From the NCBI GenBank assembly GCA_964291265.2, contig OZ219747.1, forward strand, positions 32,001 through 96,000: a DNA stretch of 64,000 nucleotides, read 5' to 3'. The stretch comes from Alphaproteobacteria bacterium (GTDB taxonomy: Bacteria > Pseudomonadota > Alphaproteobacteria > SP197). How positions within the stretch are numbered: the stretch's first letter is position 1; every line of letters starts with the position of its first letter. Below are positions 1-64,000 of the stretch, in pieces. A model generated the notes under the pieces. The model saw only the letters and a program-made list of their open reading frames with translations. It was not told the origin of the DNA and did no database searches. Both the position numbers and the translations under genes were made by a program.

Positions 1-835
1 ACTTGAGGAGCTCCTTGCGCGCCGCTTCGTCGTTCCAGTCCTTCCTGAGGGCAATGATGGCGATCAGCTGATCGACCGCGTCGTCGCGCCGGTCCATGGC
101 GGCGAGAGCCCGAGCCAGCTCGAGCCGCGCCTCGAAGTCCGTGCCATCGGCCGCGACTCTCGCCTCGAGAGCCGCCATGTCGCCGGTGGCGCCGCCCAGG
201 AGTTCCAGCTGGGCCCTGACGCTCTTGATGCGTTCGTCCTCGGCCATGACATCCTCAAGGCTGTCGAGAAGATCCGTCACCTCGCCCGTGCGTCCCAGGG
301 CAATGAGCGCGCGGCACAGACCGGCTGCCGCATCGACATTGTCGCTCTCGCGCGTCAGGACCTGGCGGTAGATGGCTGCCGCCTGCTCCGCAGAACCCCC
401 TTCAAGGGCCTCGTCCGCCTGAGCGAGGGCCTGCTCCACGGCACTCGGTCCGATGTTGCCGACCAGGCGTTCGACAAATGCCTTGATCTGACTCTCCGGC
501 TGAACCCCGACGAAACCGTCCACCGGCTGCCCCTGATCGAAGGCGAACACCGCCGGAATCGACTGCACCCTCAGGGCCTGGGCGATCTGCGGTTCCTCGT
601 CGATGTTGATCTTCACCAGCGTGACCTTGCCGGCAGCTGCCCGAACCACCTTCTCCAGAATGGGGGCGATCTGCTTGCACGGTCCGCACCAGGGCGCCCA
701 CAGGTCGACGATGACCGGTGTGTCGCGGGACGCCACAAGGACATCCTGCTGGAACGTCGCCGTGGTCACGTCCCTGACCTCGCCGCCGGTCTCGGCGCCG
801 GCCTGTGACTCTCCCCCCGGGATGATGAATGCCAT
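1..835 (-). CDS. ybbN: Thioredoxin-TPR co-chaperone YbbN/CnoX (3' end runs off window)
   Basis: Manual translation from ATG 835: MAFIIPGG...VIVDLWAPWCGPCKQIAPILEK...VQSIPAVFAF...DFEARLELA...DWNDEAARKELLK; WCGPC thioredoxin plus TPR tail; absent from ORF track because incomplete. Confidence 0.9.
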   Translation of the reverse strand, partial: MAFIIPGGESQAGAETGGEVRDVTTATFQQDVLVASRDTPVIVDLWAPWCGPCKQIAPILEKVVRAAAGKVTLVKINIDEEPQIAQALRVQSIPAVFAFDQGQPVDGFVGVQPESQIKAFVERLVGNIGPSAVEQALAQADEALEGGSAEQAAAIYRQVLTRESDNVDAAAGLCRALIALGRTGEVTDLLDSLEDVMAEDERIKSVRAQLELLGGATGDMAALEARVAADGTDFEARLELARALAAMDRRDDAVDQLIAIIALRKDWNDEAARKELLK

Positions 836-916
836 GATTGCCGCCTTCCTGGTCTCGTGGTCTGGTGCTGGTCCGTTAGGTGGGGCAACTGCCGGCGAAT
901 CGCAAGGCCGGACCCG

Positions 917-1984
917 CTATTGCGCCGCCTTCACGAAGGCGCGCGAGTTCGGAAAGGCCGGCATGACCTCGTCGATGAACAGGCGCAACGAGGACTTCTG
1001 CAGTTCGAACGTCGGACCGGTCACACGATAGAGGAAACTGTCGACGCCAAGGGTCTCGTAACGGTGCAGCTTGGCGATCACCTCGTCGGGGGTGCCGAAG
1101 ACGAGGTTGGTGCGCAGCATGTCGGGATCGTATTCGGCGACATTGTCGAGCGAGGCAAGATCGACCGCCTCGACAAAGCCGTTCTTCACCTCGCCCAGCT
1201 GCTTGAACAGGTTCTCGAACTGCACCCCGCCCCTCTGCACCGCCTCGACAAAGGGCCGCCATCCACGCTCCCGGTCCTGGTAGACGGCGGCATGGCGCAT
1301 GGTCAGGAATCGCGGCCGCGGGATCTCCGGAACCCGCGCCAGCGCATCCTCGAACTGCTGCCTGTACTTCTCAACCTCGCTGAAGGGTCGAGTCAGCGCC
1401 CAGGACATGATGTTGCATCCCTGGGAAAGCGCCCAGTCGTAGGTCGAGGGGTGGCGCGCCGCGACCCACAGGGGTGGATGGGGTTTCTGCAGCGGTTTGG
1501 GACAGGCGGTTGCTGCAGGGAAAGACCAGAATGCGCCGTGGTGCTCGACGTCTCCGGCCCACAGGCCCTTGAGCACCGGCAGCATCTCCTGCATGTAAGC
1601 GACCCCCTTGTGCTGGTCCATGCCTCCCATCATGCGGTCGAACTCACGCTGATAGGCGCCGCGGCCGATACCGAACTCCACCCGTCCACCCGACATGAGA
1701 TCGAGCAGGCCGACCTCTCCGGCCACCTTGATCGGGTGCCAGTAGGGAGCCTGGACCACGGCGATGCCGAGGCGGATCCGGTCGGTGTTGGCGCCGAACC
1801 ACGCCAGAAGCTGGAAGGGGTTGGGCGCGATCGTCATCTCGATCGCATGGTGTTCGGCAGCCCAGACGATCTCGAATCCCGCCGCATCGGCCATCTGCAC
1901 CATGTCCATGGCGTGGCGGGCGACATCCCGCATGTCGACCGACGGGTTGTCACGTGCAAGGTCGATCGAAAGACTGAATCTCAT
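917..1984 (-). CDS. LLM-class (luciferase-like) flavin-dependent oxidoreductase
   Basis: GFEIVWAAEHH, LDLMSGGRVEFGIGRG, PKPLQKPHPPLWVAA motifs; start taken at MRFSLSID. Confidence 0.9.
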   Translation of the reverse strand: MRFSLSIDLARDNPSVDMRDVARHAMDMVQMADAAGFEIVWAAEHHAIEMTIAPNPFQLLAWFGANTDRIRLGIAVVQAPYWHPIKVAGEVGLLDLMSGGRVEFGIGRGAYQREFDRMMGGMDQHKGVAYMQEMLPVLKGLWAGDVEHHGAFWSFPAATACPKPLQKPHPPLWVAARHPSTYDWALSQGCNIMSWALTRPFSEVEKYRQQFEDALARVPEIPRPRFLTMRHAAVYQDRERGWRPFVEAVQRGGVQFENLFKQLGEVKNGFVEAVDLASLDNVAEYDPDMLRTNLVFGTPDEVIAKLHRYETLGVDSFLYRVTGPTFELQKSSLRLFIDEVMPAFPNSRAFVKAAQ

Positions 1985-2080
1985 GGTGCCCCCTTGTCGT
2001 CGACAGCGGATACTACGCGAGGATCGATGCCGGTGACATCGCGGTGGCAAGGGGCGCCTCGAGCGCCCCTCGCACAGGCC

Positions 2081-2965
2081 TCAGGTCGAGGCGAGTCCGA
2101 GTTTCCGGCGCGCTTCGGCCGCGCCGACAACCCGCCCACCCATCATCTCGATGATCCCGGCCGCCTTCTCGACGAGCTGGCCGTTGGTCGCCAGCACCCC
2201 GCGCCTGAGATAGAGGTTGTCCTCGAGGCCGACCCGCACATTGCCGCCCAGCAACATGGCCTGGGCAACCATGGGCATCTGCATGCGGCTGATGCCGAAG
2301 CCCGCCCAGTTGGCCCCCCGGGGCAGGCTGTCCGCCATGGTCATCATGGAACGTGTATCGGCTCCGGCGCCCCAGGGAATGCCGAGGCAGACCTGGAAGA
2401 GGGGCGGATCCTCGATGAGTCCCTCGTCGTACATGGCGCAGGCGAGGCGGACCTGGCCGAGATCGAAGACCTCGATTTCCGGCTTGACACCAAGCTCGCG
2501 AATGCGCGACGCCATGGTGCGGCACCAGGAGGCAGGGTTGACGTAGGTTTCGTTGCCATCGCCGAAGTTGATGGTGCCGCAATCGAGAGAGCAGATCTCC
2601 GGGCGCAGGCGATCGACATGGCGAAGCCGCTCGAGCGGGCCGACGATGTCGCTGCCGGGGCCGGGGCGGGACGGATTGTCGTCATCGAGATTGAAGTCAC
2701 CGCCCATGCCCGCCGTCAGGTTGAGAATCACGTCGACGCCATCCTGCATGATCAGGTTGACGGTCTCCTCGAACAGGTCGGGATCGCGCGAGCCCTTGCC
2801 GGTCTCGGGATCACGCACGTGGACATGGGTCACCGCGGCCCCTGCATGGGCCGCCTCGATCGCCGCATCGGCGATCTGGCGCGGGGTCACCGGAACCTTG
2901 TCGCTCCGCGAAACCGTATCCCCGGCACCGGTGACGGCGCAGGTGATGATGACGTCCGTATTCAT
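2081..2965 (-). CDS. Beta-keto acid cleavage enzyme (BKACE/Kce; CdhC-like 3-dehydrocarnitine cleavage enzyme)
   Basis: [30 protein letters not shown] motifs; adjacent to carnitine dehydrogenase-like gene. Confidence 0.9.
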
Positions 2966-3000
2966 GGATGGCCCTCCAGGTCAGTGAATTGGCTGAATGA

Positions 3001-3954
3001 TCAGAAACCGGCCGCGCGTCGGGCTTTCAGGACCCCGACAAGTCCTTCGTTCATTTTCGCCGACAGCGTCCGGAAGTCCTCTCCCGGGGCGGCCGCCTCA
3101 CAGCCATCGATGAGGCGCCTGGCGAGATCGTCGGTGAGTTCAGGCGCATCGAGACGGCTCCATGGAAACTTCAGTGCCGGTCCGAACTGCTCAAGGCAAT
3201 GGGCCATGCCGCCCTCGCCACCGCCCACATGGAACACCATGCACGGTCCCATGAGGGCCCAGCGCGGTCCGGGACCGTTGGTCACCGCCGTGTCGATCTG
3301 CTCCACCGTCGCCTCCCCGGCCGCAATCATGTGCAGGGCCTCGCGCCAGATCGCCTCCTGCAGTCGCGTGGCAATGAACCCGGGAACCTCGCGCTTCATG
3401 ACAAGGGGCGCCTTGCCGAGGTGGCGAAAGAACGCCGCCGTCCAGGGCGCCACGTCCGGATCGGTACGGCGACCGGCGACGATCTCGACCAGCGGCATGA
3501 GGTAGGGCGGATTGAAGGGGTGGCCGGTGACCGTGCGCTCCGGCGACGGACAGTGCGCCTGGATGTCACTCATGGAAAGTCCGGATGTCGAGGAACACAG
3601 GACAACATCCGGCGGCGCCAGGCGGCCCAGTTCGGCGTAGACCGCCTGCTTCACCTCGAGAATCTCCGGAACGCTCTCCTGCACGAAGTCGGCCCCGGCG
3701 ACCGCCGCCGCAAGGTCCGTGGTGACATGCAGCCTTCCGGGCGATGCGCCTTCCGCGGTGCCGAGCTGCTCCAGGGCGCTCCAGGCCGTCGCCACCAGGG
3801 AGCGGAGCTTTTCCTCCTCCCCCTCCTCGAGAATCCAGGACGTCACGTCACGGCCCGTGGCCAGGAAGAACGCCGCCCACCCGGCGCCGATCGGCCCGGC
3901 GCCAAGGCAGGTGACGGTCGAGACATCCTGTGGCTGCGGCCGGCCCATCGTCAT
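3001..3954 (-). CDS. L-carnitine dehydrogenase-like 3-hydroxyacyl-CoA dehydrogenase family protein
   Basis: GAGPIGAGW, QESVPE, SSTSG, HPFNPPYLMPLVEIV, GPGPRWALMG, FGPALKFPW motifs. Confidence 0.85.
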   Translation of the reverse strand: MTMGRPQPQDVSTVTCLGAGPIGAGWAAFFLATGRDVTSWILEEGEEEKLRSLVATAWSALEQLGTAEGASPGRLHVTTDLAAAVAGADFVQESVPEILEVKQAVYAELGRLAPPDVVLCSSTSGLSMSDIQAHCPSPERTVTGHPFNPPYLMPLVEIVAGRRTDPDVAPWTAAFFRHLGKAPLVMKREVPGFIATRLQEAIWREALHMIAAGEATVEQIDTAVTNGPGPRWALMGPCMVFHVGGGEGGMAHCLEQFGPALKFPWSRLDAPELTDDLARRLIDGCEAAAPGEDFRTLSAKMNEGLVGVLKARRAAGF

Positions 3955-4751
3955 CTGCCGAGGAAGACCGGCTGGCGCCGTTCAATGAAGGCACTGATGC
4001 CTTCCCGCGCGTCATCGGAGGCCAGCATCCGCCGGTAGAGGGGAAGGTCGGCCGAGCGCATGGTGCCGAAGGCCCCTTCGACGGTCTCTCCCTCGATGGC
4101 GCGCAGCACCTCCTTGACCGCACCCAGTGCCAGTGGTGCGCCGGCGGCGAGGCGCTCGCCCCAGTGACGGGCCTTCGCCATGAGCTGGGCGGCCGGGACG
4201 ACGGCGTTCACCAGTCCCAGGCGCCGTGCCTCACCGGCCTTCATGCGGCGGCCGAGCAACAGCATTTCCATGGCGACATTGGCAGGCAGGCGTCGCGGCA
4301 GGCGCTGCAGGGCTCCGGCATCCGGGACAATGCCGAGGGGGAGTTCAGGCAGGGCAAACTCCACGTGGTCGGCAGCAATGACGAGGTCGCAGGCGAGCGC
4401 AATCTCGAACCCACCGCCGATGGCATGGCCGTTGAGGGCGGCGATCACCGGCTTGTCGAGATTCCACATCTCCGTGATGCCGGCGAATCCGCCAAGCGAG
4501 GCGTCTTCCGTTTCCCACCAGTTGTCGAGCTGCTGATCGCCGCTCTCGAGAGCCTTGAGGTCCCAGCCAGCCGAAAACAGGCGGTCTCCGGACGCCGTGA
4601 GAATCGCCACCCCGAGATCGGGATCATCACGAAAGGCGACGAAGGCCTCTCCCATGAGACGGCTCGTGGCGCGGTCGATGGCGTTGACCTTCGGCCGGTC
4701 GATCGTGATTTCCAGCAGCTTTCCGCGCCGCTCGACACCAATTCCCGCCAT
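3951..4751 (-). CDS. Enoyl-CoA hydratase/carnitinyl-CoA dehydratase (CaiD-like)
   Basis: ITIDRPKVNAID, FSAGWDLK, GGFAGITE, AIGGGFEIALACD crotonase motifs; start MAGIGVERRG. Confidence 0.85.
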   Translation of the reverse strand: MAGIGVERRGKLLEITIDRPKVNAIDRATSRLMGEAFVAFRDDPDLGVAILTASGDRLFSAGWDLKALESGDQQLDNWWETEDASLGGFAGITEMWNLDKPVIAALNGHAIGGGFEIALACDLVIAADHVEFALPELPLGIVPDAGALQRLPRRLPANVAMEMLLLGRRMKAGEARRLGLVNAVVPAAQLMAKARHWGERLAAGAPLALGAVKEVLRAIEGETVEGAFGTMRSADLPLYRRMLASDDAREGISAFIERRQPVFLGR

Positions 4752-5509
4752 CAGATCAGCCGCGCCGGCGTATAGGAGGCACGGGCGGTGCCGATGGCCT
4801 CGGCAAGATCGAGGCGCCCCAGGAAGAGGGCCCTGCCGATGATGCAGCCGCCAATGTTCGGCAGGTACTTCAGCATCGAGACATCGTCGATGCTGGTGAC
4901 CGTGCCGCTTGAGATCACCGGCACGTCGAGAGCCTCGCCCATGCGCATGGTCCGTGCCAGGCTGTAGTCCCTGGGTTCCTTGTCGCGGTCGAGATCGATG
5001 AAGACGATTTCGGAGATACCGGCCGCCACCAGGCTCACCGCCATCTCCGTCGCCTCGAAGGCGGTTTCCTCGCGCCACCCCTCGATGACCACCATGCCGT
5101 TGCGTGCCGCCACCGTGGCAATGATGCGGTCGGGGTAGGCCGTGCAGGCGTCAGTGACCAGGTTCCGGTCCTTGACCGCCGCCGTCCCCAGGCCCACGCG
5201 CCAGGCTCCGTGCTCGAACCACCAGTGCACGGACCCGATGGACCGAATGCCGCCTGCGACCTGGACCGGAATGGTCACGCTGTCGATGAGCCGGCAGATC
5301 TGCCCGGCGTTGTGCCGGCCGCCCTGGAGTGCGCCGTCGACATCCACCACGTGGAGGCAGTCCGCACCGGCGTCAGCGAACCTGCGGGCGGCATCCTCCG
5401 GGGAGAGATCAAAGGGCTCTGGAGTCTCATGGCGGCCATCCACACGATTAACCGCCCTGCCTCCCATGATTTCGATGGTGGGGTAGATCTTCATGGTCCC
5501 GAACTGCAT
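4751..5509 (-). CDS. Divergent HisA-like TIM-barrel protein
   Basis: HVVDVDGA, IPVQVAGGIRS, LGTAAV, PVISSG, IIGRAL motifs of the HisA fold; outside a his operon. Confidence 0.75.
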   Translation of the reverse strand: MQFGTMKIYPTIEIMGGRAVNRVDGRHETPEPFDLSPEDAARRFADAGADCLHVVDVDGALQGGRHNAGQICRLIDSVTIPVQVAGGIRSIGSVHWWFEHGAWRVGLGTAAVKDRNLVTDACTAYPDRIIATVAARNGMVVIEGWREETAFEATEMAVSLVAAGISEIVFIDLDRDKEPRDYSLARTMRMGEALDVPVISSGTVTSIDDVSMLKYLPNIGGCIIGRALFLGRLDLAEAIGTARASYTPARLI

Positions 5510-5522
5510 CCGGCTGGCGCCA

Positions 5523-5951
5523 TCATAGGCGAGAACTGCCCCCCGACGCGACTCGGGATGTCGCGTTCAGCGGCCTGAACGCCATGACCTCGATCTCGAC
5601 GCGAACATCGACCAGAAACTCGGCAATGATCGCCGAGCGTGCCGGCGGCTCCTCGGGAAAGTACTCGGCATAGACGGCGTTGAATCCTGGAAAGTCGGCG
5701 CGGTCCGACAGCCACACCATGGCCTTCACAACGTCGCCCAGAGTGCAGCCCGCTTCCGCCAGGGTCTCGCGGATCGTCTCGATGACGACCCGGGTCTGCT
5801 CCTCGATGGTGCCATGGGTCATCGGCTTCCCGCCCTCGAGGGGGACCTGGCCGGTCAGGAACACGAAATCCCCGGCCCGGACGGCGCGGGAAAGCGACAG
5901 GACGTGCCCGCCGATCGAAAGTGGCTCTCCGATCACCTGTTTCGCCGTCAT
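5523..5951 (-). CDS. RidA/YjgF family protein
   Basis: VFLTGQVP, FNAVYAEYF, PPARS, VEIEVMA motifs. Confidence 0.9.
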   Translation of the reverse strand: MTAKQVIGEPLSIGGHVLSLSRAVRAGDFVFLTGQVPLEGGKPMTHGTIEEQTRVVIETIRETLAEAGCTLGDVVKAMVWLSDRADFPGFNAVYAEYFPEEPPARSAIIAEFLVDVRVEIEVMAFRPLNATSRVASGGSSRL

Positions 5952-6055
5952 CTTCGCGGGTCCCCCCTTGTCGTGGTGGAGAACACTGTGGGGAGTTGCG
6001 TTCAGTGTGCAAGCCCGTGTTGAATGACCCTTGCCAAGGAACGGAACCGTGGACC

Positions 6056-7540
6056 ATGGACGAACTCAGACACTACCGCATGCTGATCGACGGCGCATGG
6101 GTCGATTCCGCAGACGGTGGCGCCTTCGACAGCATCAACCCAGCGACGGGAAAGGCCTGGGCCACGGTCGCCGCCGCCACCGCGGACGATGTCGACCGGG
6201 CCGTCCAGGCGGCGCATCGCGCCTTCACCAGCGGTCCCTGGTCGACCATGCTGCCGACCCAGCGGGGCCGTCTGTTGCGCAATCTTGCCGGTCTGCTGGC
6301 CGAACGTTCGGAGGACCTCGGTCGGACCGAGTGCATCGACACCGGCAAGATGTTCAAGGAGACGCGCTGGCAGGCGCGATACATCGCCGAGTTCTTTCAT
6401 TTCTATGCGGGTCTTGCCGACAAGGTGACCGGCGAGACCCTGCCCATCGACCGCCACGACATGCTGACCATGACCACGCGTGAACCCCTGGGCGTGGTGG
6501 CCGCCGTCGTGCCGTGGAACAGCCAGCTTTTCCTCGTCGCCGTGAAGATCGGGCCGGCGCTTGCCGCAGGCAACACCGTTGTCCTGAAGGCCAGCGAACA
6601 CGCCTCGGCCGCCATGCTGGAGTTCGCCGAACTCACCATGGAAGCCGGGTTCCCGCCCGGCGTGGTCAACGTCGTCACCGGCCACGGCGAACCGTGCGGA
6701 CGGACGCTCACCACCCACCCCCTGGTGGCGCGCATCAGTTTCACGGGCGGACCGGCAACGGCCCGTCACGTCGTCAGGAACTCCGCCGACAATTTCGCCG
6801 AAGTCTCCCTGGAACTGGGAGGCAAGTCTCCCGTCATCGTGTTCGACGATGCCGACATCGAGAGCGCGATCAACGGTTCCCTTGCCGGCATCTTCGGCGC
6901 CAGCGGACAAAGCTGTGTCGCCGGCAGCCGGATCTACCTCCACGAGTCGATCCACGATGCCTTCATCGACCACCTGGTGGCGCGGGCCAGTGACATCCGC
7001 ATCGGTGACCCCCTGGCCGAAGAGACCCAGATGGGGCCGCTCTGCACCATGGCCCAGCTCGAGGGGTGCGAGCGCCAGGTGGCCCGCGCCGTGGCGGAAG
7101 GGGGCGCCCTGCTCACCGGCGGCAAGCGCCCGGACCATCCCGCCGCCGGGTGGTACTTCGAACCGACTATCGTGTCCTGCCCGGACCAGTCCATGGAGAT
7201 CGTCGATACCGAGATGTTCGGGCCGGTGCTCTCGGTGCTGCGCTTCGGCGCGGAAGACGAGGTGATCGCCATGGCCAACGACACGCGCTACGGGCTGGCA
7301 GCCGGAGTCTTCACGCGGGACCTTGCCCGTGCCCTGCGTGTCCAGAAACGGATTCGCGCCGGGATCGTGTGGGTCAATACCTACCGCGTGGTGTCGCCCA
7401 TCGCCGAGTTCGGCGGTTTCAAGGACTCCGGCTACGGGCGCGAATCGGGCGCCCAGGCGATCTACGACTACACCCGGCCCAAGACCGTGTGGATCAACAC
7501 ATCGGATGAGCCGATGGACAACCCCTTCGTCATGCGATAG
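6056..7540 (+). CDS. Aldehyde dehydrogenase
   Basis: PWN, SFTGG, LELGGKSP, GQSCVAG, EMFGPV, FGGFKDSGYGRE motifs. Confidence 0.95.
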   Translation: MDELRHYRMLIDGAWVDSADGGAFDSINPATGKAWATVAAATADDVDRAVQAAHRAFTSGPWSTMLPTQRGRLLRNLAGLLAERSEDLGRTECIDTGKMFKETRWQARYIAEFFHFYAGLADKVTGETLPIDRHDMLTMTTREPLGVVAAVVPWNSQLFLVAVKIGPALAAGNTVVLKASEHASAAMLEFAELTMEAGFPPGVVNVVTGHGEPCGRTLTTHPLVARISFTGGPATARHVVRNSADNFAEVSLELGGKSPVIVFDDADIESAINGSLAGIFGASGQSCVAGSRIYLHESIHDAFIDHLVARASDIRIGDPLAEETQMGPLCTMAQLEGCERQVARAVAEGGALLTGGKRPDHPAAGWYFEPTIVSCPDQSMEIVDTEMFGPVLSVLRFGAEDEVIAMANDTRYGLAAGVFTRDLARALRVQKRIRAGIVWVNTYRVVSPIAEFGGFKDSGYGRESGAQAIYDYTRPKTVWINTSDEPMDNPFVMR

Positions 7541-7551
7541 GCGCCCGGACC

Positions 7552-9003
7552 ATGACCATCCTCGTCGTCAGCCGCAGAGACCTCACCCTGGACAACGCCC
7601 GCCGCGTGGCATGGGACCGGGAAGGCGTCGAGATCGGCGGCGAAGCCCTGGTCGCCATGGAAGCCGGCCGCGAGAGGCTGATGCGCATCCTCGAACACGA
7701 CCCCGACGTCACCATCTACGGGGTCACGACCGGTGCCGGCCAGATGGCGAAACAGAAGATCAGGCCGGAGGATCGCAGCAGCCATGCCCGCATGTCACCG
7801 ACCGGTGCTGCGGCATCGTGGGGCGATCCCCTGCCCGACCGCGTGGTGCGCCTCATCATCCTCGCGCGCCTCTCCAACTTCATCGAGGGCCACGCGGCCG
7901 TGTCCCCCGAGATCGCCCGGGGTGTCGCGGCCATGCTCTCGCAGGAGAGCGTGCCCGTGATCCCGGCGAGGGGCCAGGGTGGCGCCGGCGAGATTCTCTC
8001 GCTCAGCCACCTCTTCGCACCCCTCGTCGAGTCGGTCGGGGCCGATGTCAAGGATGTCATGTGCCTCGTCAACGGATCGCCGTCGGCAACCGGTCTCGTC
8101 ACCGATGCCGCGCTGACCGGTGAAGCCCGTCTCGATCTCGCAGCCCGGGTCATCGCGCTTTCGTTCGAGGCCTTCAACGCGCCTCTCGGCCACCTCGCCG
8201 GAGCCCTGGAGGACTACTGGAACAACCCCTGCGACGCCTGGGCCCTGCGGACCATGCGGACACTGATCGACGGTGGCCATGGCGGCAGCCGCCGACCCTA
8301 CCAGGCGCCGGTGAGCTACCGCATCGCGCCGCGCATGCTCGGCCAGGCGAGGCGTGCCGTCGACCTGGCGCGTGACGTGGCCAGCGAGTCGCTCCGGGCC
8401 GTGACCGACAATCCGGTGTGGATCGATGAACGAGACGAGGACCATCCCTTCGGCCAGTTCGTGTCGACCGGCGGATACCACAACCCCCACGCGGTTCTCG
8501 CCATGGATGCCTTGACGGCTGCATGCGCCAATCTCTGTGTCCTTGCCGAGCGCCACGGCGCCAAGCTTCTTGACGGCCGTGTCTCCCTGCTGCCCGATCA
8601 GCTGATCGACCCCGACCGGGAAGGCGGCATCCGGCGGGGATACATGGGGTGCCTGCCCATGGCGCAGACCGGCTACGAGGAAGAGGCGCGGTATCACGCC
8701 CAGGCCACCCTGCTTCCGGGAAGCGAGTCGGGAGGGTTCGGACAGAATGACGTGGCGAGCCCGGTGTTCCTCGCCTGGACCAAGCTGCAGCGCGCCGGCG
8801 AGTGTCTCGATCTGGCACTTGCCAGTCTCGCACCCATTGCCGTGAGGGCCCTGGATGTCACCGGGCGCCGTGTCCCCCGACCGCTGGCCGGAATCGAGGA
8901 GACCGTGCGCAACGTGCTCCCGAACCTGGAGGAACGGCGCGCCTTCGGCCCCCTGTTGGCCGACATCGCCAGCGCGTTCCGCGCCACCATTCATCCCTCC
9001 TGA
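7552..9003 (+). CDS. Aromatic amino-acid lyase (HAL/PAL superfamily) lacking the Ala-Ser-Gly MIO tripeptide
   Basis: IYGVTTGAG, YQAPVSYRIAP, VTDNP, STGGYH motifs; MIO site reads PARGQGGAGEI instead of PxxGSVGASGDL. Confidence 0.8.
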   Translation: MTILVVSRRDLTLDNARRVAWDREGVEIGGEALVAMEAGRERLMRILEHDPDVTIYGVTTGAGQMAKQKIRPEDRSSHARMSPTGAAASWGDPLPDRVVRLIILARLSNFIEGHAAVSPEIARGVAAMLSQESVPVIPARGQGGAGEILSLSHLFAPLVESVGADVKDVMCLVNGSPSATGLVTDAALTGEARLDLAARVIALSFEAFNAPLGHLAGALEDYWNNPCDAWALRTMRTLIDGGHGGSRRPYQAPVSYRIAPRMLGQARRAVDLARDVASESLRAVTDNPVWIDERDEDHPFGQFVSTGGYHNPHAVLAMDALTAACANLCVLAERHGAKLLDGRVSLLPDQLIDPDREGGIRRGYMGCLPMAQTGYEEEARYHAQATLLPGSESGGFGQNDVASPVFLAWTKLQRAGECLDLALASLAPIAVRALDVTGRRVPRPLAGIEETVRNVLPNLEERRAFGPLLADIASAFRATIHPS

Positions 9004-9119
9004 ACGAGCGTGGCGCCGACGCCTCGAGGCGGACGGCGCATGTCCAGAATGGGGCCGGCGGCCTTGAAGTGCGGGGATCGTGGCCTACATCAGGCCAAGG
9101 CTAGAGTGAGGCATCCAAC

Positions 9120-11018
9120 ATGGCCGAAACGCAGACCGGCGCCCATCACGAGTTTCAGGCCGAGGTCAACCGTGTCCTCGACATCGTCGTCAACTCTCTC
9201 TATTCGAAGCGTGAGGTGTTCCTGCGGGAGCTGATCTCCAACGCGTCGGACGCCTGCGACAGGCTGCGTTACGAGGCCCAGCTCGACGATTCGCTGATGC
9301 GGGACGATCCCGACCTCTCCATCACCGTTTCGCTCGACGACAAGAATTCGCGCATCACGGTCACCGACAACGGCATCGGCATGAGCCGGGACGAACTGGT
9401 CGCCAATCTCGGCACCATCGCCGGTTCCGGCACCGCCAAGTTCGCCCGGCAACTGGCCGAAGCCGAGAAGGAAAAGGCGAAGAAGGAACGCTCCGACATC
9501 AGCATGATCGGCCAGTTCGGTGTCGGGTTCTATGCCGTCTTCATGGTTGCCGGATCGGTGACCGTCACCTCCAGGAAGGCCGGATCCGGGGAGGCCTGGA
9601 CCTGGACATCGGACGGCCGGACGGGTTTCGACGTGGCGGAAGCGCCGGCCGACACGCCGCGCGGCACTGCCATCACCCTCGAACTGAAGAAGGACACGAA
9701 GGAATTCGCCGACAGGATCCGTCTCGAGTCCATCATCAAGACCTATTCCGGTCACATCGGATTGCCGGTGTGGGTCGCCGCCGGAGGCGAATCGCGCCAG
9801 GTCAACGAGGCTGCAGCCCTGTGGACGCGGGCCAGGTCCGCCATCTCCGAGGAGGAATACACAGAGTTCTACCGCCATGTCAGCCATGGTTTCGACGAAC
9901 CCTGGCTCACTCTCCACAACAGGGCGGAAGGCGTCATCGCCTACACGAGCCTGCTCTTCATTCCCACATCGGCGCCCTATGACCTCTTCGATCCCAGGCG
10001 CCAGCACGGCGTCAAGCTCTATGTCCGCAAGGTCTTCATCACCGATGAATGCGAAGGACTGATTCCACCGTGGCTGCGGTTCCTGCGCGGCATCGTCGAT
10101 TCCGAGGACCTGCCTCTCAACGTCAGCCGAGAGGTGTTGCAGAACAACCCTGTGGTCGAGAGAATTTCGAGAGCGGTCGTCAAGCGGGTGCTGTCCGAAT
10201 TCGGCAAGAAGGCGAAGAAGGACGCCGAGTCCTATCACGCCTTCTGGGAGACCTTTGGCGCCGTCCTCAAGGAGGGTGTCTACGAGGATCACCAGCGTCG
10301 CGACACTCTCCTTCCCCTGCTGCGCTTCCGCTCGACGACACGCGACGGTTGGGTCAGCCTCGACGACTACATCGTTGCGATGAAGGAGGGCCAGGACTCC
10401 ATCTACCTGCTGATCGGAGACAGGCTCGAGACCATGCGGTCCAATCCCATGCTCGAGGCCTTCCGGGCGAAGGGTGTCGAGGTGCTCCTGCTCGATCACC
10501 CGGTGGACGAGTTCTGGACCATGTCGGTTGACGGGTACGAGGAAAAGACGTTCGTCAATGTCGCGCGCGGCGACATCGATCTTGCGGCCATCGCCGGAGA
10601 CGACGCCCTGACCACCGACAAGGCGGAGGAGACCGGCGACATCACGCCGCTCATCGCCATGATCAAGCTCGCTCTCGAGAACAAGGTCACGGACGTGCGC
10701 GAATCGAAGCGCCTCACCGACTCGGCCTGCTGCCTTGTCGTGGACGAGGGCGACATGAGCATGCGTCTGCAGAAGATCCTGCAGTCGACCGGTCGCGACG
10801 CCATGGCCGGAAAGCGCATTCTCGAGATCAACCCGGGCCATGCCCTCATCCGCTCGCTCGTCGAGCGGACGCGAAGCGAGGGTTCAAGCCAGCAGATCGA
10901 GGACATGGCCCACCTGCTTCTCGACCAGGCGCTGATCCAGGAAGGCGAACTGCCACAGGATCCGGCCAACTTCGCCAAGCGCATGAGCGATACGATGGCG
11001 AAGGCTGTCGCCCCCTGA
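9120..11018 (+). CDS. htpG: Chaperone HtpG (Hsp90)
   Basis: FLRELISNASDA, DNGIGM, IGQFGVGFY, DLPLNVSRE, ILEINPGH. Confidence 0.98.
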   Translation: MAETQTGAHHEFQAEVNRVLDIVVNSLYSKREVFLRELISNASDACDRLRYEAQLDDSLMRDDPDLSITVSLDDKNSRITVTDNGIGMSRDELVANLGTIAGSGTAKFARQLAEAEKEKAKKERSDISMIGQFGVGFYAVFMVAGSVTVTSRKAGSGEAWTWTSDGRTGFDVAEAPADTPRGTAITLELKKDTKEFADRIRLESIIKTYSGHIGLPVWVAAGGESRQVNEAAALWTRARSAISEEEYTEFYRHVSHGFDEPWLTLHNRAEGVIAYTSLLFIPTSAPYDLFDPRRQHGVKLYVRKVFITDECEGLIPPWLRFLRGIVDSEDLPLNVSREVLQNNPVVERISRAVVKRVLSEFGKKAKKDAESYHAFWETFGAVLKEGVYEDHQRRDTLLPLLRFRSTTRDGWVSLDDYIVAMKEGQDSIYLLIGDRLETMRSNPMLEAFRAKGVEVLLLDHPVDEFWTMSVDGYEEKTFVNVARGDIDLAAIAGDDALTTDKAEETGDITPLIAMIKLALENKVTDVRESKRLTDSACCLVVDEGDMSMRLQKILQSTGRDAMAGKRILEINPGHALIRSLVERTRSEGSSQQIEDMAHLLLDQALIQEGELPQDPANFAKRMSDTMAKAVAP

Positions 11019-11379
11019 CCGCCAGCGTCCGCACCGGACATCGAGGGGCGGCGCATGATGCAGTTGACGGACAGCCGGGCGACCCGGGTCATCCGGTCCG
11101 GACTCGCGGCCGCACCCATCCACGGGGATGCCCCCGACCACACGGTCTCCCGGCGCAGCGATCTCCGGTCCCGCGCCATCGGCTTGCACCGGGACCTGGC
11201 CGAGGTTGAGCGCATCGTCGCGGGTGATCCGTGCATCACCCTGACGGAGCCGATGCCCCCGGGCGTCAGGGACAGATCAGGCAACCTGTTTGCGCGCCCT
11301 GCATCATCCTGGACGCCGTGTCCTGCGGAGGCCGCCAGGGTTTCGTTGACCTCGGCAGCGCTCGGCAACGTCGGTCCGC

Positions 11380-11480
11380 AGGCCGAGGGGGCCCTGCTTC
11401 GCGGTCGTCTTGGGCTCGACGGCCCGCCACATCGCCCTGGCGAGCGGGTCGCCGATCGTGATCATGCCGTGGTTGGCCAG
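11380..11480 (-). pseudogene. Class II aldolase C-terminal fragment
   Basis: Translates LANHGMITIGDPLARAMWRAVEPKTTAKQ, resembling the FucA-family NHG...AMWRAVELE motif. Confidence 0.55.
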
Positions 11481-11880
11481 AACCTGGCCCTGCCCGCCTT
11501 GCTGATCCGCCCGTATAAGGTGATGCGGATCCTGCACGTGACCGGTTGGCGCTGGCGGGAGAGGGGAACATCCAAGCGCGCCCCGGGGGCAGGTCGCCAG
11601 AAGGTTCGGGCGGCTCGTCTCAAGTCGAAACATCCGAGCGCCTGGGGGCAGGTCGTCGGCCGAGAATGATCCGGAGCTGGCGCTTGACCGGTCGCTCCAG
11701 AAGCACGCCTGCCCCGGATTCCTCGACGCGGAACGTCGGCGCTTCCCTGTCGATCCGGTCCCGGCACAGGGTCAGGATCTCCTCGCGGCGCATGCCGGTG
11801 CAGGGCCCGGACCGGAGGGCGTCGCGGATCGGGGGGTTGTGCGCCTCGGCCTCGATAGCGGCCCGGCAGCACCTCCGGAA
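11470..11880 (-). pseudogene. Tyrosine recombinase (phage integrase) catalytic-domain remnant
   Basis: Manual translation IRDALRSGPCTGMRREEILTLCRDRID...FRVEE, then after frameshifts WMFPSP...GHVQDPHHL / YGRISKAGRARFW; TGMRxxE box I motif. Confidence 0.7.
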
Positions 11881-12152
11881 AGATCATCTTCAACGACATG
11901 ACGGCGCTCTGCTTCGCAGCGGCCGCGCAAGACATCTGTCAGAACTCGCAGGTTGCCCTCCTCTCGCGGCGTGCCGGTGTCCCCTGCTCGCCTCAGGTTC
12001 GACCGCCGTCCGAGGACGCATCAAGGTCGCTGAGCTCTCGCACACGCTCGATCCAGGGGCGCATCAGGCGGTCCGTGCCCCCCAAGCTCGCGAGCATCCA
12101 GTGGGCCCCTCCAGTGCCGGCGCGCAGGATGGAGCGTTGGCAGGAGACCGGT

Positions 12153-13068
12153 TCAGGTTTCCGATGACTTGCGGTGACAGGCGTCGACGTGAGCATGGCG
12201 CAGCGCTTCAGCGCATGCCTGACGATCATCCCTGCGTTCGGTGTTCGTCAGATCGCGGCCGAGGCGATGACGAAGACCGACAAGAGTTCGGCGATCGATA
12301 TCGGAATGGATGCGCCCCGGGTTGGTGTCGGTGAATTGCGCATGTCTCGCCAGATCGGAAGCGGAAAGTGTCTCGATCAAATGTCTCACCTCGACGGCTA
12401 CGGTTTCCTGGAATGTGCCGGAGGCCGAAAGGGGCTCGCTCGCTTAACGGCCGTCGGTCCGCCGCAAGCAGACTGTCGGTTTCGGGAGTGACCGATGCCG
12501 ACTGAACAGGACAATCCGCAGCTGTGTCGTCGCATCGCATCCATCTGCCGACGACCGTTTCGTCCCATTCGTGGCAGGTGTCGGCCTCCATCATCAAGCC
12601 GTCTGACTGGGAGCCTCTGGCCGGCTTGATGCCGAGCAGGTGGATCCGCACCAGAAGGTCTGCGCGACCTGAACGCCGATCTTGATGTCCTCGTCGCCGG
12701 AGAGGATCAGGGCATCAGTGATCGCACGGTTTCGTGCGAGCTCGATCAGATCCGTGACGATGAGCGAATCCACCCCTTTCCGCTGGCCGCGGCTGTTGAT
12801 CAACCCGAGACGCAACTTGGTATTCGCGGACTGACCGATCAAGTCCTGCTCAAGGCTTGGACGGTTGCTGATGAGAACGCCATCTTGACCAGTAGATGCG
12901 AAGCAAACGGGCACCGGAAGCGACGGTGCGGGCGGTCTCGGCCAATTGGTCGAGCGCTTCCTTTTCCGAAAATCGTATCGAATCCCGATCCAGTCTTTTC
13001 CCCTCAAGCAGGGTAGACCCCTGTGCATACAGGTCGCCAGCGTCCACGAAGACGGCGACCTGCGGCAT
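12153..13068 (-). pseudogene. NYN-domain (PIN-like ribonuclease) protein, frameshifted
   Basis: Fragments in different frames: VAVFVDAG...LLRIYW; GQRKGVDSLIVTDLIELARNRAITDALILSGDED; IHLLGIKPARGSQSDGLMMEAD. Confidence 0.8.
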
Positions 13069-13249
13069 GGCGATGCCTCCGATGACGCAATGGGGCACCC
13101 GAGGGTGCCCCAAAATAGACGCGGGAGACGTTTCCTAACCGCCTTCCCACGGTCCCAGTGTACTGCGACAACCAGGTTCAAGTTGCATGCATGCGTGGCG
13201 GTTTCCCGGTGCGCGTCGTTGCACTGCTTCCTGTGGCCCGGCGGCCCCA

Positions 13250-13810
13250 TGGCGAACGCGTTGGGATGACCGCACAGGAGACCGACACCACGATACGCAT
13301 ACCGGACCATTCCCGGCCGATGCGGCCGTTCCGTGCGTCGCGGTTGCATCACGCTGTTCGAGGCACCGGGCATCGCCACCGAGGACATCATCGGTCAGCG
13401 CCTCCCGCACTCCTGCCGGGAGAGCCCCTTCCCTCCGGGAAGCAGTGACGACGACCACAGCCGCTCTGGCGGTGGATCGTGCCCGGCCGATGGCGGTGTC
13501 GATCCCATGCCGCAGATCCGATCGCTTGGTGAGTTCCGGAGACCTCCGGATGAAGCGTGTGAAGGATGCGCCGAAACGCCGGGCTTGGACGCGCTGGCGG
13601 GGGCTGGACTCGGGATCAGCAAACCTGTCGCGGTGGTCGACATGCCAGCCAAGGGCGAGGATGCCGTCGCGGCGGCGGACTTCGAAGCGGCCCTCGTCGG
13701 CCGGTAGGCATGAACTGCAGCCCTCGGGCGTGAAGAACTCGACGAGCGGCTCCGGCGCACCCGCCGAAGGCGAACGCCATGGCGAGGATGGCGGACAACG
13801 GTACCCTCAT
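13250..13810 (-). pseudogene. DUF1223 thioredoxin-like secreted protein, degraded
   Basis: After a signal-like start and frameshift: LVEFFTPEGCSSCLPADE...ILALGWHVD...FADP..SPRQR, resembling VELFTSQGCSSCPPAD...LALHVDYW. Confidence 0.7.
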
Positions 13811-14997
13811 GGCGCGCCGAAGGGAGACGGATCCCTGTGTCGCCACCATTCCCGGGCGGCGAAGGGCACGAAGACGGCACAGAACAGGACGAGGGCGACA
13901 ACCATACCGGAGGGTCCGAGGATTCCGTTGATGATGCCGACGACAGGCGGGCCGGCAAGACTGCCGAGGCTCCACATCAGCGTGAATATGGTGATCGCCG
14001 ATGCCAGCGCCGTGCCGCGGTAGAAACTGCCGATCATGGCCAGGGCCACGACATAGAGGCCGCTGGTCAGGCCGCCGATGAGGAAGAAGAAGAGGTAGTC
14101 GATCCACGGCAGGTGCACCACCAGTTCGAGACAGGCGAAGCCGAAAACGGCAACGAGCAGCAGCAGGAGACCGACGAGGCGCCGGTCGCCCCGGTCGACC
14201 AGCCAGCCGATTGGCAACTGCAGGGCGACCGCCCCGGCAGCACAGAAAGACAGCTGATGGTAGGCGCGCTCCACATCGTAGTGCGTGTCGACGGCATAGA
14301 CCGGCAGAAAGGTCCACAGAGCCATGAAGGTGAGGGCGTATGAAAGATTGAGCAGCATGGGCAACGGCGTCTGGCGCATCGGTTTCAGGAGGGCGCGGAT
14401 CGAGGGGCGCGTGTGATCTCCAGGCATGATCGGCGCCAGACGCCGGGCGAGAATGACAGGCACGGTTGCCACCGCCATCAGCAGTGCTGCGAGAATGAAC
14501 GGCAGATTTCCGGTATGCCCCGCCCAGGCGAGAATCACCGGGCCGACCGCCACGCCCAGACCGAAACAGGAATTGTAGATGGCGAGGATCCGTCCCCTGA
14601 CGGCATCGGGCGCGGCCGCGGTGATCCATACCTCTCCGGCAACCCACGACGCCAGGCCAACGGCTCCCATGATCAGGCGGATGGCGGTCCAGCCGGTGAA
14701 CCCGGGAACCAGGATGCAGGCAAGGTAGAGAAGGCCCTCGAGGATGCCGGCCATGATCATGGCCCGCGCCAGGCCCCAGCGCGCCAGGACCAGTGCTGCC
14801 AGCGGCGCCATGAGGAAGGGGCCGACCGCGTTGGCGGCGGCGTTGATGCCGATGAGCTCGTCGCTGTATCCCATGACATCAAGACGCGTGGAGAAGAGCG
14901 GCGAGTTGAATCCAGCGATCATGGCGATGACGGTCATGCCGCAGATGATCGCGGTCAGGCTTGCCAGGGGAATGGCCTTGATGACGTCCGAACTCAT
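13807..14997 (-). CDS. MFS transporter
   Basis: 396 aa, ~12 hydrophobic segments, RGRILAIY and GWLVDRGDRR MFS loop motifs. Confidence 0.9.
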   Translation of the reverse strand: MSSDVIKAIPLASLTAIICGMTVIAMIAGFNSPLFSTRLDVMGYSDELIGINAAANAVGPFLMAPLAALVLARWGLARAMIMAGILEGLLYLACILVPGFTGWTAIRLIMGAVGLASWVAGEVWITAAAPDAVRGRILAIYNSCFGLGVAVGPVILAWAGHTGNLPFILAALLMAVATVPVILARRLAPIMPGDHTRPSIRALLKPMRQTPLPMLLNLSYALTFMALWTFLPVYAVDTHYDVERAYHQLSFCAAGAVALQLPIGWLVDRGDRRLVGLLLLLVAVFGFACLELVVHLPWIDYLFFFLIGGLTSGLYVVALAMIGSFYRGTALASAITIFTLMWSLGSLAGPPVVGIINGILGPSGMVVALVLFCAVFVPFAAREWWRHRDPSPFGAP

Positions 14998-15152
14998 CCT
15001 TCACCCCGGGCAGCCTGACGGTGTGCAAACCCGCACACCTTTCGAGTATGGAGCATGCACCTGAGCGCCTTCAGGCAGATTGATGATGCGTTGATCGGGC
15101 AATTTAGTGGACATGAGCTTTCGCGCTGCGCTTGGTTTGCGGTTCTTGAAGG

Positions 15153-16016
15153 CTACTTGGAAGGGAAGGCTGGTGTTCGTGCCTTGAGGACGTCGTTCCA
15201 GTCTTTGTGTCCGTCTGGGGGTCTCATGCGGAGAGCTCTTGGGTCTTGGCTGACGAGGCGCTCGGCGGCCTGTTCTCCGACGGGATCGGCGTCGAAGGCG
15301 ACGAGGATGCGCTTTGGCGTCCAGGCTTCGGCCCATGTTGGGAGACGGTAAGCGATGCCGGCGGTTGACAGGATCACGGTAGCGGATTGCCGACATTCCT
15401 TGAGGCACCATGCGGAGAGGGCGTCGATGGCGCTTTCGGTGATGATGATGGTGCGTGGCATGGAGCGGTCCACGGGGATCCAGAAGCTGCCGGCGGCCTT
15501 GCGTGATCCTCGCGCCATGGCTCTGTACTGCTTTCCGTCTGCGTTGGGGACGGTACCGACGATCTCGGCGCCGGAGAGGTCTCTTTGTGCGTTGGTGCAT
15601 GTGAAGACGGCGTTTCTGCGTTCGTCGGCGGCGACGAGGCCGTGCTGTCGGCAAGCGTCCAGGCAACGGTCTGGCAGGCGGCGGTCATGGGCGAGGTAGT
15701 GGCGTACGGCGTGCCAGGTTTCCTCGCAGTGCGTTGGTGTTCTCGGCCCCTTGCCGCCGGAGCGTGCGGTGAGGAGTGCGACGGCGTCGTTGAAGCTGCA
15801 GCGGTGTGCATGCATGACGAGATCGATGGCGCCGCCACCGCCGGACTGGGTGATGTGGTCGAACCAGCGTTGTCGGTTGACGCTGATGACGGATCCGTGG
15901 CGCTTGAAGCGTCGCGGGTCGCGCGGGTCTCTTCGGTAGCCGAGCCGCAGGGCGAGTGGTTCGAGGGGCTGGTTGCGGATGTCATCGAGATGCTGATTGT
16001 CCCAGGACCGGATCAT
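15153..16016 (-). CDS. DUF3991/Toprim primase-like protein
   Basis: WFDH...GGGGAIDLVMH N-terminal module; IITESAIDALS, LSTAG, AFDADPVGE, KDWNDVL Toprim motifs. Confidence 0.8.
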   Translation of the reverse strand: MIRSWDNQHLDDIRNQPLEPLALRLGYRRDPRDPRRFKRHGSVISVNRQRWFDHITQSGGGGAIDLVMHAHRCSFNDAVALLTARSGGKGPRTPTHCEETWHAVRHYLAHDRRLPDRCLDACRQHGLVAADERRNAVFTCTNAQRDLSGAEIVGTVPNADGKQYRAMARGSRKAAGSFWIPVDRSMPRTIIITESAIDALSAWCLKECRQSATVILSTAGIAYRLPTWAEAWTPKRILVAFDADPVGEQAAERLVSQDPRALRMRPPDGHKDWNDVLKARTPAFPSK

Positions 16017-16051
16017 GGTCTGTCGAGCCTCCTGCGTGGTGGACGGGGGGT

Positions 16052-16116
16052 GGTTCCCGTTGGCGGTTCCCACCTGAACTCCCAGGGTGAACGGGAACCG
16101 GGAACCGGGAACCGCC
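16052..16116. repeat. Inverted iteron-like array: 2x GGTTCCC facing 3x tandem GGGAACC
   Basis: GGTTCCC at 16052 and 16065; GGGAACC at 16093, 16100 and 16107; lies between the helicase-like and primase-like genes. Confidence 0.85.
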
Positions 16117-16150
16117 TGGCGTCGGGGCGTTTTGCGCCTGGTTGTTGCGG

Positions 16151-17098
16151 TCAGGCTTTGGCGACGCGATAGGCACCGGGACCGTCCTGTGCGACACGTC
16201 CTTCCTGGACGAGCTTGGCTAGAAGCGTGGCGACGGTCGTGTTCCGTGTTGGGACGCGGTCCCGGACCTGGCGCAGCGAGAGCGGGGCATCGGCGTCGGC
16301 GAGGACCTGGACGATGCGCTGTTCGGGGGTTGGCGGCTGCGGCCTGGCGCCGTCGGGTTCCTGTTGCCGCAGCTGCAGGGCGGCTCCGTTGCCGCTGTCG
16401 GTGAGTTCGATGTCGAGATCGGCGAGTCCGGGTGCGGCGCGGTGTTCGACGGTCATGAGGATGGTTTCGTGGCGGCGCCGCAGGTAGAGGTTGCTGTCGC
16501 CCCATGCGTGCAGCTCGCTGCTTCCGCGCAAGGCCTGTCCGGGCCGGCTGGCGGCGCTCTTGCGTGCGTGGTGGACGAGCAGCACGGCGGCGCCGGAGTG
16601 TCGCTGCACGTCGCGCAGGAAGCCGAGGATCGGCGCGATCTCGGCGACGGCGTTTTCATCGACGCCGTGCAGGCGGACGAGGGGGTCGAGGATGAGCAGG
16701 CGGGAGCCGTGACGCTCGACGGTCTCGAGCAGGCTCTGGCGGTCGGTTGGGTGGTCGAGGCGCAGTGCGGGGACGTCGATGACGGCGATGTCGAGGGTGT
16801 CGAAGTCGGCGCCGGCTGCGGCGGCGATGCCCTGGAGGCGGCGTCGCACGATGTGGCCGGCGTCCTCGGCGGCGAACATGAGCACCGGTCCGGGGTGCAC
16901 GGCCGGGAAGCGGCGCAGACAGGGGACGCCGGCGGCGACGGCGACGGCGAGATCGAGGGCGAGGAAGGACTTTCCGCACTTGGGTTCGCCGCCGATGATG
17001 CCGACGGCCTCGCGGCCCCACAGGCTGTCGACGAGCCACTGCCCCTCGGTTGGCCGGTCCTCGAGTTCGGCCGGGCTGCGGGTTGGCAGGCCGATCAT
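16151..17098 (-). CDS. RecA-fold AAA_25 (RepA/helicase-like) ATPase with probable C-terminal HTH
   Basis: WLVDSLW, GGEPKCGKS Walker A, AAED, LLILDP Walker B, LLVHHARK, ALRGSSELHAW. Confidence 0.85.
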   Translation of the reverse strand: MIGLPTRSPAELEDRPTEGQWLVDSLWGREAVGIIGGEPKCGKSFLALDLAVAVAAGVPCLRRFPAVHPGPVLMFAAEDAGHIVRRRLQGIAAAAGADFDTLDIAVIDVPALRLDHPTDRQSLLETVERHGSRLLILDPLVRLHGVDENAVAEIAPILGFLRDVQRHSGAAVLLVHHARKSAASRPGQALRGSSELHAWGDSNLYLRRRHETILMTVEHRAAPGLADLDIELTDSGNGAALQLRQQEPDGARPQPPTPEQRIVQVLADADAPLSLRQVRDRVPTRNTTVATLLAKLVQEGRVAQDGPGAYRVAKA

Positions 17099-17925
17099 CG
17101 TGTGCGCCTCGGCGGGATGGGTTCGCCCCAGGTTTCGAGGAAGAGCTTTTCGTCGAGCACCTCGCGGTCGGTGTCGAGGGCGACAGCGAGGAGGTTGTCG
17201 GCGAGGATGGTCAGGGAGCGCGGATTGCCGTCTGCATGGACGACGAGGGTCTCCTTGAGGCCGGGGGTCATGAGGCCTGGATTGCCGGCGGCGTCGAGCA
17301 GGTGGTCGAGCAGGCGGAGCAGTTCGTCGGGTTCGCAGCGCGTCATGACGAGGCGTTGACGGACCCGCGAGGCGACGGCTTGCAGGTCGGGGCTGTGCAG
17401 CTTGGCGAGCAGGCGGCTGTCGCCGGCCAGGACGACGCTGAGGATGGCGCGCGAGTCGAACTCCGTGGAGGCGAGCAGGCGCAGTTCGGTGAGCACGGCC
17501 TGCGGCATCTCCTGGGCCTCGTCGACGAGCAGGACCGGGCGCATGCGGGTGTCCTCGAGATGGGTGAGCCAGCACTCGCGCAAGGCCTTGAAGCCGGCCC
17601 AGAGGTTCCGGCGCAGGGTCGTGATGCCGAAGAGGTCGGTCATCTCGCGGTAGAAGTCTGCGGTGCTCGACGAGGGATGGGCGAGCACGGCGACGTCGAG
17701 GCCCTCCGCGGTCTCGAGACGCTCGTCGAGCAGGCGCAGGGCGACGCTCTTGCCGGTGCCATGCTCGCCGGCCACCACGGCGAAGCCGCCCTGGCGCACG
17801 AGCTGACGCTCGATCCTGCGGCAGAAGCTGTCGATCGCGGGCGTTGCGAGAAGGCCCTCGACCGGCAGGTCGGCGGCGAAGGGGTTCCACTTGAGGCCGT
17901 AATGGGTGAGGTGTTGGCGGTTCAT
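17095..17925 (-). CDS. ExeA-like AAA ATPase (transposition helper)
   Basis: YGLKWNPF, GEHGTGKS, LLVDEAQEM, VVLAGD, GNPRSL; overlaps transposase stop. Confidence 0.85.
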   Translation of the reverse strand: MNRQHLTHYGLKWNPFAADLPVEGLLATPAIDSFCRRIERQLVRQGGFAVVAGEHGTGKSVALRLLDERLETAEGLDVAVLAHPSSSTADFYREMTDLFGITTLRRNLWAGFKALRECWLTHLEDTRMRPVLLVDEAQEMPQAVLTELRLLASTEFDSRAILSVVLAGDSRLLAKLHSPDLQAVASRVRQRLVMTRCEPDELLRLLDHLLDAAGNPGLMTPGLKETLVVHADGNPRSLTILADNLLAVALDTDREVLDEKLFLETWGEPIPPRRTR

Positions 17926-19439
17926 GACATGTCTCCCTGATCGTTGTTGTCCTTGCCTTCGTCGTTCGGGCCGGCCTCCTTGCCGAAGGGCAACCATGCC
18001 GGGGGCAGGCCGGTGGCGTCCTGCTCGTCGCGGAGGCGCTTGAGCAGCGGCGCCGGCCCGGTCTGTGGCTTCACCTCGTCGTCTTCTCTCCGGCGCCCGG
18101 TCCGGCGGCGGAGCCCCTCGGCGTTGCGAGACTTGTCCACCGGACGCAGGGTCGAGATGCGGTCCCCGGTGCGGCCGTCGACCATGTCGATGCCGGAGAG
18201 GTCCCAGCGGGCGACGCGCAGGTCGATCTCGCGCAGGTGGCGCCACGGCGCCGGCAGTTGATAGCGGACACTCGCCACCGTCACCGTGGCGTCGGAGCGT
18301 CGCACCTTGCGACGCACCTTGATGCGGAAGGCGGCCCGGAGTTCGCTGCTGTCCGGGCATGTCCGCGAGGCGTCCTCGCTGTCGATCACGCGCCTGAGCG
18401 GCGTGACCCCCGTCTCGCGGTGTACGCGGCGGTGATACTCGCGCTCGAACCAGATGACGGTGGCGTCGTTCAGGTCCTGCAGGGTCAGGGTCTCGACGTT
18501 CTCGAGCATCGCCATCAGGCGGCCCTCGACCTGGGCGAACAGCACCTCCTGCTTGCCGTTCTGGTACGGGCTGCGGACAAGCGTGTGGTGGTGCAGCACG
18601 CCGAGGGCGTGCAGTCCCTCCTGCACCTCCCCGGCCGTCATCGCCGATCCGTTGTCGGTCAGAAGGGACCGCGGCAGCCCTCGCTTCATGAAGGCCTGGC
18701 TGATGCCGTGAACGAAGATCTCCGTGGTCTCCCCGAGATACCACTGCATGTGGCAGACGAGACGCGAATGGTCGTCGATGAAGCTGAGCAGGATCGGCGT
18801 CCTCCACTCCCCGGACGGCGTCAGCACGCGACAGGTCCGCGCATGGTGGAAGTCGGCGTGCCACAGGGCATGGCTGCGCGAGACCTCGTAGCTCAGCACC
18901 TCGCGCCCCTCGACCGCAGGCCGCTCCGCTTCACCACCGAACTTCCGCTGCCGCCGCCGCCGCTCCAGGCCCGCCGAACGCATGACCCGGGTCAGCGTCG
19001 CATAGGACGGCATCGGCCCGAGCGAAGGGTCGGCCTCGACCAGCGCGCAAAGGTTGTCGTGGTGGAGCTGAACCGACCACGTGGGGTGCGCCCTGTACTG
19101 GTCGCGCAAGGCCGCCATCAGCAGGGGCGAGACGCTCCGCGCACGACCGGCGTCGCAGCGCACCCGACGGCGCAGCGCCCGCACCGGATCCCGGTCGGCC
19201 GACCGCGCCTTGTAGTACCAGCGCTCGATCGTCGACACCGAGAACCGGATCGTGCCGCCCCTGACGGGATGCTCCCAGTCCCGCCGCGACAGCCGTTGAA
19301 GCTCGGCCCGCAGACCCCCCTTCGGCGGCGGCGACGCCAGCAGCGGGCCAACCACCGCAAAGCGCAGCCGCGTCCAGGCGTCCCCGGCGTCCGCTTCGTC
19401 CTTCGTCACCACGACAGCCTTCCTCCCTCGTCGTCCCAT
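17922..19439 (-). CDS. DDE transposase (rve core with Mu-like C-terminus)
   Basis: LWHADFHH, IDDHSR, LLTDNGSAM, SPYQNGKQE, YHRRVHRETGVTP, RKVRRSDATVTV. Confidence 0.9.
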   Translation of the reverse strand: MGRRGRKAVVVTKDEADAGDAWTRLRFAVVGPLLASPPPKGGLRAELQRLSRRDWEHPVRGGTIRFSVSTIERWYYKARSADRDPVRALRRRVRCDAGRARSVSPLLMAALRDQYRAHPTWSVQLHHDNLCALVEADPSLGPMPSYATLTRVMRSAGLERRRRQRKFGGEAERPAVEGREVLSYEVSRSHALWHADFHHARTCRVLTPSGEWRTPILLSFIDDHSRLVCHMQWYLGETTEIFVHGISQAFMKRGLPRSLLTDNGSAMTAGEVQEGLHALGVLHHHTLVRSPYQNGKQEVLFAQVEGRLMAMLENVETLTLQDLNDATVIWFEREYHRRVHRETGVTPLRRVIDSEDASRTCPDSSELRAAFRIKVRRKVRRSDATVTVASVRYQLPAPWRHLREIDLRVARWDLSGIDMVDGRTGDRISTLRPVDKSRNAEGLRRRTGRRREDDEVKPQTGPAPLLKRLRDEQDATGLPPAWLPFGKEAGPNDEGKDNNDQGDMS

Positions 19440-19461
19440 GGGAGGAAGGCCCTATACGGTC

Positions 19462-20076
19462 CTATGTCATCGCACTACAGGCACTCTCTGCGGGCGGCGA
19501 CAGACCATCGACGATCCTGCAGAAGCCGGTCCACGGCATGAGCCAGACCAGGCTCCGCAGAAGGCGCGATCGAAACGATCCGCCGCGCATCAAGCGCACC
19601 AGGGCCACAAGCGGAGGCTCGTCCGCCTCCACCGCCAGATCGCCACGTTTCCAGCGCCACGCCGCCGTCGCCGGGAACCTCTCCCGCCACCATCGACGCC
19701 ACCGGCCAAGCGTCCTCTCCGGGATGCCAGACATGCGGCTCGCCTTCGCCAGGGGAACACTGCCGCACAGAACCAGGAGGCTCGCAGCCAGGTATACCGG
19801 CGCCGCACGGAACCTCCGGCCGAAGAAGCGCACCGAGGGCGGAGTCGTCCGGCTCCTGCACTCAGCACAGCAGAAGCTGAAACGGCGGTTGTCGCCGCGA
19901 AGAGCAGGCGCAAGCGCGTGCGGCTTGCGCGGATACCGCGCGCTGTGAAGACGACCGCCGCAATGCGGGCATCCCTCCAGGCGGCAGCGCTCCGCCTCGG
20001 CCGCATCAATCCTCTCAAGGAGAGGCCAGACATGAGCGCAGGAAAGTATGGGACCCGGGAAGGAAACGTGCGACAT
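19462..20076 (-). CDS. Zn-ribbon/HTH transposon accessory protein (DUF6431-like)
   Basis: GCPHCGGRLHSARYPRKP, RFSFCCAECRSRTTPPSVRF, GIPERTLGRWRRWWRE; directly upstream of transposase. Confidence 0.7.
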   Translation of the reverse strand: MSHVSFPGPILSCAHVWPLLERIDAAEAERCRLEGCPHCGGRLHSARYPRKPHALAPALRGDNRRFSFCCAECRSRTTPPSVRFFGRRFRAAPVYLAASLLVLCGSVPLAKASRMSGIPERTLGRWRRWWRERFPATAAWRWKRGDLAVEADEPPLVALVRLMRGGSFRSRLLRSLVWLMPWTGFCRIVDGLSPPAESACSAMT

Positions 20077-20113
20077 TGACTGGCCTCCGGTGATCTCACC
20101 GTCACGGAGACAA

Positions 20114-20150
20114 GCCCCTCGGCCGACTTCTTGCAAGTCGGTCGAGGGGC
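20114..20150. other. Strong 16-bp-stem hairpin upstream of element A first gene
   Basis: GCCCCTCGGCCGACTT-cttgc-AAGTCGGTCGAGGGGC, 15/16 complementary. Confidence 0.7.
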
Positions 20151-20286
20151 AATCACCCCAGACCAGCAGACAATTCAAGCAAAACCGACGGAATCCACGT
20201 CAAAAATCGCGCAAACGCTTAGCACCCTATACCCCTGGCCTGCCATGGCTCCATGGCGCAGGACGAATCACCTGGAGAGGAATGCA

Positions 20287-21153
20287 GTGAGCGAACGCGC
20301 CAGGGGACTGACGATCACCACACTGGCCATGCTGGTGATCACGCCCGATGTCCTGCTGATACGACTGATCGACACCGATCCCTGGACACTGGCCTTCTGG
20401 CGCGGGCTCCTGTCCGCCGCCGGACTCGTCGTCGGGCTCATGGCCGTCTACCGTCGCCGAGCTGTGGAGGTCATGCTGGCGCCCGGTGTTTCAGGTCTCG
20501 TGATCGGCATCCTCTTCGGCGTCGGCACCGTCGCCTTTGTCTGGGCCATCACCCATACCTCGGCTGCCAGCGCCCTGCTGATCATCGCCACCGGCAGCAT
20601 GTTCGGTGCGGCGTTTTCCTGGCTTCTCATGCGCGAAAGGCTGCCGATCCACACCATCGGCGCAATGATCGGGACCTTCGCCGGACTGCTGATCATCGTC
20701 TCCGGGGAAGCCGGCGCCGGCTCCTCCCTGGAGGGCGATCTTTCCGCCCTCGTTGTGGCCGCGCTCTCGGGCCTGACCTTCGCCCTCATCCGCAAACACA
20801 GGATGACGGACATGGTTCCCACCCTGGCCATCGGCGGTCTCGTCACAGCGACCATCGCCGCGGCCGTCTCCTTGCCGGTGGCCGTCGGCACGGGAGATGC
20901 CCGCCTGATCGCCGTCATGGGGTTCATCATGCTCCCTCTTGCCTTCGCCCTGCAGTTCATCGGCGCCCGCTACATTCCGGCCCCGGAAGTCCTGCTCCTC
21001 TTCCTGCTGGAGGCGGTCCTGGCGCCCGTTCTCGTGTGGGCGGTGATCGGTGAGGAACCCGCCGGCACCACACTCCTGGGCGGACTGGTGATTCTTGCCA
21101 CACTGGCCTCGCACGCCGTCTGGAGCCTGCGCTGCAAGGTCCTGTCCGGATGA
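20287..21153 (+). CDS. DMT/EamA family transporter
   Basis: ~10 TM segments, LMRERL, LLEAVLAPVLVWAVIGEEP motifs; GTG start after GGAGAGG. Confidence 0.9.
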   Translation: MSERARGLTITTLAMLVITPDVLLIRLIDTDPWTLAFWRGLLSAAGLVVGLMAVYRRRAVEVMLAPGVSGLVIGILFGVGTVAFVWAITHTSAASALLIIATGSMFGAAFSWLLMRERLPIHTIGAMIGTFAGLLIIVSGEAGAGSSLEGDLSALVVAALSGLTFALIRKHRMTDMVPTLAIGGLVTATIAAAVSLPVAVGTGDARLIAVMGFIMLPLAFALQFIGARYIPAPEVLLLFLLEAVLAPVLVWAVIGEEPAGTTLLGGLVILATLASHAVWSLRCKVLSG

Positions 21154-21579
21154 CCCGACCGGCGTTGTCAATCGGAACCGACGGGACACCATCAGCAAGA
21201 CAGGTCCGCGGAACGTCCGGACGTGTGACTGAATCCCGCTCAAGTCCATGCCATGGTCCTGCAACATGGCAAGGGCCGGCCGGCTCACGCCACGGTGGCT
21301 TGCGAGGGCGTCCATGCTCCGGGGTGACGCGTCGGAGTCTTGTCGAATGGGGCAAGGCAGTCACAACCGGCATCCGGCGATGCCCGGAGAGTCATGCAAT
21401 CGGGCAAGCCCGGCACCACCAGCCGCCTGGCGCGACACGACACTGCCGACTCGACCCGCCTCCTCCATCACCACGTCACGCGACGCCAGCAATCCCTCGA
21501 TGGCGGGCACGATGTCTCTGCGGGACATCCCGCAGGCGCGTTCAAGCGCCCGGATCATTTCCCCAGGTACGTCACGGCG

Positions 21580-23246
21580 GGGTGTGAGTCTAGTATGGCA
21601 GTTATGTTATGGTCTTAAGTTATGGACTTAGTTCCATTGTTTCATCTCATGCGGCCAGCGCCGGGGTGTGATGTGGGCTGATGTTGTCGTTGGCTGGTGC
21701 GTTGTCGCCCTCGATCATGGCGGTCCACGCGCTTTCGAAGCGGCCGGATTTGATGAGGGCGCGGAAGGTGAGAACGGCTTGTCCGCCGACGATGCGCCAG
21801 CGCATGCCGGAGCGCTTCATGCGCTGTGTGACGAGGGTCTTGTTGGCTGCCTCGACAAGTCCCGAGCCGATGGCGATCCCCTGTTGCTTCAGTGCGTGGT
21901 AGCGCATGCGGTGGCGATGCTTGCGGAAGAAGGCCAGTTCCCTGTCGATGTCGGCTCGGCCCGCCGGCTTGGCGGTGTCGCGAAGGTGGCGCAGCGCCCG
22001 GATCACCCTGTCGATGCCGCAGGGGTCGTGACGCAGGATCTCGCGGTACTTCTCGAACCAGTGGGGCGCCGCTGCATGGTCGGCCACCACGCGCAGATGC
22101 TCGCAGGCATGCCAGAAGTCGATCACCTCGGTTTCGGGTTCAAGACCAGAGAGGAAGGTCCAGTTGTCGGCGGCGGCGGCGGCGATGGCGCTGATCCTGA
22201 TCTCGGGACGCTCACGCCTGATATGCGCGACCTCGCTTGCCAGCTGCGCCTTCAGCGTGCACTTGCCGCGCTCGGGCATGCGGCCGAGATAGACGGTCTT
22301 CAGGCGCTCACCGTCGGCGTCGTGGAAGGAGACTGTGCCACAGGCCGCCTCGCGCCAGCAGGCCTCGCTACGGCCGTCCTCGCCGGCCCGCAGCGCCACC
22401 ATGACGCCGTCGAGCGAGACCGAGGCGGTGACCGCGTCCTGCGGAATGTCCTCGGCTTCCCGGATGCCATCCAGGGCCTGCGGGCCGAGACCTTCCCAAC
22501 GCTCCTGCATGGTCAGGCTCAAGCGCTGCAAGGTGCTCACAGACGGCGTCATGGCGCCGAGCTTGCCGAAGAACGCCTCCGCTTCCCGCGCCGTGCAGTG
22601 GACCATCATCATCAGCCCAAGCTGAGCCGCCGGCCGTGTCAGGTAGTCGTCGACGAGGCCCAGGCTTTCGTCCACCGGCATCAGCGACCGGCGGTGCCCG
22701 CCGGTGCGGTAGCGCGCACGCCGAAAGGTCACCGGGCCGAGCGAGGTCATGATCGTCTTCGGCGTCGGCGCCACACGGAACCAGTTCTGCCCGTCCCGCT
22801 CGATCCGGGGCGCACCGTCGTCCCGGGCCTCGGCACAGGCACCCAGGATCTCGCAGCCAAGCGCGTGCACGCTCTCAAGCACCCGCCGCTCCGCTTCCTC
22901 GAAGGCCTCGGCAGAGCGCTCTGAACCGAGCTGCCGATGACACACCGCGGTCACTTGCGTGACCGCTTCGACAACCCGAGGCGGCAAGCCGGAAAGATCG
23001 ATGGACGCGGAAGGCCGAAGCTGTGACACTGACATGGGAGCGCTCCTGATGTTGTGGGTTGAAGCCAGCATCATATCGCATCTTGCGGTGCGGAGCGTTC
23101 CCGCATCCACCGCCAAGCCCTGCTGTCGTGACAAAATCCGGTCCTGAAACGGGCAATTGTCACGAAACCCCGTTTTCGCCGCTCCATCGCGACCGCACAA
23201 CCGTGATAAATCAATGACTTGGCTTCGCCATACGAGAACTACACCC
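21580..23246 (-). mobile_element. ISKra4/ISLre2-like insertion sequence, 1667 bp
   Basis: TIRs GGGTGTGAGTCTAGTATGGC / GGGTGTAGTTCTCGTATGGC; 8-bp TSD TCACGGCG at 21572-21579 and 23247-23254. Confidence 0.9.
21647..23035 (-). CDS. ISKra4-like DDE transposase
   Basis: VSLDGVMV, IDFWHACEHL, IGSGLVEAANK, QRMKRSGMRW motifs. Confidence 0.9.
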   Translation of the reverse strand: MSVSQLRPSASIDLSGLPPRVVEAVTQVTAVCHRQLGSERSAEAFEEAERRVLESVHALGCEILGACAEARDDGAPRIERDGQNWFRVAPTPKTIMTSLGPVTFRRARYRTGGHRRSLMPVDESLGLVDDYLTRPAAQLGLMMMVHCTAREAEAFFGKLGAMTPSVSTLQRLSLTMQERWEGLGPQALDGIREAEDIPQDAVTASVSLDGVMVALRAGEDGRSEACWREAACGTVSFHDADGERLKTVYLGRMPERGKCTLKAQLASEVAHIRRERPEIRISAIAAAAADNWTFLSGLEPETEVIDFWHACEHLRVVADHAAAPHWFEKYREILRHDPCGIDRVIRALRHLRDTAKPAGRADIDRELAFFRKHRHRMRYHALKQQGIAIGSGLVEAANKTLVTQRMKRSGMRWRIVGGQAVLTFRALIKSGRFESAWTAMIEGDNAPANDNISPHHTPALAA

Positions 23247-23726
23247 TCACGGCGGCTGAGTCCGGGGTCGCGCTCCGCAAGGCCTTCGATCAGGTCAGTC
23301 GCTGCCTGACCCTGTCTCTTGTCACCCTGAACCAGGACCTTGGTAACAGGCCCGATCACTCGCACGCACAGGCGGCAACGGCCTCATCCACCCGCCAAGG
23401 CTGACGTCTGTCCGACGGGAATCCGCGACACTGGTCGACGCGAATGCGGTCTGCCACATGATGCGGCCGCGGTCCGACCCGCAGGTCGCCGCCTTCAGCG
23501 CAACTCCGGCATACGCGATTCGCCCGTATTCGCCAGGATCCGCTCAAGCCTCATGGAACGCCCGCCAGTCAGGCGCCTCGCACGACAAGGCCGCCGGCGG
23601 CAGACACAGGCCGCCGCCCGTCAGCTGCAGGGCCGCATCCCGCGGTTCGTCGAAAGCACCCCATGGCCTCGATCATGAACGAGATCGTGTGATCAGTCTG
23701 TTGGCAGATGCTCAGAGGGACCGGAA

Positions 23727-23882
23727 TCAGCCGTCAGTGCATGACCGCACGCCGGCCAGCCGCACCTCGCCACCATCGAGCAGGATGCACCTGATTCGGT
23801 CGCCGGCCGACAGGTCTGGCGCAACCCGCACGCCCTTCGGCAAGGCGGCCTCTCCCTTGACAGTCACTGTCGATTCCTGCAC
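23727..23882 (-). pseudogene. AbrB/MazE-type antitoxin remnant
   Basis: Manual translation VQESTVTVKGEAALPKGVRVAPDLSAGDRIRCILLDGGEVRL; upstream of the vapC remnant. Confidence 0.6.
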
Positions 23883-23991
23883 GTGACGTACCGTTTCCAG
23901 AATCGATATCGCAGTGCAATGGCACGCGTCACCTGACCTGCGCCCTCACGTCGCCTGGCGGGGCAGGACACCGTTCTCGCCGCCGCACTCC

Positions 23992-25182
23992 TCATGTCAC
24001 CGGCACGGTTTCCGGTTCGAGGTGGAGGTGGTCATCGGTGTAGGGATGGGCACGCGCCACATCCTCGTCGAGTTCGACTCCGATTCCGGGTGCGTCCGGC
24101 GGGATGACATGACCTTCCTCCCAGCGCATCGGGGACTTGAGGATTCTGGCGTGGAAACCATCCCAGCGGCGGATGCTCTCGAGTATCAGGAAGTTGGGCG
24201 ACGCCGTGGCAATCTGAACATTGGCAGCACCCTCGATCGGCCCGCAGTAGAGATGGGGCGCGATCTGGGCGTAGTGCGCCTCTGCCATGCCGGCGATCTT
24301 CTTTGCTTCCAGAAGGCCCCCCACCCGGCCGAGCGCCATCTGCAGGATCGAGGCCGCGCCGCTTGTCAGCACGCGGGCGAACTCGTGCTTCGTTGCCAGC
24401 CGCTCGCCGGTGGCGATCGGAATGGTCGTCGAGCGGGCAACACGGGCCATCTCCTCCGGCATTTCCGCGGCCACCGGTTCCTCGAACCAGAGCGGATCGT
24501 ACGGTTCGAGCCTGCGGGCGAGGCGGATGGCCCCCGACGGCGTGAACTGTCCATGGGTGCCGAAAAGCAGGTCCGCCTTCGTGCCCACGGCCTCGCGCAG
24601 CGCTCTCACGAAGGCTTCCGAAAGCGCCATTCGCTCCAGGGAAGGCTGACGCGGATCGAAGACGCTGTAGGGTCCGGCGGGGTCGAACTTCACCGCGGTG
24701 AATCCCTCGCGCACGTAGGTGGCGGCCCGTTCGGCGGCGACATCCGGATCGGCGTAGACGGCCTCCTCGTCGTCCCCGACGGCCGGATAGAGGTAGGTAT
24801 AGCTGCGCAACCGTTCGTGCACCTTGCCGCCAAGCAGCATGTAGACCGGCTTCGACGTCGCCTTGCCGATGATGTCCCAGCAGGCGATCTCGAGGCCCGA
24901 CATGACCGCCAACAGGGAGATCTCGGGACGCATGCTGTAGCCGCCGCCATACATTCGACGCCACAAGGTCTCGATGTTGAAGGGATTCTCGCCCATCACA
25001 TGACGCATGGCGATATCCTCCACCATGACCGCCACCACGTGGGGCGAGAAACTGGCCGCGTAGACCTCCCCGTAGCCGACAATGCCGTCATCGGTCACCA
25101 ACTTGACGAAGACGAAGAAGCGGCCACCGAAATGCGGCGGCGGATTGCCCACAACGAACGTCTCGATCTCCGCGATTTTCAT
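23992..25182 (-). CDS. Mandelate racemase/muconate lactonizing enzyme family protein
   Basis: VKLVTDDGIVGYGE, EIACWDIIGK, GTHGQF, WFEEP, IATGER, PGIGVELD. Confidence 0.92.
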   Translation of the reverse strand: MKIAEIETFVVGNPPPHFGGRFFVFVKLVTDDGIVGYGEVYAASFSPHVVAVMVEDIAMRHVMGENPFNIETLWRRMYGGGYSMRPEISLLAVMSGLEIACWDIIGKATSKPVYMLLGGKVHERLRSYTYLYPAVGDDEEAVYADPDVAAERAATYVREGFTAVKFDPAGPYSVFDPRQPSLERMALSEAFVRALREAVGTKADLLFGTHGQFTPSGAIRLARRLEPYDPLWFEEPVAAEMPEEMARVARSTTIPIATGERLATKHEFARVLTSGAASILQMALGRVGGLLEAKKIAGMAEAHYAQIAPHLYCGPIEGAANVQIATASPNFLILESIRRWDGFHARILKSPMRWEEGHVIPPDAPGIGVELDEDVARAHPYTDDHLHLEPETVPVT

Positions 25183-25212
25183 GGGTAACGTCCCTTCTCA
25201 GGTGATGCCGCC

Positions 25213-26394
25213 ATGATGCGGACACCGTCGGCCGACTCAAGCGAGGCAATCCGCACGATGGATCCCCGAGCCGCGATCATCGCCGATCTCCGGCGTGTGA
25301 CACCGCCTGCCAGCCGTTCGCCGACACTGCCTCCGGCGGTCTACACCGATCCGGACGTGGTCACACTGGAACGCGACCGGCTGTTCCGCAGCGGGTGGGT
25401 GGGTTGCGGCCGCAGCGACCGATGGCCATCCGCTGGTTCGTGCGCTCCGGTCGATATCGCCGGCGCACCGGTCCTGATCACCAGGGACAGGAAGGGCACA
25501 CTCCATGCCTTCGCCAATTCCTGCCGCCACCGCGGCACGGAACTCGTGGGCGAATCATGCCGCCTCGCCCGCATCGTCTGCCCGTTTCATGCATGGACCT
25601 ACACCCTCGACGGCCGCCTGGTGGCGGCGCCCCGCATGGAGTCGGCCTCCGGCTTCGACATGGCGGACCACGGTCTGCGCGCCTACCACGTGACAGAGCG
25701 GGCGGGATTCGTCTTCGTCAGCCTCGACGCGGCGCCCTGCTCGATCGACGACTGGCTCGGTGACTTCGAGGCGGTGCACGCGCCCTGGCCCCTCGATCGG
25801 CTCGTCACCACGCGCCGCCTGGAACGCGACATTCCCTGCAACTGGAAACTCTTCCTGGAGGTCTTCAACGAGTACTACCACCTGGGCAGCGTCCACCGGC
25901 AGACCTTCGGCGCCCTCTACGCCGAACCCGATCCGCCGGACTCGGTATCCGGCAACTTCACATCGCAGTTCGGCACGACATCGGGAACCGGAGCCCTGAA
26001 GTCCGGCGACCAGGATCACGCTCTCGACCCCATGCCGGGGCTCAGCGGGCGCCACCTCTCGGGCACGCGCTACACGTGGATCTATCCGAACATGACGTTT
26101 GCCGTCGGCAGGGACGCGATGTGGATGCTGGAAGCCTGGCCTCGGGGTGCGGACTCATGCCGTGCCGTCATGTCCGTGTGCTTTCCCGAGGCGACGCGCA
26201 CGGCACCGGGGTTCAAGCGGGCTTCCCTGCACTACTATCGGCGCATGGATGAAGCCATGGACGAGGACATCGACGTCCTCGGAAAGCAACAAGGCGGCAT
26301 GGCGTCACCCGACGCCGTTCCGGGCCGTTTCTCGGCACTGGAACCGTCGCTGGCCAACTTTGCCTTCTGGTATGCAGCCCTGCTGGCTGCCTGA
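25213..26394 (+). CDS. Rieske non-heme iron oxygenase alpha subunit
   Basis: NSCRHRG...CPFHAWTY Rieske motif; NWKLFLEVFNEYYHLGSVH; EDIDVL. Confidence 0.9.
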   Translation: MMRTPSADSSEAIRTMDPRAAIIADLRRVTPPASRSPTLPPAVYTDPDVVTLERDRLFRSGWVGCGRSDRWPSAGSCAPVDIAGAPVLITRDRKGTLHAFANSCRHRGTELVGESCRLARIVCPFHAWTYTLDGRLVAAPRMESASGFDMADHGLRAYHVTERAGFVFVSLDAAPCSIDDWLGDFEAVHAPWPLDRLVTTRRLERDIPCNWKLFLEVFNEYYHLGSVHRQTFGALYAEPDPPDSVSGNFTSQFGTTSGTGALKSGDQDHALDPMPGLSGRHLSGTRYTWIYPNMTFAVGRDAMWMLEAWPRGADSCRAVMSVCFPEATRTAPGFKRASLHYYRRMDEAMDEDIDVLGKQQGGMASPDAVPGRFSALEPSLANFAFWYAALLAA

Positions 26395-26398
26395 GCCG

Positions 26399-26683
26399 TC
26401 AGCGACGGCGATTGCGGGGGAACCTGCGGGGATTGGCCCCGGGCACACGCGCCGTGGTGCTTTCGTCCTTGTGACGGAAATTGATGCGCGCCTTCGTGAG
26501 GTCGTAGGGCGTCATCTCGACCGTGACGCGGTCACCCGTCAACACACGGATCCTGGCCTTGCGCATGCGGCCTGACGTGTAGGCCATCACCTTGTGGCCA
26601 TTGTCGAGCTCTACCCGAAAATGGGCGTCGGGAAGAACCTCCGTCACGACGCCATCGGCTTCTATCAGATCCTCTTTCGACAT
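26399..26683 (-). CDS. infA: Translation initiation factor IF-1
   Basis: [30 protein letters not shown]...[21 protein letters not shown]. Confidence 0.97.
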
Positions 26684-27047
26684 GCAGAACTCCCTTGTGG
26701 TGACCACGTTCCACCCTTCCGGAGGCACGGCAAGGCGGGGTTTCCTGCTCCATGTGGACCAAAGACCGGCGAAGTGCAAGCGTCAGGGATCACACGACCG
26801 GACCTGCAACGGTCTCGACCCCGCGTCTTGACAAGCCGGTTCCAGGCAAGGCAAACACCCGGCGGGCATGCGAGATCGTCGGCATGCTCAAACTTTTTGC
26901 TTGTCTGTTACAGAATTTGGTTCACTATGGGGGAGTCCGCGGCAACCGGAGTCCTTGATCGCTTGCCTGCCGGAAGCCTGTCCTGTCCGACGAGGAGTCC
27001 CGTGACCACAACAGCAGCGGGAGTGGACACGTTGCAACATTGGAACA

Positions 27048-27584
27048 ATGCGCATGTCTGACGAGTATGAACCGGGATCCCCGGGCAGCCGTCTCAACGT
27101 CTCGGCCACCGTCAAGTGGTACAATTCGACGAAGGGATTCGGTTTCGTTCAGGTCAATCCCGACGAACCTGATGTATTTATCCATGCCTCCGCCGTGACC
27201 CAGGCCGGCCTGAGTGATATCCCCAACGGTGCCACCATCGAGTGTGACATCATCCGCACGGAGCGGGGATTCCAGGTTTCCAACCTTCACAAGGTCGACG
27301 TATCGACGGCGGAACAGATGCCTCCCCGTGATCGAGGCAGGGGGCCCCGCGAATGGCAGGGCTCCTATGATGACGAGCACGAGACCGACGGCACGGTGAA
27401 GTTCTTCGATACCAACAGGGGTTTCGGCTTCATCGTTCCCGACGACAGTGACCGTGACATCTTTCTTCCCGGACGCATCGTCACGAGAGCCGGCATTCCG
27501 ATGCTGGAATCCAACCAACGGGTGCGGGTCCGCTGGCGCGAGGGTGATCGGGGGCCTCTGGCAACGTGGGTGGAGCCTGAATGA
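27048..27584 (+). CDS. Cold-shock protein with two CSD domains
   Basis: TVKWYNSTKGFGF...DVFIH and GTVKFFDTNRGFGFI...DIFL. Confidence 0.92.
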   Translation: MRMSDEYEPGSPGSRLNVSATVKWYNSTKGFGFVQVNPDEPDVFIHASAVTQAGLSDIPNGATIECDIIRTERGFQVSNLHKVDVSTAEQMPPRDRGRGPREWQGSYDDEHETDGTVKFFDTNRGFGFIVPDDSDRDIFLPGRIVTRAGIPMLESNQRVRVRWREGDRGPLATWVEPE

Positions 27585-27623
27585 GCCGGCATTCCGGTCC
27601 TCAGTCACACCCGTCCCGGAGGT

Positions 27624-28742
27624 TCAGGGATCACCCATGGCGCTCAGCCATTTCGCCTGGAAGTCATGCACGGCATGCTCGCTGTACTGGCTGCGCCCGG
27701 GGTCGACGATGAACCGGCCCTGACGGTAGCCGAGAGAGTGCAGTCCCTGTTGCACGCTCTCGCACAACGGGATGTCCTCGAGGCGCACTTCGTGCACGAA
27801 GTCGATGATCTCCTGCTCTTCGGCGGTCGGTGTCGATTGCGGGAAATACCACTCGCAGCGTTGCACCGTTTTCTCAGGCCCGAGGGGAACATGGTGGAAC
27901 ACGGTCAGATTGCCCCCGGGGTAGGCCTCGCACACCCAGTTGGGCCACAATAGCCAGCTGGCAAAGTTCTCCGGCTTCGCCGCCCCCCTCGTAACCGACC
28001 GGTAGGCCACGTTCTTCTCGACCGAATGGTGGGCGTGGTGATGGTCATGGGTCGCGATGCGGTAGCTTTCCCAGTCAATCGCCTGCTCGATCAGCGAACG
28101 GTGCTGGTTCGGGCAGTGGAAGCACTCATCATAATTCTCCACGGAGTTCTTCCAGTTGGCCTTGAGAGGGTACTCGCTGCGGTCGGCGCACTTCAGTTCC
28201 GCCGCCATGGGAGAGAAGGACGCGATCTCGGATTCGAGCGCTGCCGCCACCTCACCGAAGGGCGGTGCGTTGCCATCGAGGTTGACGAAGAGGAAGCCCA
28301 GCATCTCGCCGACAGGGACTTCCTCCAGGTGGTACGCCGAAGCATCGAAGCTGGCCATGCGTTCACTGCCCCGCGCCGTGCGCAGGGCGCCGCTCTGATC
28401 ATAGGCCCAGTTGTGATAGGGGCAGGTGATGATCGGGCCAAGACGACCCTCTCCCTCAAGCAGGCGGTGGGCACGGTGCTGGCAGACATTGAAAAAGGCC
28501 TTGATCTCGCCCTTCGCGTCGCGCAGCACGACCACGCTCTGATCGACGATGTCCCGCACGATGTAATTGCCGTTGTCCGGCACCATCGAGACATGCCCGA
28601 CATACTGCCAGGTGGCATGGAAGACCCGGCGTTTCTCACGTTCCCAGATCGCCGGATCGTGGTAGTAGGATGCCGACATCGTCTGGGATCGTTCCGGATC
28701 ATCCTGGAAGCCGGTGACCTGAAGAGCAGCAATCGCGGCCAT
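27624..28742 (-). CDS. Rieske oxygenase alpha subunit (carnitine/choline monooxygenase-like)
   Basis: NVCQHRAH...CPYHNWAY; ANWKNSVENYDECFHCPNQH; EDIPLCESVQQGLHSLGYRQG; SEHAVHDFQ. Confidence 0.88.
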   Translation of the reverse strand: MAAIAALQVTGFQDDPERSQTMSASYYHDPAIWEREKRRVFHATWQYVGHVSMVPDNGNYIVRDIVDQSVVVLRDAKGEIKAFFNVCQHRAHRLLEGEGRLGPIITCPYHNWAYDQSGALRTARGSERMASFDASAYHLEEVPVGEMLGFLFVNLDGNAPPFGEVAAALESEIASFSPMAAELKCADRSEYPLKANWKNSVENYDECFHCPNQHRSLIEQAIDWESYRIATHDHHHAHHSVEKNVAYRSVTRGAAKPENFASWLLWPNWVCEAYPGGNLTVFHHVPLGPEKTVQRCEWYFPQSTPTAEEQEIIDFVHEVRLEDIPLCESVQQGLHSLGYRQGRFIVDPGRSQYSEHAVHDFQAKWLSAMGDP

Positions 28743-28835
28743 GACGTTCCTCGTGAAGGTGGTGCGCAGTCTGGACATATACATCAACGCTGTCACTGTT
28801 CAATCTCCGGACAGCGCCTGTAGACTTCGGCCGCC

Positions 28836-29174
28836 ATGCACGACCCTGCCGGAATCGAACGCCTTCTGAAGAACCGGCTCGCCCGGATCGATGATGATCA
28901 GGCGACCACGGCCGGCGAACGCGCTCCGGTGATGCTCGATCAGTCCCGGGTCGGCCGGCTGTCGCGCATGGATGCCCTGCAGGTCCAGGCCATGGCCGAG
29001 GCACAGGAACGGCGGCGGCGCGCCGAGCGTCAGCGGACAGAAGCTGCCCTCGAGCGCCTGGCCGACGGCACCTGGGGCCTGTGCACCGAGTGCGGCGAGG
29101 CGATTGCCGGGGCCCGCCTCGACTTCGACCCCACCGTCGCCCTGTGCATACGCTGCGCCCGGGAGGCAGGATAA
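28836..29174 (+). CDS. TraR/DksA C4 zinc-finger protein
   Basis: VGRLSRMDALQ coiled-coil tip; WGLCTECGEAI...ALCIRCA. Confidence 0.88.
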   Translation: MHDPAGIERLLKNRLARIDDDQATTAGERAPVMLDQSRVGRLSRMDALQVQAMAEAQERRRRAERQRTEAALERLADGTWGLCTECGEAIAGARLDFDPTVALCIRCAREAG

Positions 29175-30511
29175 TGCCCATGCTCAGCCACCGAAGTCCC
29201 GTGACCTTCCGGGACCCGCTCCCTGAACGCGTCGATGTCGTCGTCATCGGCGGTGGCATCGCCGGCATTGCCAGTGCGTGGTTCCTCGCCGAACGCGGCG
29301 ACAGTGTCCTCGTGGTCGAGAAGGGGAGGATTGCCGGTGAGCAGTCGAGCAGGAACTGGGGCTGGGTACGCCAGCAGGGCCGCGATGTCGCGGAACTCCC
29401 GATCATGATGGAGTCGAACCGGATCTGGCGAGGCCTGGCGGCAACCACCGGCAACGAGGAGCTGACGTTCACGCAATCGGCATGTGTCAAGCTGGTGGAG
29501 AACGAAGAGGCGGTCGGAGGCATGGAGGCGTGGCATGCCGTCGCCCGGGAACACCAGCTCGACACGGTCCTCTTCAGCGCCCGCGAGGTCGGGAACCGGT
29601 TTGCGGCCATGGGCGGCCGTTTCGTCGGCGGCATGATGACCGCATCGGACGGCCGTGCCGAACCCGAGCGGGCGGTGCCGGCCTGGGCGCGGGCCCTTCG
29701 GGACCGCGGTGCAGCCGTCATCGAGGAATGCGCGGCACGGGTTCCCGACGTCGCGGGTGGACGCATCGCTGGCGTCGTCACGGAAAGGGGCCGCGTTGCC
29801 TGCGACCGCCTGCTCCTTGCCGGTGGCGCGTGGTCATCTGGATTTGCCGCCAATTGCGGCATCGACCTGGCCCAACTGGTGGTGCGCTCCACGGCGGCGC
29901 GGACCTCTCCTTCGGAGGACATCCTGCCGCTCAACATGTCGGTTCCCGGGCTGGCGACACGGCGACGTGCCGACGGGGGTTACACGGTTTCCACGGGCGA
30001 TATCGCCGAACACTACGTCGGACCGCCCTCCTTCCGGCACGCCATGCGGTTCGTACCCCTGCTGCGCAAGTCCGCCCGCGATGTCAGGTTGCGCACGGCG
30101 GCCCCCGCTGGCTATCCGGGGAGCTGGGGTCTCGCCCGGCGCTGGTCGGCAGACGAGGAGTCTCCCTACGAACGCCAGCGCGTCCTCGATCCACCACCAT
30201 CGCCTCTCGTCATCCGGCGCCTCGAGGAACGCCTGCCGCGGCGGGCGCCTGCCCTTGCAAGGGCAGGACTGGCCGAGGCCTGGGCCGGCATGATCGATGT
30301 CACGCCCGACGCCGTTCCCATTCTCGGGGAACTGCCGGTGCCGGGGCTCTTTGTGGCCACAGGGTTCAGCGGCCACGGATTCGGCATCGGCCCTGCCATC
30401 GGGCGCATCATGGCCGATCTCGTCAGCGGCCGCAGTCCCGGACACGACCTGCACCGCTTCCGCCCGGGACGCTTTGCCGACGGATCAAGGATCGTGCCCG
30501 GACCCTACTGA
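29174..30511 (+). CDS. FAD-dependent oxidoreductase (DAO family)
   Basis: IGGGIAG, EQSSRNWGWVRQQGR, WAGMIDVTPD, GFSGHGFGIGP. Confidence 0.92.
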   Translation: MPMLSHRSPVTFRDPLPERVDVVVIGGGIAGIASAWFLAERGDSVLVVEKGRIAGEQSSRNWGWVRQQGRDVAELPIMMESNRIWRGLAATTGNEELTFTQSACVKLVENEEAVGGMEAWHAVAREHQLDTVLFSAREVGNRFAAMGGRFVGGMMTASDGRAEPERAVPAWARALRDRGAAVIEECAARVPDVAGGRIAGVVTERGRVACDRLLLAGGAWSSGFAANCGIDLAQLVVRSTAARTSPSEDILPLNMSVPGLATRRRADGGYTVSTGDIAEHYVGPPSFRHAMRFVPLLRKSARDVRLRTAAPAGYPGSWGLARRWSADEESPYERQRVLDPPPSPLVIRRLEERLPRRAPALARAGLAEAWAGMIDVTPDAVPILGELPVPGLFVATGFSGHGFGIGPAIGRIMADLVSGRSPGHDLHRFRPGRFADGSRIVPGPY

Positions 30512-30521
30512 GGCAGGATCG

Positions 30522-32021
30522 ATGCGCCCGAACATCCTCTTCCTGTGCACCGACCAGCAGCGTGCCGACAGTCTGGGATGCTATGGCGCGACCAGCGCGT
30601 CCACTCCCCATCTCGATGCCCTGGCGGCACGCGGCCTGCGTTTCGACAACCACCTGACTCCCAACCAGATCTGCTGCCCGAGTCGCGGCACCATGATCAC
30701 GGGGCTCCATCCCCGGCATCACGGCATGACGACCAACGGACGCACTCTCAAGCAGGGGCTCCACTTCCTGCCCGTCCTTCTCGCGGGAGCCGGCTACAGC
30801 ACCCACGCCGTGGGCAAGCTTCACCTGCAGCCGATTCTGGCTCGCGCGGATCGGTGCTTTCCGGAATCGATCGCCTTCTGGACATCGGATGTTCACGCGG
30901 ACTGGACCGGACCCTACTTCGGCTACGGCACGGCGGATTTCGTGATCGGCGAATCCCTGCTCGTCACCGAGGGCGGCCACTACGCCGCCTGGATGAAGGA
31001 GGAGCACCCGCAGGCCGTGCCGCTCTTCCAGCCCGCAGCCGCCCTCGAGGGTCCGCTTGACGATCTTCCGGAGGCCTGGGTTTCGGCGGTGCCTGATGCG
31101 CTTCACTACAACACGTGGATCGCCGACAGGGCGATCGCCTTTCTCGAGCGCGCCCGCCCGCCCTTCATGATGTTCGTCTCCACACCCGATCCCCATCATC
31201 CGTTCAGCCCGCCACGGCCATGGGCGGACCTCCATGAGCCCGGTCCCCTGCCCCGGCACGACCCGGAAGAACTCGAACGGATGCCGGACTACATCCGTCG
31301 GCGTCTTGCGAGCGACTGGATCGACAATGCGGCCGCGCCCGTGGAGCAGGGAGGGATGACTGTCACGTCAGGAATGTCGGATGCCAGCCTCGGCCGGGCG
31401 ATCGGCCTGACGCGGGGCATGGAATCCCAGGTGGATCACGCCTTCGGCCGGATCCTGGCGACGCTCGCCCGCCTCGGCCTTGCCGACGACACGGTGGTCA
31501 TCTTCACCTCGGACCACGGCGAGTTTCTCGGTCACCACGGGCTTCTGCACAAGGGACCGCCGCCCTGGCGCGACCTCACCAGGGTGAGTTTCATCATGGC
31601 GGGGCCGGGCATTCCTGCAGGCGACACCACCGAGGCGCCGTCGAGCCATCTCGACATCATGCCGACACTGCTCGATCTGGCCGGCATCGCCGAGCCGCCC
31701 GGTCTCGACGGAACGTCCCTGAAGCCGCTCTTCGAGGGCCGTTCCATCGACCGCAAGGTGCGTTTCCTCGAGTACCATCCGCGAACCGACCAGCGTCTCT
31801 ACAACCATTCCATCGTCACCGGCGGCCGGCGCCTCACTCTCTATCCCCGGGGCAAGGCCGACTGGGGCGAACTCTTCGATCTCGAGGCCGATCCGGACGA
31901 ACACCACAATCTCTTCCATGACCCTGCCCACCGTATCTGCCGGGATTCCCTTGCCGAAATCCTGACTGCATCCTTTCCGGCCGCTCCCGAGGCCGGCACC
32001 CAACTCATCGCCAAGTGGTAG
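30522..32021 (+). CDS. Sulfatase
   Basis: RPNILFLCTDQQRAD, CCPSRG (CxPxR), GKLHL, PDPHHPF, FTSDHGE. Confidence 0.93.
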   Translation: MRPNILFLCTDQQRADSLGCYGATSASTPHLDALAARGLRFDNHLTPNQICCPSRGTMITGLHPRHHGMTTNGRTLKQGLHFLPVLLAGAGYSTHAVGKLHLQPILARADRCFPESIAFWTSDVHADWTGPYFGYGTADFVIGESLLVTEGGHYAAWMKEEHPQAVPLFQPAAALEGPLDDLPEAWVSAVPDALHYNTWIADRAIAFLERARPPFMMFVSTPDPHHPFSPPRPWADLHEPGPLPRHDPEELERMPDYIRRRLASDWIDNAAAPVEQGGMTVTSGMSDASLGRAIGLTRGMESQVDHAFGRILATLARLGLADDTVVIFTSDHGEFLGHHGLLHKGPPPWRDLTRVSFIMAGPGIPAGDTTEAPSSHLDIMPTLLDLAGIAEPPGLDGTSLKPLFEGRSIDRKVRFLEYHPRTDQRLYNHSIVTGGRRLTLYPRGKADWGELFDLEADPDEHHNLFHDPAHRICRDSLAEILTASFPAAPEAGTQLIAKW

Positions 32022-32402
32022 GGGACCGGCCGGGAAGGCCGTTGATGACCGGTGGAGCCCGCGGCACCCTGTCGACCGGACGGCACGCCGTCCCTCGCCA
32101 CCGAATCCGCTGCTGGCGGAGGGCGATCAGGCATCGGAAGCGCCTGTTCCCGCGTCCGTGCGAAGGTCGAACGCGATGTCGGGGATTCCGGTGACGGGCA
32201 GCACGGTGACCTTCTCGTCGAGCCGGCAACCCTCGTGGCCGGGATAGACGATCCAGAGATGCCGAATCGGCAGGGCGCGCAGCACCGCGTGCATGCTCCC
32301 CGTCATCGCCGGGCGCATCCTGGTCCTTGAATTCCATCCCCCACAAGCGCTCCGCGGGCCTGCCAGACAAGGTCGAGTTCCGCGCCTGTGTGCGTGCGCC
32401 AG

Positions 32403-32531
32403 GTAAGCGTTCGCTCATCAGGGGATGACGGCGCCTGAGAGAGGGCCGAGCGAATACCGGGGCAAGACCGCACGCTTGCGGGTCATCGTGCATGAGGTCT
32501 CCCGGGCGGCCTTCCTGCCAATAGGGCTTCG
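32403..32531 (+). repeat. ~128-bp direct repeat, copy 1 (IS66-like end module)
   Basis: GTAAGCGTTCGCTCATCAGGGGATGAC...CTTCCTGCCAATAGGGCTTCGG, closely matching 33986-34115. Confidence 0.9.
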
Positions 32532-32843
32532 GCAGGCAGCGAAGCGGTCTTGGAGGTATCGAAGGCGGGGACGAGGGCGGGTTGGTGACCTTGAAGTTTG
32601 TTGCCAAAATCGCGGGTGATCACTAGTCTTCTATCAGTTCCACAACCCAGCATAGGGAGGGGCCATAGCTTGGGCTGAGGCCACCCGAGTGAAGTACGGG
32701 GGCATGGCGGCGACCTGAGGAACAAGCGCCATCGAGGTCTTGACGCCTGGCAGGCCTCACCCCGGGTCAGGCGCCGCGATTGCCGCCTTGGTGCTGTTCG
32801 GCGTAGGGTGCCGCCATGACGAACACCTTCCCTCTTCCAGCCC

Positions 32844-33989
32844 GTGAGCACGATGCCCGTTGAAACGCCGGGGTCTCGCTCGGTGAGACTTCCGGTGAAT
32901 CGACACGATACGCTGTTCCGGGCACTGGTCTCCGAACCGTCCCGTGCCGCTTCTCTGCTCACCGACTACTTGCCGCGGAAGGTGGCTGAACTCCTCGATC
33001 CCGAGGCGCCGTTCGAGGCGGTTGGGGAGAGTTTCGTCGACAAGGCCGCCCGTACCACCCAGTGCGATGCGCTGTTCCGGGTGAGATTGAAGGACGGCAA
33101 AGATGCGCGCCTCTACGTGCTGCTCGAACACAAGAGCTACGTCGACGCCGAGACGCCGCTCCAGCTTCTGGGATACATGGTCAACATCTGGCGGCGCGAG
33201 ATCGAGCGGAGCAAGAGCGAGCGGAGCAAGAGCGAGGGCGGCGGGAACGACATCAAGCTGCCGGCGATCATCCCCCTGGTCTTCTATCACGGCCGGGGTC
33301 GCTGGAAGGCGGCGCGCTCGGTGCTGAAGATGATCGACGCGCCCGAGAAGCTGAAGCCGTTCGTCAGGGAGTTCGCCTATGTGGTGCACGACCTCGGGGA
33401 GATGGCGCCGGACCGGCCGTCGACCTCGCCCGAGGTGCGGTCCGCTCTTCTGGCGCTCAGGTTTGCCTTTGCCGAGGAGGTACCGCCCGATCTTCTCGAC
33501 GTGATCATGGACGGGCTGCTTGCAGGGAGCGACTTCGAGCACCATATTGTGCGCTACATGACCGAGCACCAGGGCCTGACGCCGGCCATGCTGGAGGCGT
33601 CTTTGCGCCGGACGAAGCCGGACCATTGGGAGGTGTTGATGGGCACGATCGCACAAACCTGGGTCGAACAGGGAAGATCCGAGGGACTCGAGAGGGGAAG
33701 AGCCGAGGGTATCGAGAGGGGAAGAGCCGAGGGTATCGAGAGAGGACGAGCCGAGGGTATCGAGAGAGGAAGAGCCGAGGGACTCGAGAGGGGACTTGAA
33801 CGAGGCCGGAGTGAGGCCCTCGCGGAACTTCTTCTTCGTCAACTGTCCCTGCGCTTCGGTGATGTGCCGGATGCGGTCCGCGAGCGGGTGCGCGGCGCGT
33901 CGGCCGCCGAACTGGAGGCCTGGGCGGAGGCGGTGCTGGCTGCCCCAAGTCTTGATGATGTGCTGGCCGCCAGGCCCAGGCAGCGGTAA
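32844..33989 (+). CDS. Rpn family (RpnC/YadD) PD-(D/E)XK nuclease with DUF4351-like C-terminus
   Basis: HDTLFR, CDALF, YVLLEHKS, LQLLGYM, PLVFYHG, EGxERGRA repeats, LLLRQLSLRFG; real start may be GTG near 32895. Confidence 0.92.
   Translation: MSTMPVETPGSRSVRLPVNRHDTLFRALVSEPSRAASLLTDYLPRKVAELLDPEAPFEAVGESFVDKAARTTQCDALFRVRLKDGKDARLYVLLEHKSYVDAETPLQLLGYMVNIWRREIERSKSERSKSEGGGNDIKLPAIIPLVFYHGRGRWKAARSVLKMIDAPEKLKPFVREFAYVVHDLGEMAPDRPSTSPEVRSALLALRFAFAEEVPPDLLDVIMDGLLAGSDFEHHIVRYMTEHQGLTPAMLEASLRRTKPDHWEVLMGTIAQTWVEQGRSEGLERGRAEGIERGRAEGIERGRAEGIERGRAEGLERGLERGRSEALAELLLRQLSLRFGDVPDAVRERVRGASAAELEAWAEAVLAAPSLDDVLAARPRQR
33668..33812 (+). repeat. 24-bp coding tandem repeats (EGI/LERGRA) in Rpn
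   Basis: GAGGGTATCGAGAGGGGAAGAGCC-like unit repeated ~5 times. Confidence 0.9.
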
Positions 33990-34115
33990 GCGTTCGCTCA
34001 TGAGGGGATGACAGCGCTTGGGAGAATGCCGAGCGAAAACCGGGGCAAGACCGGACGCTTGCAGGTCATCGTGCTTGAGGTCTCCCGGGCGTCCTTTCCT
34101 GCCAACATGGCTTCG
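33986..34115 (+). repeat. ~128-bp direct repeat, copy 2
   Basis: GTAAGCGTTCGCTCATGAGGGGATGAC...; its TAA (33987-33989) is the Rpn stop codon. Confidence 0.9.
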
Positions 34116-34117
34116 GG

Positions 34118-34252
34118 GTAAGCGTTCGGTCGCGCGGTGATTGTTGGTGATATTCGACCGGTTGAGGATGCTTGCCAGCACTTTCTCAGACGGTTGTCAG
34201 CCAGTCCCAAAATCAACCAAAATCAGCCGTCACCGCACGGCAGAACGCTTAC
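34118..34252. mobile_element. 135-bp MITE with IS66-type TIRs
   Basis: GTAAGCGTTCGGTCGCGCGGTGA vs reverse complement of right end GTAAGCGTTCTGCCGTGCGGTGA (20/23). Confidence 0.85.
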
Positions 34253-34863
34253 TGCGCCAGACGTGTGGACGGGACACGTCCATGAGGCGAATGGCCTGCT
34301 CCATGGCGAAGCCCTCCCATGATGCACCGAGCTTGGGGTGGGACTCCAGCTGCCCGGGTGTGGCCATGGTGTGCAGGGAGTGAAGAAGGCCGCTGTCGCG
34401 GACGCAGAGCCTGGGCGCCTTCAACAAGCCGCTTGCCGACGTTCGCGTACCAAGCCGGCACCAGCCTGATCATGCAGGTCCCGCCCAGAATCTCGAGGTC
34501 GCGGCGGACCGAGTGATCGGAGATGCCGAACGACCGGCCAAGCTCGGAGAAGTTCGGCGCCCGCCCATGATAGTGGCTCACCATCAGCCAGAGGCGCCGC
34601 ACGGTCTTGAGCCGGAACCAAGATGCCAAGGGCCGGAAAGGCGTGCCGGGACAGTCCTGAAGCACCAGCAGTGATCCATGAAACCGTCGCGCAGTGAACC
34701 CGGGTCGCGGTCCTCGTCCTCGGCAGGCCGATGTCCGCGGGCGGGCCACCGGGCTGGAAGCGGATGCAATTCGATCCCTCCGGTTGCCCCTTGATACGGT
34801 GGCGAGCGGCGCATACCGTTCCCTCCGGCAAGGGGAAGCAACGTCGTGAAAACGGAACGGAAC

Positions 34864-35649
34864 ATGGTGGAGCCGGCCGATGGCGGGTCGGCGAACAGCC
34901 GCCCGACGAGAATGGTCGTGTGCGAGGCCACCAAGTTCTATGACACGGACTCCGGTCCCCTGCATGCCCTCGACAGGGTCGGACTCGAGATCGTGGAGGG
35001 CGAATTCATGTGCATCCTCGGACCGTCAGGCTGCGGCAAGACCACCCTGCTGTGGAGCATGGCAGGTCTTCACAGCCTGACTTCGGGGGAGGTCTTTCTC
35101 GACAACGACAGGATCGAGCGGCCCCATCCGGAGATCGCCATGATCTTTCAGGACGCCAACCTCCTTCCGTGGCGCAACGTCATCGACAATGTCCATCTTC
35201 CCTTCGAGATCAAGGGAATCAGGCCGGATCGCGGGAAGATCGACAGGCTTCTCGAGCAGGTCGGTCTGACCGGCTTTGATTCACGGTATCCGCGGGAACT
35301 CTCGGGAGGCATGCAGCAGCGCGCCTCCATCGTTCGCAGCCTTGCAGTCGACCCCTCGGTCCTCCTGATGGACGAACCCTTTGGCGCCCTCGATGCCTTC
35401 ACGCGCGACGAGATGAACCTGCTCATCCAGGACATCTGGATGAGCACCGGCAAGACCATCGCGTTCGTCACGCATTCCATTCCCGAGGCCATCTTCCTTG
35501 CGGACAGGGTCGCCGTGATGTCGGCGCGCCCGGGACGAATCGCCGAGATCTTCACGATCGACATTCCGCGCCCGCGATCAATCGACATCATGACCACGCC
35601 CGGGTTCATCGAACGCGTCCTCGGGATCAAGGCCAGAATCGAAACCTGA
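34864..35649 (+). CDS. ABC transporter ATP-binding protein (NitT/TauT)
   Basis: GPSGCGKT, LSGGMQQR, LLMDEPFGALD, FVTHS. Confidence 0.95.
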   Translation: MVEPADGGSANSRPTRMVVCEATKFYDTDSGPLHALDRVGLEIVEGEFMCILGPSGCGKTTLLWSMAGLHSLTSGEVFLDNDRIERPHPEIAMIFQDANLLPWRNVIDNVHLPFEIKGIRPDRGKIDRLLEQVGLTGFDSRYPRELSGGMQQRASIVRSLAVDPSVLLMDEPFGALDAFTRDEMNLLIQDIWMSTGKTIAFVTHSIPEAIFLADRVAVMSARPGRIAEIFTIDIPRPRSIDIMTTPGFIERVLGIKARIET

Positions 35650-35681
35650 CATGCCCGATGCAGTGGAGAATGGGTGGAGCC

Positions 35682-36533
35682 ATGAGTAGTGCACTCGACA
35701 ACCGGATACCGGAATTCAACAGGAAGCGGGACGGTGAAGACGACATGTCGGGTCTTGGCGGCCTGACCTCCCTGACGGCCGGCCGTGCCCGGACCTTCTT
35801 CGAGGTCGCCGTCATTCTTGTGGTCGCGGTGATCATCGTCGGCGGCGCCGAACTGCTCATCGAGATCTTCGAGGTGCCCCACTACGTGCTCCCTTTGCCG
35901 AGCGAGATCGCCAGCGCACTCGTCACCGAGTGGCATCACATCGCACCGCACCTCGTCGTCACGCTCTACGAACTTGCCGCGGGCTTCGGCATCGGCGCAT
36001 CGATCGGATTCCTGCTGGCGGCTGTCATCACCCAGTTTCCATTTGTCGAGAAGGTCGTCACGCCCTACATCCTGCTGCTCGTGACCACGCCGATGCTGGC
36101 ACTGGTTCCCCTGCTGATCCTGCGCTTCGGTTTCGGCAGTGAGCCCCGCATCATCGCGGTGGCCCTTGCCAGCGGGCCCATGGTGATGATCAATGCGGCC
36201 ACCGGTTTCCGGCGTGTCGATCTCGCCAAGATCGCGCTGGCGCGCTCGTTCGGCGCCAACACCATCCAGATCTTCACCAAGATCCGCATCCCGATGGCCA
36301 TGCCGATGATCATCGTCGGTCTCCTCGTCGGATCGATCTTCGGTCTCCTGACCACGGTTGCCGCCGAAATGGTCGGCGGGGCAGAGGGACTGGGCAGCCG
36401 CCTCACCTACTATTCCTCCATGGTCCGGATGCCGCAGTTCTTCGCCATCATTCTCATGCTCGCCGTGATCGGCATATCGTTCTACGCGTTCTTCTACTGG
36501 GTCGGAAAGCGATTTGCCGGATGGCAGGCATGA
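35682..36533 (+). CDS. ABC transporter permease (NitT/TauT)
   Basis: VLPLPSEI, ARSFGA...KIRIPMAMP, VAAEMVGG..GLG. Confidence 0.93.
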   Translation: MSSALDNRIPEFNRKRDGEDDMSGLGGLTSLTAGRARTFFEVAVILVVAVIIVGGAELLIEIFEVPHYVLPLPSEIASALVTEWHHIAPHLVVTLYELAAGFGIGASIGFLLAAVITQFPFVEKVVTPYILLLVTTPMLALVPLLILRFGFGSEPRIIAVALASGPMVMINAATGFRRVDLAKIALARSFGANTIQIFTKIRIPMAMPMIIVGLLVGSIFGLLTTVAAEMVGGAEGLGSRLTYYSSMVRMPQFFAIILMLAVIGISFYAFFYWVGKRFAGWQA

Positions 36534-36583
36534 AGGCCGACCCAGGATCACCAACCACCATCAAGAGACAAGGAGATGATGTC

Positions 36584-37717
36584 ATGATGAGCACGCTGAA
36601 GTCACCGTTTCGAGTGAGCCGCCGACGGCTTCTCCAGGCTGGCGCCGGAGGCGTTTCCGCCGCCGTTCTGGCCGGCCTCCCGGTCGAGGCCGCGGCAGGG
36701 GATTCGGTGCGCTGGGTCTCGCCGCGGGGCACCGTCGAGGTTCTCGACGACTATCCCTACTGGGTCGCCCTGCGACACGGGTACTTCGGTGACATCGACA
36801 CCACCCTCGAACCCGGGCCTTCGGATGCAACCGCAACGGTGAAGCTCGTCGACCAGGGTCAGGCCGACATGGGCTATCCCTCTCCCGGCGTGTTTTCGCT
36901 CGGCCTGGCACAGGGCATTCCCCTGGTCTCGGTCTTCCACATGGGCGGCGCCGATGTCTTCGACTTTGCTTTCCGCAAGGGTGAAAGACCGGCGGATATC
37001 CGTGAACTCGAAGGCAAGACCGTGCTCCTCGGAAGCGCTGGCTGGCAATCCATCTGCGACCCCATGCTCAAGGCGGCAGGCGTCGACATCACCAAGGTCA
37101 CCTATGTCGCTGCCGGCTGGCCCCAGTGGGGCACGACACTGGCCCAGGGACAGGGTGACGCGGCGCTGGCCTGGGAAGGCCTGCGGGCTCAGTGGAAAGG
37201 CCAGGGACTCGATTTCGACTACTTCATCGGCAGGCACTTCTCTGAGCTTCCGGCGAACAGTTTCGTCATCCGCAAGAGCGATTTCGACGATGCGGCCACG
37301 CACGATCTCTATACCCGCTATCTGAGAGCCTGGGCCATGGGTCTCGAGTTCGGCCGGGCCAATCCACGGGCGGCAACCCAGATCGTCATGGAGCAGTTCC
37401 CCGGGCTCGACAGCCAGATGACCCCCGCCGTGGCAACGGAATCGATGATGCAGCTTGCAGCCGTTTTCGCGGGACGCTGGGACGAGCGCCAGGCCTGGGG
37501 TCACCACCTCGACTCGAGCTGGCAGCTGTTCTTCGATGTCGGCCGGGACATCGGCCAGATCGAGGGTGACATCGTCCTGGACGACGTCATCAGCAACGAC
37601 TTTGTTGCCAGCGCCAACGATTTCGACATGAATGCGGTCAAGGCCGACGCGGAAGGGTTCGCCCTCTCCGAGGCCTACCGGTCCGTCGATGTCGAGGCGA
37701 TCGCCGACCTGATCTGA
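36584..37717 (+). CDS. ABC substrate-binding protein (NMT1/THI5-like), Tat signal
   Basis: SRRRLLQ twin-arginine signal; YWVALRHGYF, ELEGKTV; AGGAGA RBS upstream. Confidence 0.88.
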   Translation: MMSTLKSPFRVSRRRLLQAGAGGVSAAVLAGLPVEAAAGDSVRWVSPRGTVEVLDDYPYWVALRHGYFGDIDTTLEPGPSDATATVKLVDQGQADMGYPSPGVFSLGLAQGIPLVSVFHMGGADVFDFAFRKGERPADIRELEGKTVLLGSAGWQSICDPMLKAAGVDITKVTYVAAGWPQWGTTLAQGQGDAALAWEGLRAQWKGQGLDFDYFIGRHFSELPANSFVIRKSDFDDAATHDLYTRYLRAWAMGLEFGRANPRAATQIVMEQFPGLDSQMTPAVATESMMQLAAVFAGRWDERQAWGHHLDSSWQLFFDVGRDIGQIEGDIVLDDVISNDFVASANDFDMNAVKADAEGFALSEAYRSVDVEAIADLI

Positions 37718-37808
37718 CAGTGCCTGGCGGGGGTGGCGGCATGACGCGTGCCGCCACCCCCGCAGGAAGCGCTGCCGGCAGGCCAATTGGAGAACCGGAC
37801 ACGTGGGA

Positions 37809-38987
37809 ATGCGCCAGCGGTCCATGTTCGCCTATGCCTGGGACATTGCGGAATGCGGTGTCGGCCGCTCGGTCGACGAGTTCCTCGATCTCGGACTCAA
37901 TGCCGTCACCATGGCGGCGAGCTACCATGCCGGAAAGTTCCTGAGACCGCGCGGCCACGGAAAGATCTGTTTTCCCGAGGACGGCACCATCTACTTCCGC
38001 CACGACCCCGATCGCTACGGCGCCATCAGGCCCCTGCGCAACACCCTTCTCGATGAACGCGATGTTCTCCGCGAGATCTGCGACAGCGATGCCATCGAGG
38101 TCAACGCATGGCTGGTGCTTCTTCACAACACGCGGCTTGGCAGCCTTCATCCGCAAGCGTGCGTCGAGAACGCTTTCGGCGATCGCCTGATCTACAGCCT
38201 GTGCCCGTCCTCCCCTGACGCCCGGGCCTATGCATGCGCCCTGGCCGCGGACGTCAGCCACGCCTACCCCGTGAAAGGGCTGTCGCTCGAGACACCGGGC
38301 TTTCTCCCGCCTGTGCACGGCTATCACCACGAGTTCGGCCTCGTCCGACCCAACGCCTGGCTCGACAACCTCCTCGGACTGTGTTTCTGCCCCCACTGCC
38401 TTGAACGCGCCGGCGCGGCCGGACTTGACGGCCACCGTCTGCGCGGGCGGGTGGCACGTGACGTCGAGGCCTATCTCGCGGGCCATGTCGATCATCCCGA
38501 AGACATGGCCGAAGCATTCTGGCTTGCCGATGTGGCGACCGATCGCGAGTTCGTCGCCTATCTTGGCGTACGCTGCGACACGGTCTCCTCGCTTGTGGCA
38601 GAGCTGCGCGATGCCATCCGGAACGATGTCACCCTTGCGGTGATTCCCTCGGTTGCGAGACCGACGGCCCAGGCATGGTACGAGGGCAGCGATCTTGGCG
38701 CACTCGCCCGTACGGCCGGTTGCGTGGAAGCCTGTTTCTACGAGCCTTCGATCGATCGCATTGCTGCCGACCTTGCCGATGTCGGTCGCCGCATTGCCGG
38801 GGCCGGGACCTTGCGCGGCGTGCTGCGCCCTGCGTGGCCCGATCTCGAGACACCGGACGCCCTGCGGGACGCGGTCCGACTGCTCGAGAGTGCGGGCGTA
38901 GACGGCATTTCCTTCTACAACTGGGGGTTCCTGAGGCCGCGGAATCTTGATTTCCTGCGCCAGGCCCTGACCGGGGAAGGCCCGTGA
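37809..38987 (+). CDS. Hypothetical protein, probable TIM-barrel/glycoside-hydrolase-like fold
   Basis: FAYAWD, AASYH, AWLVLLHN, LCPSSP, GYHHE, CFCPHC, GISFYNWG; within the ABC operon. Confidence 0.7.
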   Translation: MRQRSMFAYAWDIAECGVGRSVDEFLDLGLNAVTMAASYHAGKFLRPRGHGKICFPEDGTIYFRHDPDRYGAIRPLRNTLLDERDVLREICDSDAIEVNAWLVLLHNTRLGSLHPQACVENAFGDRLIYSLCPSSPDARAYACALAADVSHAYPVKGLSLETPGFLPPVHGYHHEFGLVRPNAWLDNLLGLCFCPHCLERAGAAGLDGHRLRGRVARDVEAYLAGHVDHPEDMAEAFWLADVATDREFVAYLGVRCDTVSSLVAELRDAIRNDVTLAVIPSVARPTAQAWYEGSDLGALARTAGCVEACFYEPSIDRIAADLADVGRRIAGAGTLRGVLRPAWPDLETPDALRDAVRLLESAGVDGISFYNWGFLRPRNLDFLRQALTGEGP

Positions 38988-39769
38988 ACTTCTCGGGCCG
39001 GCATGTGGTGATCACCGGCGCCGCCGGCGGTATCGGCAGGGCTCTTTGCCAACGATTTTCGCGGGATGGCGCGGCCCTTGGCCTCGTTGACCGGCGAGAC
39101 CACGTGATGGCGGTCGAAGAGGAACTGACCGGCCATGGCGTGTCCTGTGCCGCTGCGGTCGCGGATATCGCCAATTGCGGCACCGTGGTGCGCGCCTTCG
39201 AGACACTGCGTTCACGACTCGGTCCGGTGGACATCCTGATCAACAATGCCGGTTTCACCTACCGTTCGACCGTGTCCGCCACGTCGTCCGACGACTGGAG
39301 CGACCATGTTGCCGGCAATCTTGATGGCGCCTTTCACTGCTCGCGGATTGCCCTCGAGGACATGACCGGACGGACCGGCGGCACCATCATCATGGTCTCT
39401 TCGGTCAACGGGCTGTCGGCACTCGGCGATCCTGCCTACAGCGCCGCCAAGGCCGGACTGCTGTCGCTCACGCGGTCCCTCGCCCAGGAGTACGGTCCCC
39501 TGGGCATCCGCGTGAACGCGGTCCTCCCCGGCACGGTGCGAACACCGATCTGGGACGAGCGGGTCCGGCGGAACGCCGCAGTCCTTGCGCGCCTGGAACG
39601 CTGGTATCCGCTGGGGCGCATCGTGGAGCCGGACGAAGTTGCGGCCGTGGTCGCCTTTCTCGCGTCACCGGAGGCAAGCGCCATCACCGGCGCAGCCATT
39701 CCGGTTGACTGCGGGCTCAGCGCGGGCAACCGGGTCATGGCGCAGGAACTCGTCCTGGAGGAGTTCTGA
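38984..39769 (+). CDS. SDR family oxidoreductase
   Basis: TGAAGGIG, INNAG, YSAAK, VNAVLPG. Confidence 0.95.
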   Translation: MNFSGRHVVITGAAGGIGRALCQRFSRDGAALGLVDRRDHVMAVEEELTGHGVSCAAAVADIANCGTVVRAFETLRSRLGPVDILINNAGFTYRSTVSATSSDDWSDHVAGNLDGAFHCSRIALEDMTGRTGGTIIMVSSVNGLSALGDPAYSAAKAGLLSLTRSLAQEYGPLGIRVNAVLPGTVRTPIWDERVRRNAAVLARLERWYPLGRIVEPDEVAAVVAFLASPEASAITGAAIPVDCGLSAGNRVMAQELVLEEF

Positions 39770-39815
39770 ACACACGCCGGCGGATAGCTCGCCGGGAACA
39801 GTCAGGGAGAATCTC

Positions 39816-40859
39816 ATGACAAGGAAGGTGCTGGTAGCAGGATTGGGCAACATGGGCATGAGCCATGCTCTCGCCTACACGCGGATCGACGGCTTCGAGG
39901 TGGTGGGGGTCTGCGCCAGGCGCATCGCGTCGATGGAGCTTCCCGATGCCCTCGCGGGCGCCCGGAGGTTTGCCGATTTCGACACCGCGCTTCGCGAGCT
40001 GAAACCCGATGTCGTTTCCGTCAACACCCTGCCCGACACCCATGGACCGTTTGCCATGCGGGCCATGGAGAGCGGGGCCCATGTCTTCGTCGAAAAGCCG
40101 CTCGCCGAGAGCGCCGACATGGCGGCAGAGGTCGTGGCCACGGCGAGGCGCACGGGTTGCAAGCTCGTCGTGGGGTACATCCTCAGGCAACACCCGTCCT
40201 GGGTTCGCTTCATCGAAATCGCCCGCCAGCTTGGAACGCCGCTGGTATTCCGCATGAACCTCAACCAGCAATCGAACGCCGAGACCTGGGACTGGCACAA
40301 GAGGCTCATGCAGAGCTTCCCTCCCATCGTCGATTGCGGTGTGCATTACGTTGATGTCATGTGCCAGATGACCCGTGCGCGACCGACCAGCGTGCACGCC
40401 ATCGGCGCCAGGCTCACCGATGAGGTGGCCGTCAACAACTACGGCATGCTCCAGGTCACCTTCGAGGATGGATCGGTCGGCTGGTACGAGGCAGGCTGGG
40501 GCCCGATGATGAGCGAAACCGCGTTTTTCGTGAAGGATGTCGTCGGGCCCAAGGGCTCGGTGTCGATCGTCATGGCCGAGACCTCGGGGGATGTCCGCTC
40601 CGATGACATCAACGCCCATACGCGAACCAACCAGATCCTCGTGCACCATGCCGATCTCTCGAAAGCCGACGAGCGGATCGACATGGCGGACGAACCCGAT
40701 CATGACGAACTGTGCGAACGCGAACAGCGCTTCCTCCTGGATGCCATCGAGCGGGATGTCGATCTTTGCGATCACATGGATGATGCGGTCACGAGCCTGC
40801 GCATCGTGTCGGCCGCCGACCGCTCGATACACGAAGGGCGGGTGATACCGCTCACATGA
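39816..40859 (+). CDS. Gfo/Idh/MocA family oxidoreductase
   Basis: GLGNMG, HVFVEKPLA, DCGVHYVD. Confidence 0.93.
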   Translation: MTRKVLVAGLGNMGMSHALAYTRIDGFEVVGVCARRIASMELPDALAGARRFADFDTALRELKPDVVSVNTLPDTHGPFAMRAMESGAHVFVEKPLAESADMAAEVVATARRTGCKLVVGYILRQHPSWVRFIEIARQLGTPLVFRMNLNQQSNAETWDWHKRLMQSFPPIVDCGVHYVDVMCQMTRARPTSVHAIGARLTDEVAVNNYGMLQVTFEDGSVGWYEAGWGPMMSETAFFVKDVVGPKGSVSIVMAETSGDVRSDDINAHTRTNQILVHHADLSKADERIDMADEPDHDELCEREQRFLLDAIERDVDLCDHMDDAVTSLRIVSAADRSIHEGRVIPLT

Positions 40860-40881
40860 CGACGGGCCTGGATCCAAGTCC

Positions 40882-42663
40882 ATGAGCGATCCCGCCACGA
40901 TCTGGCTTGAGAAGTTCAACGGCGCACTGAGCCGGGGAGAGCGACGAGTCATCACCGAACTCTTTGGCGAGGAATGCTACTGGCGCGATCTTCTCGCCTT
41001 CACGTGGAACATCCGAACCATGCATGGCCGGGGCGAAATCCGCGTCATGCTGGAGACAACGCTCGACCGCCTGCAGCCCATCCACTTCACCCTCGCCGAG
41101 CCGCCGGTCGAGGTCGACGACATGGTGGAAGCCATACTCGCCTTCAAAACCGCCACGGCCCGAGGCACGGCGCACCTGCGCCTGAGGAATGGTGCCGCCT
41201 TCACACTGCTCACGATGATGGAATCGCTCATCGGACACGAGGAGCACGCGGGACCGCGACGCCCCCGGGGTGTCGTTCACGGGGCTGTGGCGCACCGCCG
41301 GACCTGGGCGGAGGACCGACAGCGGCATGCCCGTGACTTCGGTGTCGAAACACAACCCCATGTCGTCATCGTCGGCGGAGGCCAGGGAGGCCTGGCGCTT
41401 GGCGCCCGCCTGAAACGCCTGGGTGTGCCGAACCTGATCATCGAACGCCGGACCAGGCCGGGCGATTCCTGGCGCAGCCGCTACCGGACCCTGGTGCTTC
41501 ACGATCCTGTCTGGTACGACCACCTGCCCTACCTGCCGTTCCCCGACGACTGGCCCGTGTTCACGCCGAAGGACAAGATGGGGGATTGGCTGGAGGCGTA
41601 CGCCACGGTCATGGAACTCGACTTCCGGGGTTCGACGACATGCCTTGGCGCCCGCTTCGACGACGCCTCGCGCGAGTGGTCGGTCGACGTGGAGTGCCGG
41701 GGACAGCCTGTGACCCTTCGCCCCCGACACCTCGTGCTGGCAACAGGCGCCTACGGACCACCGCACATTCCCGAGATCGACGGCGCCCGCCGCTTCGCCG
41801 GAACGATCATGCATTCAAGCGATTACCAGAGCGGCGAGGCATGGTCGGACAAGCGGTGCGTGGTGATCGGATCGAACACGTCCGCCCACGACATCTGCGT
41901 CGATCTCTGGGAGTGCGGCGCCAGCGACATCACCATGGTGCAGCGCTCGTCAACGCTGGTGGTGCGCTCCGAGACCCTGATGGACATCGGGTTCGGCGCA
42001 CTCTACTCCGAAGAGGCTCTGGCGCGTGGCATCACCACGGAACGCGCCGATCTCGAGTTTGCGTCGGTGCCGTTTGCCCTGATGGCCGAGCGCGGCAGGA
42101 AGGCGACGCGGCTCATGGAAGAGCGCGACGCCGACCTCCTTCACCGTCTGGACATGGCCGGGTTCAGGCGTGATTCCGGCGTCGACGGAAGCGGCCTCAT
42201 GATGAAGGCCTTCCGCACGGGCAGTGGCTACTACATCGATGTCGGCGGTTCGGAACTCATCGCCGACGGCCGCGTGGGAATCAGGAGCGGTGTCGAGCCG
42301 ACGGGTTTCAGTGCCGACGCCGTCGCGCTCTCCGACGGTTCCTCGCTCAGGGCCGATCTCGTGGTCCTCGCCACGGGATACCACACCGTCCAGGAGACGA
42401 TTTCCGGGCTTCTCGGCGCAGAGACGGCCGCAAGGATCGGTCATTGCTGGGGCTACGGTTCGGGAACGCCGGGCGATCCCGGACCTTGGGAAGGCGAAAT
42501 GCGCAACCTGTGGAAGCCGCTGGCCCAGGAAGCGCTCTGGATCCATGGCGGCAACCTGCACCTCTCGCGGTTCTATTCCAGGATCCTCGCCCTTCAGATC
42601 AAGGCGCGCATGGAAGGCGTCCCGACCCCGGTCTTCGGAGAACCTTCCAACTCGGCCCGCTGA
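40882..42663 (+). CDS. Flavin-containing monooxygenase with N-terminal SnoaL-like domain
   Basis: YWRDLLAFTWN, GGGQGG, GDSWRSRY, MHSSDY, IGSNTSAHD, LATGY. Confidence 0.92.
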   Translation: MSDPATIWLEKFNGALSRGERRVITELFGEECYWRDLLAFTWNIRTMHGRGEIRVMLETTLDRLQPIHFTLAEPPVEVDDMVEAILAFKTATARGTAHLRLRNGAAFTLLTMMESLIGHEEHAGPRRPRGVVHGAVAHRRTWAEDRQRHARDFGVETQPHVVIVGGGQGGLALGARLKRLGVPNLIIERRTRPGDSWRSRYRTLVLHDPVWYDHLPYLPFPDDWPVFTPKDKMGDWLEAYATVMELDFRGSTTCLGARFDDASREWSVDVECRGQPVTLRPRHLVLATGAYGPPHIPEIDGARRFAGTIMHSSDYQSGEAWSDKRCVVIGSNTSAHDICVDLWECGASDITMVQRSSTLVVRSETLMDIGFGALYSEEALARGITTERADLEFASVPFALMAERGRKATRLMEERDADLLHRLDMAGFRRDSGVDGSGLMMKAFRTGSGYYIDVGGSELIADGRVGIRSGVEPTGFSADAVALSDGSSLRADLVVLATGYHTVQETISGLLGAETAARIGHCWGYGSGTPGDPGPWEGEMRNLWKPLAQEALWIHGGNLHLSRFYSRILALQIKARMEGVPTPVFGEPSNSAR

Positions 42664-42731
42664 TGTTGATGGCTGCATAGAACGGCGGGATTTCGGCGAT
42701 TTGCCGCGCTTTGTCAGGGTCGTGTTTCTTC

Positions 42732-42824
42732 CCTGTTGTCAGGTCCTATTGTCACGTCCTGTTGTCGTGGTTTGAGTGTTCGGCTGGTTGTCTCCCCGAG
42801 CGCCGCCGTCTTTTCCTATTGTCG
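42732..42824 (+). repeat. CCTRTTGTC subterminal repeats, three at 13-bp spacing plus a fourth
   Basis: CCTGTTGTCA 42732, CCTATTGTCA 42745, CCTGTTGTCG 42758, CCTATTGTCG 42815. Confidence 0.85.
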
Positions 42825-43087
42825 TTTTGGTCCGGTTCGGGTTCCGTCGACCTCTGCTTCGGTCTTGGTGACGGTTGCCGGGAGGGTTCCGGTTCCGAGG
42901 CACTCGCGGGATCGTCTGTCTTCCCTGTGGGCGGGTCGCGTTGTCCGGTCCCGGGGCGGCGTCTTTGCCGCCGCCCCGGGTGGATGCTAGATCGGCATCA
43001 AGAGAAAGAGCGATGCGATGCCGGGCGGAGTTGTGACGCCCCCCGGCGCAGCACCCGGACGAGCCGGTCACGGGGGACCGAACTCCC

Positions 43088-43618
43088 GTGTATTGTCGAG
43101 CCATTTTGCGTCCGGGTCCACCCCCGCTCTCGAGACGGACGGTGTGCACGACAGGACGACTGTTCAACTGCAGGCGGTGTCAGCGGCAGGTTGTTCTCTG
43201 CCGGTCGTGTGACCGGGGGCATGTGTATTGCTCCAAGGAGTGCAGGGAGCGGTCCCGGATCGAGCGGCGCCGCGCGTCGCGTCGTCGCTACCAGAGCACG
43301 CTGAAGGGCCGTGAGACGGGCCGTCACCGCCAGCGGCGTTACCGGCTCCGCAAGGCGGAGGAGGCGCGTGCGTTGAAGGCCAGGGCGGCGATGCTTGCCG
43401 AGATCATGGGCACGCAGACGTCTGCTGTGGTGCTGCTTGGCGACGTTCCGGCGGTGTCTGGAGACGCCGGTTCTGAAGAAATCGTTACGGACCACCCTTC
43501 CCGACTGCTGCCGACCTCCCTACCTGCGGTTGTGAAGGCGCAAGAGCGACGCGAATCGCCGCTTCGGTGCGCCAGATGCGGACGGGTCGTGACGCATGTG
43601 GTGCTGAGGGACCCGTGA
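43088..43618 (+). CDS. Cys-rich (Zn-finger) basic protein upstream of istA
   Basis: CRRCQRQVVLCRSCDRGHVYCSKEC...RRRYQST...RQRRYR...CARCGR; start uncertain. Confidence 0.65.
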   Translation: MYCRAILRPGPPPLSRRTVCTTGRLFNCRRCQRQVVLCRSCDRGHVYCSKECRERSRIERRRASRRRYQSTLKGRETGRHRQRRYRLRKAEEARALKARAAMLAEIMGTQTSAVVLLGDVPAVSGDAGSEEIVTDHPSRLLPTSLPAVVKAQERRESPLRCARCGRVVTHVVLRDP

Positions 43619-43650
43619 TGCGGCGTTGAGGAACCAAAGGGAGGGAGTTC

Positions 43651-45144
43651 ATGGCGATCGACGAGGACACGCGGGCGACGATCGTGCGGCTGTCGCGGGC
43701 CGAGGGCTGGGCTGTGGGGACGATTGCCCGGCATCTCGGCGTGCACCACGGCACGGTGACGCGGGCGCTCAAGGCGTCGGGGCAGGAGCGGCGGCCGCGG
43801 GCCAAGCTCATCGACCCCTTCGTTGCCTTCCTCGGGGAGCGTCTTGAGGCGTCGCCGGACCTTCCGGCCAGCACGCTCTGGCGACAGGTCGTGGCTCTGG
43901 GCTACCGCGGCGGCGAGGATCACTTCCGTCACGACCTGCGCCGCCTTGGGCTGAGGCCGGTGAAGAGGCCCGAGCCGTCGCTGCGGCTGAGCTTCCTTCC
44001 GGGCGAGCAGGCGCAGGTTGACTGGGCCGAGTTCGGGAAGGTCCGCATCGGCCGGGCGGAGCGCAGGCTCATGGGGCTTCTCGTCACCCTCAGCTACTCG
44101 CGCCAGACTGTCCTGAGCCTGTTCCACGACGCGCGGATGGCCAGCTTCCTGCAAGGCCATGTCGAGGCTTTCGCGGCATTCGGGGGTGTGCCGCGGAGGC
44201 TTCTGTACGACAACCTGAAGAGTGCCGTGGTGACGCGCCGCGGCAAGGCGGTCACCTATCATCCGATGCTGCTCGGCCTCGCGGCCCACTATGCCTTCGA
44301 ACCGAGCGCCGCCTGGCCCAGGAGCCCGCAGGAGAAGGGCCGCGTGGAACGCCGTGTGCGCTTCGCGCGCACCGGGTTCTTCGCCGGGCACGACATCACG
44401 GTCCCGCTCGGCGAGCTCAACGCCGCGGTTCGGGAGTGGTGCTTCGGCGCCGCCGCGGAGCGGCCCTGGCCGGACGACGACAGTCTCCTGGTGCGGGACG
44501 CCTTCGCCCGGGAGAGGGAGCACCTGATCGTCCTTCCCGCCGATCCCTTCCCGCATCACGAGGTCCGCCCGGTGCGCATCGACAAGACCTGCCACGCCCG
44601 CTTCGACACCAACGACTACAGCGTTCCGGGTAGCTTCTCCAAGGCCCTGCTGACGCTGGTCGCCGACCGCGACGAGGTCCGCATCCTCGACGGCGCCGAC
44701 GAGGTCGCGCGCCACCGACGCTCCTACGACAGGAAGCAGGCCGTCACCGATCCGGAGCATGCCAGGGCGATCGCCGCGGGCAAGCGGCGGGCCCGCTCCA
44801 TGAGCGTCCGCGACCGGGTCCTGCGCACCGTGCCGCGGGCCGAGGAGATGCTGGCGCGCGCCGGGACCAACGGGCGCAACGTGGCCTCCTGCGCCCGGAT
44901 GCTGGAGACGCTTCTCAACGCGCACGGCGCCGACGCTCTCGACCGGGCTGTCGCCACGGCGCTGGAGCGCGGCTCGTGCCACCCCGAAACCGTGCGCGTC
45001 ATCATCGAGGAGCGCCGCCGGGAGCAGGGCCTGCCGCCCCTCAGCATCGCCGACGACGGCCGCGGCGGCCGTGGCACGACGCCGCGGGGGACCGCTCTCG
45101 ACGCCTACGACAGGCCCGAAGCCAGCGCCAGGAACAAGACATGA
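43651..45144 (+). CDS. istA: IS21 family transposase IstA
   Basis: IARHLGVHHGTVTR, PGEQAQVDWAEF, FGGVPRRLLYDNLKSAV, EKGRVERRV; GGGAG RBS. Confidence 0.95.
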   Translation: MAIDEDTRATIVRLSRAEGWAVGTIARHLGVHHGTVTRALKASGQERRPRAKLIDPFVAFLGERLEASPDLPASTLWRQVVALGYRGGEDHFRHDLRRLGLRPVKRPEPSLRLSFLPGEQAQVDWAEFGKVRIGRAERRLMGLLVTLSYSRQTVLSLFHDARMASFLQGHVEAFAAFGGVPRRLLYDNLKSAVVTRRGKAVTYHPMLLGLAAHYAFEPSAAWPRSPQEKGRVERRVRFARTGFFAGHDITVPLGELNAAVREWCFGAAAERPWPDDDSLLVRDAFAREREHLIVLPADPFPHHEVRPVRIDKTCHARFDTNDYSVPGSFSKALLTLVADRDEVRILDGADEVARHRRSYDRKQAVTDPEHARAIAAGKRRARSMSVRDRVLRTVPRAEEMLARAGTNGRNVASCARMLETLLNAHGADALDRAVATALERGSCHPETVRVIIEERRREQGLPPLSIADDGRGGRGTTPRGTALDAYDRPEASARNKT

Positions 45145-45842
45145 GCGAGCTCAGGGAGCGTGCCCGGGCGCTCGGCCTCCACGGGCTCGTCGAACGCTGG
45201 GACGAGGTCGCCGGGACCGCATGGATCGAGGAGGTGGTCAGCGGCGAGGAACAGGCCCGCAGGGCCCGCAGCCACGAGCGCCGCCGCGCCGCGGCGCGGC
45301 TGCCCGCCTTCAAGCCCCTGGCGGACTTCGACTGGACATGGCCGCGCGACATCAGCCGGGCTCATGTCGAAGCGCTCCTCGGCCTCGGCTTCGTCGACCG
45401 TGCGGACAACGCCGTGCTCGTCGGCGGGCAGGGCACCGGAAAGACCATGATCGCCGCCAACGTGGCGCACCAGGCCCTGCTGCACGGCCACACCGTCCGC
45501 TTCGAGAAGGCGCCGGAACTGCTCGAGGCACTCGCCGAGACCGTCTCGCGCAGCGAGCTGCGCCGCCGCCTCGCGATCCTCGCCAGGCCCCGCCTGCTCA
45601 TCCTCGACGAAATCGGCTACGTGACCCTCGAAAGCCACCATGCCGACATCCTCTACGCCATCGTCTCGCGGCGCTATCAGCGCCGCTCGACCATGGTCAC
45701 GACAAGCCTCGCCTTCGCCCAGTGGGACCGCGTCTTCCCCAGCGCCTCCGGCATCGCCGGCACCGTCGACCGGCTCATGCACGACGCAACCCTCATCTCC
45801 ATCGACAGCGACTCCTGGCGGCTCAGGCGTGAAACCCGATAA
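45141..45842 (+). CDS. istB: IS21 helper ATPase IstB
   Basis: LADFDWTWP, GGQGTGKT, LLILDEIGY, VDRLMH, SWR. Confidence 0.93.
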   Translation: MSELRERARALGLHGLVERWDEVAGTAWIEEVVSGEEQARRARSHERRRAAARLPAFKPLADFDWTWPRDISRAHVEALLGLGFVDRADNAVLVGGQGTGKTMIAANVAHQALLHGHTVRFEKAPELLEALAETVSRSELRRRLAILARPRLLILDEIGYVTLESHHADILYAIVSRRYQRRSTMVTTSLAFAQWDRVFPSASGIAGTVDRLMHDATLISIDSDSWRLRRETR

Positions 45843-46722
45843 ACCCCGCCGCGTCGACTTCGACGCCGTCAAGCGCATGCCGTTCGAACGCATCGCCGCC
45901 GACTGGGGATACGTCCGCGACGAACAGGCCTCGACACGCGCCAACCCCGTCCTGTGCGCACCCGGCCTGCCGAAGCTCGTCACGAAGTGCCTCAACAACG
46001 GACACTGGGTCTACTTCAACACCCAGAACGATGAAGACAACGGAACCGTCATCGACTTCATGCTCAACCGCGGACTGGCCTTCGCCGACATCTGCACCCG
46101 CTTCGCAGCACCCGACGCCGCGCCACGCGACTTCCGCAGCCTCTGGGCCGCGGCAACGCCCGATGCGGCCCCGGACTGGCTCACCGGGCGCGGCATCCTC
46201 CCGGAGACCCTCGACACCTGCCGCCCCCTGGTCCGCCGCGACCACAACGGACGCGTCCTCTTCGCCCATCGCAACAGGAAGCGAAAGCTCACCGGCTTCG
46301 AGATCGGTCCCCCCGACGGACCGAAACGCTTCGCCACCGGTGGAACCCGAAGCCTGTTCGCCGTCCGCGCCGGAACCGCCGCGGACCTCGAGGCCCTCGT
46401 CATCACCGAAAGCGCCGTCGACGCCCTCAGCCTGGCCCAGATCGACCAATGTCCCCCCAGCCACGCCTTCCTCTCCACCGCCGGGGCACCCTCGCGAAGA
46501 CAGCACGAACAGATCAGCCTCGCCGCAAGCAGCCTGCCCAACGTCAGGACCATCGTCCTCGCCCAGGACCACGACGAGGCCGGAGAGCGACAGGCCGAAA
46601 CCCTGCGCAAAAAGATGAAGCTCCCCTCCCACGTCTCGTTCCACAGACGCAGACCGCCGGAAAACGCCGACTGGAACGACGTCGTCAACGCCAGGACCAA
46701 AGAACCACAAGCGAGATCATGA
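45829..46722 (+). CDS. DUF3991/Toprim primase-like protein
   Basis: GHWVYFN...DNGTVIDF; WLTGRGI; LVITESAVDALS, LSTAG, AQDHDEAGE, ADWNDVV. Confidence 0.82.
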   Translation: MKPDKPRRVDFDAVKRMPFERIAADWGYVRDEQASTRANPVLCAPGLPKLVTKCLNNGHWVYFNTQNDEDNGTVIDFMLNRGLAFADICTRFAAPDAAPRDFRSLWAAATPDAAPDWLTGRGILPETLDTCRPLVRRDHNGRVLFAHRNRKRKLTGFEIGPPDGPKRFATGGTRSLFAVRAGTAADLEALVITESAVDALSLAQIDQCPPSHAFLSTAGAPSRRQHEQISLAASSLPNVRTIVLAQDHDEAGERQAETLRKKMKLPSHVSFHRRRPPENADWNDVVNARTKEPQARS

Positions 46723-47039
46723 CCACGTCCGTCACAAGGAGACCACTCATGCCCCTCACGCCCGCCGAAAAGCAGCGGCGATACCGGGAACGGCGCAAGG
46801 CCGGCATCCCTCCCGTCCACACCCCAAAGCACCGTGACCGGCGCTCGCGACCGCAACGCTGGAACGACGCCGTGGCCGAACTGCGCGCCCTGCAGGACGA
46901 ATGGCGTGACCACCTCGACAGCATCCCCGAAAGCCTCCGTGACACGCCTTACGGAGAACGCCTGCAGAGCGTCGCCGATGCCGACATCGAGGCCCTCGAG
47001 GACATCGAACCGCCACGCGGCTACGGAAGGGATACGTGA
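46719..47039 (+). CDS. Small hypothetical protein
   Basis: MPLTPAEKQRRYRERRK...RSRPQRWNDAVAELRALQDEW...PPRGYGRD; ATGA overlap with primase stop. Confidence 0.7.
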   Translation: MTTSVTRRPLMPLTPAEKQRRYRERRKAGIPPVHTPKHRDRRSRPQRWNDAVAELRALQDEWRDHLDSIPESLRDTPYGERLQSVADADIEALEDIEPPRGYGRDT

Positions 47040-47144
47040 TCCCGCAAGACCCTTGAACGCGGTCACGCGTTACCATCCAGGAATGAGAACGTCTCACCCC
47101 GACGCGCTTCTCAGCCTCCCCGGGAAACCCCCGGGCCGTCCAAA

Positions 47145-47480
47145 CGACACCGCATCACGAGACTGCCGCAGCCTCTGAGCCGCAGAAACGCCCGATCCGC
47201 CGCCGGGCTGGCTCACAGGTCGCAGCATCCGCCCGAAAACACTCAACGCCTGCCGCACCCTGCGCCGCCGCAACCGCAACGCACACAGCCTCTTCGCCCA
47301 GCGCAACAGAAACCGTAAGCTCTCCAGCCTCAAGATCGTCCCGCCCGACGAACCACGACGAGGCCGGAAAACGCCAGAACGAGACCACGCGCAAAGATTC
47401 TGAAGCTCCCCTCCCACATCACATTCCACAAACGCCGAACGCCAGAAAACGCCGACTGGAACGACATCGTCAACGTCAAT
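47145..47480 (+). pseudogene. Internally deleted degenerate duplicate of the element B primase gene
   Basis: Aligns by eye to ~46113-46322 joined to ~46567-46692; contains TGG>TGA stop. Confidence 0.85.
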
Positions 47481-47802
47481 GCAAGACCAATGGGATCCAA
47501 CAATAGGCAGAAAACAAAGACCGGGCGGACCTTCGTCCAATGCCGCACGTTCTCCTACCGTGGTCACCCACTCACACGATCAGCGCCCAAAAGAGCGGTT
47601 CTCCGCCAATATCCCGCCGTTCTAAATCGCCGCCGACAGCTGATCGAAGCATCCCGGCTTCGCCGGCCCCATCCGGCCCTTCCGTCCCGAGGGGCACGGG
47701 GAATCTCGTGCCGGCTGCTTCCCGTGTGGGGATGCGCGGTCCGGCCTCACCACATCCCTTGACCGTCGAGGCCCGGGTGAGATGCCTCCCCGGTACCGGA
47801 AG

Positions 47803-48429
47803 TCAGTAGAGCCTGTTCCGTTCGGCGCTCTTCATGGAGGCATCGGCCTCGCTCGCCGTCACCCCGAGTCTCGCCTGGGCAACGATCGCCTCACCGAAAC
47901 TGGACATGCCGGAGGTATCGGGCCATGCCTCGGGCCTCCACAGGTTCGAGCGCACCATGCACTTCGTGCAATGGAAGAAGGCGCGTTCGACATGGACGAC
48001 CATGACAAGACGGGGCACCTTGCCCCGTTCGATCAGGGAGCGGCGCAGGGCCTCGTCGGCCACGATCTCGGCGCGACCGGCCACCCTCAGCGTGTCCTTG
48101 CGTCCAGGGACCAGGAAAACGAGGGCCACCCCGGGATTCTCGAGCACGTTGAGAAACGTATCCATACGGGCGTTGCCCGGTCGGTCGGGAATGGCGAGGG
48201 TCGTGCGATCAATGACCCTCACGAACCCTGCGGGATCACCTTTCGGCGAGACATCGACGTCGCGCGTGCCGCCTCCCGAGCCGATGACGATGAACGGCGC
48301 GTGACGGATGAAATCGGTGCAGTAGGCGTCGAGGTGATCGATCACCTTGGTGACCGCAGCCGGATGGATCTCGCCGACGATGTCCCGCAGTTCATCCGAC
48401 GTCGTCACGACCTCGCTGAAACGTCTCAT
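47803..48429 (-). CDS. Pyridoxamine 5'-phosphate oxidase family FMN-binding protein (MSMEG_1061-like)
   Basis: DVSPKGDPAGFV, IPDRPGNARMD, LRVAGRA, FFHCTKCMVRSNLW. Confidence 0.9.
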   Translation of the reverse strand: MRRFSEVVTTSDELRDIVGEIHPAAVTKVIDHLDAYCTDFIRHAPFIVIGSGGGTRDVDVSPKGDPAGFVRVIDRTTLAIPDRPGNARMDTFLNVLENPGVALVFLVPGRKDTLRVAGRAEIVADEALRRSLIERGKVPRLVMVVHVERAFFHCTKCMVRSNLWRPEAWPDTSGMSSFGEAIVAQARLGVTASEADASMKSAERNRLY

Positions 48430-48639
48430 CGTTCCTCACTCCCTGATCGAGGCGATGCATCCGGACAATAAGGGGGGATCCGCTCCCCGACAATCCTGCG
48501 CCACGGCCTTGTCAGTTTCGACAGCTCAGCCAGTGCACGAGTTCCGGCAGACAGGGGCGTCAGGTCCCTGCAGAACGATTCGCCAGGGAATGGCGACCCC
48601 TGGCGCGGCTCTCCTCGGGGCCGTGCTGGCTGCAAGGAA

Positions 48640-49070
48640 ACGCTCGGACCTTACGGTCCGAGTTGTTCGAACGTCCGAAGCGGCAGGTAGGGCGCATGGG
48701 CTGCGACGGGAAGGGCACGAAGCCGTACTGTTCATGAAGGGCGCTCGCGTGGTCCGGCCACCACGGCATGGACGCCGATCGTGCCCCCCGCACGGACACG
48801 CATCCATCGGCTGAGACCTTGCCGAAACCACTGCCCAGCGAAGATCGACGGCCAGTCGACCGGTGACAGCCGCCGCCACGGGACATTGAGGCAGACGCGG
48901 CACAGCAGGCTCGGCGCCGTGACCCGTCGCGCCGGGCCCTGTGCCCGCTCCTTCTCTCGGGATTGCAGAGCGCGACATCCATCGAGGGCCTGCTCCGGAT
49001 CTGCCGCAAGCATGTCGAAGCCGGAAGACCGTCCGCTCGCAGCGCGATACCGTGATATCGGTCGACAATG
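48640..49070 (-). pseudogene. GNAT acetyltransferase (toxin-like) remnant
   Basis: Fragments across frames: PRLPQCPVAAAVTGRLAVDLRWA; VHAVV; HEQYGFVPFPSQPMR. Confidence 0.55.
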
Positions 49071-49191
49071 CAGCCCTTCGCTCCGGAGTTCAGCAGCTTA
49101 ACCTGCGCCACGCGGTGGAGCATTGTCCGGATCGTACACGGGCTTCGGCCTTGCCGGCATCGCCATGGAGAAGCGCCACGCGGCATGAGCG

Positions 49192-49878
49192 TCACGAGCG
49201 CAGCCAGATTGGATCCTTGACGTGTTCCAGGAGGAAGGCCTCGTGTCGAGCGATCTCTTCCGCCGTGGGCTCGTGGGGGCGCGGAGGGCGAAATGCGCGG
49301 GGGGAATCGCCGGATGACGCGGTGAGGAGGGAAGCCTCGGGAGTGGCGAGGTCGAGGACCGACTGGCGGCCGCCCACCAGCTCGAGATAGACCTCGGCCA
49401 GCAGTCGCGCGTCGACAAGGGCGCCGTGAGCCTCCTGGCGGGTCGAGGCGTCGATGCGAAAGCGCCTTGTCAGGGCATCGAGACTGTTCTGTTCGCCGGG
49501 ATACGTCCGCCGCGCCAGGGCCAGGGTGTCGATGACGCGCCCGGAGTCGATCGGACCCCGACCGCATCGCTCGAGTTCGCTGTTGAGAAACCCCAGATCG
49601 AACTCGGCGTTGTGGATGACTAGGGAGCTCTCTGCCAGAAACTCCAGGAACTCCTCCGCCTTGTCCCGGAACGTGGGCTGTTCGACCAGGAAGGCAGCCG
49701 TCAATCCGTGAACGGCGAGAGCCGCTTCCTCGCTGTCGCGTCCGGGATTGAGATAGGTGCTCCAGGAACGTCCCGTGGGAACGTGGTTCATGAGTTCGAC
49801 GCAACCGATCTCGACAACGCGATGACCGGCAGCGTGATCGAGTCCCGTGGTTTCGGTGTCGAGGACGACTTCACGCAT
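49192..49878 (-). CDS. dnaQ: DNA polymerase III epsilon subunit
   Basis: MREVVLDTETTG, HNAEFD, HGALVDA, GGRQ, C-terminal EEIARHEAFL...IW tail. Confidence 0.95.
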   Translation of the reverse strand: MREVVLDTETTGLDHAAGHRVVEIGCVELMNHVPTGRSWSTYLNPGRDSEEAALAVHGLTAAFLVEQPTFRDKAEEFLEFLAESSLVIHNAEFDLGFLNSELERCGRGPIDSGRVIDTLALARRTYPGEQNSLDALTRRFRIDASTRQEAHGALVDARLLAEVYLELVGGRQSVLDLATPEASLLTASSGDSPRAFRPPRPHEPTAEEIARHEAFLLEHVKDPIWLRS

Positions 49879-50395
49879 GGTCTTCCCTGTGCTTGAGGAG
49901 TGCGATGTAAACGGCGGCCAGCAACCTGGCGTCGGACAGTGCGCGATGGGTGCGCCCGGGAACGATCTCGATGCCGAGGCGCCGTGCCAGGGCGCCAAGA
50001 TCGTTGGCCCTTCCAGGAAAGATGCTGCGCGCCATGCTGAGCGTGTCGACGGCCCTGGAGCCGCGGATCGGCTCCATGCCCTCCAGGACCAGTTCGTTGT
50101 TGAGGAAGGCGAGATCGAACGCCGCATTGTGCATGACAAGGCGGCTCGAGGCGAGAAACCCCATCAGGTCCCTCGCCCTTTCCCTGAACAGGGGCTGTTT
50201 TCTGAGGAAGGCGTCGGGCAGACGGTGAATGTCGAAGGCTTCCGCATGGTTGCAGCGCCGGGGATTGAGAAAGGTGTTCCACGTGCGCCCGGTCATCACG
50301 CGGTCCACGAGTTCGACGCAGCCGATCTCGACAAGCCTGTGACCTTCCATGATGTCAAGGCCGGTGGTTTCCGTATCGAGAACGATCTCGCGCAT
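49871..50395 (-). CDS. Second DnaQ-like DEDDh exonuclease lacking the C-terminal tail
   Basis: MREIVLDTETTG, HNAAFD, HRALSDA; 174 aa; overlaps the dnaQ start. Confidence 0.85.
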   Translation of the reverse strand: MREIVLDTETTGLDIMEGHRLVEIGCVELVDRVMTGRTWNTFLNPRRCNHAEAFDIHRLPDAFLRKQPLFRERARDLMGFLASSRLVMHNAAFDLAFLNNELVLEGMEPIRGSRAVDTLSMARSIFPGRANDLGALARRLGIEIVPGRTHRALSDARLLAAVYIALLKHREDHA

Positions 50396-50466
50396 GACGA
50401 TCGAGGGGCCAGAGACCATCATCGTATCCCCTCGACACCGGGAAATCGACACGCCTGGGACCCCGT

Positions 50467-50676
50467 TCATCAACAGGCACGTGTGAACCGGCTTCCATGG
50501 TGGCCAGACTCTCCCCTGACGGACCGGGAGATGGCGCTTGAGGACTCATGACGCAGGCCCGGGCATGGCCGCCGGTCATCACGACATGATGAGCCCGGCG
50601 CAGCTCATCCCGGTCCGGCATCCGGCTGCGGCTCAACTCTCCCCATGCCGATCGAACCTGTCGGACCGAGCACATC
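50467..50676 (-). pseudogene. Degenerate, internally deleted copy of coaE plus its downstream flank
   Basis: Matches ~51918-52092 (coaE 3' end) fused to ~52532-52563 (coaE 5' end, CCCATGCCGATCGAACCTGTC). Confidence 0.85.
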
Positions 50677-50803
50677 CATGCAGCTAAGGGTTCAGGGAAT
50701 CCGATCCCATGCAGTCACGGGATGAACGGGGCCGCCACCCCATTTGCCCGTACGCAATCTCCAAATTTAATCCGTACGCCCGCCATTCAATGAGCCGAAC
50801 CTC

Positions 50804-51369
50804 GTGTCCGCAGCCATCGCGGCGTTGAGTCGGGCCGCTGCGATGGGCTTGCCGCCGCGGCAAATCACGTGCCTCGACGACTCCGCCATGCGGGAGCTCA
50901 AGAACGGCCTGGCCGAGGCAGGCATTGGCCGAACGCTGCTCGCAGGTCTGCATGCCCGGTTGCACTTCGATCCGGTTCGGTTTTCGGCACTGCTGAAGCA
51001 GATCAGCGAGGCACTGGACCAATCGCGGCACCCGCGCACGAGTGGCGCGCCCTCCAGGATGTCCTGGGACTGGACTTGCTCACCCGTCTCTTGGTCGTCT
51101 CGCATTCCAGTACACGACGCTACCTGTCGGGTAGCCGCGACACGCCTGATCCGATCGCCGGACGACTGCATTTTGTTGCCCTTGTCGTTGGCGACCTTGC
51201 AGGGGCCTACAACAATATCGGGATTCGGCGCTGGTTCGACCGCGAGCGCCGCCGGCTCGACGGCCATACGCCCGCACAGGCACTCGGTGAGAGCTGGTCG
51301 CCCGATGACGACGGGCCAAGCCGGGTCCGGGAACTCTCCCGCGCACTGGCGTCGTCGCCAGTCACATGA
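50804..51369 (+). pseudogene. Xre/MbcA/ParS-like antitoxin, one frameshift near 51025
   Basis: ...ISEALDQS switches frame to APAHEWRALQDVLG...RRYLSG...GIRRWFDRERRRLDGHTPAQAL; ATGA overlap with RES gene. Confidence 0.7.
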
Positions 51370-51884
51370 TCGTATTCCGACACACGGATCCTCGTTTTCC
51401 CTTCTTGCGCGAAGATTCTTCGCAGCCCGCTGGTCGATGGAATGCTGCAAACGAGCTGACCCATTGCTTCTGCGATACACCTGATGGCGCGTGGGCAGAG
51501 TTCCTGCGCCACGAAGAGATCCACGATCCACAGGATGTCCTCACCATTCGCCGCGCACTCCGGGCCGTGGAGATCGGTGAGCCGTCGACGCTGCAGCCTG
51601 ACCTTCCTCGTGACATTCTGACCGGAGGCCCGGAGAGTTGGCACGCGTGCAGGCAGTTCGCTCAATCGTATCGGAACAAGATCACTGGCGTCGTCGCGCC
51701 TTCGGCCGCTCTGCACCGGGACGGAGCCCGCGGCTGGCGCGTTGATGGCGGTGTCAAGCGCGGTCCCGTTCGCCACGGCCTGGTCTTTGCACTGTTCGGT
51801 CCCCGGCCCGATCTGGTCGGTTGGGCGGAGACCATCGAAGGTCGGCCAAGCGACGACCTGCTTGCCGTTGTACGCCACTTCTGA
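51366..51884 (+). CDS. RES-domain toxin-like protein
   Basis: AGRWN, WAEFLRH, GVVAPSAAL (R, E, S residues). Confidence 0.8.
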   Translation: MIVFRHTDPRFPFLREDSSQPAGRWNAANELTHCFCDTPDGAWAEFLRHEEIHDPQDVLTIRRALRAVEIGEPSTLQPDLPRDILTGGPESWHACRQFAQSYRNKITGVVAPSAALHRDGARGWRVDGGVKRGPVRHGLVFALFGPRPDLVGWAETIEGRPSDDLLAVVRHF

Positions 51885-51945
51885 TTGCCCGGACGCATCG
51901 AAGTCTTCGGCACCCGCTCATCAACAGACACGGTCGAACCGGATC

Positions 51946-52569
51946 CTATGGTGGCCAGATTCTCCCCTGGCGGACCGAGAGGTCGCGCCACAGGCTGATC
52001 ACGCGGGCCAGGGTATGACCCTTGGCGAGGCCGGTCATCACGACATGGTCCGCCCGGCGCAGCTTTTCCCGGTCCGGCATCTGGCGGCAGCGGATGTCCT
52101 CGAGGATCGTCCGGGTCATGCCGGGACGACGCAGCACCCGAGCGGCCTGGATGAACGGCGGCGCATGGACCACGCAGGTGGCATCGACGCGCGATTCGCC
52201 GCCAGTCTCGAAGAGCAGCGGCACGTCGAACACCACGAGGCGCCGGCCGACCCGGGTGGCTCGCCTCAGGAAGCGGGCCTGATCCCGGCGCACCAGGGGA
52301 TGGACCAGCGCTTCAAGGCGAGCGAGCGCCCCGCCATCTCCGATGACACGGACGCCAAGACGCTGGCGGTCGATGCGGGCTCGCCGTCCCTCACCGGTCA
52401 CCACACCGGGAAAGGCGCTGCCCACAGGCTCGACAGCGGCGCCGCCTGGACCGTAGAGCCTGTGCACGCACAGATCGGCATCGTGAATGAGGGCGCCACA
52501 ACGGGCGAACATGGCGGCAACGGCAGACTTTCCCATGCCGATCGAACCTGTCAGGCCGAGCACGAACAC
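51946..52569 (-). CDS. coaE: Dephospho-CoA kinase
   Basis: VLGLTGSIGMGKS, IDRQRLG, LEALVHPLV, DVPLLFE, QMPDREKLRRAD. Confidence 0.95.
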   Translation of the reverse strand: MFVLGLTGSIGMGKSAVAAMFARCGALIHDADLCVHRLYGPGGAAVEPVGSAFPGVVTGEGRRARIDRQRLGVRVIGDGGALARLEALVHPLVRRDQARFLRRATRVGRRLVVFDVPLLFETGGESRVDATCVVHAPPFIQAARVLRRPGMTRTILEDIRCRQMPDREKLRRADHVVMTGLAKGHTLARVISLWRDLSVRQGRIWPP

Positions 52570-52695
52570 CGTTCCACGCGCCTCCGGTGCCAAGCACCTG
52601 TCATTGCGCCCTGTTGTCTCTCTCGACTCTGCCAATGCAGGAGAATTCTCAAGTGGATTCCTCCGTGTCTGCAACGCAACGGCGAGGGAGACTCC

Positions 52696-52830
52696 ATGGC
52701 TGCAACACAACTCTCCCGGAGTCGCATCAAGGCCCTTCGGCCTCGCAAGACTGCCATGACATCCAGGATGCCAGTATCAGAGGCTTCGGCGTTCGTGTCC
52801 ACCCAACCGGGTGCGAGTGCTGCACCACCC
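52696..52830 (+). pseudogene. Integrase arm-binding domain N-terminal remnant
   Basis: MAATQLSRSRIKALRPRKTA, frameshift, HDIQDASIRGFGVRVHPTG; GGAG RBS. Confidence 0.6.
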
Positions 52831-53431
52831 ATGAGATGGCGCTGCTGCGCTCCCGGATGACCAGGGAGCGGCCCGTGCGGCCATCGCCCGCGAGCTCAGC
52901 TGGCGCAAGCCCGACGGGAGTTTCCCACGTCCAAACAGTCATGAACGTCGGCGTGCCTGCTCACTCACCCCGCGCCATGAAACGCGAGCCCGTCGTGGCC
53001 GTTGGACGAGTGCGTTGATCCGGCGTGTTGGTGCACGATGATGCGAGCAGGTGGAGGTGGGTGAGGAGGACGCTTGCATTGCTGCGCCATCGAGCCCGTT
53101 TCCAAACTGTGCCCGACCAGCGGCACCGCACCCCGCGATGGATCCGGCCTGGCCGAGGACGAACAGCAGGATGGAGCACGAGCCTCCTGGGGTTCGCGAC
53201 CCCGCTGTCCGCGCGTTTGCCTCCACCTGCCCCACAACCGGGGGAAGCCTGATACAGAGTGTTGATACCCTCAAGGTGAACCAACGGGAGTGCGGCTTGA
53301 AAGGAGCACACGCCTATCCCTGACACCTGGGTGGCCTCAGCCCAAGCCATGGTACCCACCACATGTGGTGTTGTGTGCCTAAAGGAATGCCATGATTCGT
53401 GATCATACGCGACTTAAGGAACAAACTCTGA

Positions 53432-53461
53432 GAGCCCCGCCCGAGGCAGCGGACGGGGCTC
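53432..53461 (-). terminator. Hairpin terminator downstream of the lipoprotein gene
   Basis: GAGCCCCGTCCG-ctgcct-CGGGCGGGGCTC on minus strand, 13 nt after the stop, weak T tail. Confidence 0.6.
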
Positions 53462-53474
53462 CCTGATTCTACAT

Positions 53475-54941
53475 TTACCGTTGCAACTCGGCTCCGAAGC
53501 CCGCAGCCAGATCGGTGCGGCGCAACGTGCCACCCACGTTGTCGTGGTTCTGTCCGTAGAAGACTCCCGTGATTTTCCCCGCATCGCCGCCAGTCTCGTA
53601 GAACACGTTCTCGATGACGGCGATATCGTAGTGAAGATCACCGTCGCCCCAGGTCGAGCCGGTTCCGATCTCGCCCACCTGCTGGCCCGCTCCCCACATC
53701 TCCATAGCCGTGAACGCAAGGGCCCCGGTAAGGCTTTGCAGTTGCACCGTCATGCCCACGTCACCGGAGACGGCTTGCGACCCTGGCGTCAAGCCGAGCA
53801 TCCGGCCAGCCCAGCTTGCCGATCCGAGTTGCTGCCTCATGGGTGGCGAAGGATTGATCGCCGACGCCCATGGACGCACGAGACCATTGCGCTCGACAGC
53901 TCCATACAGGACGGCCTCCTGGCGTCCGGGAACGCGACCGATGCGTCCGACGATATGGTTCGACACGTCGCTCCAAGGCCCCAGCGCCGTGTAGATGTCG
54001 GCAGATCGGGTTCCCGGAGTGAGCCTGCCATGAATGGCAAGCAATGCGTCAGTGTCCAACCTGTAGAGAACCAGATGATCATCGCCTTCGTCGAGGACGG
54101 GGCGCATGACCGTTTCCGGAAACTGTGAGGCCGACACATGGCCTCGCCCCAGCGTGTGAAGCACCTCGTGGAGGATCACATACACGTTCGCGCGTTCTGT
54201 CGAGATCGCAGTATAGTCGATGAACACCACGCCCGAGCGGATCGTGCCATCGTCGTTTCTGGCCCAGCTGGCAATACCCAGAGCGTCCCGCGAGCGAATG
54301 TTGGCTGGCCAGTTGCGCTGAGGCTCGAAGGCGACAACGATCTCGCCTGGCCTGCGCCCGACGCTGGCCGAAGTCCGCTGATCGGAAAACCGGATTTGCC
54401 AGTTGGGTGGAAGCGCGCTGTTCAGAAGTCGTATCGCGTTCTTGGTATCCTGCTCGTCGAGGGCAGACGTGCCGTGGGCAAGCCTGACGGTAGGCGGGCT
54501 TCGCCATCGTTCCACATAATCTCGGTTGTGATCGGCGGCATCGGCGCGCAAGTAGGAGACCAGTTGGTTCCTGCTCACGCCATCACGCAACCGGACTTGC
54601 CATGCTTCTGCCCGAGGCGAGTCCTGACGGCTGGATGAGATCAGGGCAGGGTTCCCATCAAGGTGCTGCCAAAGAGCGGTGATATCGACACCGCCGACGA
54701 AGCCCACCGCGCCGGTCGGGTCTGTGTTCAGCGGTTCATGGCTGACACCAAAGCCCCCCGACGAGAGCGGAGTGCCGGTTGCAGAACTGTAATCCGAGAC
54801 CGTGACGGGCGGGGTAGGGGTGGTGGTCGGAGGGGTGCGCCCCGTAGCGGCACTCATGCCTCCGCCCCCGCCTCCGCAGGAGGCAAGCAACAGGAGGAGG
54901 CCCGTGGCGGTCACCAAGGCCGCAATGATCCGGAATATCAT
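53475..54941 (-). CDS. Lipoprotein with metzincin-type Zn-protease motif and probable C-terminal beta-barrel
   Basis: Lipobox LLASC followed by Gly/Pro/Thr linker; HEVLHTLGRGH and TVM Met-turn; GVFYGQNHDNVGG...AAGFGA end. Confidence 0.8.
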   Translation of the reverse strand: MIFRIIAALVTATGLLLLLASCGGGGGGMSAATGRTPPTTTPTPPVTVSDYSSATGTPLSSGGFGVSHEPLNTDPTGAVGFVGGVDITALWQHLDGNPALISSSRQDSPRAEAWQVRLRDGVSRNQLVSYLRADAADHNRDYVERWRSPPTVRLAHGTSALDEQDTKNAIRLLNSALPPNWQIRFSDQRTSASVGRRPGEIVVAFEPQRNWPANIRSRDALGIASWARNDDGTIRSGVVFIDYTAISTERANVYVILHEVLHTLGRGHVSASQFPETVMRPVLDEGDDHLVLYRLDTDALLAIHGRLTPGTRSADIYTALGPWSDVSNHIVGRIGRVPGRQEAVLYGAVERNGLVRPWASAINPSPPMRQQLGSASWAGRMLGLTPGSQAVSGDVGMTVQLQSLTGALAFTAMEMWGAGQQVGEIGTGSTWGDGDLHYDIAVIENVFYETGGDAGKITGVFYGQNHDNVGGTLRRTDLAAGFGAELQR

Positions 54942-55037
54942 GAGACTTTCTCCGTTCACCAGCCCGACTGGTGACGCCGGGGCCACGCTATCCGCTCACC
55001 TGTTCATGAGCAAGGAACAGATGGGAACAGGGCGAAC

Positions 55038-55590
55038 ATGAGGGGAGCTTTCCAAGGGGGACATCCGGCAGCTCTTCGACCGGCTGAATGCCGCACTCGC
55101 ACGCACCGGCATCGTCGGAGAGGTCTATCTGGTGGGCGGCGCGGTCATGTGCCTCGTCCTTGGTGCGCGTCCGACGACGAAGGATGTGGGCGCCTTCCTT
55201 CACCCGGCAAGTGAGGTGAGGGAGGCGGCCCGGCGCATCGACGTCGGAACCGACTGGCTCAACGACACCGTCACGGGATACTTGAGCGAACGGGGAGAAT
55301 TCCACGCTTGCCCGGATTTGCCGCACCTGAGGGTCCTCACGGCTGCTCCGGAGCACCTTCCGGCCATGAAGTGCATGGCCATGCGCATGGGAAGCGAATT
55401 CCACGACATCGACGATGCGCGCTCTCTCCTGCGTTGCCTCAACCTCACGGAGCTCGATGCCGCACCTGACATCATCAGCCGCCACGACCCCGACGAACGG
55501 ATACCGCAGAAGACGATTCACGTGCTCGGGGACATGTTCGCCATGGACACACCCGAGCACCGGAACCGGGCGGAGGGGCCCTCACGCTGA
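55038..55590 (+). pseudogene. Nucleotidyltransferase (DUF6036-like), 5' frameshift
   Basis: ATG 55038 out of frame with LSKGDIRQLF...YLVGGAVM...RPTTKDVGA...WLND...MKCMAMR. Confidence 0.65.
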
Positions 55591-55742
55591 CCGGTGCCCT
55601 CGCGAGCCTGGACTGTCGAGCGACCCCACGGCGTCGCCTGCACCGGCCGGGAAGGCGACAGCCCTCCCGTCGGATCCGGATGATCGCAGATATCGTGGCC
55701 TTGGAGAGGAAGGCTCCGCAAGGTCCCATGGGAGCGGCCGCA

Positions 55743-56582
55743 TCACAGTCCCCGTGACACCACGGAGCGCAGTTCATCCGTCACGGGTGGATCGACGCCG
55801 AACCATGCGGCAAATCCCGGCCGCGCCTGGTGGAGCAGCATGCCGAGGCCATCGACCGCGACGTGTCCGCGCTGCCGGGCGCGGCGCAGGAGGTCCGTGA
55901 CGAGCGGCACATAGACGAGATCGCAGACCACCGCCTCGCCATCCAGGCAGTCCAACGCGAAATCAAGCGCCGGCTGTCCGGTCATGCCGAGCTGGGTGGT
56001 GTTGACCACCAGGCCAGCGCCGTCGGCAGCCGCGGCCCGTTCCTCCCAGGGCACGGCCGTGACCTTTGGCCCGAACCGTTCGCCGAGCGCCGTGGCGCGC
56101 TCGAGGGTCCGGTTGGCGACACGCACGTCCCGGGCGCCTGCATCGAGGAGGGCGACGACGACGGCGCGAGCCGACCCGCCGGCCCCCAGCACCAGGACCG
56201 GCCGGTCTGCCCGCCACCCGGGTGCCTGGCTTCCGAGGTTCTCGAGGAACCCGAAGGCATCCGTGTTGGTCGCCGCGAGGGCGCCGTCATCGTCGACGAC
56301 GATCGTGTTGGCGGCACCGATCCGCCAGGCAAGTTCGTCGACGCTGTCGGCGAGCGCCATGGCCTTCTCCTTGTGCGGCAAGGTCACGTTGCATCCCCTG
56401 AAGCCGAGAAACGGCAAGGCCCGGAAGGCGGCCTCGAAACGTTGCGGCGGCACGGCAAGGGGCACGTAGGCGCCGTCGATACCGCAGGTCTCGAGCCAAT
56501 GGCCATGCAGGAGCGGGGATCGTGAATGGGACACCGGCCAGCCCATGACACCGGCGACACGCGCGCTTCCGCTCAGTCCCAC
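55743..56582 (-). CDS. aroE: Shikimate dehydrogenase
   Basis: GWPVSHSRSP, NVTLPHKE, NTDAFGF, GAGGSAR, DGLGMLLHQA. Confidence 0.96.
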   Translation of the reverse strand: MGLSGSARVAGVMGWPVSHSRSPLLHGHWLETCGIDGAYVPLAVPPQRFEAAFRALPFLGFRGCNVTLPHKEKAMALADSVDELAWRIGAANTIVVDDDGALAATNTDAFGFLENLGSQAPGWRADRPVLVLGAGGSARAVVVALLDAGARDVRVANRTLERATALGERFGPKVTAVPWEERAAAADGAGLVVNTTQLGMTGQPALDFALDCLDGEAVVCDLVYVPLVTDLLRRARQRGHVAVDGLGMLLHQARPGFAAWFGVDPPVTDELRSVVSRGL

Positions 56583-57211
56583 GGGTCGAGCGCTCCCCTC
56601 GCGTCAAGTTCGTTGAGAACGGCAAGAAGCGGCAGCCCGATGATGGCATGCCAGTCGCCCTCCATCCGTTCGAACAGCCTGATTCCACGCCCCTCGACCT
56701 GATAGCAGCCCACGCTTGCGAGAATGGACTCTCCGGCAGCGGCGATGTAGGCCGTCAGCGAGTCGTCATCAAGGGATCGCATCGTCAGCATGGAGGTCCT
56801 TGTGTGATGCCAGCTCGGTTCGCCCTCGGCCACCAGCACGGCGGCGGTCACCAGCCTGTGGGTGCGCCCCTGGAGGAACGCGAGATGTCGGCGTGCCTCG
56901 GCCATGTCCGCTGCCTTGTCAAGGCGGCGCCCGTCGCATTCGAGCACCTGGTCCGCTCCGAGAACAAGGGAATCGGGATCGTCCCGGCTGACGGCAAGAG
57001 CCTTCTCGCGCGCCAGGGCCAAGGCCATGTCGGCAAGCGGCGTGGCACGGGCTTCGAGGTCCCGGCGCAGTGCAACCTCGTCAACGGCAGGCGGCACGAC
57101 CCGGAACCGCACGCCTGCATCGTGAAGCAGTTGCCGTCTGCTCGCACTCGCGGAAGCCAGTACGAGAGGCGCCCTCTCAGGTGGCAAGGGTCGGCCGGCG
57201 GTGGTGGACAT
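56573..57211 (-). CDS. maf: Maf family nucleotide pyrophosphatase
   Basis: LVLASASASRRQLL, LGADQV, SVGCYQVEG, IIGLPL. Confidence 0.93.
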   Translation of the reverse strand: MSTTAGRPLPPERAPLVLASASASRRQLLHDAGVRFRVVPPAVDEVALRRDLEARATPLADMALALAREKALAVSRDDPDSLVLGADQVLECDGRRLDKAADMAEARRHLAFLQGRTHRLVTAAVLVAEGEPSWHHTRTSMLTMRSLDDDSLTAYIAAAGESILASVGCYQVEGRGIRLFERMEGDWHAIIGLPLLAVLNELDARGALDPWD

Positions 57212-58835
57212 CGAACAGGCGTTCCAGGGATTCACCGACATGAAGAAGGTGAGATTCGCGGAACAGACCGGCCCACAGGGAAAGACCTCGGGGCACCGTG
57301 AACGTGTGTTCCGATGACATCGCATGGCCGAGTTCGAGCCGCCCTTCGGCCAGCGAGAGTTCCGAGCGGGTCGCCAGGTCCTCGAATCCGCACCTCAGGT
57401 GCAGACAGGGATGGCCGGTGAAGTTGCTCGCCACCAGCATCGGACCGGTGGAGAACGGACCGACGAGCACGTCGACCTCCGTGAACAGCCGGTCGAGGGC
57501 CTGCATCACCAGGCGGCGCAGACGGTCGAACTGCACATGGTCCACTGCCGACAGGAATCGCGCCTTGCGGAAGGCATTCGGCCAGGCGCCCTCGTCCTGG
57601 CGCGCCAGGGTGTCGTCAATGTCGTCGAGCGTGAGGTTCTCGAAGGCCGCAGCGGCTTCCGCATGGAGCACCGCGATCAGGGTGTCGTAGGGAAGATCCG
57701 GCAACTCCACCTCGCGTATCGCAGGCCAGAGCGAGCGCACGGCCTCCAGCGCCTGGCGGTCGACATCCGTGACATCGTCGCCTTCGTAGGCTTGAGGCAA
57801 CCAGCCAAGACGCAAACCCTCCGGCGGCCGTGTCGCGTCGTGGTTGAACGGCATGTCGATGGAGCCCGGATCCGTCGCATCGCCGCCGTTGATGGCTGCC
57901 AGCACGAAACCGGTGTCCTCGACGGTCCGGCAGATCGGCCCCACCTTGTCGAGCGACCAGCACAGCGCCATCCCGCCGGTGCGCGACACGCGGCCGAAGG
58001 TGGGTCTCAGCCCCGTCGCACCGCAACGCTCCGAGGGTGACGTGATGGAGCCCAGGGTCTCCGTACCGATGGAAAAGGCGCACAGCCCCGCAGCGGTCGC
58101 CGCTGCCGAACCGGCACTCGACCCGCTCGCGCCCTCGTTGAGGTTCCACGGGTTGCGGGTCTTGCCGCCGAACCAGATATCGCCATAGGCCAGGGCGCCG
58201 ACGGTCGACTTGCCGAGCAGCACGGCGCCCGCCTGGCGCAGTCTCGTCACCACCGCGGCGTCGCCGGTCGCGATCCGATCCTTGAAGGGCTCGGCCCCCC
58301 AGGTCGTCCGCACCTCCCGCGCATCGAAGAGATCCTTCAGCGCGTAGGGAATGCCGTGAAGCGGTCCCTGCCAGTGGCCGGCGCGCGTCATGGCATCCAT
58401 GGCATCGGCCTCGGCGAGGGCCCGATCGCCCGTGACCGTGACGAAACACTTGAGAGGTCCCGCCAGGTGCTCGATCCGGTCAAGGCAGATTCCGACGAGC
58501 CGGCGGCTGGTGAGAACGCCTGACCGGATCCACCCGGAAAGCGCGTGAACCGGGGCGAAGGCGATGTCCTCATCCGATTCGGGCAACGGTCGCACGTCGC
58601 GATCCTGCCAGACGGGGGGAGGTCCGGGCGGTGGCGCCTGGAATCCGGGCAACCTCGGGTCAAACCGGGTGGCGGGTCCGAGATCGTTGGCGAAGACGAG
58701 CGCCCTGCGTCTCCTGGCGTTCTCGATCTGCGGCGCCAGGTTGTCGCGCATCAGTGTGCGTTCCGGTTCACTGTAGCGCACGCCGGTCAGGGCCTCGGCC
58801 GCGGCGATGGTATCGTTGCTGATGTCGTTCATCAT
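57177..58835 (-). CDS. Amidase (AS family)
   Basis: GPLHGIPYALKD, GASGSSAGSA, IGTETLGSITSP, GLRPTFGRVS. Confidence 0.93.
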   Translation of the reverse strand: MMNDISNDTIAAAEALTGVRYSEPERTLMRDNLAPQIENARRRRALVFANDLGPATRFDPRLPGFQAPPPGPPPVWQDRDVRPLPESDEDIAFAPVHALSGWIRSGVLTSRRLVGICLDRIEHLAGPLKCFVTVTGDRALAEADAMDAMTRAGHWQGPLHGIPYALKDLFDAREVRTTWGAEPFKDRIATGDAAVVTRLRQAGAVLLGKSTVGALAYGDIWFGGKTRNPWNLNEGASGSSAGSAAATAAGLCAFSIGTETLGSITSPSERCGATGLRPTFGRVSRTGGMALCWSLDKVGPICRTVEDTGFVLAAINGGDATDPGSIDMPFNHDATRPPEGLRLGWLPQAYEGDDVTDVDRQALEAVRSLWPAIREVELPDLPYDTLIAVLHAEAAAAFENLTLDDIDDTLARQDEGAWPNAFRKARFLSAVDHVQFDRLRRLVMQALDRLFTEVDVLVGPFSTGPMLVASNFTGHPCLHLRCGFEDLATRSELSLAEGRLELGHAMSSEHTFTVPRGLSLWAGLFRESHLLHVGESLERLFDVHHRRPTLAT

Positions 58836-59638
58836 GGCCTCACGACAGGTTGCGTCTTCTTCCCCGACACCTCGGGCGCGGAATCGATCAGCGTGCGGGT
58901 GTACGGCGACACCGGGTTGCCGATCACGGCCGCGGTCGCACCCCTTTCGACCACTTCTCCCGATTTCATGACGAGAAGATGGTCGCACATGAAGCCGACG
59001 ACCGGGAGATCGTGGGTCACGAGAATGAGGGAAAACCGATGGCGCCGGCGAAGGTCCTTGAAGAGGTTCAGCACCTGGGCCTGGACCGACACGTCGAGAG
59101 CGGACGTCGGCTCGTCGAGCAGCAGGAGGTCCGGCCTGACGGCCAGCGCCCGGGCGATGGCGGCGCGCTGGCGCTGGCCTCCGGAGAGTTGGTGCGGCAG
59201 CGCGCTGTCGAGATCGGGATCGAGTCCGACATCGTCGAGAAGCCGCCTCACCTCCTTCCTGATGTCCTGGCGCCGGTGTTCTCCCAGGAGTTCGAATCCC
59301 AGGCCGATCGACGAACCGATGGAGAACCGCGGATTGAACGTCGCATAGGGGTCCTGGAAGACCGGCTGGACACGCCGCCGCAGGTCCTTCAGGTCCGTGC
59401 CGCGGAGCGGGGCGACCTCGGCTCCATCGAACGCGAGACTTCCCGAATCATAGGGCGTGAGACGCAGGATGACGCGCAACAGGGTCGACTTGCCCGACCC
59501 CGACTCTCCGACGATACCCAGGGTCTGGTCTGTCGCCAGGCCGAAGGAGACATCGTTCAGGGCCCGCACGTCGCCGTCCCGGCGCAAAAGGCCGCGTCCA
59601 CGGAATGTCCTGGAGAGGTTCCTTGCAACGAGGAGCAT
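58832..59638 (-). CDS. Peptide/nickel ABC ATP-binding protein (OppF-like)
   Basis: GESGSGKS, LSGGQRQR, LDEPTSALD. Confidence 0.93.
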   Translation of the reverse strand: MLLVARNLSRTFRGRGLLRRDGDVRALNDVSFGLATDQTLGIVGESGSGKSTLLRVILRLTPYDSGSLAFDGAEVAPLRGTDLKDLRRRVQPVFQDPYATFNPRFSIGSSIGLGFELLGEHRRQDIRKEVRRLLDDVGLDPDLDSALPHQLSGGQRQRAAIARALAVRPDLLLLDEPTSALDVSVQAQVLNLFKDLRRRHRFSLILVTHDLPVVGFMCDHLLVMKSGEVVERGATAAVIGNPVSPYTRTLIDSAPEVSGKKTQPVVRP

Positions 59639-59642
59639 CGCG

Positions 59643-60617
59643 TCAGGCGTACCAGCAGCGGAACGCGTGATCATCGTCCGCCGTCTCGAGACGCGGCGCC
59701 TCTCCGCACGCGTCACCGGCCTCGGGGCACCTGTCGCGGAACCGGCATCCGCGGATCTCCTCGCCGGCCCGGGGGATCCTTCCCGGGATCGTCGGCAACC
59801 TCTCCGGATTGCCGGCAAGGCGGGGCGCTGCACCGACGAGCGCCTGCGTGTAGGGATGGCGGGTGTGACTGAAGATGGCGTCCCTCGTCCCGCTCTCGAC
59901 GATCTCTCCGGCATACATGACGTAGATCCTGTCGCAGAAACTGGAGACCAGAGCCAGATCGTGGGAGATGAAGAGAAAACTGGCCCCCGTGGCATCCCGC
60001 AACTCGCCGATGAGATCGATGATCTCCGCCTGGATGGTGACATCGAGCGCCGTCGTCGGTTCGTCTGCAAGGATGAGCGGCGGCTCCATCGAGAGCGCCA
60101 TGGCTGTCAGGGCTCTCTGCTGCATGCCGCCGGAGAACTGGTGCGGGTAGTCGGCGGCACGGCGCCTCGCATCGGGAACGTGCACGCGCTCGAGAAGATC
60201 CCCGACAACGCTGGCGATGCGCCGCTGCCGCCATCCGCGATGCACTTTCAGCGGCTCTCCGACCTGCCAGCCGATCGTCTTCACCGGATTGAGCGCATGG
60301 AGGGCGTCCTGGGGAATGAGGGCGATCTCGCGGCCGCGCACGCGTCCCGGTCCCCCGCCTTCGAGAAGGTCACGCCCGCGGAACCGGACGTGGCCGGAGA
60401 CCACCTCCATGCGGTCGGGAAGCAGGCCGATCAGCGACTTGGCGGTCATGGTCTTGCCGCTGCCCGATTCGCCGATGAGACCGACGATCTCGCCGGCCTT
60501 CACGTGGAGCGACACATCGCGGGCAATGGCCGCCGGTGGCCGGTGTCGGCGGCGGAGCACGATCGTCAGGCCTTCGACCTCGAGAAGGCGTTCGCCTGCC
60601 AGCCCGGATTCAGTCAT
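59643..60617 (-). CDS. Peptide/nickel ABC ATP-binding protein (OppD-like)
   Basis: GESGSGKT, YPHQFSGGMQQR, ADEPTTALD, HPYT, GCRFRDRC. Confidence 0.94.
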   Translation of the reverse strand: MTESGLAGERLLEVEGLTIVLRRRHRPPAAIARDVSLHVKAGEIVGLIGESGSGKTMTAKSLIGLLPDRMEVVSGHVRFRGRDLLEGGGPGRVRGREIALIPQDALHALNPVKTIGWQVGEPLKVHRGWRQRRIASVVGDLLERVHVPDARRRAADYPHQFSGGMQQRALTAMALSMEPPLILADEPTTALDVTIQAEIIDLIGELRDATGASFLFISHDLALVSSFCDRIYVMYAGEIVESGTRDAIFSHTRHPYTQALVGAAPRLAGNPERLPTIPGRIPRAGEEIRGCRFRDRCPEAGDACGEAPRLETADDDHAFRCWYA

Positions 60618-61437
60618 GGAGTTTCGGGTCAAGCACGTCGCGCAACCCGTCTCCCAGGAGATTGAAACTGAACACCGTGACGAAGAGTGCGGCGCCGGGC
60701 GCCAGACTGATCCACGGCGCCTCGTCGATGAATCCCCGCCCGGTGTTGATCATGTTGCCCCATGACGGCTCTGGAGGCTGAGCGCCCAGACCGAGGAACG
60801 ACAGCGCCGATTCGAGAAGCACGGCGTAGGAGAAGGCGACGGCGGCCTCGACCAGGACCGGGCCGATGACATTGGGCAGGATCTCGCGGGTGATGAGACG
60901 CACCGGCCCCATTCCGAGGCAGATCGCCGCCTCGAGGAAGGACTGGCGTTGCACCGTCTGGGCCACGGCCCGGGTCAGCCGCGCGAAACCGGGGATGAAG
61001 ATGATGCCGATGGCGAGCATCGCGTTGAGGACTGACGTTCCGAGGTTGGCCATGAGGATGACGGCCAGGAGGATCGCCGGAAAGCAGAAGACGATCTCCA
61101 TGAAGCGCATCAGGACGGAGTCGACGGTACCGCCGAAGTGGGCCGCGAGAACCCCGATGAGGGTGCCGCCGGTGGCGCCGATGGCGACGGCGACAAGACC
61201 GACGACGATGGAGACGCGCGAAGCGTGGATGACCCGTGACAGGATGTCGCGTCCCAGCTCGTCGGTGCCCAGGAAATGATCCGCTCCGGGTTCCTGCAGC
61301 ATCATGAGAACATCGAGTTCGAAGGGATCGTATGGGGCGATGACGGGGGCAAGGGCAGCTGTCAGGAACACCAGCGCCACCACCGGCAGGGTCACGGCGA
61401 CGAGTCCGTATCGCCGCCAGTTCATCCGCCGGATCAT
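60610..61437 (-). CDS. Peptide ABC permease (DppC-like)
   Basis: HFLGTDELGRDILSR, LSFLGLGAQPPEPSWG, FNLLGDGLRD. Confidence 0.94.
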   Translation of the reverse strand: MIRRMNWRRYGLVAVTLPVVALVFLTAALAPVIAPYDPFELDVLMMLQEPGADHFLGTDELGRDILSRVIHASRVSIVVGLVAVAIGATGGTLIGVLAAHFGGTVDSVLMRFMEIVFCFPAILLAVILMANLGTSVLNAMLAIGIIFIPGFARLTRAVAQTVQRQSFLEAAICLGMGPVRLITREILPNVIGPVLVEAAVAFSYAVLLESALSFLGLGAQPPEPSWGNMINTGRGFIDEAPWISLAPGAALFVTVFSFNLLGDGLRDVLDPKLHD

Positions 61438-62390
61438 GATCCGTGTCCGCTGCGGACCTGCCGCGGGTCGATCACCTGGGCTGCCAGGTCGACGATGAGA
61501 TTGACGACGAGAACGATGACGGTGACGGTCATGGCCGCCGCCAGGAGCACCGGGTAGTCGCGGTTGATGATCCCTACCAGGACGAGGGATCCGATTCCAG
61601 GAATGCGGAAGACGTCCTCGATGATGACGACGCTGCCGACCAGGAAACCGAACTCGACGGCACTGACGGTGAGGAACGGAATGAAGGCGTTGCGCAGCAC
61701 GTGAAAGCTGACGAGGCGCAGGTCGCCGACACCCTTGGAGCGCGCCGTCTCGATGAAATTCGAGGACATCACCTCGATGACCGCCGTGCGCATGATGCGG
61801 ATGAGAAGGCCTGAGGAGACGACCCCGAGGGCGATGCACGGAAGCAGCATGCGCTTGAGATTGCCTGCCGGATCCTCGGCGAACGGAATGTAGCCGCCGG
61901 TGGGCAGCCAGCCCAGCTGCAGCGAGAAGAACCAGATCAGCAGCGTGGCCAGCCAGAAGTTCGGCGTCGAGCCGAAGAGAGTGGCGAGTGTCGTCACGAG
62001 TCCGTCGGCGCCGGTCTGATGGCGGAATCCGGCCACCACGCCCAGGGGAATCGCGAGCGCGATCGCCACCACGAAGGCCATGCCCGCCAGCTGCAGGGTG
62101 ACAGGGATGCGCTTCCTCACCTCCGGTCCGACAGGCACGGCATTCTGGAACGACGTGCCGAAATCTCCCTGCAGCGCCTTGCCTGCCCACTCCACGTACT
62201 GGACGGCGAGGGGACGGTCGAGTCCGTGCTGGTGCTCGAAACGCTTGAGGGCCTGGGGCGTGGCGTGGATGCCAAGCGCCGACAGCGCCGCCGAACCGGG
62301 AACGACATTGACAGCGACGAACAGGATGGCCGAGGCCACGATCAGCGTCGGAATGAAGGAGGCAAGCCTCCAGAAGACAAGTGTCGGCAT
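61434..62390 (-). CDS. Peptide ABC permease (DppB-like)
   Basis: GLDRPLAVQY, TARSKG, HVLRNA, NRDYPV. Confidence 0.94.
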   Translation of the reverse strand: MPTLVFWRLASFIPTLIVASAILFVAVNVVPGSAALSALGIHATPQALKRFEHQHGLDRPLAVQYVEWAGKALQGDFGTSFQNAVPVGPEVRKRIPVTLQLAGMAFVVAIALAIPLGVVAGFRHQTGADGLVTTLATLFGSTPNFWLATLLIWFFSLQLGWLPTGGYIPFAEDPAGNLKRMLLPCIALGVVSSGLLIRIMRTAVIEVMSSNFIETARSKGVGDLRLVSFHVLRNAFIPFLTVSAVEFGFLVGSVVIIEDVFRIPGIGSLVLVGIINRDYPVLLAAAMTVTVIVLVVNLIVDLAAQVIDPRQVRSGHGS

Positions 62391-62448
62391 CGTCGGGTGC
62401 ACCCGGTGCCGGCTCTCGTGAGCCGGCACCGGAGCGCGGCGCTTGCTG

Positions 62449-63981
62449 CTACTCCAGCCAGGCGTCCTTCAGGGTCTTGAGGAACCCGGTCCGCATCGGC
62501 TTGAAGTTCTTCAGGCTGTCGCTGTGGGCCGTCAGGACCCAGCCGTTCACCACGGGAATGACGTCCATGGTCTCGAGGGAGAGTTGCTGCTGCTCAAGAT
62601 AGAGCGCCTTGCGCTCCTCGACGGTGACGGCCGACTTGGCTGCCAGCATGAGATCGTCCATCTCCTGCGAACCGCCGAGCTGCACGTTGACGGCGGACGT
62701 CGTGGCGTAGGTGTTGGTCACGAAATCGTCCGGGTCCGCCAGGGGCGACAGCCAGTACATCACGGTGAGATCGAAGTTGGAGGGACCCCAGACCTCGTCC
62801 CAGTAGCGCGGCACTTCCATGGTGTCGATGGTCGCATCGAAGCCGATCTGTGCCAGGTTGGCCTGGATGATCGGCGCCATCGACATCATCGGAGGCCATG
62901 ACGACACCATGGTGAGCGAAAGCGGCGTGCCTTCCGCGATCCCGGCCTCGGCCATCAGCGCCTTCGCCCTTTCGATGTCGCCCTGGGGGGCGAACTCGGA
63001 GAGTCCCGCATGGCCCCAGTTCCACTCGGGAATCACCCCGCCCAGGATGGCGGTTGCCTGACCGTAGAACGCACCCTGCACGATCGCCGCCCGGTTGAGG
63101 GCGTGGGCAATGGCGCGCCGCACCAGAGGATTGCCCAGGGGTTCACGGGTATGGTTCGGCACCATCCAGAAGTAGCGGGATCCCTCGATCGCCGCATCGA
63201 CCATGTTGTCCTGCGAGACGATCGCGCTCCAGTCCTTGGGCGGCACCTCGTTGGAGAAGTGGATTTCACCGGACTTCAATCCGTTGGAAAGCGCCGTCGG
63301 GTCCGAGATGATCCGGTAGACCATGCCATCGAAATAGGGCCGCCCTTCCTCGTAATAGTCCGCGTTCCTCTCGAAGACGATCGAGTCGCGGGGCGTGTAG
63401 GAGACGAACTTGAAGGGTCCGCTGCCGATCGGATGGGCGTTGAGATCCCAGTCCGATTCCACCAGATCCTTCGGCACGATCGATGAACCGGGGAAGGCCA
63501 TGTAGATCTCGAACGGTCCCGTCACCCGGTTGAGCCGGAATTCGACCGTCAGGTCATCCACCGCCACGACCTCATCGATGGTCTCGATCTGCGAACTGTA
63601 GGCATAGCCCGAGTCGGGGGCGAGAATGCGCTCGAACGAGAAAACGACATCCTCGGCGGTCAGCGCCTCGCCGTTGTGGAATGTCAGACCCTCGCGCAGG
63701 GTGAACGTCCACGTCAGTCCATCCCCTGCCTGGGACCAGGATTCGGCGATCCCGGCATAGGGCTTGGCATTCTCGTCCAGGTTGAGCAGGGTCGAATAGA
63801 CCTGCTCGATCACCACGTGCGACATGCCGCTCGGACCGCGGGCCGGATCGAATCCACCCGGATCGGCCGAGAACGCCGCCACCAGCGTGCCCCCGTGGGT
63901 TCCTTGCGCCGCCACGGGACAGGCGAGCCCCGCCGTGACAACAACCGCCGCACAGCGCAGCATCCATTTCCTGACTTGCAT
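62449..63981 (-). CDS. Peptide ABC substrate-binding protein (family 5)
   Basis: Signal peptide; LREGLTFHNG, PIGSGPF, VRRAIAHALNR; GAGGAGGA RBS upstream. Confidence 0.94.
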   Translation of the reverse strand: MQVRKWMLRCAAVVVTAGLACPVAAQGTHGGTLVAAFSADPGGFDPARGPSGMSHVVIEQVYSTLLNLDENAKPYAGIAESWSQAGDGLTWTFTLREGLTFHNGEALTAEDVVFSFERILAPDSGYAYSSQIETIDEVVAVDDLTVEFRLNRVTGPFEIYMAFPGSSIVPKDLVESDWDLNAHPIGSGPFKFVSYTPRDSIVFERNADYYEEGRPYFDGMVYRIISDPTALSNGLKSGEIHFSNEVPPKDWSAIVSQDNMVDAAIEGSRYFWMVPNHTREPLGNPLVRRAIAHALNRAAIVQGAFYGQATAILGGVIPEWNWGHAGLSEFAPQGDIERAKALMAEAGIAEGTPLSLTMVSSWPPMMSMAPIIQANLAQIGFDATIDTMEVPRYWDEVWGPSNFDLTVMYWLSPLADPDDFVTNTYATTSAVNVQLGGSQEMDDLMLAAKSAVTVEERKALYLEQQQLSLETMDVIPVVNGWVLTAHSDSLKNFKPMRTGFLKTLKDAWLE

Positions 63982-64000
63982 GGTTCCAGTATCCTCCTCG

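Follow-up and report, generated by a model that had tools for sequence, protein, structure and literature searches.

Element A, a compact transposon in an alphaproteobacterial genome, raises the question of why genes resembling replication functions should lie directly beside its transposition genes. It was examined within a window of 64,000 nucleotides (i.e. the whole stretch of contig OZ219747.1 that was analysed). A first-pass annotation had proposed that a Mu-type transposon supplies its own helicase and primase here, either for its strand-transfer intermediate or for replication of an excised circle.

Gene content and transposition core of element A

Five ORFs, all on the minus strand, fill element A. 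Their co-orientation and order were as first annotated and were borne out by ORF calls and domain searches. The features, by position in the window, are:

15057..15061, plus strand: target-site duplication GCACC, low side (5 bp; five shared letters at the empty-site joint)
15062..20221, minus strand: whole element A, 5,160 bp, TnsBC/Tn6049-type, with identical boundaries in six copies
15062..15112, plus strand: right end, an imperfect inverted repeat with two TGATG/TAGTGG-type repeats ~24 bp apart
15153..16016, minus strand: DUF3991/Toprim DnaG-type primase, 287 aa, with a zinc-domain-like N-terminus lacking the zinc-domain cysteines, and no helicase-binding tail
16052..16116, minus strand: inverted array, (GGTTCCC)x3, ~20-bp core, (GGGAACC)x2, between the helicase and primase genes
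16151..17098, minus strand: RSF1010-RepA-like (SF4) helicase with a C-terminal winged helix, 315 aa (AAA_25, PF13481, 125 bits)
17095..17925, minus strand: TnsC/MuB-type AAA+ ATPase (ExeA-like), 276 aa (AAA_22, PF13401)
17922..19439, minus strand: TnsB/MuA-type DDE transposase, 505 aa (rve, PF00665, over cut-off)
19462..20076, minus strand: Zn-ribbon and HTH protein (DUF6431-like), 204 aa, the conserved first gene
20222..20226, plus strand: target-site duplication GCACC, high side (5 bp)

The transposase and ATPase genes overlap by four bases, as do the ATPase and helicase genes, and the primase gene starts 134 bp past the helicase stop codon with the inverted array inside this gap. The Zn-ribbon/HTH protein had no Pfam match above cut-off; it matched Atlas clusters at 0.97, with DUF6431 on 32–44% of members in two clusters, and its residues C39, C69, C70 and C73 were invariant in 26 sequences. 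Catalytic residues D196, D262 and E298 of the transposase were invariant, and a profile of 29 sequences gave ShCAST TnsB as the best match in the PDB (E 5e-17, positions 54–420); this transposase is closer to TnsB than to the IS3/IS481 types. A profile of the ATPase (27 sequences) matched PDB entry 8xvb, an 'ATP-dependent target DNA activator B' that we take to be MuB (E 8e-7), and ShTnsC. Residues K59, D135, E136, R187 and R189 of the ATPase were invariant. These nearest matches bear out the Mu-type core of the first-pass annotation.

Domain and family searches of the five ORFs detected no TnsA, TniQ, TnsD or resolvase, and no recombinase ORF corresponding to a Tn5053-type resolvase lies within element A. 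Assignment to the Tn7-like elements was rejected on the absence of a TniQ/TnsD selector. IS481 was also rejected, as NF033577 scored 108.6 bits against a cut-off of 224 and element A has five ORFs versus the single ORF of IS481. The third candidate, IS21, was rejected because the ATPase has no IstB (PF01695) match whereas that of element B, an IS21-type element carrying a Toprim gene, scores 172 bits. Judged from its proteins, element A has a transposon core of the TnsB/TnsC type (TnsBC), with Tn6049 as a relative.

Boundaries and mobility of element A

The genome contains six copies of element A with 99.4–99.9% identity, separated by 1–29 substitutions and no gaps; two are interrupted by another IS, and fragments are present besides. 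Each copy has its own 5-bp duplication (GCACC, GACGG, GATGG, CCGCG, ACAGG and ACGTC), with no sequence common to the six. The termini are 5'-TAAGCG at the Zn-gene side and 5'-TGAGCG at the primase side. The TGATG/TAGTGG-type repeats of the right end are likely to be transposase sites, and TGATGG repeats of a similar kind occur in the ends of sister elements. An empty site, with a joint of five shared letters, was present in public contigs of runs X2 and X3 (runs X1–X3 are from one study, X1 being possibly the source). As the ends are shared by six copies and an empty site exists, the helicase and primase genes lie inside element A. The annotated idea of one mobile unit enclosing both genes was upheld, and the arrangement named as evidence against it, i.e. 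genes outside the true ends, was not found, both genes being inside 15062–20221. The annotated span of 15081..20224 needed correction at each side, starting 19 bp inside the element and ending 3 bp into the duplication. Element A is a mobile, recently active and well-bounded transposon.

Helicase, inverted array and primase

The first-pass description of a RecA-fold AAA_25 ATPase with a probable HTH was confirmed by the PF13481 score and by matches of the C-terminus to Z-alpha winged helices. The sole PDB sequence match of the helicase was RSF1010 RepA (1g8y, E 3e-13), with which Walker A, the catalytic Glu, Walker B, H3 and H4 all aligned, and residues K43, E78, D138, H177 and R191 were invariant in 25 homologues. 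A single-sequence model was poor (pLDDT 50), with the RecA fold alone visible. At E<=1e-30, the helicase was detected in one of 400 other genomes in a random sample of the class. Searches of viral contigs gave no close relatives with a single-sequence query and two distant relatives with an alignment query.

The array sequence was identical (0 differences) in the six copies of element A. Of 102 helicase loci, 72 were non-redundant, and 61 of these 72 had the array, as compared to 4/3600 shuffles and 1/27 related loci without the helicase. The array is not a chance occurrence, and helicase and array form a conserved unit in which the array is likely to be the cis site of the helicase. The consensus consists of TTCC units, a 20-bp unpaired core and then GGAA units, with CTA(C/T)A or CTAG inside the core at 45 of the 61 loci. 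The inverted array of the first-pass annotation was thus real and conserved; its core is GC-rich (35% A+T), so the 'iteron/origin' label rests on analogy. Array similarity correlated with that of the helicase core (r 0.73) as well as with that of the winged helix (r 0.69), and winged-helix binding is therefore not singled out. Winged-helix/array co-evolution was rejected (partial r 0.28 versus 0.40 for the core, with kinship and linkage as confounders). Identities as a terminator or known RNA were likewise rejected, as no terminator was predicted there and there was no Rfam match (folding z -1.5). Two exact matches to the array pattern were found in viral contigs, both without a helicase.

In the primase, residues E194, D198, D242, D244 and D272 were invariant in 44/44 sequences. 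The predicted model (pLDDT 91) had Aquifex DnaG and T7 gp4 primase as best folds; its alignment to 2au3, a structure of zinc and polymerase domains, spanned 342 columns. No conserved Cys/His set of CHC2 zinc ligands was present in the N-terminal domain.

Selection and variable occupancy of the fourth slot

Comparison with sister locus L030 gave dN/dS values, by simple counting on GC-rich genes, of 0.31 for the transposase, 0.35 for the ATPase, 0.26 for the helicase and 0.34 for the primase; more distant partners gave 0.41–0.54 for the helicase and 0.69 for one primase. The helicase and primase are under purifying selection like the transposase. A metagenome scan with the helicase alone returned at least 588 stretches, from which the best 80 were kept, each >=51% identical (i.e. 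the near clade). Among these best 80, a transposon ATPase was adjacent in 72/73 loci with 200 nt upstream, a transposase was present in 49/49 loci with 1,200 nt upstream and five loci were IS21-type. Toprim, RepB' or CHC2 was found in 0/33 of the loci from this best 80 that had 600 nt downstream.

Contents of the slot behind the ATPase were examined in 42 loci drawn from 80 that were selected by transposase (intact ATPase, 250 nt downstream, <95% identity; a second gene may be missed on short contigs). The slot held a helicase alone in 21, helicase and Toprim in 2, helicase and CHC2 in 1, CHC2 in 4, RepB' in 3, a small acidic ORF alone in 4 and none/other in 7. Replication-type domains were accordingly present in 31/42 relatives (helicase 24, CHC2 alone 4, RepB' 3), with two unrelated primase folds among the slot genes. 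The co-conservation with transposition genes on which the first-pass annotation depended holds for the helicase and array and needs qualifying for the primase, which is an optional, lineage-limited part (with helicase in 2/42 transposase-selected loci).

Multi-copy ends enclosed the slot gene in several other elements, namely G013 (4,354 bp, helicase), G004 (4,216 bp, helicase, with a transposase 26% identical) and G005 (about 4.0 kb, Toprim as the sole slot gene), and those of L030/L031 enclosed all five genes. Slot content was scattered over a quick unrooted tree of the ATPase. In a similar tree, which gives no direction of transfer, helicases of three transposase families, IS21 among them, were interleaved; by this pattern the helicase appears to have moved among the three families. 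Several small acidic slot proteins have tails (DDDLPF, IDEPF and MQEPF) that resemble the host SSB tail DFDDGIPF, and acidic-aromatic tails of the SSB type bind PriA and primase. One small acidic ORF had no family in the Atlas.

Proposed replication of the strand-transfer intermediate and alternative roles

The preferred reading, for which the sequence comparisons leave the case evenly poised, is that the slot genes help to replicate the strand-transfer intermediate of element A. A TnsB-type transposase without TnsA would nick the 3' ends only, producing a strand-transfer (Shapiro) intermediate. For TnsA-less elements, passages of PMC11406308 describe replication of this intermediate into a cointegrate that is resolved by a resolvase or host recombination. 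In element A, the helicase would load at the adjacent inverted array and unwind the element's own DNA, the optional primase would prime element DNA as a helper and host polymerase would extend the two target 3'-OH ends across the element. As strand transfer leaves these two 3'-OH primers, the process may be limited by unwinding; the predominance of helicase-only versions, with the primase as an add-on, would then be explained. Since element A has no resolvase, the cointegrate would need to be resolved by host homologous recombination. This reading would account for the association between helicase and array, for a primase that is optional and for the convergence in what the slot holds.

Other observations count against intermediate replication. 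The host genome has priA and dnaG, ruling out an explanation in which the host lacks restart genes. The copies of element A, G013 and element B included no cointegrate, no inversion and no exchange of flanks, and simple insertion would explain this absence of rearranged copies equally well. Matched duplications (6/6 copies of element A, 6/6 of G013 and at least 26/31 of element B) are compatible with simple insertion or with resolved cointegrates. The slot position is the one in which Tn7-like elements keep target selectors, and IS21, in which the module also occurs, is counted among circle-forming families in the available text of 10.1101/2023.06.07.543989. Tn6049 has 12 copies without these genes (passages of PMC2864759, which name the ATPase 'gspA' and do not cover mechanism) and 7/42 relatives lack them, so they are not essential to the family. 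A broader proposal remains tentative and somewhat short of even: that these are a widespread, undescribed class of self-replicating transposons with a swappable, PriA-independent 'replication hand-off' slot behind the ATPase, traded between TnsBC and IS21 elements. Under this proposal, the slot might provide a helicase together with the site at which it loads, a primase (of one fold or the other) or a protein that mimics the SSB tail, a possibility to which we would lend slightly less than balanced belief.

An alternative that we consider unlikely is that the slot protein is a target selector or activator, which would bring in the TnsC-like ATPase on sensing a fork or single-stranded DNA, in the manner of TnsE/TniQ, the replication folds having been co-opted as sensors. 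The helicase gene occupies the selector position and overlaps the stop codon of the ATPase gene, and neither a CHC2 finger by itself (4/42) nor an acidic protein of 60–90 aa can act as a replication enzyme. Passages of PMC10293859 document modular selectors in Tn7, make no mention of primase and state that IS21 has no reported target selector. Full catalytic motif sets are, however, retained in the helicase and primase, and a pure selector would not be expected to have a conserved array in cis next to the helicase gene. Target duplications lack a common sequence, and a replichore orientation bias was rejected for both elements (element B, 15 co-directional and 18 head-on; element A, 5 and 2, one near the terminus).

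Copying out through an excised circle, with helicase, array and primase acting as a mini-replicon by which a circular copy is produced or amplified before insertion, is improbable. The matched duplications in all element A copies would fit simple insertion of such a copy, the IS21-type settings of the helicase (five of the best 80 of at least 588) and of the Toprim gene in element B point the same way, and the module resembles a phage replication unit. Against this, the transposase lies nearer TnsB than IS3/IS481 types, and depth in run X1 was ~53 in the flanks, 314 in element A (5.9-fold) and 359 at the primase end, a ratio that fits six copies plus one partial copy, so excess coverage is absent. 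No end-to-end joint of element A was among those listed for 4/4 runs, in contigs that drop rare variants, and no abutted-end joints of elements A or B were found in the assembly. A free high-copy circle is ruled out by the agreement of depth with copy number and by the lack of a listed end-to-end joint. The excised-circle branch of the first-pass annotation is left without support, as neither of the read-level signs that it had named, circle junctions and excess coverage, was found in public contigs.

Spread between cells, in which the primase would turn transferred single strands duplex and the module would aid establishment after plasmid or phage entry, is highly improbable. Among plasmid proteins, those nearest to the primase form the C-terminal domain in fusions with a MobV relaxase (36%), and RepB', which is the primase of RSF1010 and occurs in sister elements, is also of a conjugative-plasmid primase family; but element A has no relaxase or transfer gene and the primase is optional. 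Neutral cargo, i.e. replication genes acquired on a single occasion from a phage or plasmid and retained as passengers in a slot whose content is variable and sometimes empty, is barely credible given purifying selection, the near-exclusive transposon context (72/73 among the best 80 of at least 588), the conserved array and the way in which unrelated replication genes have repeatedly been recruited to the same position.

Comparison with known systems

Tn6049 (C. metallidurans CH34 pMOL30; pHS87a) matches element A in its first three genes and in their order (46, 49 and 53% identity) and shares with it short imperfect TG-type ends, TGATGG repeats and many dispersed copies. It differs in having a length of 3.5 kb, a 90-aa acidic ORF in slot four and no helicase, array or primase. 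The duplication reported on pHS87a in passages of PMC4739549, which also give the end sequence, is 4 bp as compared to 5 bp for element A. Tn6048 was rejected as the nearest relative, being a different element of 10.4 kb according to passages of PMC11952213 and PMC4914505. The first-pass annotation did not recognise the architecture as a named IS/Tn family. The core has a named relative in Tn6049, and the helicase/array/primase architecture was undescribed in the literature searched; ISfinder, TnCentral and subscription papers lay outside this search and might name it. The same search gave no paper on DUF3991 with a transposase and only unrelated papers on DUF6431.

Element A has the TnsB-type transposase, downstream TnsC-type ATPase, lack of TnsA/TniQ and 5-bp duplication by which passages of 10.1101/2024.11.13.623437 define TnsBC elements; typical termini are given there as TGT...ACA, whereas those of element A are 5'-TGA/5'-TAA. 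Type V-K CAST are TnsA-less and resolvase-less, like element A, in the available text of PMC11406308. The Mu intermediate is described in part of 10.64898/2026.05.30.728999 as handled by host ClpX, IF2, PriA and DnaB/DnaC; Mu recruits host PriA/DnaB whereas element A encodes a helicase, array and primase. In the passages on TnsBC, Mu and V-K CAST, there is no description of a replicative helicase, cis array or primase encoded by the element itself.

The RSF1010 replicon (IncQ) has the RepA nearest to the helicase of element A, and its RepB' primase family is represented in sister elements. IncQ replicons have a RepC initiator with long direct iterons. Element A has no RepC ORF and no long direct repeats, and differs further in the winged helix added to its helicase, its short inverted array, its DnaG-type primase and its location on a transposon. 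Three phage-like contigs (L200, L210 and L211) have an AAA_25 helicase followed by an inverted array (central CCCT..AGGG) beside a primase; two of these arrays were read by eye and the TTCC detector scored L211 alone. The phage-module helicases are 24–34% identical to that of element A and occur in a context of Sak4, SSB, RusA and head protease. Four other phage or plasmid helicase relatives had no array by the TTCC detector. The IEE PrimPol-helicase offers a precedent for primase and helicase activities on transposition intermediates in passages of 10.1101/2023.06.07.543989, but is AEP/DEAD-type, is encoded outside the IS and promotes excision, unlike the genes of element A.

For TnsA-less V-K CAST, the hand-off to replication and the resolvase-less fate are stated as open in passages of PMC11406308. 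Element A, as a compact element encoding likely hand-off factors, makes the hand-off question testable by single deletions, and this genome provides a five-gene copy that is intact, was recently active and has exactly defined ends. If the module does bypass PriA, the occurrence of the family in different phyla would be explained, and TnsB-based tools for integration into foreign hosts might be improved. Set beside these systems, the TnsBC/Tn6049-type core is of a known kind and the swappable replication module is undescribed in the literature searched.

Helicase tail and array

The C-terminal winged helix of the element A helicase (window 16151-16340) was 54% identical to that of the related transposon locus L030, for which identity in the helicase core was 90%, and 70% identical to that of a second related locus, L032, for which the core value was 82%. 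As the winged helix is closer to L032 and the core closer to L030, and as the array of inverted TTCC/GGAA repeats is of the type found in L032, these alignments indicate that the helicase tail and array of element A are likely to have recombined as one piece.

A second common non-coding stretch was observed between the array and the right end in one sub-lineage of related loci (L052, L055, L059, L065, L067, L073, L075, L077, L130 and L135) and was not present in element A. This stretch is apparently palindromic, translates as AQRRSRMA / LTAASTMA and had no Rfam match in eight loci. The hexamer repeats of the array also occurred, without the helicase, at L117:1600-1750 on an actinobacterial-plasmid-like contig, where the adjoining gene is FtsK/TraB-like. 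In another locus (L109, from about 9550), a member of the transposon family had inserted within a CRISPR-like repeat array, the translation of which repeats VSIPSNRGVPSD, or next to it.

Genes behind the transposon core

Slot four, the position behind the transposon ATPase, encoded small acidic proteins in several related loci:

L027:8252-8521, small acidic protein
L028:8263-8475, small acidic protein
L040:5053-5238, small acidic protein
L071:3312-3551, small acidic protein
L081:3193-3405, small acidic protein

No Pfam family was found for these proteins, several of which have SSB-like tails at their C-terminal ends. A similar protein comes after the helicase in L191. In three loci, an element A-type core had a RepB' (AEP) primase behind it, and in two of these a small acidic ORF separated core and primase:

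L095:3182-4187, core, then RepB' primase
L107, core, then RepB' primase
L100, core, then RepB' primase

Other insertion elements in the window

Two further multi-copy elements were present:

21580-23365 (approximate), minus strand, IS with a weak UPF0236 match
42664-47638, plus strand, element B, IS21-type: Zn-rich ORF, IstA, IstB, then a Toprim primase and an ORF of ~100 aa

The former had about 15 matches in the genome. Unit-length copies of element B numbered about 31, most being 5,320 bp with 5-bp duplications, and the window copy had about 345 bp less than most. Nested or tandem copies formed clusters at G000:C2 4058043-4072207 and 4237410-4258495, in which a 21-kb span with a common 5-bp sequence on both sides resembles a composite unit. 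Two element A copies out of six had an element B insertion, and the Toprim primase of element B is related to that of element A (33%).

Follow-up and report, generated by a model that had tools for sequence, protein, structure and literature searches.

Small bacterial DDE transposons are generally held to depend on the host for all of their DNA synthesis, and the question raised by this locus is whether some of them bring a priming enzyme of their own. In the 64,000-nucleotide stretch of contig OZ219747.1 analysed here (the window), an initial annotation had noticed two transposase-ATPase pairs of different families (in elements A and B), each accompanied by a primase-like Toprim protein. Our preferred reading, to which we give a probability of about 0.5, is that a captured and selected protein, predicted from its sequence to be a DnaG-type primase, would prime the element-copying synthesis during replicative transposition of both transposons. 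A primase of their own would let these elements supply the DNA-copying step, rather than depend wholly on the host. Three transposase lineages keep the selected primase, which appears to have been captured at least twice independently, and some elements add a helicase and an origin-like site. Casposons and Polintons are self-synthesising elements; among the papers searched we found no description of transposons with their own primase, and no matches to RepC, an AEP primase, PolB or Cas1 were found among the ORFs of element A.

Both elements are genuine and recently multiplied transposons, which move as complete units with the primase gene inside their ends. Element A, of the Tn6049 type, occupies 15062..20221 on the minus strand (5160 bp, ends TAAGCG...CGCTCA) and is flanked by the target-site duplication GCACC (15057..15061 and 20222-20226); genome-wide, 5-bp duplications flank all paired copies of this element (6/6). 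Element B, an IS21-family transposon, occupies 42664..47638 on the plus strand (4975 bp, ends TGTTGA...CCGACA), between two copies of GCTGA (42659..42663 and 47639-47643). It has 36 end-paired genomic copies, most of them 5320-5347 bp long and 30 of them with a 5-7-bp duplication, and accounts for about 4% of this genome. Runs X2 and X3 hold the empty site of each element (5165 positions skipped for A and 4980 for B). End-to-end junctions (circle or tandem) numbered zero in G000 and were not found in the contigs of X1-X3, contigs being prone to drop rare forms. The orientation of the copies shows no bias relative to GC skew, either for A (4/6 copies) or for B (15/36, p 0.41).

The backbone of element A consists of a Cys-rich and HTH-containing ORF1 (19462..20076, minus strand), an IS481-like DDE transposase with an rve domain (17922..19439, minus strand) and an ExeA-like AAA_22 ATPase (17095..17925, minus strand). 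In ORF1 the HTH_23 match lies below the cut-off, and an Atlas lead points to DUF6431 (on 32-44% of the cluster members). The gene order is that of Tn6049, known from Cupriavidus metallidurans CH34 and from P. aeruginosa pHS87a, with identities of 46% for ORF1, 47-49% for the transposase against the CH34 element (49% in the comparison with Tn6049) and 53% for the ExeA/GspA-like ATPase. The CH34 matches on pMOL28, pMOL30 and CHR2 agree with the published 1, 1 and 3 Tn6049 copies, and the published Tn6049 ends map to the matched CH34 locus; Tn6048 had been considered first as the backbone and was dropped for Tn6049. Element A differs in that the small orf4 is replaced by a helicase, inverted repeats and a primase (5160 bp versus 3.5 kb). 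Additionally, Tn6049 on pHS87a is reported to have 12-bp ends (TGTGCaTaAGCA) and a 4-bp duplication, whereas the ends of A start with TAAGCG/TGAGCG, resemble those of Tn6049 only in the inner portion of the latter and are accompanied by 5-bp duplications; A is therefore a relative of Tn6049 and not Tn6049 itself.

Element B encodes a Cys-rich ORF1 (43088..43618), an IstA transposase (43651..45144; NF033546, 222.6 bits for a cut-off of 160) and an IstB ATPase (45141..45842; Pfam IstB_IS21, E 2e-50, 172 bits over a cut-off of 24, and 192 bits against NCBIfam NF038214, slightly below its cut-off of 200), all on the plus strand, and its terminal inverted repeats end in TG...CA, as expected for IS21. 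Relatives in Aromatoleum EbN1 plasmid 1 and Mesorhizobium huakuii p_1 (IstA 45-46%, IstB 48-49%) belong to an IS21 subgroup with the same upstream Cys-rich ORF, TG...CA ends and mostly 5-bp duplications. The primase is missing from three IS21 relatives of B located on plasmids, which have a 70-aa ORF in its place and gave no Toprim match; such primase-less relatives also possess ORF1. Downstream of its primase, B has a small ORF (46719..47039, plus strand), whose homologues in other IS21 elements lie at the 3′ end. Between A and B, pairwise comparison of the Cys-rich ORFs (E 0.82), the transposases (0.022) and the ATPases (0.092) gave no significant similarity.

The Toprim proteins themselves are related (34% identity over 179 aa, E 7e-12; both DUF3991+Toprim_2), and the motifs originally quoted for them are indeed found in both, at the positions given. 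The protein of A (15153..16016, minus strand, 287 aa) has the acidic residues E194, D198, D242, D244 and D272, and that of B (45829..46722, plus strand, 297 aa, its start overlapping the istB stop) has E194, D198, D247, D249 and D281, that is, the Toprim glutamate, DxD and further aspartates of DnaG/T7-type primases. In the numbering of A, E194, D242, D244 and D272 are invariant in 66/66 aligned proteins, D198 is found in 61/66 and position 173 is basic throughout (K in 51, R in 15). Profile matches include the T7 gp4 primase (E 9.5e-8) as well as E. coli DnaG (E 1.6e-6), and a structural model of the A protein (pLDDT 90) keeps the entire RNA-polymerase-domain fold and matches DnaG, T7 and Twinkle. 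The frame is intact in 35/36 full-length B copies and 6/6 A copies, primase reading frames stay intact down to about 40-50% identity, and the dN/dS of the primases (0.32-0.63, eight comparisons) resembles that of the transposases (0.27-0.65). Both proteins are thus predicted, from sequence and conservation, to be DnaG-type primases under purifying selection (dN/dS <1). Some features argue against priming activity: the best fold match of the A model is human Twinkle, whose primase-like domain is inactive; a Cys4 zinc motif was not found in the N-terminal domain (a single Cys in the first 95 aa of A), and the match to the zinc-binding domain 1d0q is weak (E 0.037). We rejected the Cys-rich ORF as a source of the missing zinc finger, because this ORF is found in primase-less backbones and those of A and B are unrelated.

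The combination of transposase, ATPase and primase recurs, as the initial annotation proposed, and is widespread in other genomes, but the zinc-finger ORF is not specific to it and the primase is not obligatory. In other genomes, the A-type primase lies downstream of a transposase or ATPase in 70/71 top loci, and its position after the ATPase or helicase gene is fixed (70/71 loci, 27/27 distinct primases); since the 75 loci of this census are the best 75 of 488 confirmed, the transposase-linked fraction may drop further out. The B-type primase follows IstB in 16/16 loci of four further genomes. A third transposase lineage bears the same primase, and within the genus an upstream transposase is lacking at six loci with an A-type primase, several of which are fragments. 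Both the A-type ATPase and the helicase are rare in random samples, the former being found in 2/400 genomes of the phylum (the one with sufficient flank carries the small ORF of Tn6049 but no primase) and the latter in 1/400 genomes of the class. The helicase is missing from 18/27 distinct A-type primase elements. Helicase-only elements also occur (six copies in G013 and five in G004, with target-site duplications in the 6/6 examined), the primase-less Tn6049 has 12 copies in CH34, and a primase-deleted variant of A in X2 and X3 is a point against necessity. Given these multicopy backbone-only and helicase-only elements, the primase is an accessory that is dispensable in cis.

The proposed order of Cys-rich ORF, DDE transposase-ATPase pair and primase holds for both elements; in A, however, a helicase gene between those of the ATPase and the primase had been overlooked. 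Its product (16151..17098, minus strand, 315 aa) is RepA-like (AAA_25, E 3e-36), with a profile match to RepA 1g8y (E 3.3e-13), from the RepA helicase/RepB primase pair of IncQ, and a C-terminal HTH (HTH_IclR at 261-306, below the Pfam cut-off); the single-sequence model is poor (pLDDT 50). On the 3′ side of this gene lies a site (16050..16115, minus strand) where a short spacer separates three GGTTCCC-type repeats from the two GGGAACC repeats that they oppose. Repeats of this kind had been reported for both elements, and they are present (five GGTTCC/GGAACC hexamers at 16052-16113 in A, three in B), forming the only clusters of at least three within 65 bp among the 62 hexamers of the window, but the evidence does not support treating them as a single feature, and only the array of A is inverted and conserved. 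The three GGTTCC hexamers of B (42840..42896, plus strand) all run in one direction and were not found clustered in the left region of five other B-type lineages; they are not conserved, were rejected as an origin and are probably not part of the module. The inverted repeat of A was found 3′ of the helicase in 16/16 regions examined, with unit variants that match between the arms, and was not found upstream of 21/21 primases without helicase; across these regions the repeats track the helicase. The site resembles an origin and is a candidate for one, judging by its conserved arrangement, although the spacer is not AT-rich and an AT-rich core is absent. Its folding as single-stranded DNA (z -2.4, with 5/200 shuffles equally good) was not accepted as evidence of a hairpin, such folding being a property of any inverted repeat. 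In the published account of SaPI pri-rep-ori, a similar layout appears, with opposed short repeats directly 3′ of a C-terminal-HTH helicase and an adjacent primase; A differs in its RepA-like helicase (not SF3/MCM), in the primase following the repeats, in lacking an AT-rich centre and in having a DDE transposase instead of an integrase.

According to the IS21 literature, this family has circular intermediates, copy-out is presumed and the figure-eight becomes a circle by replication. In the mechanism that we propose, transposase and ATPase would form a strand-transfer intermediate (for IS21 a figure-eight, as the literature presumes). The co-transcribed primase would lay RNA primers along the displaced strand, from which the host polymerase could complete the copy while relying less on host DnaG and on restart proteins. 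The helicase of A would attach to the inverted repeats by way of its C-terminal HTH, be loaded at that site and supply a fork within the element. Helicase and primase modules would be non-essential enhancers in a variable position towards the 3′ end, possibly acting in trans. A point against this mechanism is that the figure-eight already has a 3′-OH for one strand, so the primase would be needed for the other strand only. Since natural variants exist with neither, either or both modules, what primes and drives copy-out, and whether this restricts copy number or host range, is directly testable.

The modules could instead act after excision, with helicase, repeats and primase replicating the excised circle as a short-lived mini-replicon, or by priming the second strand in a new cell and so aiding interspecies spread. 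We regard this as a tentative possibility: the helicase-HTH and immediate opposed repeats of A recall the SaPI rep-ori layout, the primase family derives from conjugation regions, A-type elements are found in MAGs whose titles give Alphaproteobacteria, Bryobacterales, Verrucomicrobiae and Acidimicrobiales, and one IS21 lineage has an A-like repeat 3′ of its primase (3/3 copies fetched), but the helicase is absent from B and from most distinct A-type primase elements, the AT-rich core is missing and the domain search found no relaxase gene inside the ends of A or B. Similarly doubtful is a bolder version, in which A would be a self-replicating transposon, equipped with an origin, a helicase that loads itself and a primase, and would amplify its excised circle in the manner of a satellite mini-replicon, while B and the relatives that have the primase or the helicase alone would form part of a modular cross-phylum guild with replication parts shared in trans; if the block does replicate circles, insertion sequences would be linked to satellites and plasmids. 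No relatives of the primase or the helicase of A were found among viral contigs. Rather unlikely, in our view, is that the protein was kept for another job, such as non-priming DNA binding or end processing, IEE-like donor repair or excision, or trans help to co-resident plasmids and elements. Besides the absent zinc finger, this idea draws on G013, G005, G004 and G009, where helicase-only and primase-only elements are co-resident, and on IEE, a primase-helicase shown to change, in trans, what copy-out transposition leads to; IEE resembles the role proposed for the A and B proteins in acting on copy-out, but has an AEP fold instead of Toprim, is a separate gene with many IS targets and promotes IS loss. 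An AEP primase fused to a DEAD/DEAH helicase, as in the IEE PrimPol, was not found among the A and B ORFs. The conservation of the full DnaG-type acidic set, the basic residue 173 and the polymerase-domain fold speaks against another job.

Could the primase be neutral cargo, a trapped plasmid gene hitchhiking within the ends? Primase-less backbones do transpose, and the 3′ end of B contains a decayed partial duplicate of the primase gene (47145..47478, plus strand; repeat families D3, D5 and D18) whose length differs between copies. Nevertheless, the transposase-like dN/dS, intact frames, invariant catalytic residues, fixed operon position and two captures largely refute this very improbable idea. 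Concerning these captures, the nearest plasmid relatives (MobV/T4SS/MOBP-linked, up to 36.5% identity to A) have the same two domains, either as the C-terminal domain of a MobV relaxase or stand-alone by T4SS/MOBP genes, whereas the A and B primases stand alone within transposon ends, away from relaxase and T4SS genes. The wider Toprim family is mostly found in a conjugative context: among soil relatives of the B primase, 0/38 have these transposases upstream and conjugation markers lie near 37/80. The two primases do fall in distant clades, a result that the initial annotation would have taken against itself, but the shared transposase context exists. Because they lie nearest different conjugative-plasmid primases, which separate them, and are not sisters, the capture appears convergent, one of the two routes that had been suggested, and in quick trees (with long branches flagged) an AU test rejected A and B as one clade (p-AU 0.002); from these trees, independent capture from conjugative plasmids is likely. 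A single transposon-borne ancestor, exchanged between IS21 and Tn6049-type backbones, is hardly credible against this test, the intervening plasmid primases and an identity confined to part of the protein, even considering the long branches. Of the module exchange also envisaged, what stands is that the helicase-repeat-primase block moved among ExeA-type backbones, and not between A and B. A 3′ gene common to both backbone families, which would favour the single ancestor, is seen in CH34 orf4 and EbN1 orf3, 65% identical over 55 aa.

Two transposons of the window, element A (Tn6049-type, 15062-20221, reverse strand) and element B (IS21 family, 42664-47638, forward strand), each carry a gene for a DUF3991+Toprim_2 protein. 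In A, a Cys-rich ORF (20076-19462), an rve transposase (19439-17922), an ExeA-like ATPase (17925-17095) and an AAA_25 helicase (17098-16151) are followed, after a 134-bp gap with repeats, by the primase-like gene (16016-15153), all on the reverse strand. In B, on the forward strand, a Cys-rich ORF (43088-43618), istA and istB precede the primase-like gene (45829-46722), which overlaps the istB stop; a small ORF (46719-47039) and decayed duplicates of the primase gene come next. The initial annotation described a transposase-ATPase pair, with a Cys-rich ORF in front, ahead of the primase; this order holds in both elements, but the helicase lying between ATPase and primase in A had been left out. 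The Toprim motifs it quoted are present and the two proteins are related (34% over 179 aa, E 7e-12). Compared pairwise, the Cys-rich ORFs, the transposases and the ATPases of A and B have no significant similarity.

By its sequence, B is a member of the IS21 family; three close plasmid relatives examined (of at least 5000 records matched) have ORF1, IstA and IstB, and lack the Toprim gene. A resembles an element of C. metallidurans CH34 (ORF1 46%, transposase 49%, ATPase 53%), which we identify as Tn6049 because of its ends and its distribution on pMOL28, pMOL30 and CHR2 (from passages of PMC2864759 and PMC4739549) and which, unlike A, is without a primase. Over 55 aa, the small ORF at the end of Tn6049 is 65% identical to the one that ends an IS21 relative of B that has no primase; in both families, then, the position behind the ATPase can be exchanged. 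This common ORF is 70 aa long (loci L213:6309-6524 and L215:5733-5945).

Both elements are genuine transposons whose ends enclose the primase. In the window's own genome (G000, 4.83 Mb), A has nine left and seven right ends; six copies pair, all flanked by 5-bp duplications, four being 5160 bp long and two longer through a nested B. B has 47 left ends, 36 of them paired (best duplication 5 bp in 24, 6 bp in four, 7 bp in two and 0-1 bp in six), and occupies about 4% of the genome. Matches above 3 kb are 99.4-100% identical for A and 98.3-100% for B, and an uninterrupted primase frame is kept by 35 of the 36 full-length B copies and by all six of A. Genome-wide, 82 of 83 frames matching the primase profile lie within or beside A- or B-like DNA. 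Contigs from two sequencing runs of one study (X2 and X3) contain the empty sites, skipping 4980 bases for B and 5165 for A (the element plus one duplication); a further run, X1, has the two insertions and, as the possible source, is not independent.

Additionally, B copies occur in clusters, nested in and beside one another (G000 C2:4058043-4075257 and 4237404-4258495), with two B insertions within A. Internal deletions account for a short B form in X1, in which the left region runs directly into the primase tail (window 42928/46481), and, in X2 and X3, for an A form that has lost repeats and primase (window 15218/16146). B's target duplication in the window, GCTGA (42659-42663), includes TGA: B has inserted precisely where the upstream ORF 40882-42663 has its stop codon. 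An ISKra4-like transposase (21647-23050, reverse strand), below the NCBIfam cut-off, has 12 near-identical genome copies.

A scan of genome contigs confirmed at least 488 relatives of the A primase, of which the best 75 loci, all MAGs, were used. Among these 75, a same-strand transposase or ATPase lies within 5 kb at 70 of the 71 loci with at least 1.5 kb upstream, and all 27 A-type primases distinct at 90% identity have a transposase or ATPase (nine have a helicase, eight A's own ATPase type). At most remaining A-type loci the transposase is of a third lineage, with about 28% identity to that of A; in one genome (G005) this lineage forms an element of 4005 bp that has 15 matches and whose ends are TG...CA (six copies examined: four with 5-bp duplications, one with 4 bp, one with none). 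The upstream transposase is missing at six A-type loci of the genus (L030, L031, L035-L038), several of which are fragments. IstB precedes the B-type primase in 16/16 loci, from four of ten further genomes searched; in the genus, outside G000, a primase match follows eight of ten close IstA matches, the exceptions being one without a primase (G015) and a fragment (G012). Among the best 80 of 431 metagenome loci with B relatives at about 35% identity, the seed transposases, to which the upstream test was confined, were found upstream in 0 of 38, and 37 of the 80 have nearby a gene for an S26 peptidase, a topoisomerase or a putative transglycosylase (this last without a Pfam match). Plasmid matches are MobV C-termini and T4SS- or MOBP-linked genes. 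A DruA-domain (PF14236) ORF, probably another mobile element, lies near several A-type loci (e.g. L078:3253-4263).

By sequence, and for A also by a structure model, the A and B proteins are predicted to be primases. Residues E194, D242, D244 and D272 (A numbering) are invariant in 66 aligned relatives and D198 is present in 61 of them; B has all five. Profile searches matched T7 gp4 primase (E 9.5e-8) and E. coli DnaG (E 1.6e-6), and the structure comparison suggested by the initial annotation, run with the A protein model (pLDDT 90), matched Twinkle, Aquifex DnaG, T7 primase and phage DnaG-like primases. A Cys4 zinc motif is missing from the N-terminal domain, so that primase activity stands as a prediction. 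Primase dN/dS was 0.34-0.63 for A and 0.32-0.53 for B (four pairs each), against 0.27-0.65 for the transposases, from simple counts in high-GC DNA in which dS is probably underestimated.

The repeats of A form an array 3' of the helicase stop, with GTTCC-type units opposed to GGAAC-type units, which tracks the helicase rather than the primase: it is present in 16/16 selected post-helicase regions and 13/13 helicase-type loci, and absent at helicase-less primase loci (0/21). Unit variants match on both arms (GTTAC/GTAAC in L051 and L028, GTTTC/GAAAC in L068). GGAACC/GGTTCC repeats had been claimed for both elements; those of A are conserved with the helicase, but the three GGTTCC of B are not conserved. 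The A helicase, which has at least 7898 relatives, matches RepA (1g8y), and its C-terminal HTH is a weak match. Helicase and repeats occur without a primase in G011, G013 (six copies), G005 (four), G004 (five), G009 and G806, with 5-bp duplications in all six helicase-only copies examined. In A, the order of helicase and repeats is similar to that of the SaPI rep-ori, as part of PMC9371898 describes it, except that the AT-rich centre is missing. An IS21 element with primase and without helicase (G812, L291:5125-5175) has an A-like origin-type inverted repeat after the primase, which might be used in trans.

In a quick tree of 90 rows, the A clade adjoins plasmid proteins of the MobV and T4SS kinds; a long, fully supported branch separates it from the B clade, which sits with other conjugative primases. 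That both primases share a single transposon-borne origin is very improbable: forcing the 20 transposon-borne rows together cost 75.7 log units (p-AU 0.002) on 42 of these rows, hand-picked to span clades and with long branches flagged, the grouping being that of the initial annotation, tested when the first tree was already known. Independent capture is what these sequences argue for. Exchange, offered earlier as the alternative to convergent acquisition, is also clear, but within the ExeA group: in L028, helicase (71-80%) and primase (75-80%) are close to those of L051, L053 and L064, and transposase and ATPase are only 28-31% identical to theirs. The two proteins do fall in distant clades, but they share a transposase or ATPase context.

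As for function, the simplest role, to which we give a probability of about one half, is that the primase, presumably co-transcribed with transposase and ATPase, would prime the displaced strand of a figure-eight intermediate. IS21 is among the families with circular intermediates, presumably copy-out, in which the figure-eight becomes a circle through replication (according to the portions covered of 10.1101/2023.06.07.543989 and PMC7780238). A tentative alternative is that the free circle is replicated or that priming takes place in a new host; a non-priming role, or one in trans, is less likely still. Four states were found (backbone only, with helicase and repeats, with primase, and with both), so both modules are optional but selected. 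A primase that is neutral cargo is hard to credit. Priming of the displaced strand remains our preferred role.

A and B are genuine, recently expanded variants of known transposons, the one Tn6049-type and the other IS21, and are under selection; each captured its primase independently, and A also has a helicase and an origin-like site. As such variants they are apparently undescribed; the initial annotation had suggested an undescribed class of primase-assisted transposons. Full-text searches yielded neither a DUF3991/toprim primase on a transposon nor an insertion sequence or transposase that "encodes a primase"; ISfinder, subscription journals or element catalogues in supplements may already contain such an element. 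The sections covered of PMC8649781 have no IS21/Toprim primase transposon, and DUF3991 appears in connection with conjugative transfer (PMC4073490, PMC13055273); parts of PMC10122671, PMC10293859, PMC11952213 and PMC4914505 were also within scope.

Elsewhere in the window, a broken NYN-domain gene remnant lies at 12594-13391 (reverse strand). Two features share the stretches 49574-50390 and 50462-52091. One is a possible toxin-antitoxin insertion, in which duplicated 3' ends of a coaE-like gene surround an Xre/MbcA-like and RES-domain gene pair (50869-51884, weak Pfam matches). The other is a tandem pair of ORFs, a 70% DNA repeat, that look like dnaQ/epsilon exonucleases. The ORF 32844-33989 contains a 24-bp tandem coding repeat (GRAEGIERG-like, 33648-33818), which resembles Rpn/PD-(D/E)XK tails, and a 112-bp repeat is found on the gene's flanks.

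Follow-up and report, generated by a model that had tools for sequence, protein, structure and literature searches.

The genome of an Alphaproteobacteria bacterium (SP197; GCA_964291265.2) very probably harbours a transposase-less cassette in which Rpn genes lie between IS66-type ends, present at four sites, likely moved by IS66, and likely varying in gene number through recombination. Genes of the rpn family are patchily spread and often multi-copy, and the available text of Zhong et al. (bioRxiv 10.1101/2023.05.02.539157) describes them as lacking terminal repeats and target duplications, with arrays arising by direct duplication. The unit described here is a counter-example, in one genome only: its ends are defined, relatives have the empty alleles, a transposase candidate is resident, and dispersal and tandem amplification of Rpn would be linked in a single element. 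The scope is one genome, movement within it, and known building blocks; the spread of Rpn genes put forward in the first-pass annotation of this DNA is upheld within the genome (four sites) and not between genomes.

The unit in the window and its empty sites

The sequence examined is positions 32,001-96,000 of contig OZ219747.1 (G000:C2:32001-96000), a stretch of 64,000 nucleotides that we call the window. The unit spans 1850 bp (32403-34252 of the window) in the order module-spacer-Rpn-module-MITE, with the following features:

32127..32402, minus strand: downstream remnant of the DUF4143 host gene, frameshifted (three-frame translation against relatives)
32395..32402, no strand: left target-site duplication TGCGCCAG (single copy in 7/7 empty alleles)
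32403..32533, plus strand: module 1, 131 bp, the outer end of this insertion (sequence comparison)
32534..32843, plus strand: spacer, 310 bp, a patchwork of remnants (sequence comparison)
32844..33989, plus strand: Rpn (YhgA-like) gene, RpnL of 381 aa, intact in the window copy (PF04754, DUF4351)
33639..33989, plus strand: predicted in-frame RpnS, 116 aa (GGAGG at 33629-33633 followed by ATG; analogy with Zhong et al. 2023)
33986..34117, plus strand: module 2, 132 bp, a direct repeat of module 1 (alignment)
34118..34252, minus strand: 135-bp MITE, with 34252 the IRL or transposase-upstream end (transposase orientation, identity to IS66 ends)
34253..34260, no strand: right target-site duplication TGCGCCAG (sequence)
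34253..34638, minus strand: upstream remnant of the DUF4143 ATPase-like host gene, N-terminal half missing (DUF4143 match; homology to relatives stops at about 34638)

Stacked IS66-type ends had been noted here, and GTAAGCGTTC is indeed present without mismatch at all four places, at 32403, 33986 and 34118 on the plus strand and at 34243-34252 on the minus strand; the only further match in the window, at 38168, has a mismatch. The module reported as duplicated on either side of Rpn is duplicated, but it is slightly longer than the ~128 bp first given, the two copies (131 and 132 bp) being 89% identical. The 135-bp MITE at the right was recovered as described, with 23-bp arms that are 87% complementary, and it folds through its ends only. 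The GTAA of module 2 is the source of the Rpn stop codon (TAA), as the first-pass annotation had it, and paralogs without that end terminate in ...CACTGA. Rpn is the only gene-sized ORF within the unit with a Pfam match, and no clear sigma-70 site was found in a search for its promoter.

The modules and spacer appear to be assembled from older material. Over its first ~63 bp module 1 is similar to the 5' portion of an IS66-type MITE of older date, ~124 bp long, and a by-eye reading of the alignment places a degenerate inverted end at ~32466-32479; the 3' part of the module is matched nowhere outside the modules. Within the spacer, ~32585-32725 shows a match of ~70% to other IS remnants of the genome, which may be IS5-like and IS4-like, and ~32727-32843 is common to the regions upstream of other Rpn paralogs. 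A structured-RNA role for the modules was considered and dropped because their predicted folds are no better than those of shuffled sequences (z of 0.12 and 0.03).

Both 8-bp copies of TGCGCCAG adjoin the unit ends, in agreement with the duplication first reported. Among 874 end pairs around the window Rpn only one has an 8-bp match, and because that one is the unit's own pair the duplication is not a chance match. The insertion had been placed inside a DUF4143 gene; the assignment holds (E 6e-9), but the host is now a 5'-truncated and frameshifted remnant in this genome, and in relatives its frame is unbroken and roughly 390 aa long. The two flanks adjoin one another in 7 of 30 other genomes searched (18 of the 30 being same-genus), and all seven are of the same genus. 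In each of the seven a single TGCGCCAG lies within an unbroken DUF4143 ATPase-like frame, which is the empty allele that the first-pass annotation had proposed looking for, so the unit is a true insertion with an 8-bp duplication. The site of the four-gene copy described below (copy A) is likewise empty with a single 8-mer in two of three relative loci checked, and a search of five relatives did not recover the flanks of copies B and C. A contig of sequencing run X3, ~98% like the window flanks, skips the unit and carries 63 other letters at the site, and is not counted as an empty allele; the three runs, all from one study, consist of short contigs, too short to span the repeats.

Copies of the cassette, their Rpn genes and the growth of the array

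Other copies of the module and MITE had been suggested as a check, and the complete unit is found four times in the genome, with four different perfect 8-bp duplications (TGCGCCAG, TCATCCGG, GGTCCGTC and GATGATCC):

Copy W: the window copy, with one Rpn gene
Copy A, C2:3092790-3086228, 6563 bp: four module-spacer-Rpn repeats, then the last module and the MITE (five modules)
Copy B, C2:1601907-1597656: module-spacer-Rpn-module-MITE, made longer by an inserted IS66
Copy C, C1:40833-38865: module-spacer-Rpn-module-MITE

The general layout is therefore [module-spacer-Rpn]n-module-MITE, with n = 1, 1, 1 and 4, and the outermost module serves as the insertion end in all four. The second, unrelated IS66 in the MITE of copy B has its own 8-bp duplication and is the only other content in any copy. 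Module 2 of the window differs at zero or one position from the matching modules of B and C.

The cargo is likely an RpnL/RpnS toxin-antitoxin gene-within-a-gene and a candidate anti-phage system, by analogy with characterised members of the family. The window Rpn matches PF04754 (E 9.4e-41) and DUF4351 (E 4.7e-9), and has PD-(D/E)XK-type residues D22, D75 and E95-H-K97, of which aligned relatives keep D22 in 15/17, D75 in 18/18 and K97 in 17/18. It scores below the NCBIfam cut-offs of the E. coli-type models and has no match by sequence among solved structures. GGAGG followed by an in-frame ATG, an RpnS-like start, is present in all seven cassette Rpn copies, from which translation of RpnS may be inferred by the same analogy. 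The four-residue repeats number 11 in W (tract at ~33675-33806), 6, 7, 16 and 14 in A, 7 in B and 21 in C. For other members, the portions of Zhong et al. (bioRxiv 10.1101/2023.05.02.539157) available report RpnL toxicity, neutralisation by RpnS, phage protection, and a repeat number that sets RpnL-RpnS specificity. The cassette genes share with those RpnL/RpnS genes, as far as the same text describes them, the PF04754 nuclease, the DUF4351 tail, the internal start, the variable four-residue repeats and the tandem arrays. The copies amount to a set of near-identical Rpn proteins, of natural origin, in which repeat number varies and whose cross-neutralisation is directly testable.

The number of genes is likely altered when the 131-bp direct repeats recombine with one another, the simplest reading of the module sequences. 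Modules A2 and A4 combine 5' markers of the MITE-side module with 3' markers of the spacer-followed modules, mosaics of the kind predicted by unequal crossover, and module B1 has an outer-end marker on an inner-type tract. The first-pass annotation supposed that the unit grows by adding end-plus-cargo modules, and this part of it fails: the module occurs 11 times in the genome, always inside the four copies, and all 11 separate only the identical spacer-Rpn unit. Since the repeat is always this one module-spacer-Rpn unit, there is no capture of new cargo.

The Rpn genes within copy A differ from one another at 15-25 sites and from the single copies W, B and C at 10-25. Because A's genes are no closer to each other than to W, B and C, copy A may be the older source, with the single copies reduced from it, and not a recent enlargement. 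These distances do not fit recent in-place expansion of A from one unit, and call for diversity of older date or for gene conversion. The Rpn genes of B and C are near-identical sisters, with 4 differences in 957 sites. In a tree of the Rpn copies, strong support is limited to the pairing of B with C and to a group of six copies, and the order of events does not follow from it.

It is also conceivable, but improbable, that tandem units were added by the transposase, for example through insertion of an excised unit at an existing end, and not by homologous recombination; of the readings considered, this comes nearest to the module addition supposed in the first-pass annotation. There is a good IS66 end at every repeat boundary, AGGCAGCG-like 8-mers lie on both sides of the internal modules, stacked co-directional ends occur at other Rpn loci too, and the junctions of a triple Rpn array in another species each have an IS66-type end at a distance of 37 bp. 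However, the repeat takes in the 3' part of the module and the spacer with identical boundaries each time and never any new cargo, the hybrid modules fit a crossover inside the repeat, and a tandem Rpn array (L084) exists without these ends; direct duplication is also the origin ascribed to rpn arrays in the available text of Zhong et al. (bioRxiv 10.1101/2023.05.02.539157). There is very little likelihood that the four-gene array is an assembly artefact. No read or contig was seen spanning it, the runs being made up of short contigs and compared with the window copy only, but substitutions (15-25), spacer indels and repeat number all distinguish its four units from one another, and a perfect duplication of its own encloses the array. 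Recombination between the repeats remains our preferred account of the array.

The resident IS66 and its likely part in moving the cassette

An autonomous IS66 with matching ends had been named as something to seek, and the genome contains an abundant single-ORF IS66. A 2224-bp copy is filled by one 598-aa ORF, with no tnpA or tnpB, and the transposase matches PF03050 (DDE_Tnp_IS66) at E 1.8e-48 and NF033517 at 262 bits against a cut-off of 180. Two copies have a full-length, stop-free transposase. The seven long copies differ by 0.27% on average, from which it follows that the family moved recently. The IRL and IRR are alike at 21 of 24 positions, and the ends begin with GTAA. The GTAA ends and 8-bp duplications cited in the first-pass annotation as established for IS66 are borne out here, in that an exact 8-bp duplication accompanies 28 of the 149 end pairs inspected across the genome (~0.005 expected); among the 31 end pairs kept, no other duplication length occurs more than twice. 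Elsewhere in the genus, IS66 transposase matches at E 1e-50 are present in 3 of 22 other genomes.

The 135-bp MITE joins ~54 bp from the IRR of this single-ORF IS66 to 81 bp from its IRL (94% and 88% identity to the two ends), and its internal junction is present in the four copies only. Of the first 24 nt of the modules, 18-19 agree with the IS66 IRR (18 in module 1). The module does not come from the current single-ORF IS66; it begins with ~63 bp that match the older ~124-bp MITE family. The older family has 79 profile matches in the genome, 63 of them near full length, and five further Rpn paralogs each have a copy at their 3' end.

The shared ends and the common duplication length suggest that the cassette is likely moved in trans by the resident IS66 transposase. 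The earlier description of the unit as non-autonomous and mobilised in trans gains from the lack of an internal transposase and the presence of an IS66 with matching ends, with movement itself deduced from these. In the history that we favour, an older IS66-type MITE would have come to lie at the 3' end of an Rpn gene, and tandem duplication of the MITE-Rpn region would have followed. A deleted IS66, or an IS66 deleted later, would then have landed ~131 bp past one module, and the transposase would have used the IRL of that IS66 together with the outermost module, the latter standing in for an IRR, and carried along all that lay between. Some observations sit less well with this history. The module is without the subterminal sequence of the current IRR; neither a solo 135-bp MITE nor a module-plus-MITE copy is present in the genome, all cassette forms being gene-carrying, although the model allows use of the inner ends; and no parent array without a duplication is left, so that the order of events is a matter of inference.

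That Rpn is itself the mobilising enzyme, with the IS66-type ends as bystanders, is highly improbable, and the first-pass annotation's view of Rpn as cargo and not transposase is well supported. The window Rpn is annotated as Transposase_31 (Pfam), overproduced Rpn is described in the accessible part of Kingston et al. 2017 (PMC5350276) as promoting RecA-independent recombination with mobility left open, and TSD-bounded elements of this family, which make up 2.7% of the genome, contain 9 of the 13 near-full-length rpn loci, a count that is descriptive because the copies are related. On the other side, 24 Rpn-less elements (the 28 exact pairs less four) have the same ends and 8-bp duplications, paralogs without these ends show no such duplication, and the text of Zhong et al. 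(bioRxiv 10.1101/2023.05.02.539157) at hand reports no evidence for autonomous rpn transposition. In addition, copies B and C share a frameshift in the nuclease part, yet each occupies its own site with a perfect duplication, and movement therefore probably does not need an intact Rpn in cis. The same frameshift is present in the third gene of A, and gene conversion could alternatively have spread it among the three.

A separate consideration, compatible with the movement mechanism, is that the units are neutral junk of an IS-overrun genome, with their Rpn copies and repeat variation unselected; we think this somewhat unlikely. It would accommodate the frameshifted nuclease part in three of the seven Rpn copies, the places of insertion (W in a decayed gene, A in an intergenic position upstream of a clpS-like gene, B inside an ORF), the ~70 old MITEs in the genome, and the absence of any PADLOC model matching this Rpn. 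Against it, repeat-length changes are whole multiples of four residues in all copies, the RpnS frame is intact in all seven, even where the nuclease is broken (three copies), an intact Mrr-like candidate defence nuclease lies between the MITEs of another pair, and the cassette is found in gene-carrying forms only. IS66-mediated movement of an Rpn cargo is the reading we retain. More speculatively, and with rather less expectation that it will hold, the unit could be a mobile accordion in which each repeat carries a usable IS66 end, so that recombination and end choice would give cassettes of one to many Rpn genes with copy-specific repeat number and specificity; frameshifted copies would then be antitoxin-only donors, and MITE capture a general route to rpn dispersal and array formation in IS-rich genomes.

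Other genomes and known mobile elements

Searches of 22 other genomes of the genus gave a single marginal 40-bp match to the module and nothing more, and the module pattern had no matches in metagenome contigs, among which the Rpn query gave one partial locus. No GTAAGCGTTCG-like end lies within ~1.5 kb of Rpn at any of 18 same-genus loci. A scan for inverted plus direct repeats around 20 Rpn loci from 10 other genomes identified no true TSD-bounded element; the positive control was recovered, 7 of 200 shuffled loci matched, and so did one real locus, L084. We rejected L084 because the match is a palindrome at tandem-array junctions with an arm also outside the first unit. At L072, in the other species that has the triple Rpn array, Rpn lies between two ~124-bp MITEs with no duplication.

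The unit has the properties of an IS66 non-autonomous derivative, with ends like those of the resident IS66, an 8-bp duplication and no transposase gene. In IS66, 8-bp duplications are known (PMC3281130, in the part available), and the ISBst12 group comprises single-ORF IS66 elements, of which ISDge4 has GTAA ends, 8-bp duplications and a single ORF according to the text available of PMC12898284. The partner of the unit agrees with this group in its GTAA ends, 8-bp duplications and single DDE_Tnp_IS66 ORF, whereas the unit itself has no transposase, three ends stacked at one side, and one end taken from a different, older MITE family. IS1380 modules (ISEcp1, ISPme1) pair a true end with a secondary look-alike end further out. 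Like the unit, they carry adjacent DNA along (PMC9330008, as far as its available text goes). They are, however, autonomous and use variable chance ends, unlike the fixed MITE-derived secondary end of this non-autonomous unit; the unit has IS66 ends and no transposase, and its outer secondary end is used in all four copies. MICs are of IS4/IS231 origin. In MICs and tIS the IS ends enclose a passenger gene, as here, in the accessible portions of PMC3281130 and PMC9330008; MICs were described in Bacillus cereus with one pair of ends, and tIS keep their own transposase, which the window unit lacks.

In the literature searched, which was seen in part and covered few subscription journals, nothing describes IS66 ends or MITEs as carriers of rpn genes. 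Within these searches, single-ORF IS66, MITE composites moved in trans and secondary-end modules are known, and the Rpn cargo and the mobile array are new.

A similar plan is that of TIME-COMPs and integron mobilisation units, in which a passenger gene is flanked by short non-autonomous elements and moved by a transposase acting in trans (PMC13367494, in its available part). The window unit differs in that its ends derive from IS66 and not from Tn3, and it has a complete 135-bp MITE at one boundary and, at the other, a partial end from the ~124-bp family, where a TIME-COMP has two copies of one MITE; its internal direct repeats permit a gene array, and its cargo is a toxin-antitoxin and not a resistance gene. 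Elsewhere in the genome, a search of 2727 tests (~0.07 chance matches expected) gave two older MITE-bounded Rpn composites with 8-bp duplications, at C2:3000318-3002132 and, with a one-base slip at one end, at C2:3017695-3020825. The Rpn loci with a 3' MITE at C2:1901930, 1939032 and 3581466 have no matching duplication, and an 11.5-kb TSD pair with poor ends around C2:3018992 is treated as chance. Other MITE pairs carry the Mrr-like nuclease and surface-protein-like genes. The two older Rpn composites and the Mrr-like composite fit the TIME-COMP plan directly, and the elements at C2:3017695-3020825 and C1:217609-219144 are each bounded by two copies of one MITE.

Composite units and their cargo

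In sequencing run X3, a contig approximately 98% similar to the flanks of the Rpn cassette lacks the unit at window 32402-34257, and carries 63 other letters where the unit would be. Two further, older Rpn-carrying composites are present in the genome under study (G000), each bounded by approximately 124-bp IS66-type MITEs and an 8-bp duplication, together with three end-bounded composites containing other cargo:

G000:C2:3000318-3002132, L096, Rpn composite, duplication TGCGGGAC
G000:C2:3017695-3020825, L095, Rpn composite, duplication CGGAAAGG, counted with a one-base slip at one end
G000:C1:217609-219144, L008, two MITEs and an 8-bp duplication around an Mrr-like nuclease gene
G000:C2:3544634-3549609, L093, 8-bp duplication; ORFs resembling transposases and a glycine-rich repeat protein 364 aa long (labels by eye)
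G000:C2:3323751-3329400, L094, duplication matching at 7/8; a 1785-aa protein

The Rpn genes of L096 and L095 differ at 5 of 957 sites. The Mrr-like gene in L008 is intact, coding for 406 aa and matching PADLOC PDC-S02 (E 8e-137), and this candidate nuclease is a second defence-type cargo moved by ends of the same kind. By eye, the 1785-aa protein of L094 looks like a repeat-rich autotransporter.

Rpn arrays in other genomes

Rpn genes are also clustered at the following loci:

L147:4763-9113 (G035:C2), triple tandem array in another species
L084:3815-7284, tandem array
G009:C2:710000-750000, L040 and L041, about eight Rpn copies scattered through a shuffled array of paralogous genes

In the triple array the small proteins measure 94, 98 and 82 aa, and every junction is preceded, at a distance of 37 bp, by a doubled IS66-type end; no duplication enclosing it was found. 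At L084, where both Rpn genes are frameshifted, the junctions are palindromic about a 9-bp centre and look like element ends that abut. The paralogous genes in G009 are approximately 1 kb long and porin-like (labelled by eye), and the array contains long direct and inverted repeats; IS66-type ends were not found in it.

Resident IS66 forms and an unrelated repeat

Long forms of the resident IS66, and a second IS66 located in the MITE of cassette copy B, are represented by:

G000:C2:374818-377700, L001, common form, 2883 bp, with about 12 similar copies
G000:C2:1600202-1597760, in L003, second IS66, ends GTAACTGCCCAGG

The common form has a 660-bp insert close to the transposase gene start; judged by eye, this insert resembles the 5' portion of a group II intron. 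Many 4.1-kb copies have a second insert, all at one common site. The second IS66 has a frameshifted transposase and carries a small methyltransferase-like passenger ORF; relatives of this passenger region occur 11 times in genome G005.

Another repeat, starting GTAAGCGTTGACGGGCGGG, has no relation to the IS66 ends past its first nine bases. It forms direct pairs 781 bp apart, with an identical 12-bp upstream flank (G000:C2:485435-486216, 1367028-1367809, 3117886-3118667, 3769702-3772259 and 4090052-4090833).

Follow-up and report, generated by a model that had tools for sequence, protein, structure and literature searches.

Insertion sequences of the IS21 family are described, in the part of the source consulted, as two open reading frames (ORFs) between inverted repeats (PMC10122671). 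The family, represented by IS21 and IS5376, shares with the element reported here a DDE transposase (IstA), an AAA+ ATPase (IstB), terminal repeats of the form TG...CA, a target-site duplication (TSD) of mostly 5 bp, and the lack of a target consensus. IS21 has been suggested to move by a copy-out/paste-in route (PMC11208146; 10.1101/2023.06.07.543989; consulted in part), and replication along this route is described, in the consulted part of the source, as turning a figure-eight into a double-stranded circle (PMC7780238). This replication is attributed to the host machinery, whose recruitment is little known. Circle replication in IS911 reportedly needs host DnaG, for which we found no confirmation in the literature. 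Among proteins of primase families, one acting on insertion sequences of the copy-out/paste-in type is IEE (insertion sequence excision enhancer), an AEP PrimPol-helicase that promotes the excision of several IS families; according to the consulted part of its description, the IEE gene is supplied separately from the insertion sequence (10.1101/2023.06.07.543989), whereas the gene reported here encodes a Toprim protein inside the ends of the element. Our literature search, which covered open titles and abstracts outside ISfinder, subscription papers and supplements, found no IS21 with a primase, a Toprim or a third ORF, and no transposon-encoded primase.

The window, a stretch of 64,000 nucleotides of alphaproteobacterial DNA, contains an element that is a variant of the IS21 family by its transposase, helper, ends and duplication, and that departs from the canonical two-gene layout (Table 1). 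IstA matches NF033546 (222.6 bits, cut-off 160), and its triad D124, D187 and E233 is present in 40/40 aligned sequences. IstB matches PF01695 (E 2e-50) and scores 192 bits against NF038214, slightly below the cut-off of 200. In comparison with IS21 and IS5376, elements of this type measure 4.0–5.3 kb and have two more genes, a zinc-finger one preceding istA and a primase-like one following istB; the copy in the window holds four conserved ORFs plus a small one, orf5. The coordinates bear out the gene order given in a preliminary description of this DNA (zinc finger, istA, istB, Toprim, small ORF), including the overlap of the Toprim gene with istB, which we measured as 14 nt. The zinc-finger ORF belongs to no known family, and an atlas search with it returned unnamed clusters only; each of its six Cys is kept in 71 or 72 relatives. 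No Rfam match, sigma-70 promoter or terminator match was detected within the element, and a search of a phage collection gave one weak match.

Table 1. Features of the IS21-type element, its insertion site and a second transposon, in window positions.
Feature	Position	Strand	Size	Remarks
Non-IS21 DDE/AAA multi-copy transposon	15062-20221	-		
Host flavin monooxygenase-like (FMO-like) gene	40882..42663	+	593 aa	intact
Left target-site duplication	42659..42663	+		GCTGA
Whole IS21 element	42664..47638	+	4,975 bp	TG...CA; defined by ends, copies in genome, empty site
Left terminal inverted repeat	42664..42712	+		
Cys-rich zinc-finger-like ORF	43088..43618	+		start uncertain
istA	43651..45144	+		DDE transposase
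istB	45141..45842	+		AAA+ ATPase; Walker A and B motifs present; ATGA overlap with istA
DUF3991/Toprim primase-like gene (gene 4)	45829..46722	+	297 aa	
orf5	46719..47039	+	106 aa	ATGA overlap with Toprim gene
Partial Toprim copy	47145..47478	+		degenerate, internally deleted
Right terminal inverted repeat	47590..47638	-		
Right target-site duplication	47639..47643	+		GCTGA

The element starts with TGTTGATGGC and closes with GCCGCCGACA. Terminal repeats of about 49 bp, as first described, are present at both ends but are imperfect, agreeing at 34/49 positions; the left 330 bp hold short repeated motifs without a clear L2/R2 pair. The duplication and the boundaries were corroborated by an empty site: in sequencing runs X2 and X3, contigs fuse positions 42658/42660 to 47639/47641 and skip 4,980 bases, leaving a single copy of the duplication. 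In run X1, the depth over the element is ~2,000, compared with ~55 on its flanks. In the assembly of the own genome we counted 44 left and 38 right ends; the complete copies number 32, are at least 98.6% identical across the first 4.4 kb and in 27 cases are flanked by a 5–7 bp duplication. Most copies (30/32) measure 5.32–5.35 kb because of an additional tandem duplication of ~350 bp near the right end, and the window copy is one of two of a minority short form. As previously noted, the insertion lies directly at the stop of the FMO-like gene and spares it, the stop codon TGA being the last three bases of the left GCTGA. We found no abutted ends (circle or tandem junction) in the own-genome assembly and no right-left joint among the contig matches listed for the sequencing runs, in which rare circles are invisible. 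The element is thus a genuine jumping element, and the number of its complete copies (32 in a single genome) shows that it has been very active recently.

We looked for close relatives in which the Toprim gene is missing from behind istB. A search of GTDB genomes anchored on Toprim recovered 52 loci, 42 of which (in 10 genomes) have istB directly upstream, the remaining 10 being fragments of at most 155 aa. The 10 genomes are titled Paracoccaceae, Amylibacter, Rhodobacter or Alphaproteobacteria MAGs. Since this search was anchored on the primase, a second one was anchored on IstA and covered 33 genomes of the host order. It detected a close IstA in five other genomes: Toprim follows in three, one carries a three-gene element (3,175 bp), and in one IstA is truncated. 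Searches across the class and the phylum (401 genomes each) considered no more than 5 and 3 candidates per genome, respectively, and are unsuited to estimating prevalence. Overall, the arrangement of istB followed by Toprim was found in 14 genomes, including the own genome. Within genomes, the two genes expand together: in five related genomes, IstA and Toprim copies pair up into 28, 5, 2, 1 and 1 elements (a frameshift affects one of the 28, and both genes are broken in the last single element), and in the own genome Toprim is intact in 31/32 copies. Three minimal elements of 4.0–4.2 kb with TSDs (L010, L043 and L175) end ~1,030 nt after istB, which leaves space for Toprim only.

Toprim is retained down to identities of 49% for IstA, 63% for IstB and 60% for Toprim itself, and its coupling to istB is preserved through several different overlaps. 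Among 10 elements, the median pairwise dN/dS, a simple counting estimate in GC-rich DNA, is 0.43 for Toprim, 0.37 for IstA, 0.36 for IstB and 0.55 for the zinc finger. The Toprim, IstA and IstB trees have their deep groups in common, while shallow ones are weakly supported. Following istB in 14 genomes, over this range of IstA identity and with a dN/dS like that of IstA and IstB, Toprim does not behave as passing cargo; these comparisons support its being a stable, selected and coupled part of the element. However, it is absent from 80/80 outer IstA relatives (metagenomic sequences, 41–49% identity). In a tree of 92 IstA rows, a branch separates the 10 Toprim-bearing ones from the others (SH-aLRT 94, by a quick method), which fits a single gain. 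Judged by these sequences, Toprim is limited to one clade within a larger zinc-finger/istA/istB subgroup. The earlier suggestion that Toprim is more than random cargo therefore stands as regards its selection, coupling and long retention, but applies to that clade only.

The outer relatives also reveal what else may occupy the position behind istB, hereafter slot 4. In all but one of the 72 relatives with room to check (71/72), istA has a zinc-finger gene in front of it, which marks the whole subgroup. Complete istB genes were present in 69 of the 80, with at least 500 nt behind istB in 46 of these, and 32/80 have credible end pairs 157–582 nt after istB (six doubtful pairs omitted). One family of small proteins (55–95 aa) follows istB in 44/70 sister loci, or in 42/59 when only loci with at least 350 nt behind istB are counted. 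Their core reads W-T-P-E-Q-A and their tail is acidic; 40/44 end in F/W and 31/44 in PF/PW, compared with 0 PF ends among 198 other frames of those regions, a count that is partly circular, since 31 PF-ending frames served as seeds of the profile. Of the 120 homologues retrieved with the alignment, 83 also end in PF, but the tail is again part of the profile. Several end in DDIPF, and SSB, the host protein that binds single-stranded DNA, ends in DFDDGIPF. The consulted parts of two sources describe the SSB tail DDDIPF as a conserved docking motif (PMC5872125) and report that it binds DnaG (PMC3632105). Hence, the tail of the slot-4 protein resembles the C-terminal tail of SSB in sequence, and its binding partners are putative. 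On two plasmids in RefSeq, the PF-tail ORF overlaps istB and is annotated as a hypothetical protein; an atlas search returned unnamed clusters only, and the protein was detected neither in the 10 Toprim-bearing loci checked nor in the own genome.

Other sister elements have other small genes in the slot (weak HTH_36, OB-fold or no match), and at least three with TSDs (L093, L105 and L177) have no fourth gene, indicating that the subgroup transposes without Toprim. Thus, pursuing istB followed by Toprim among IstA relatives, as had been proposed, led both to the 14 genomes and to complete sisters that lack a fourth gene, and slot 4 is variable and not essential.

What, then, does the Toprim gene encode? 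Its product matches Toprim_2 and DUF3991, and its predicted model (pLDDT 90.7) comprises a zinc-less zinc-binding domain (ZBD) fold at about residues 8–95 and an RNA-polymerase domain at 97–290. The nearest structure is the T7 primase (1nui; Z 15.4, rmsd 3.3, 178 aligned residues), followed by Aquifex DnaG and Twinkle, and a profile search of solved structures also points to primases (E 5e-10). Nucleases and topoisomerases, which have Toprim folds, appear among the lower-ranked structural matches. When the N-terminal domain was folded alone, its top three matches were primase zinc-binding domains with modest scores (Z 6.4, 5.5 and 4.3), and Foldseek returned no match for this domain at E 0.001. 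The acidic active-site residues align with those of the host DnaG, and E194, D247, D249 and D281 are invariant in 66/66 homologues (29/29 close and 37/37 distant). D198, which we take to correspond to the position of DnaG D269, is present in the protein encoded here and replaced by Asn in 15/29 close homologues. The zinc ligands are lost, YFNT being aligned to CFGC of the host DnaG, and a Glu occupies the position of T7 Lys122, a position presumably important for function in the T7 primase.

The protein is therefore predicted to fold like the T7-gp4/DnaG primase, sharing a ZBD-like and RNA-polymerase/Toprim architecture with the T7 gp4 primase domain, bacterial DnaG and the N-terminal domain of Twinkle. 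Unlike these, it lacks zinc ligands, a helicase and a helicase-binding domain, its identity to them is 14–20%, and the element carries no helicase gene. By predicted fold and residues we regard it as DnaG-type, yet not as DnaG proper, given the absence of CHC2/Cys4 ligands.

In our preferred reading, which we hold with about even confidence, the Toprim protein would act as an accessory factor when the element is replicated during copy-out transposition, its activity being predicted. An IS21 lineage would have gained a plasmid-type primase gene once, directly behind istB, and then kept it under selection. IstA would nick one end and join it to the other; the joined intermediate would be replicated to a double-stranded circle, with the element's primase priming synthesis on the displaced or single strand, otherwise a job of host proteins; and integration of the circle by IstA and IstB would produce the 5-bp duplication. 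In sister elements, the SSB-like tail of the small protein would recruit host replication proteins to the same end. Because the sister slot holds this SSB-tail-like protein, the slot likely serves the copying of element DNA in transposition. Toprim would then raise efficiency without being essential. The host genome encodes dnaG, priA and ssb; a host deficient in any of them was considered and rejected, and Toprim hence fills no host gap. A further idea, that the zinc-finger ORF supplies zinc to the primase in trans, is unlikely, as this ORF is present in 71/72 primase-less relatives. Several observations count against priming, judging from the homologues compared: the D198N replacement in half of the clade, the dispensability of Toprim at the level of the subgroup, the loss of the zinc ligands, the Glu at the position of T7 Lys122, the lack of a helicase-binding domain and of an element helicase, and the presence of dnaG, priA and ssb in the host.

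The first of these observations also fits an alternative that we consider unlikely, in which the Toprim protein aids transposition without making primers, as a scaffold for single-stranded DNA or fork proteins, a target selector or a regulator, its acidic residues serving metal or DNA binding. The loss of the zinc ligands and the presence of non-enzymatic small proteins in the slot of other elements point the same way. A non-priming role is, however, harder to reconcile with the four acidic residues that are invariant in all close and distant homologues, and with the copies themselves, which exhibit neither an orientation bias relative to the replichores (11:11 and 5:4) nor a target-site consensus.

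A role between cells, which we judge to be quite improbable, would have the primase prime incoming single strands in conjugation or maintain circles after excision, functions that its relaxase-fused ancestors probably have. The DUF3991/Toprim family comprises 8,047 clusters at E 0.001, and its ecology lends this idea some appeal. Homologues occur on 448 plasmid records, 324 of them conjugative or mobilizable; one adjoins relaxase/T4CP genes on a small plasmid; and 13 of the 36 long homologues scanned, which were chosen by length from 150 listed, have a relaxase domain in front, suggesting that the family operates in single-strand transfer settings, which also favors the priming reading. The patchy presence of the gene, in 6/33 genomes of the order, is also in line with transfer. 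Plasmid DUF3991/Toprim proteins, either free or behind MobA/VirD2, MobA/MobL or MobV relaxases, share family and domain order with the protein studied here. In contrast to them, it stands alone inside transposon ends, and together with its relatives it forms a clade of its own (SH-aLRT 97), at most 38% identical to the plasmid proteins. Moreover, the element lacks a relaxase, a helicase and a replication protein, and Toprim was kept during expansion within single genomes, a point that trans complementation weakens.

The gene could also be cargo kept by selection because it benefits the host or addicts it, through a nuclease, toxin, defence or repair function unrelated to mobility, and to this we assign little probability. 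The Toprim folds of nucleases and topoisomerases would allow it, as would the coupling of orf5 behind Toprim in the window element. Yet primases rank first among both the structural and the sequence matches, a copy number above 30 per genome suits selfish spread better, and orf5 is missing from most relatives. Among related genomes, orf5 was found in one other only (41–44%), it carries a nonsense change in 3/32 own copies, and it has no plasmid match, no Pfam family and no likeness to the zinc-finger ORF; it is a variable passenger. The degenerate primase copy noted earlier was recognized as two pieces of the Toprim gene (80–82% DNA identity) fused over a deletion. Both it and orf5 had been listed as parts of the element: they do lie inside the ends but are absent from most relatives, and are local features rather than fixtures of the lineage. 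That Toprim itself is neutral plasmid debris trapped between the ends seems very improbable: debris does accumulate toward the element's right end (orf5, the degenerate copy and the tandem duplication), but a dN/dS well below 1 and like that of the ist genes, the coupling kept in varied forms and the retention to 49% IstA identity largely refute it.

Returning to an accessory primase for copy-out replication, we found members of the same protein family in two further transposons. Genome G033 carries a different IS21 (IstA ~32% identical; 3,423 bp with TG...CA ends), in five copies plus a 68% variant and with 8-bp TSDs in 3/3 copies with both flanks read; its DUF3991/Toprim gene is oriented toward istB and not transcribed together with it, which speaks against a required operon link. 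The second is the non-IS21 transposon elsewhere in our window (Table 1), which encodes an rve integrase, an AAA_22 ATPase, an AAA_25 helicase-like protein and a DUF3991/Toprim protein, and has six full placements, each with a 5-bp duplication. The primases of these two transposons are 40% alike mutually and 27–29% to the one described above, and form a separate group, which implies at least two captures, into three transposon backbones.

Tentatively, and aware that it may well not hold, we extend this reading to the family: IS21-type elements may carry an exchangeable fourth gene for copy-out replication, mostly an SSB-tail mimic and, in the Toprim clade, a primase of their own that would make them self-priming, and unrelated DDE/AAA transposons may have captured the primase family independently for the same purpose. 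To what was known, the locus adds a strongly expanding element whose primase looks intact, and it places a primase, a tail mimic and an empty state at the same slot within a single IstA subgroup. Conserved accessory genes are overlooked when IS21 is described as having two genes, and at least three transposon backbones have been entered by a family of plasmid primases. With three natural states of slot 4 (primase, SSB-tail-like peptide and empty), the contribution of this slot to transposition is directly testable by deletion and swap.

Primase-like genes of the DUF3991/Toprim type were not confined to the main IS21-family element. A second IS21 lineage, flanked by 8-bp duplications, carries an intact-looking DUF3991/Toprim gene facing istB, and its host genome, G033, also harbors a 68% variant of it.

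Among the sister loci, which encode primase-less IstA relatives, the position directly after istB is often occupied by one of various small genes. In 44 of 70 of these loci, the gene encodes a conserved small protein with an acidic tail ending in PF, like that of the host single-strand-DNA-binding protein; it has 212 homologues at E 0.001, and Pfam offered no family for it. The other genes found in this position fall into two small families and two single-locus cases with weak domain matches.

We also observed probable traces of shortened copies of the main element. In a contig from sequencing run X1, the left-hand 265 bp are fused to the final stretch of the primase gene plus an alternative right end (window 42928 and 46481), and this junction likely represents an internally deleted, non-autonomous derivative. 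Comparable primase 3' fragments adjoin right ends in other genomes (L053, L055, and L057-L059). The left non-coding region of the main element (window 42720-42960), which had no match in Rfam, is T-rich with short TGTTGTC-like repeats (six near-matches) and is the part differing most among copies.

The organism's own genome bears a heavy load of mobile elements. The first 420 bases of a transposase-like gene in the window, for example, match at about 15 genome places. Two neighboring ORFs encode putative DnaQ-like exonucleases (window 49192-50473, minus strand), followed by a putative antitoxin and RES-domain small gene pair (50869-51884, plus strand). At least four of the 32 complete copies of the main element are nested within other copies of it, whereas an element making up 3.5% of the genome should show about one such case. 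Thus, target immunity is not evident, or else harmless sites favor the survival of such insertions.

Coordinates of the genes and elements described (window positions, or locus and contig positions)
Feature	Location	Strand	Remarks
Transposase-like gene	window 21647-23365	+	multi-copy; 572 aa
5.16-kb transposon	window 15062-20221	-	multi-copy; not IS21; ends TA...CA
PF-tail small protein	L061-L140, e.g. L062:3118-3321, L103:3185-3385; also L207:5233-5445		SSB-like acidic tail; directly after istB
Helical family after istB	L104:2753-3136, L108:3376-3732, L116:3082-3471, L130:2890-3183		four loci
Second family after istB	L120:3653-3943, L129:3408-3644		two loci
Single gene after istB	L080:3442-3864		HTH_36, weak
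Single gene after istB	L092:3634-3912		OB fold, weak
Second IS21 lineage	L186:5747-9169 (G033:C6); also L187-L191, L009:2172-5494		3,423 bp; 8-bp duplications
Main element nested in itself or in the 5.16-kb transposon	G000:C2 (own genome) 295923-308929, 4058043-4075257, 4237410-4248078, 4144635-4152391		

The main element also interrupts two of six placements of a 5.16-kb transposon, all six of which show 5-bp duplications. This transposon encodes an rve integrase, an AAA_22 ATPase, an AAA_25 helicase-like protein, a DUF3991/Toprim primase, and one further ORF. Since both primase and helicase-like genes are aboard, it may be a better candidate for self-replication than the main element.
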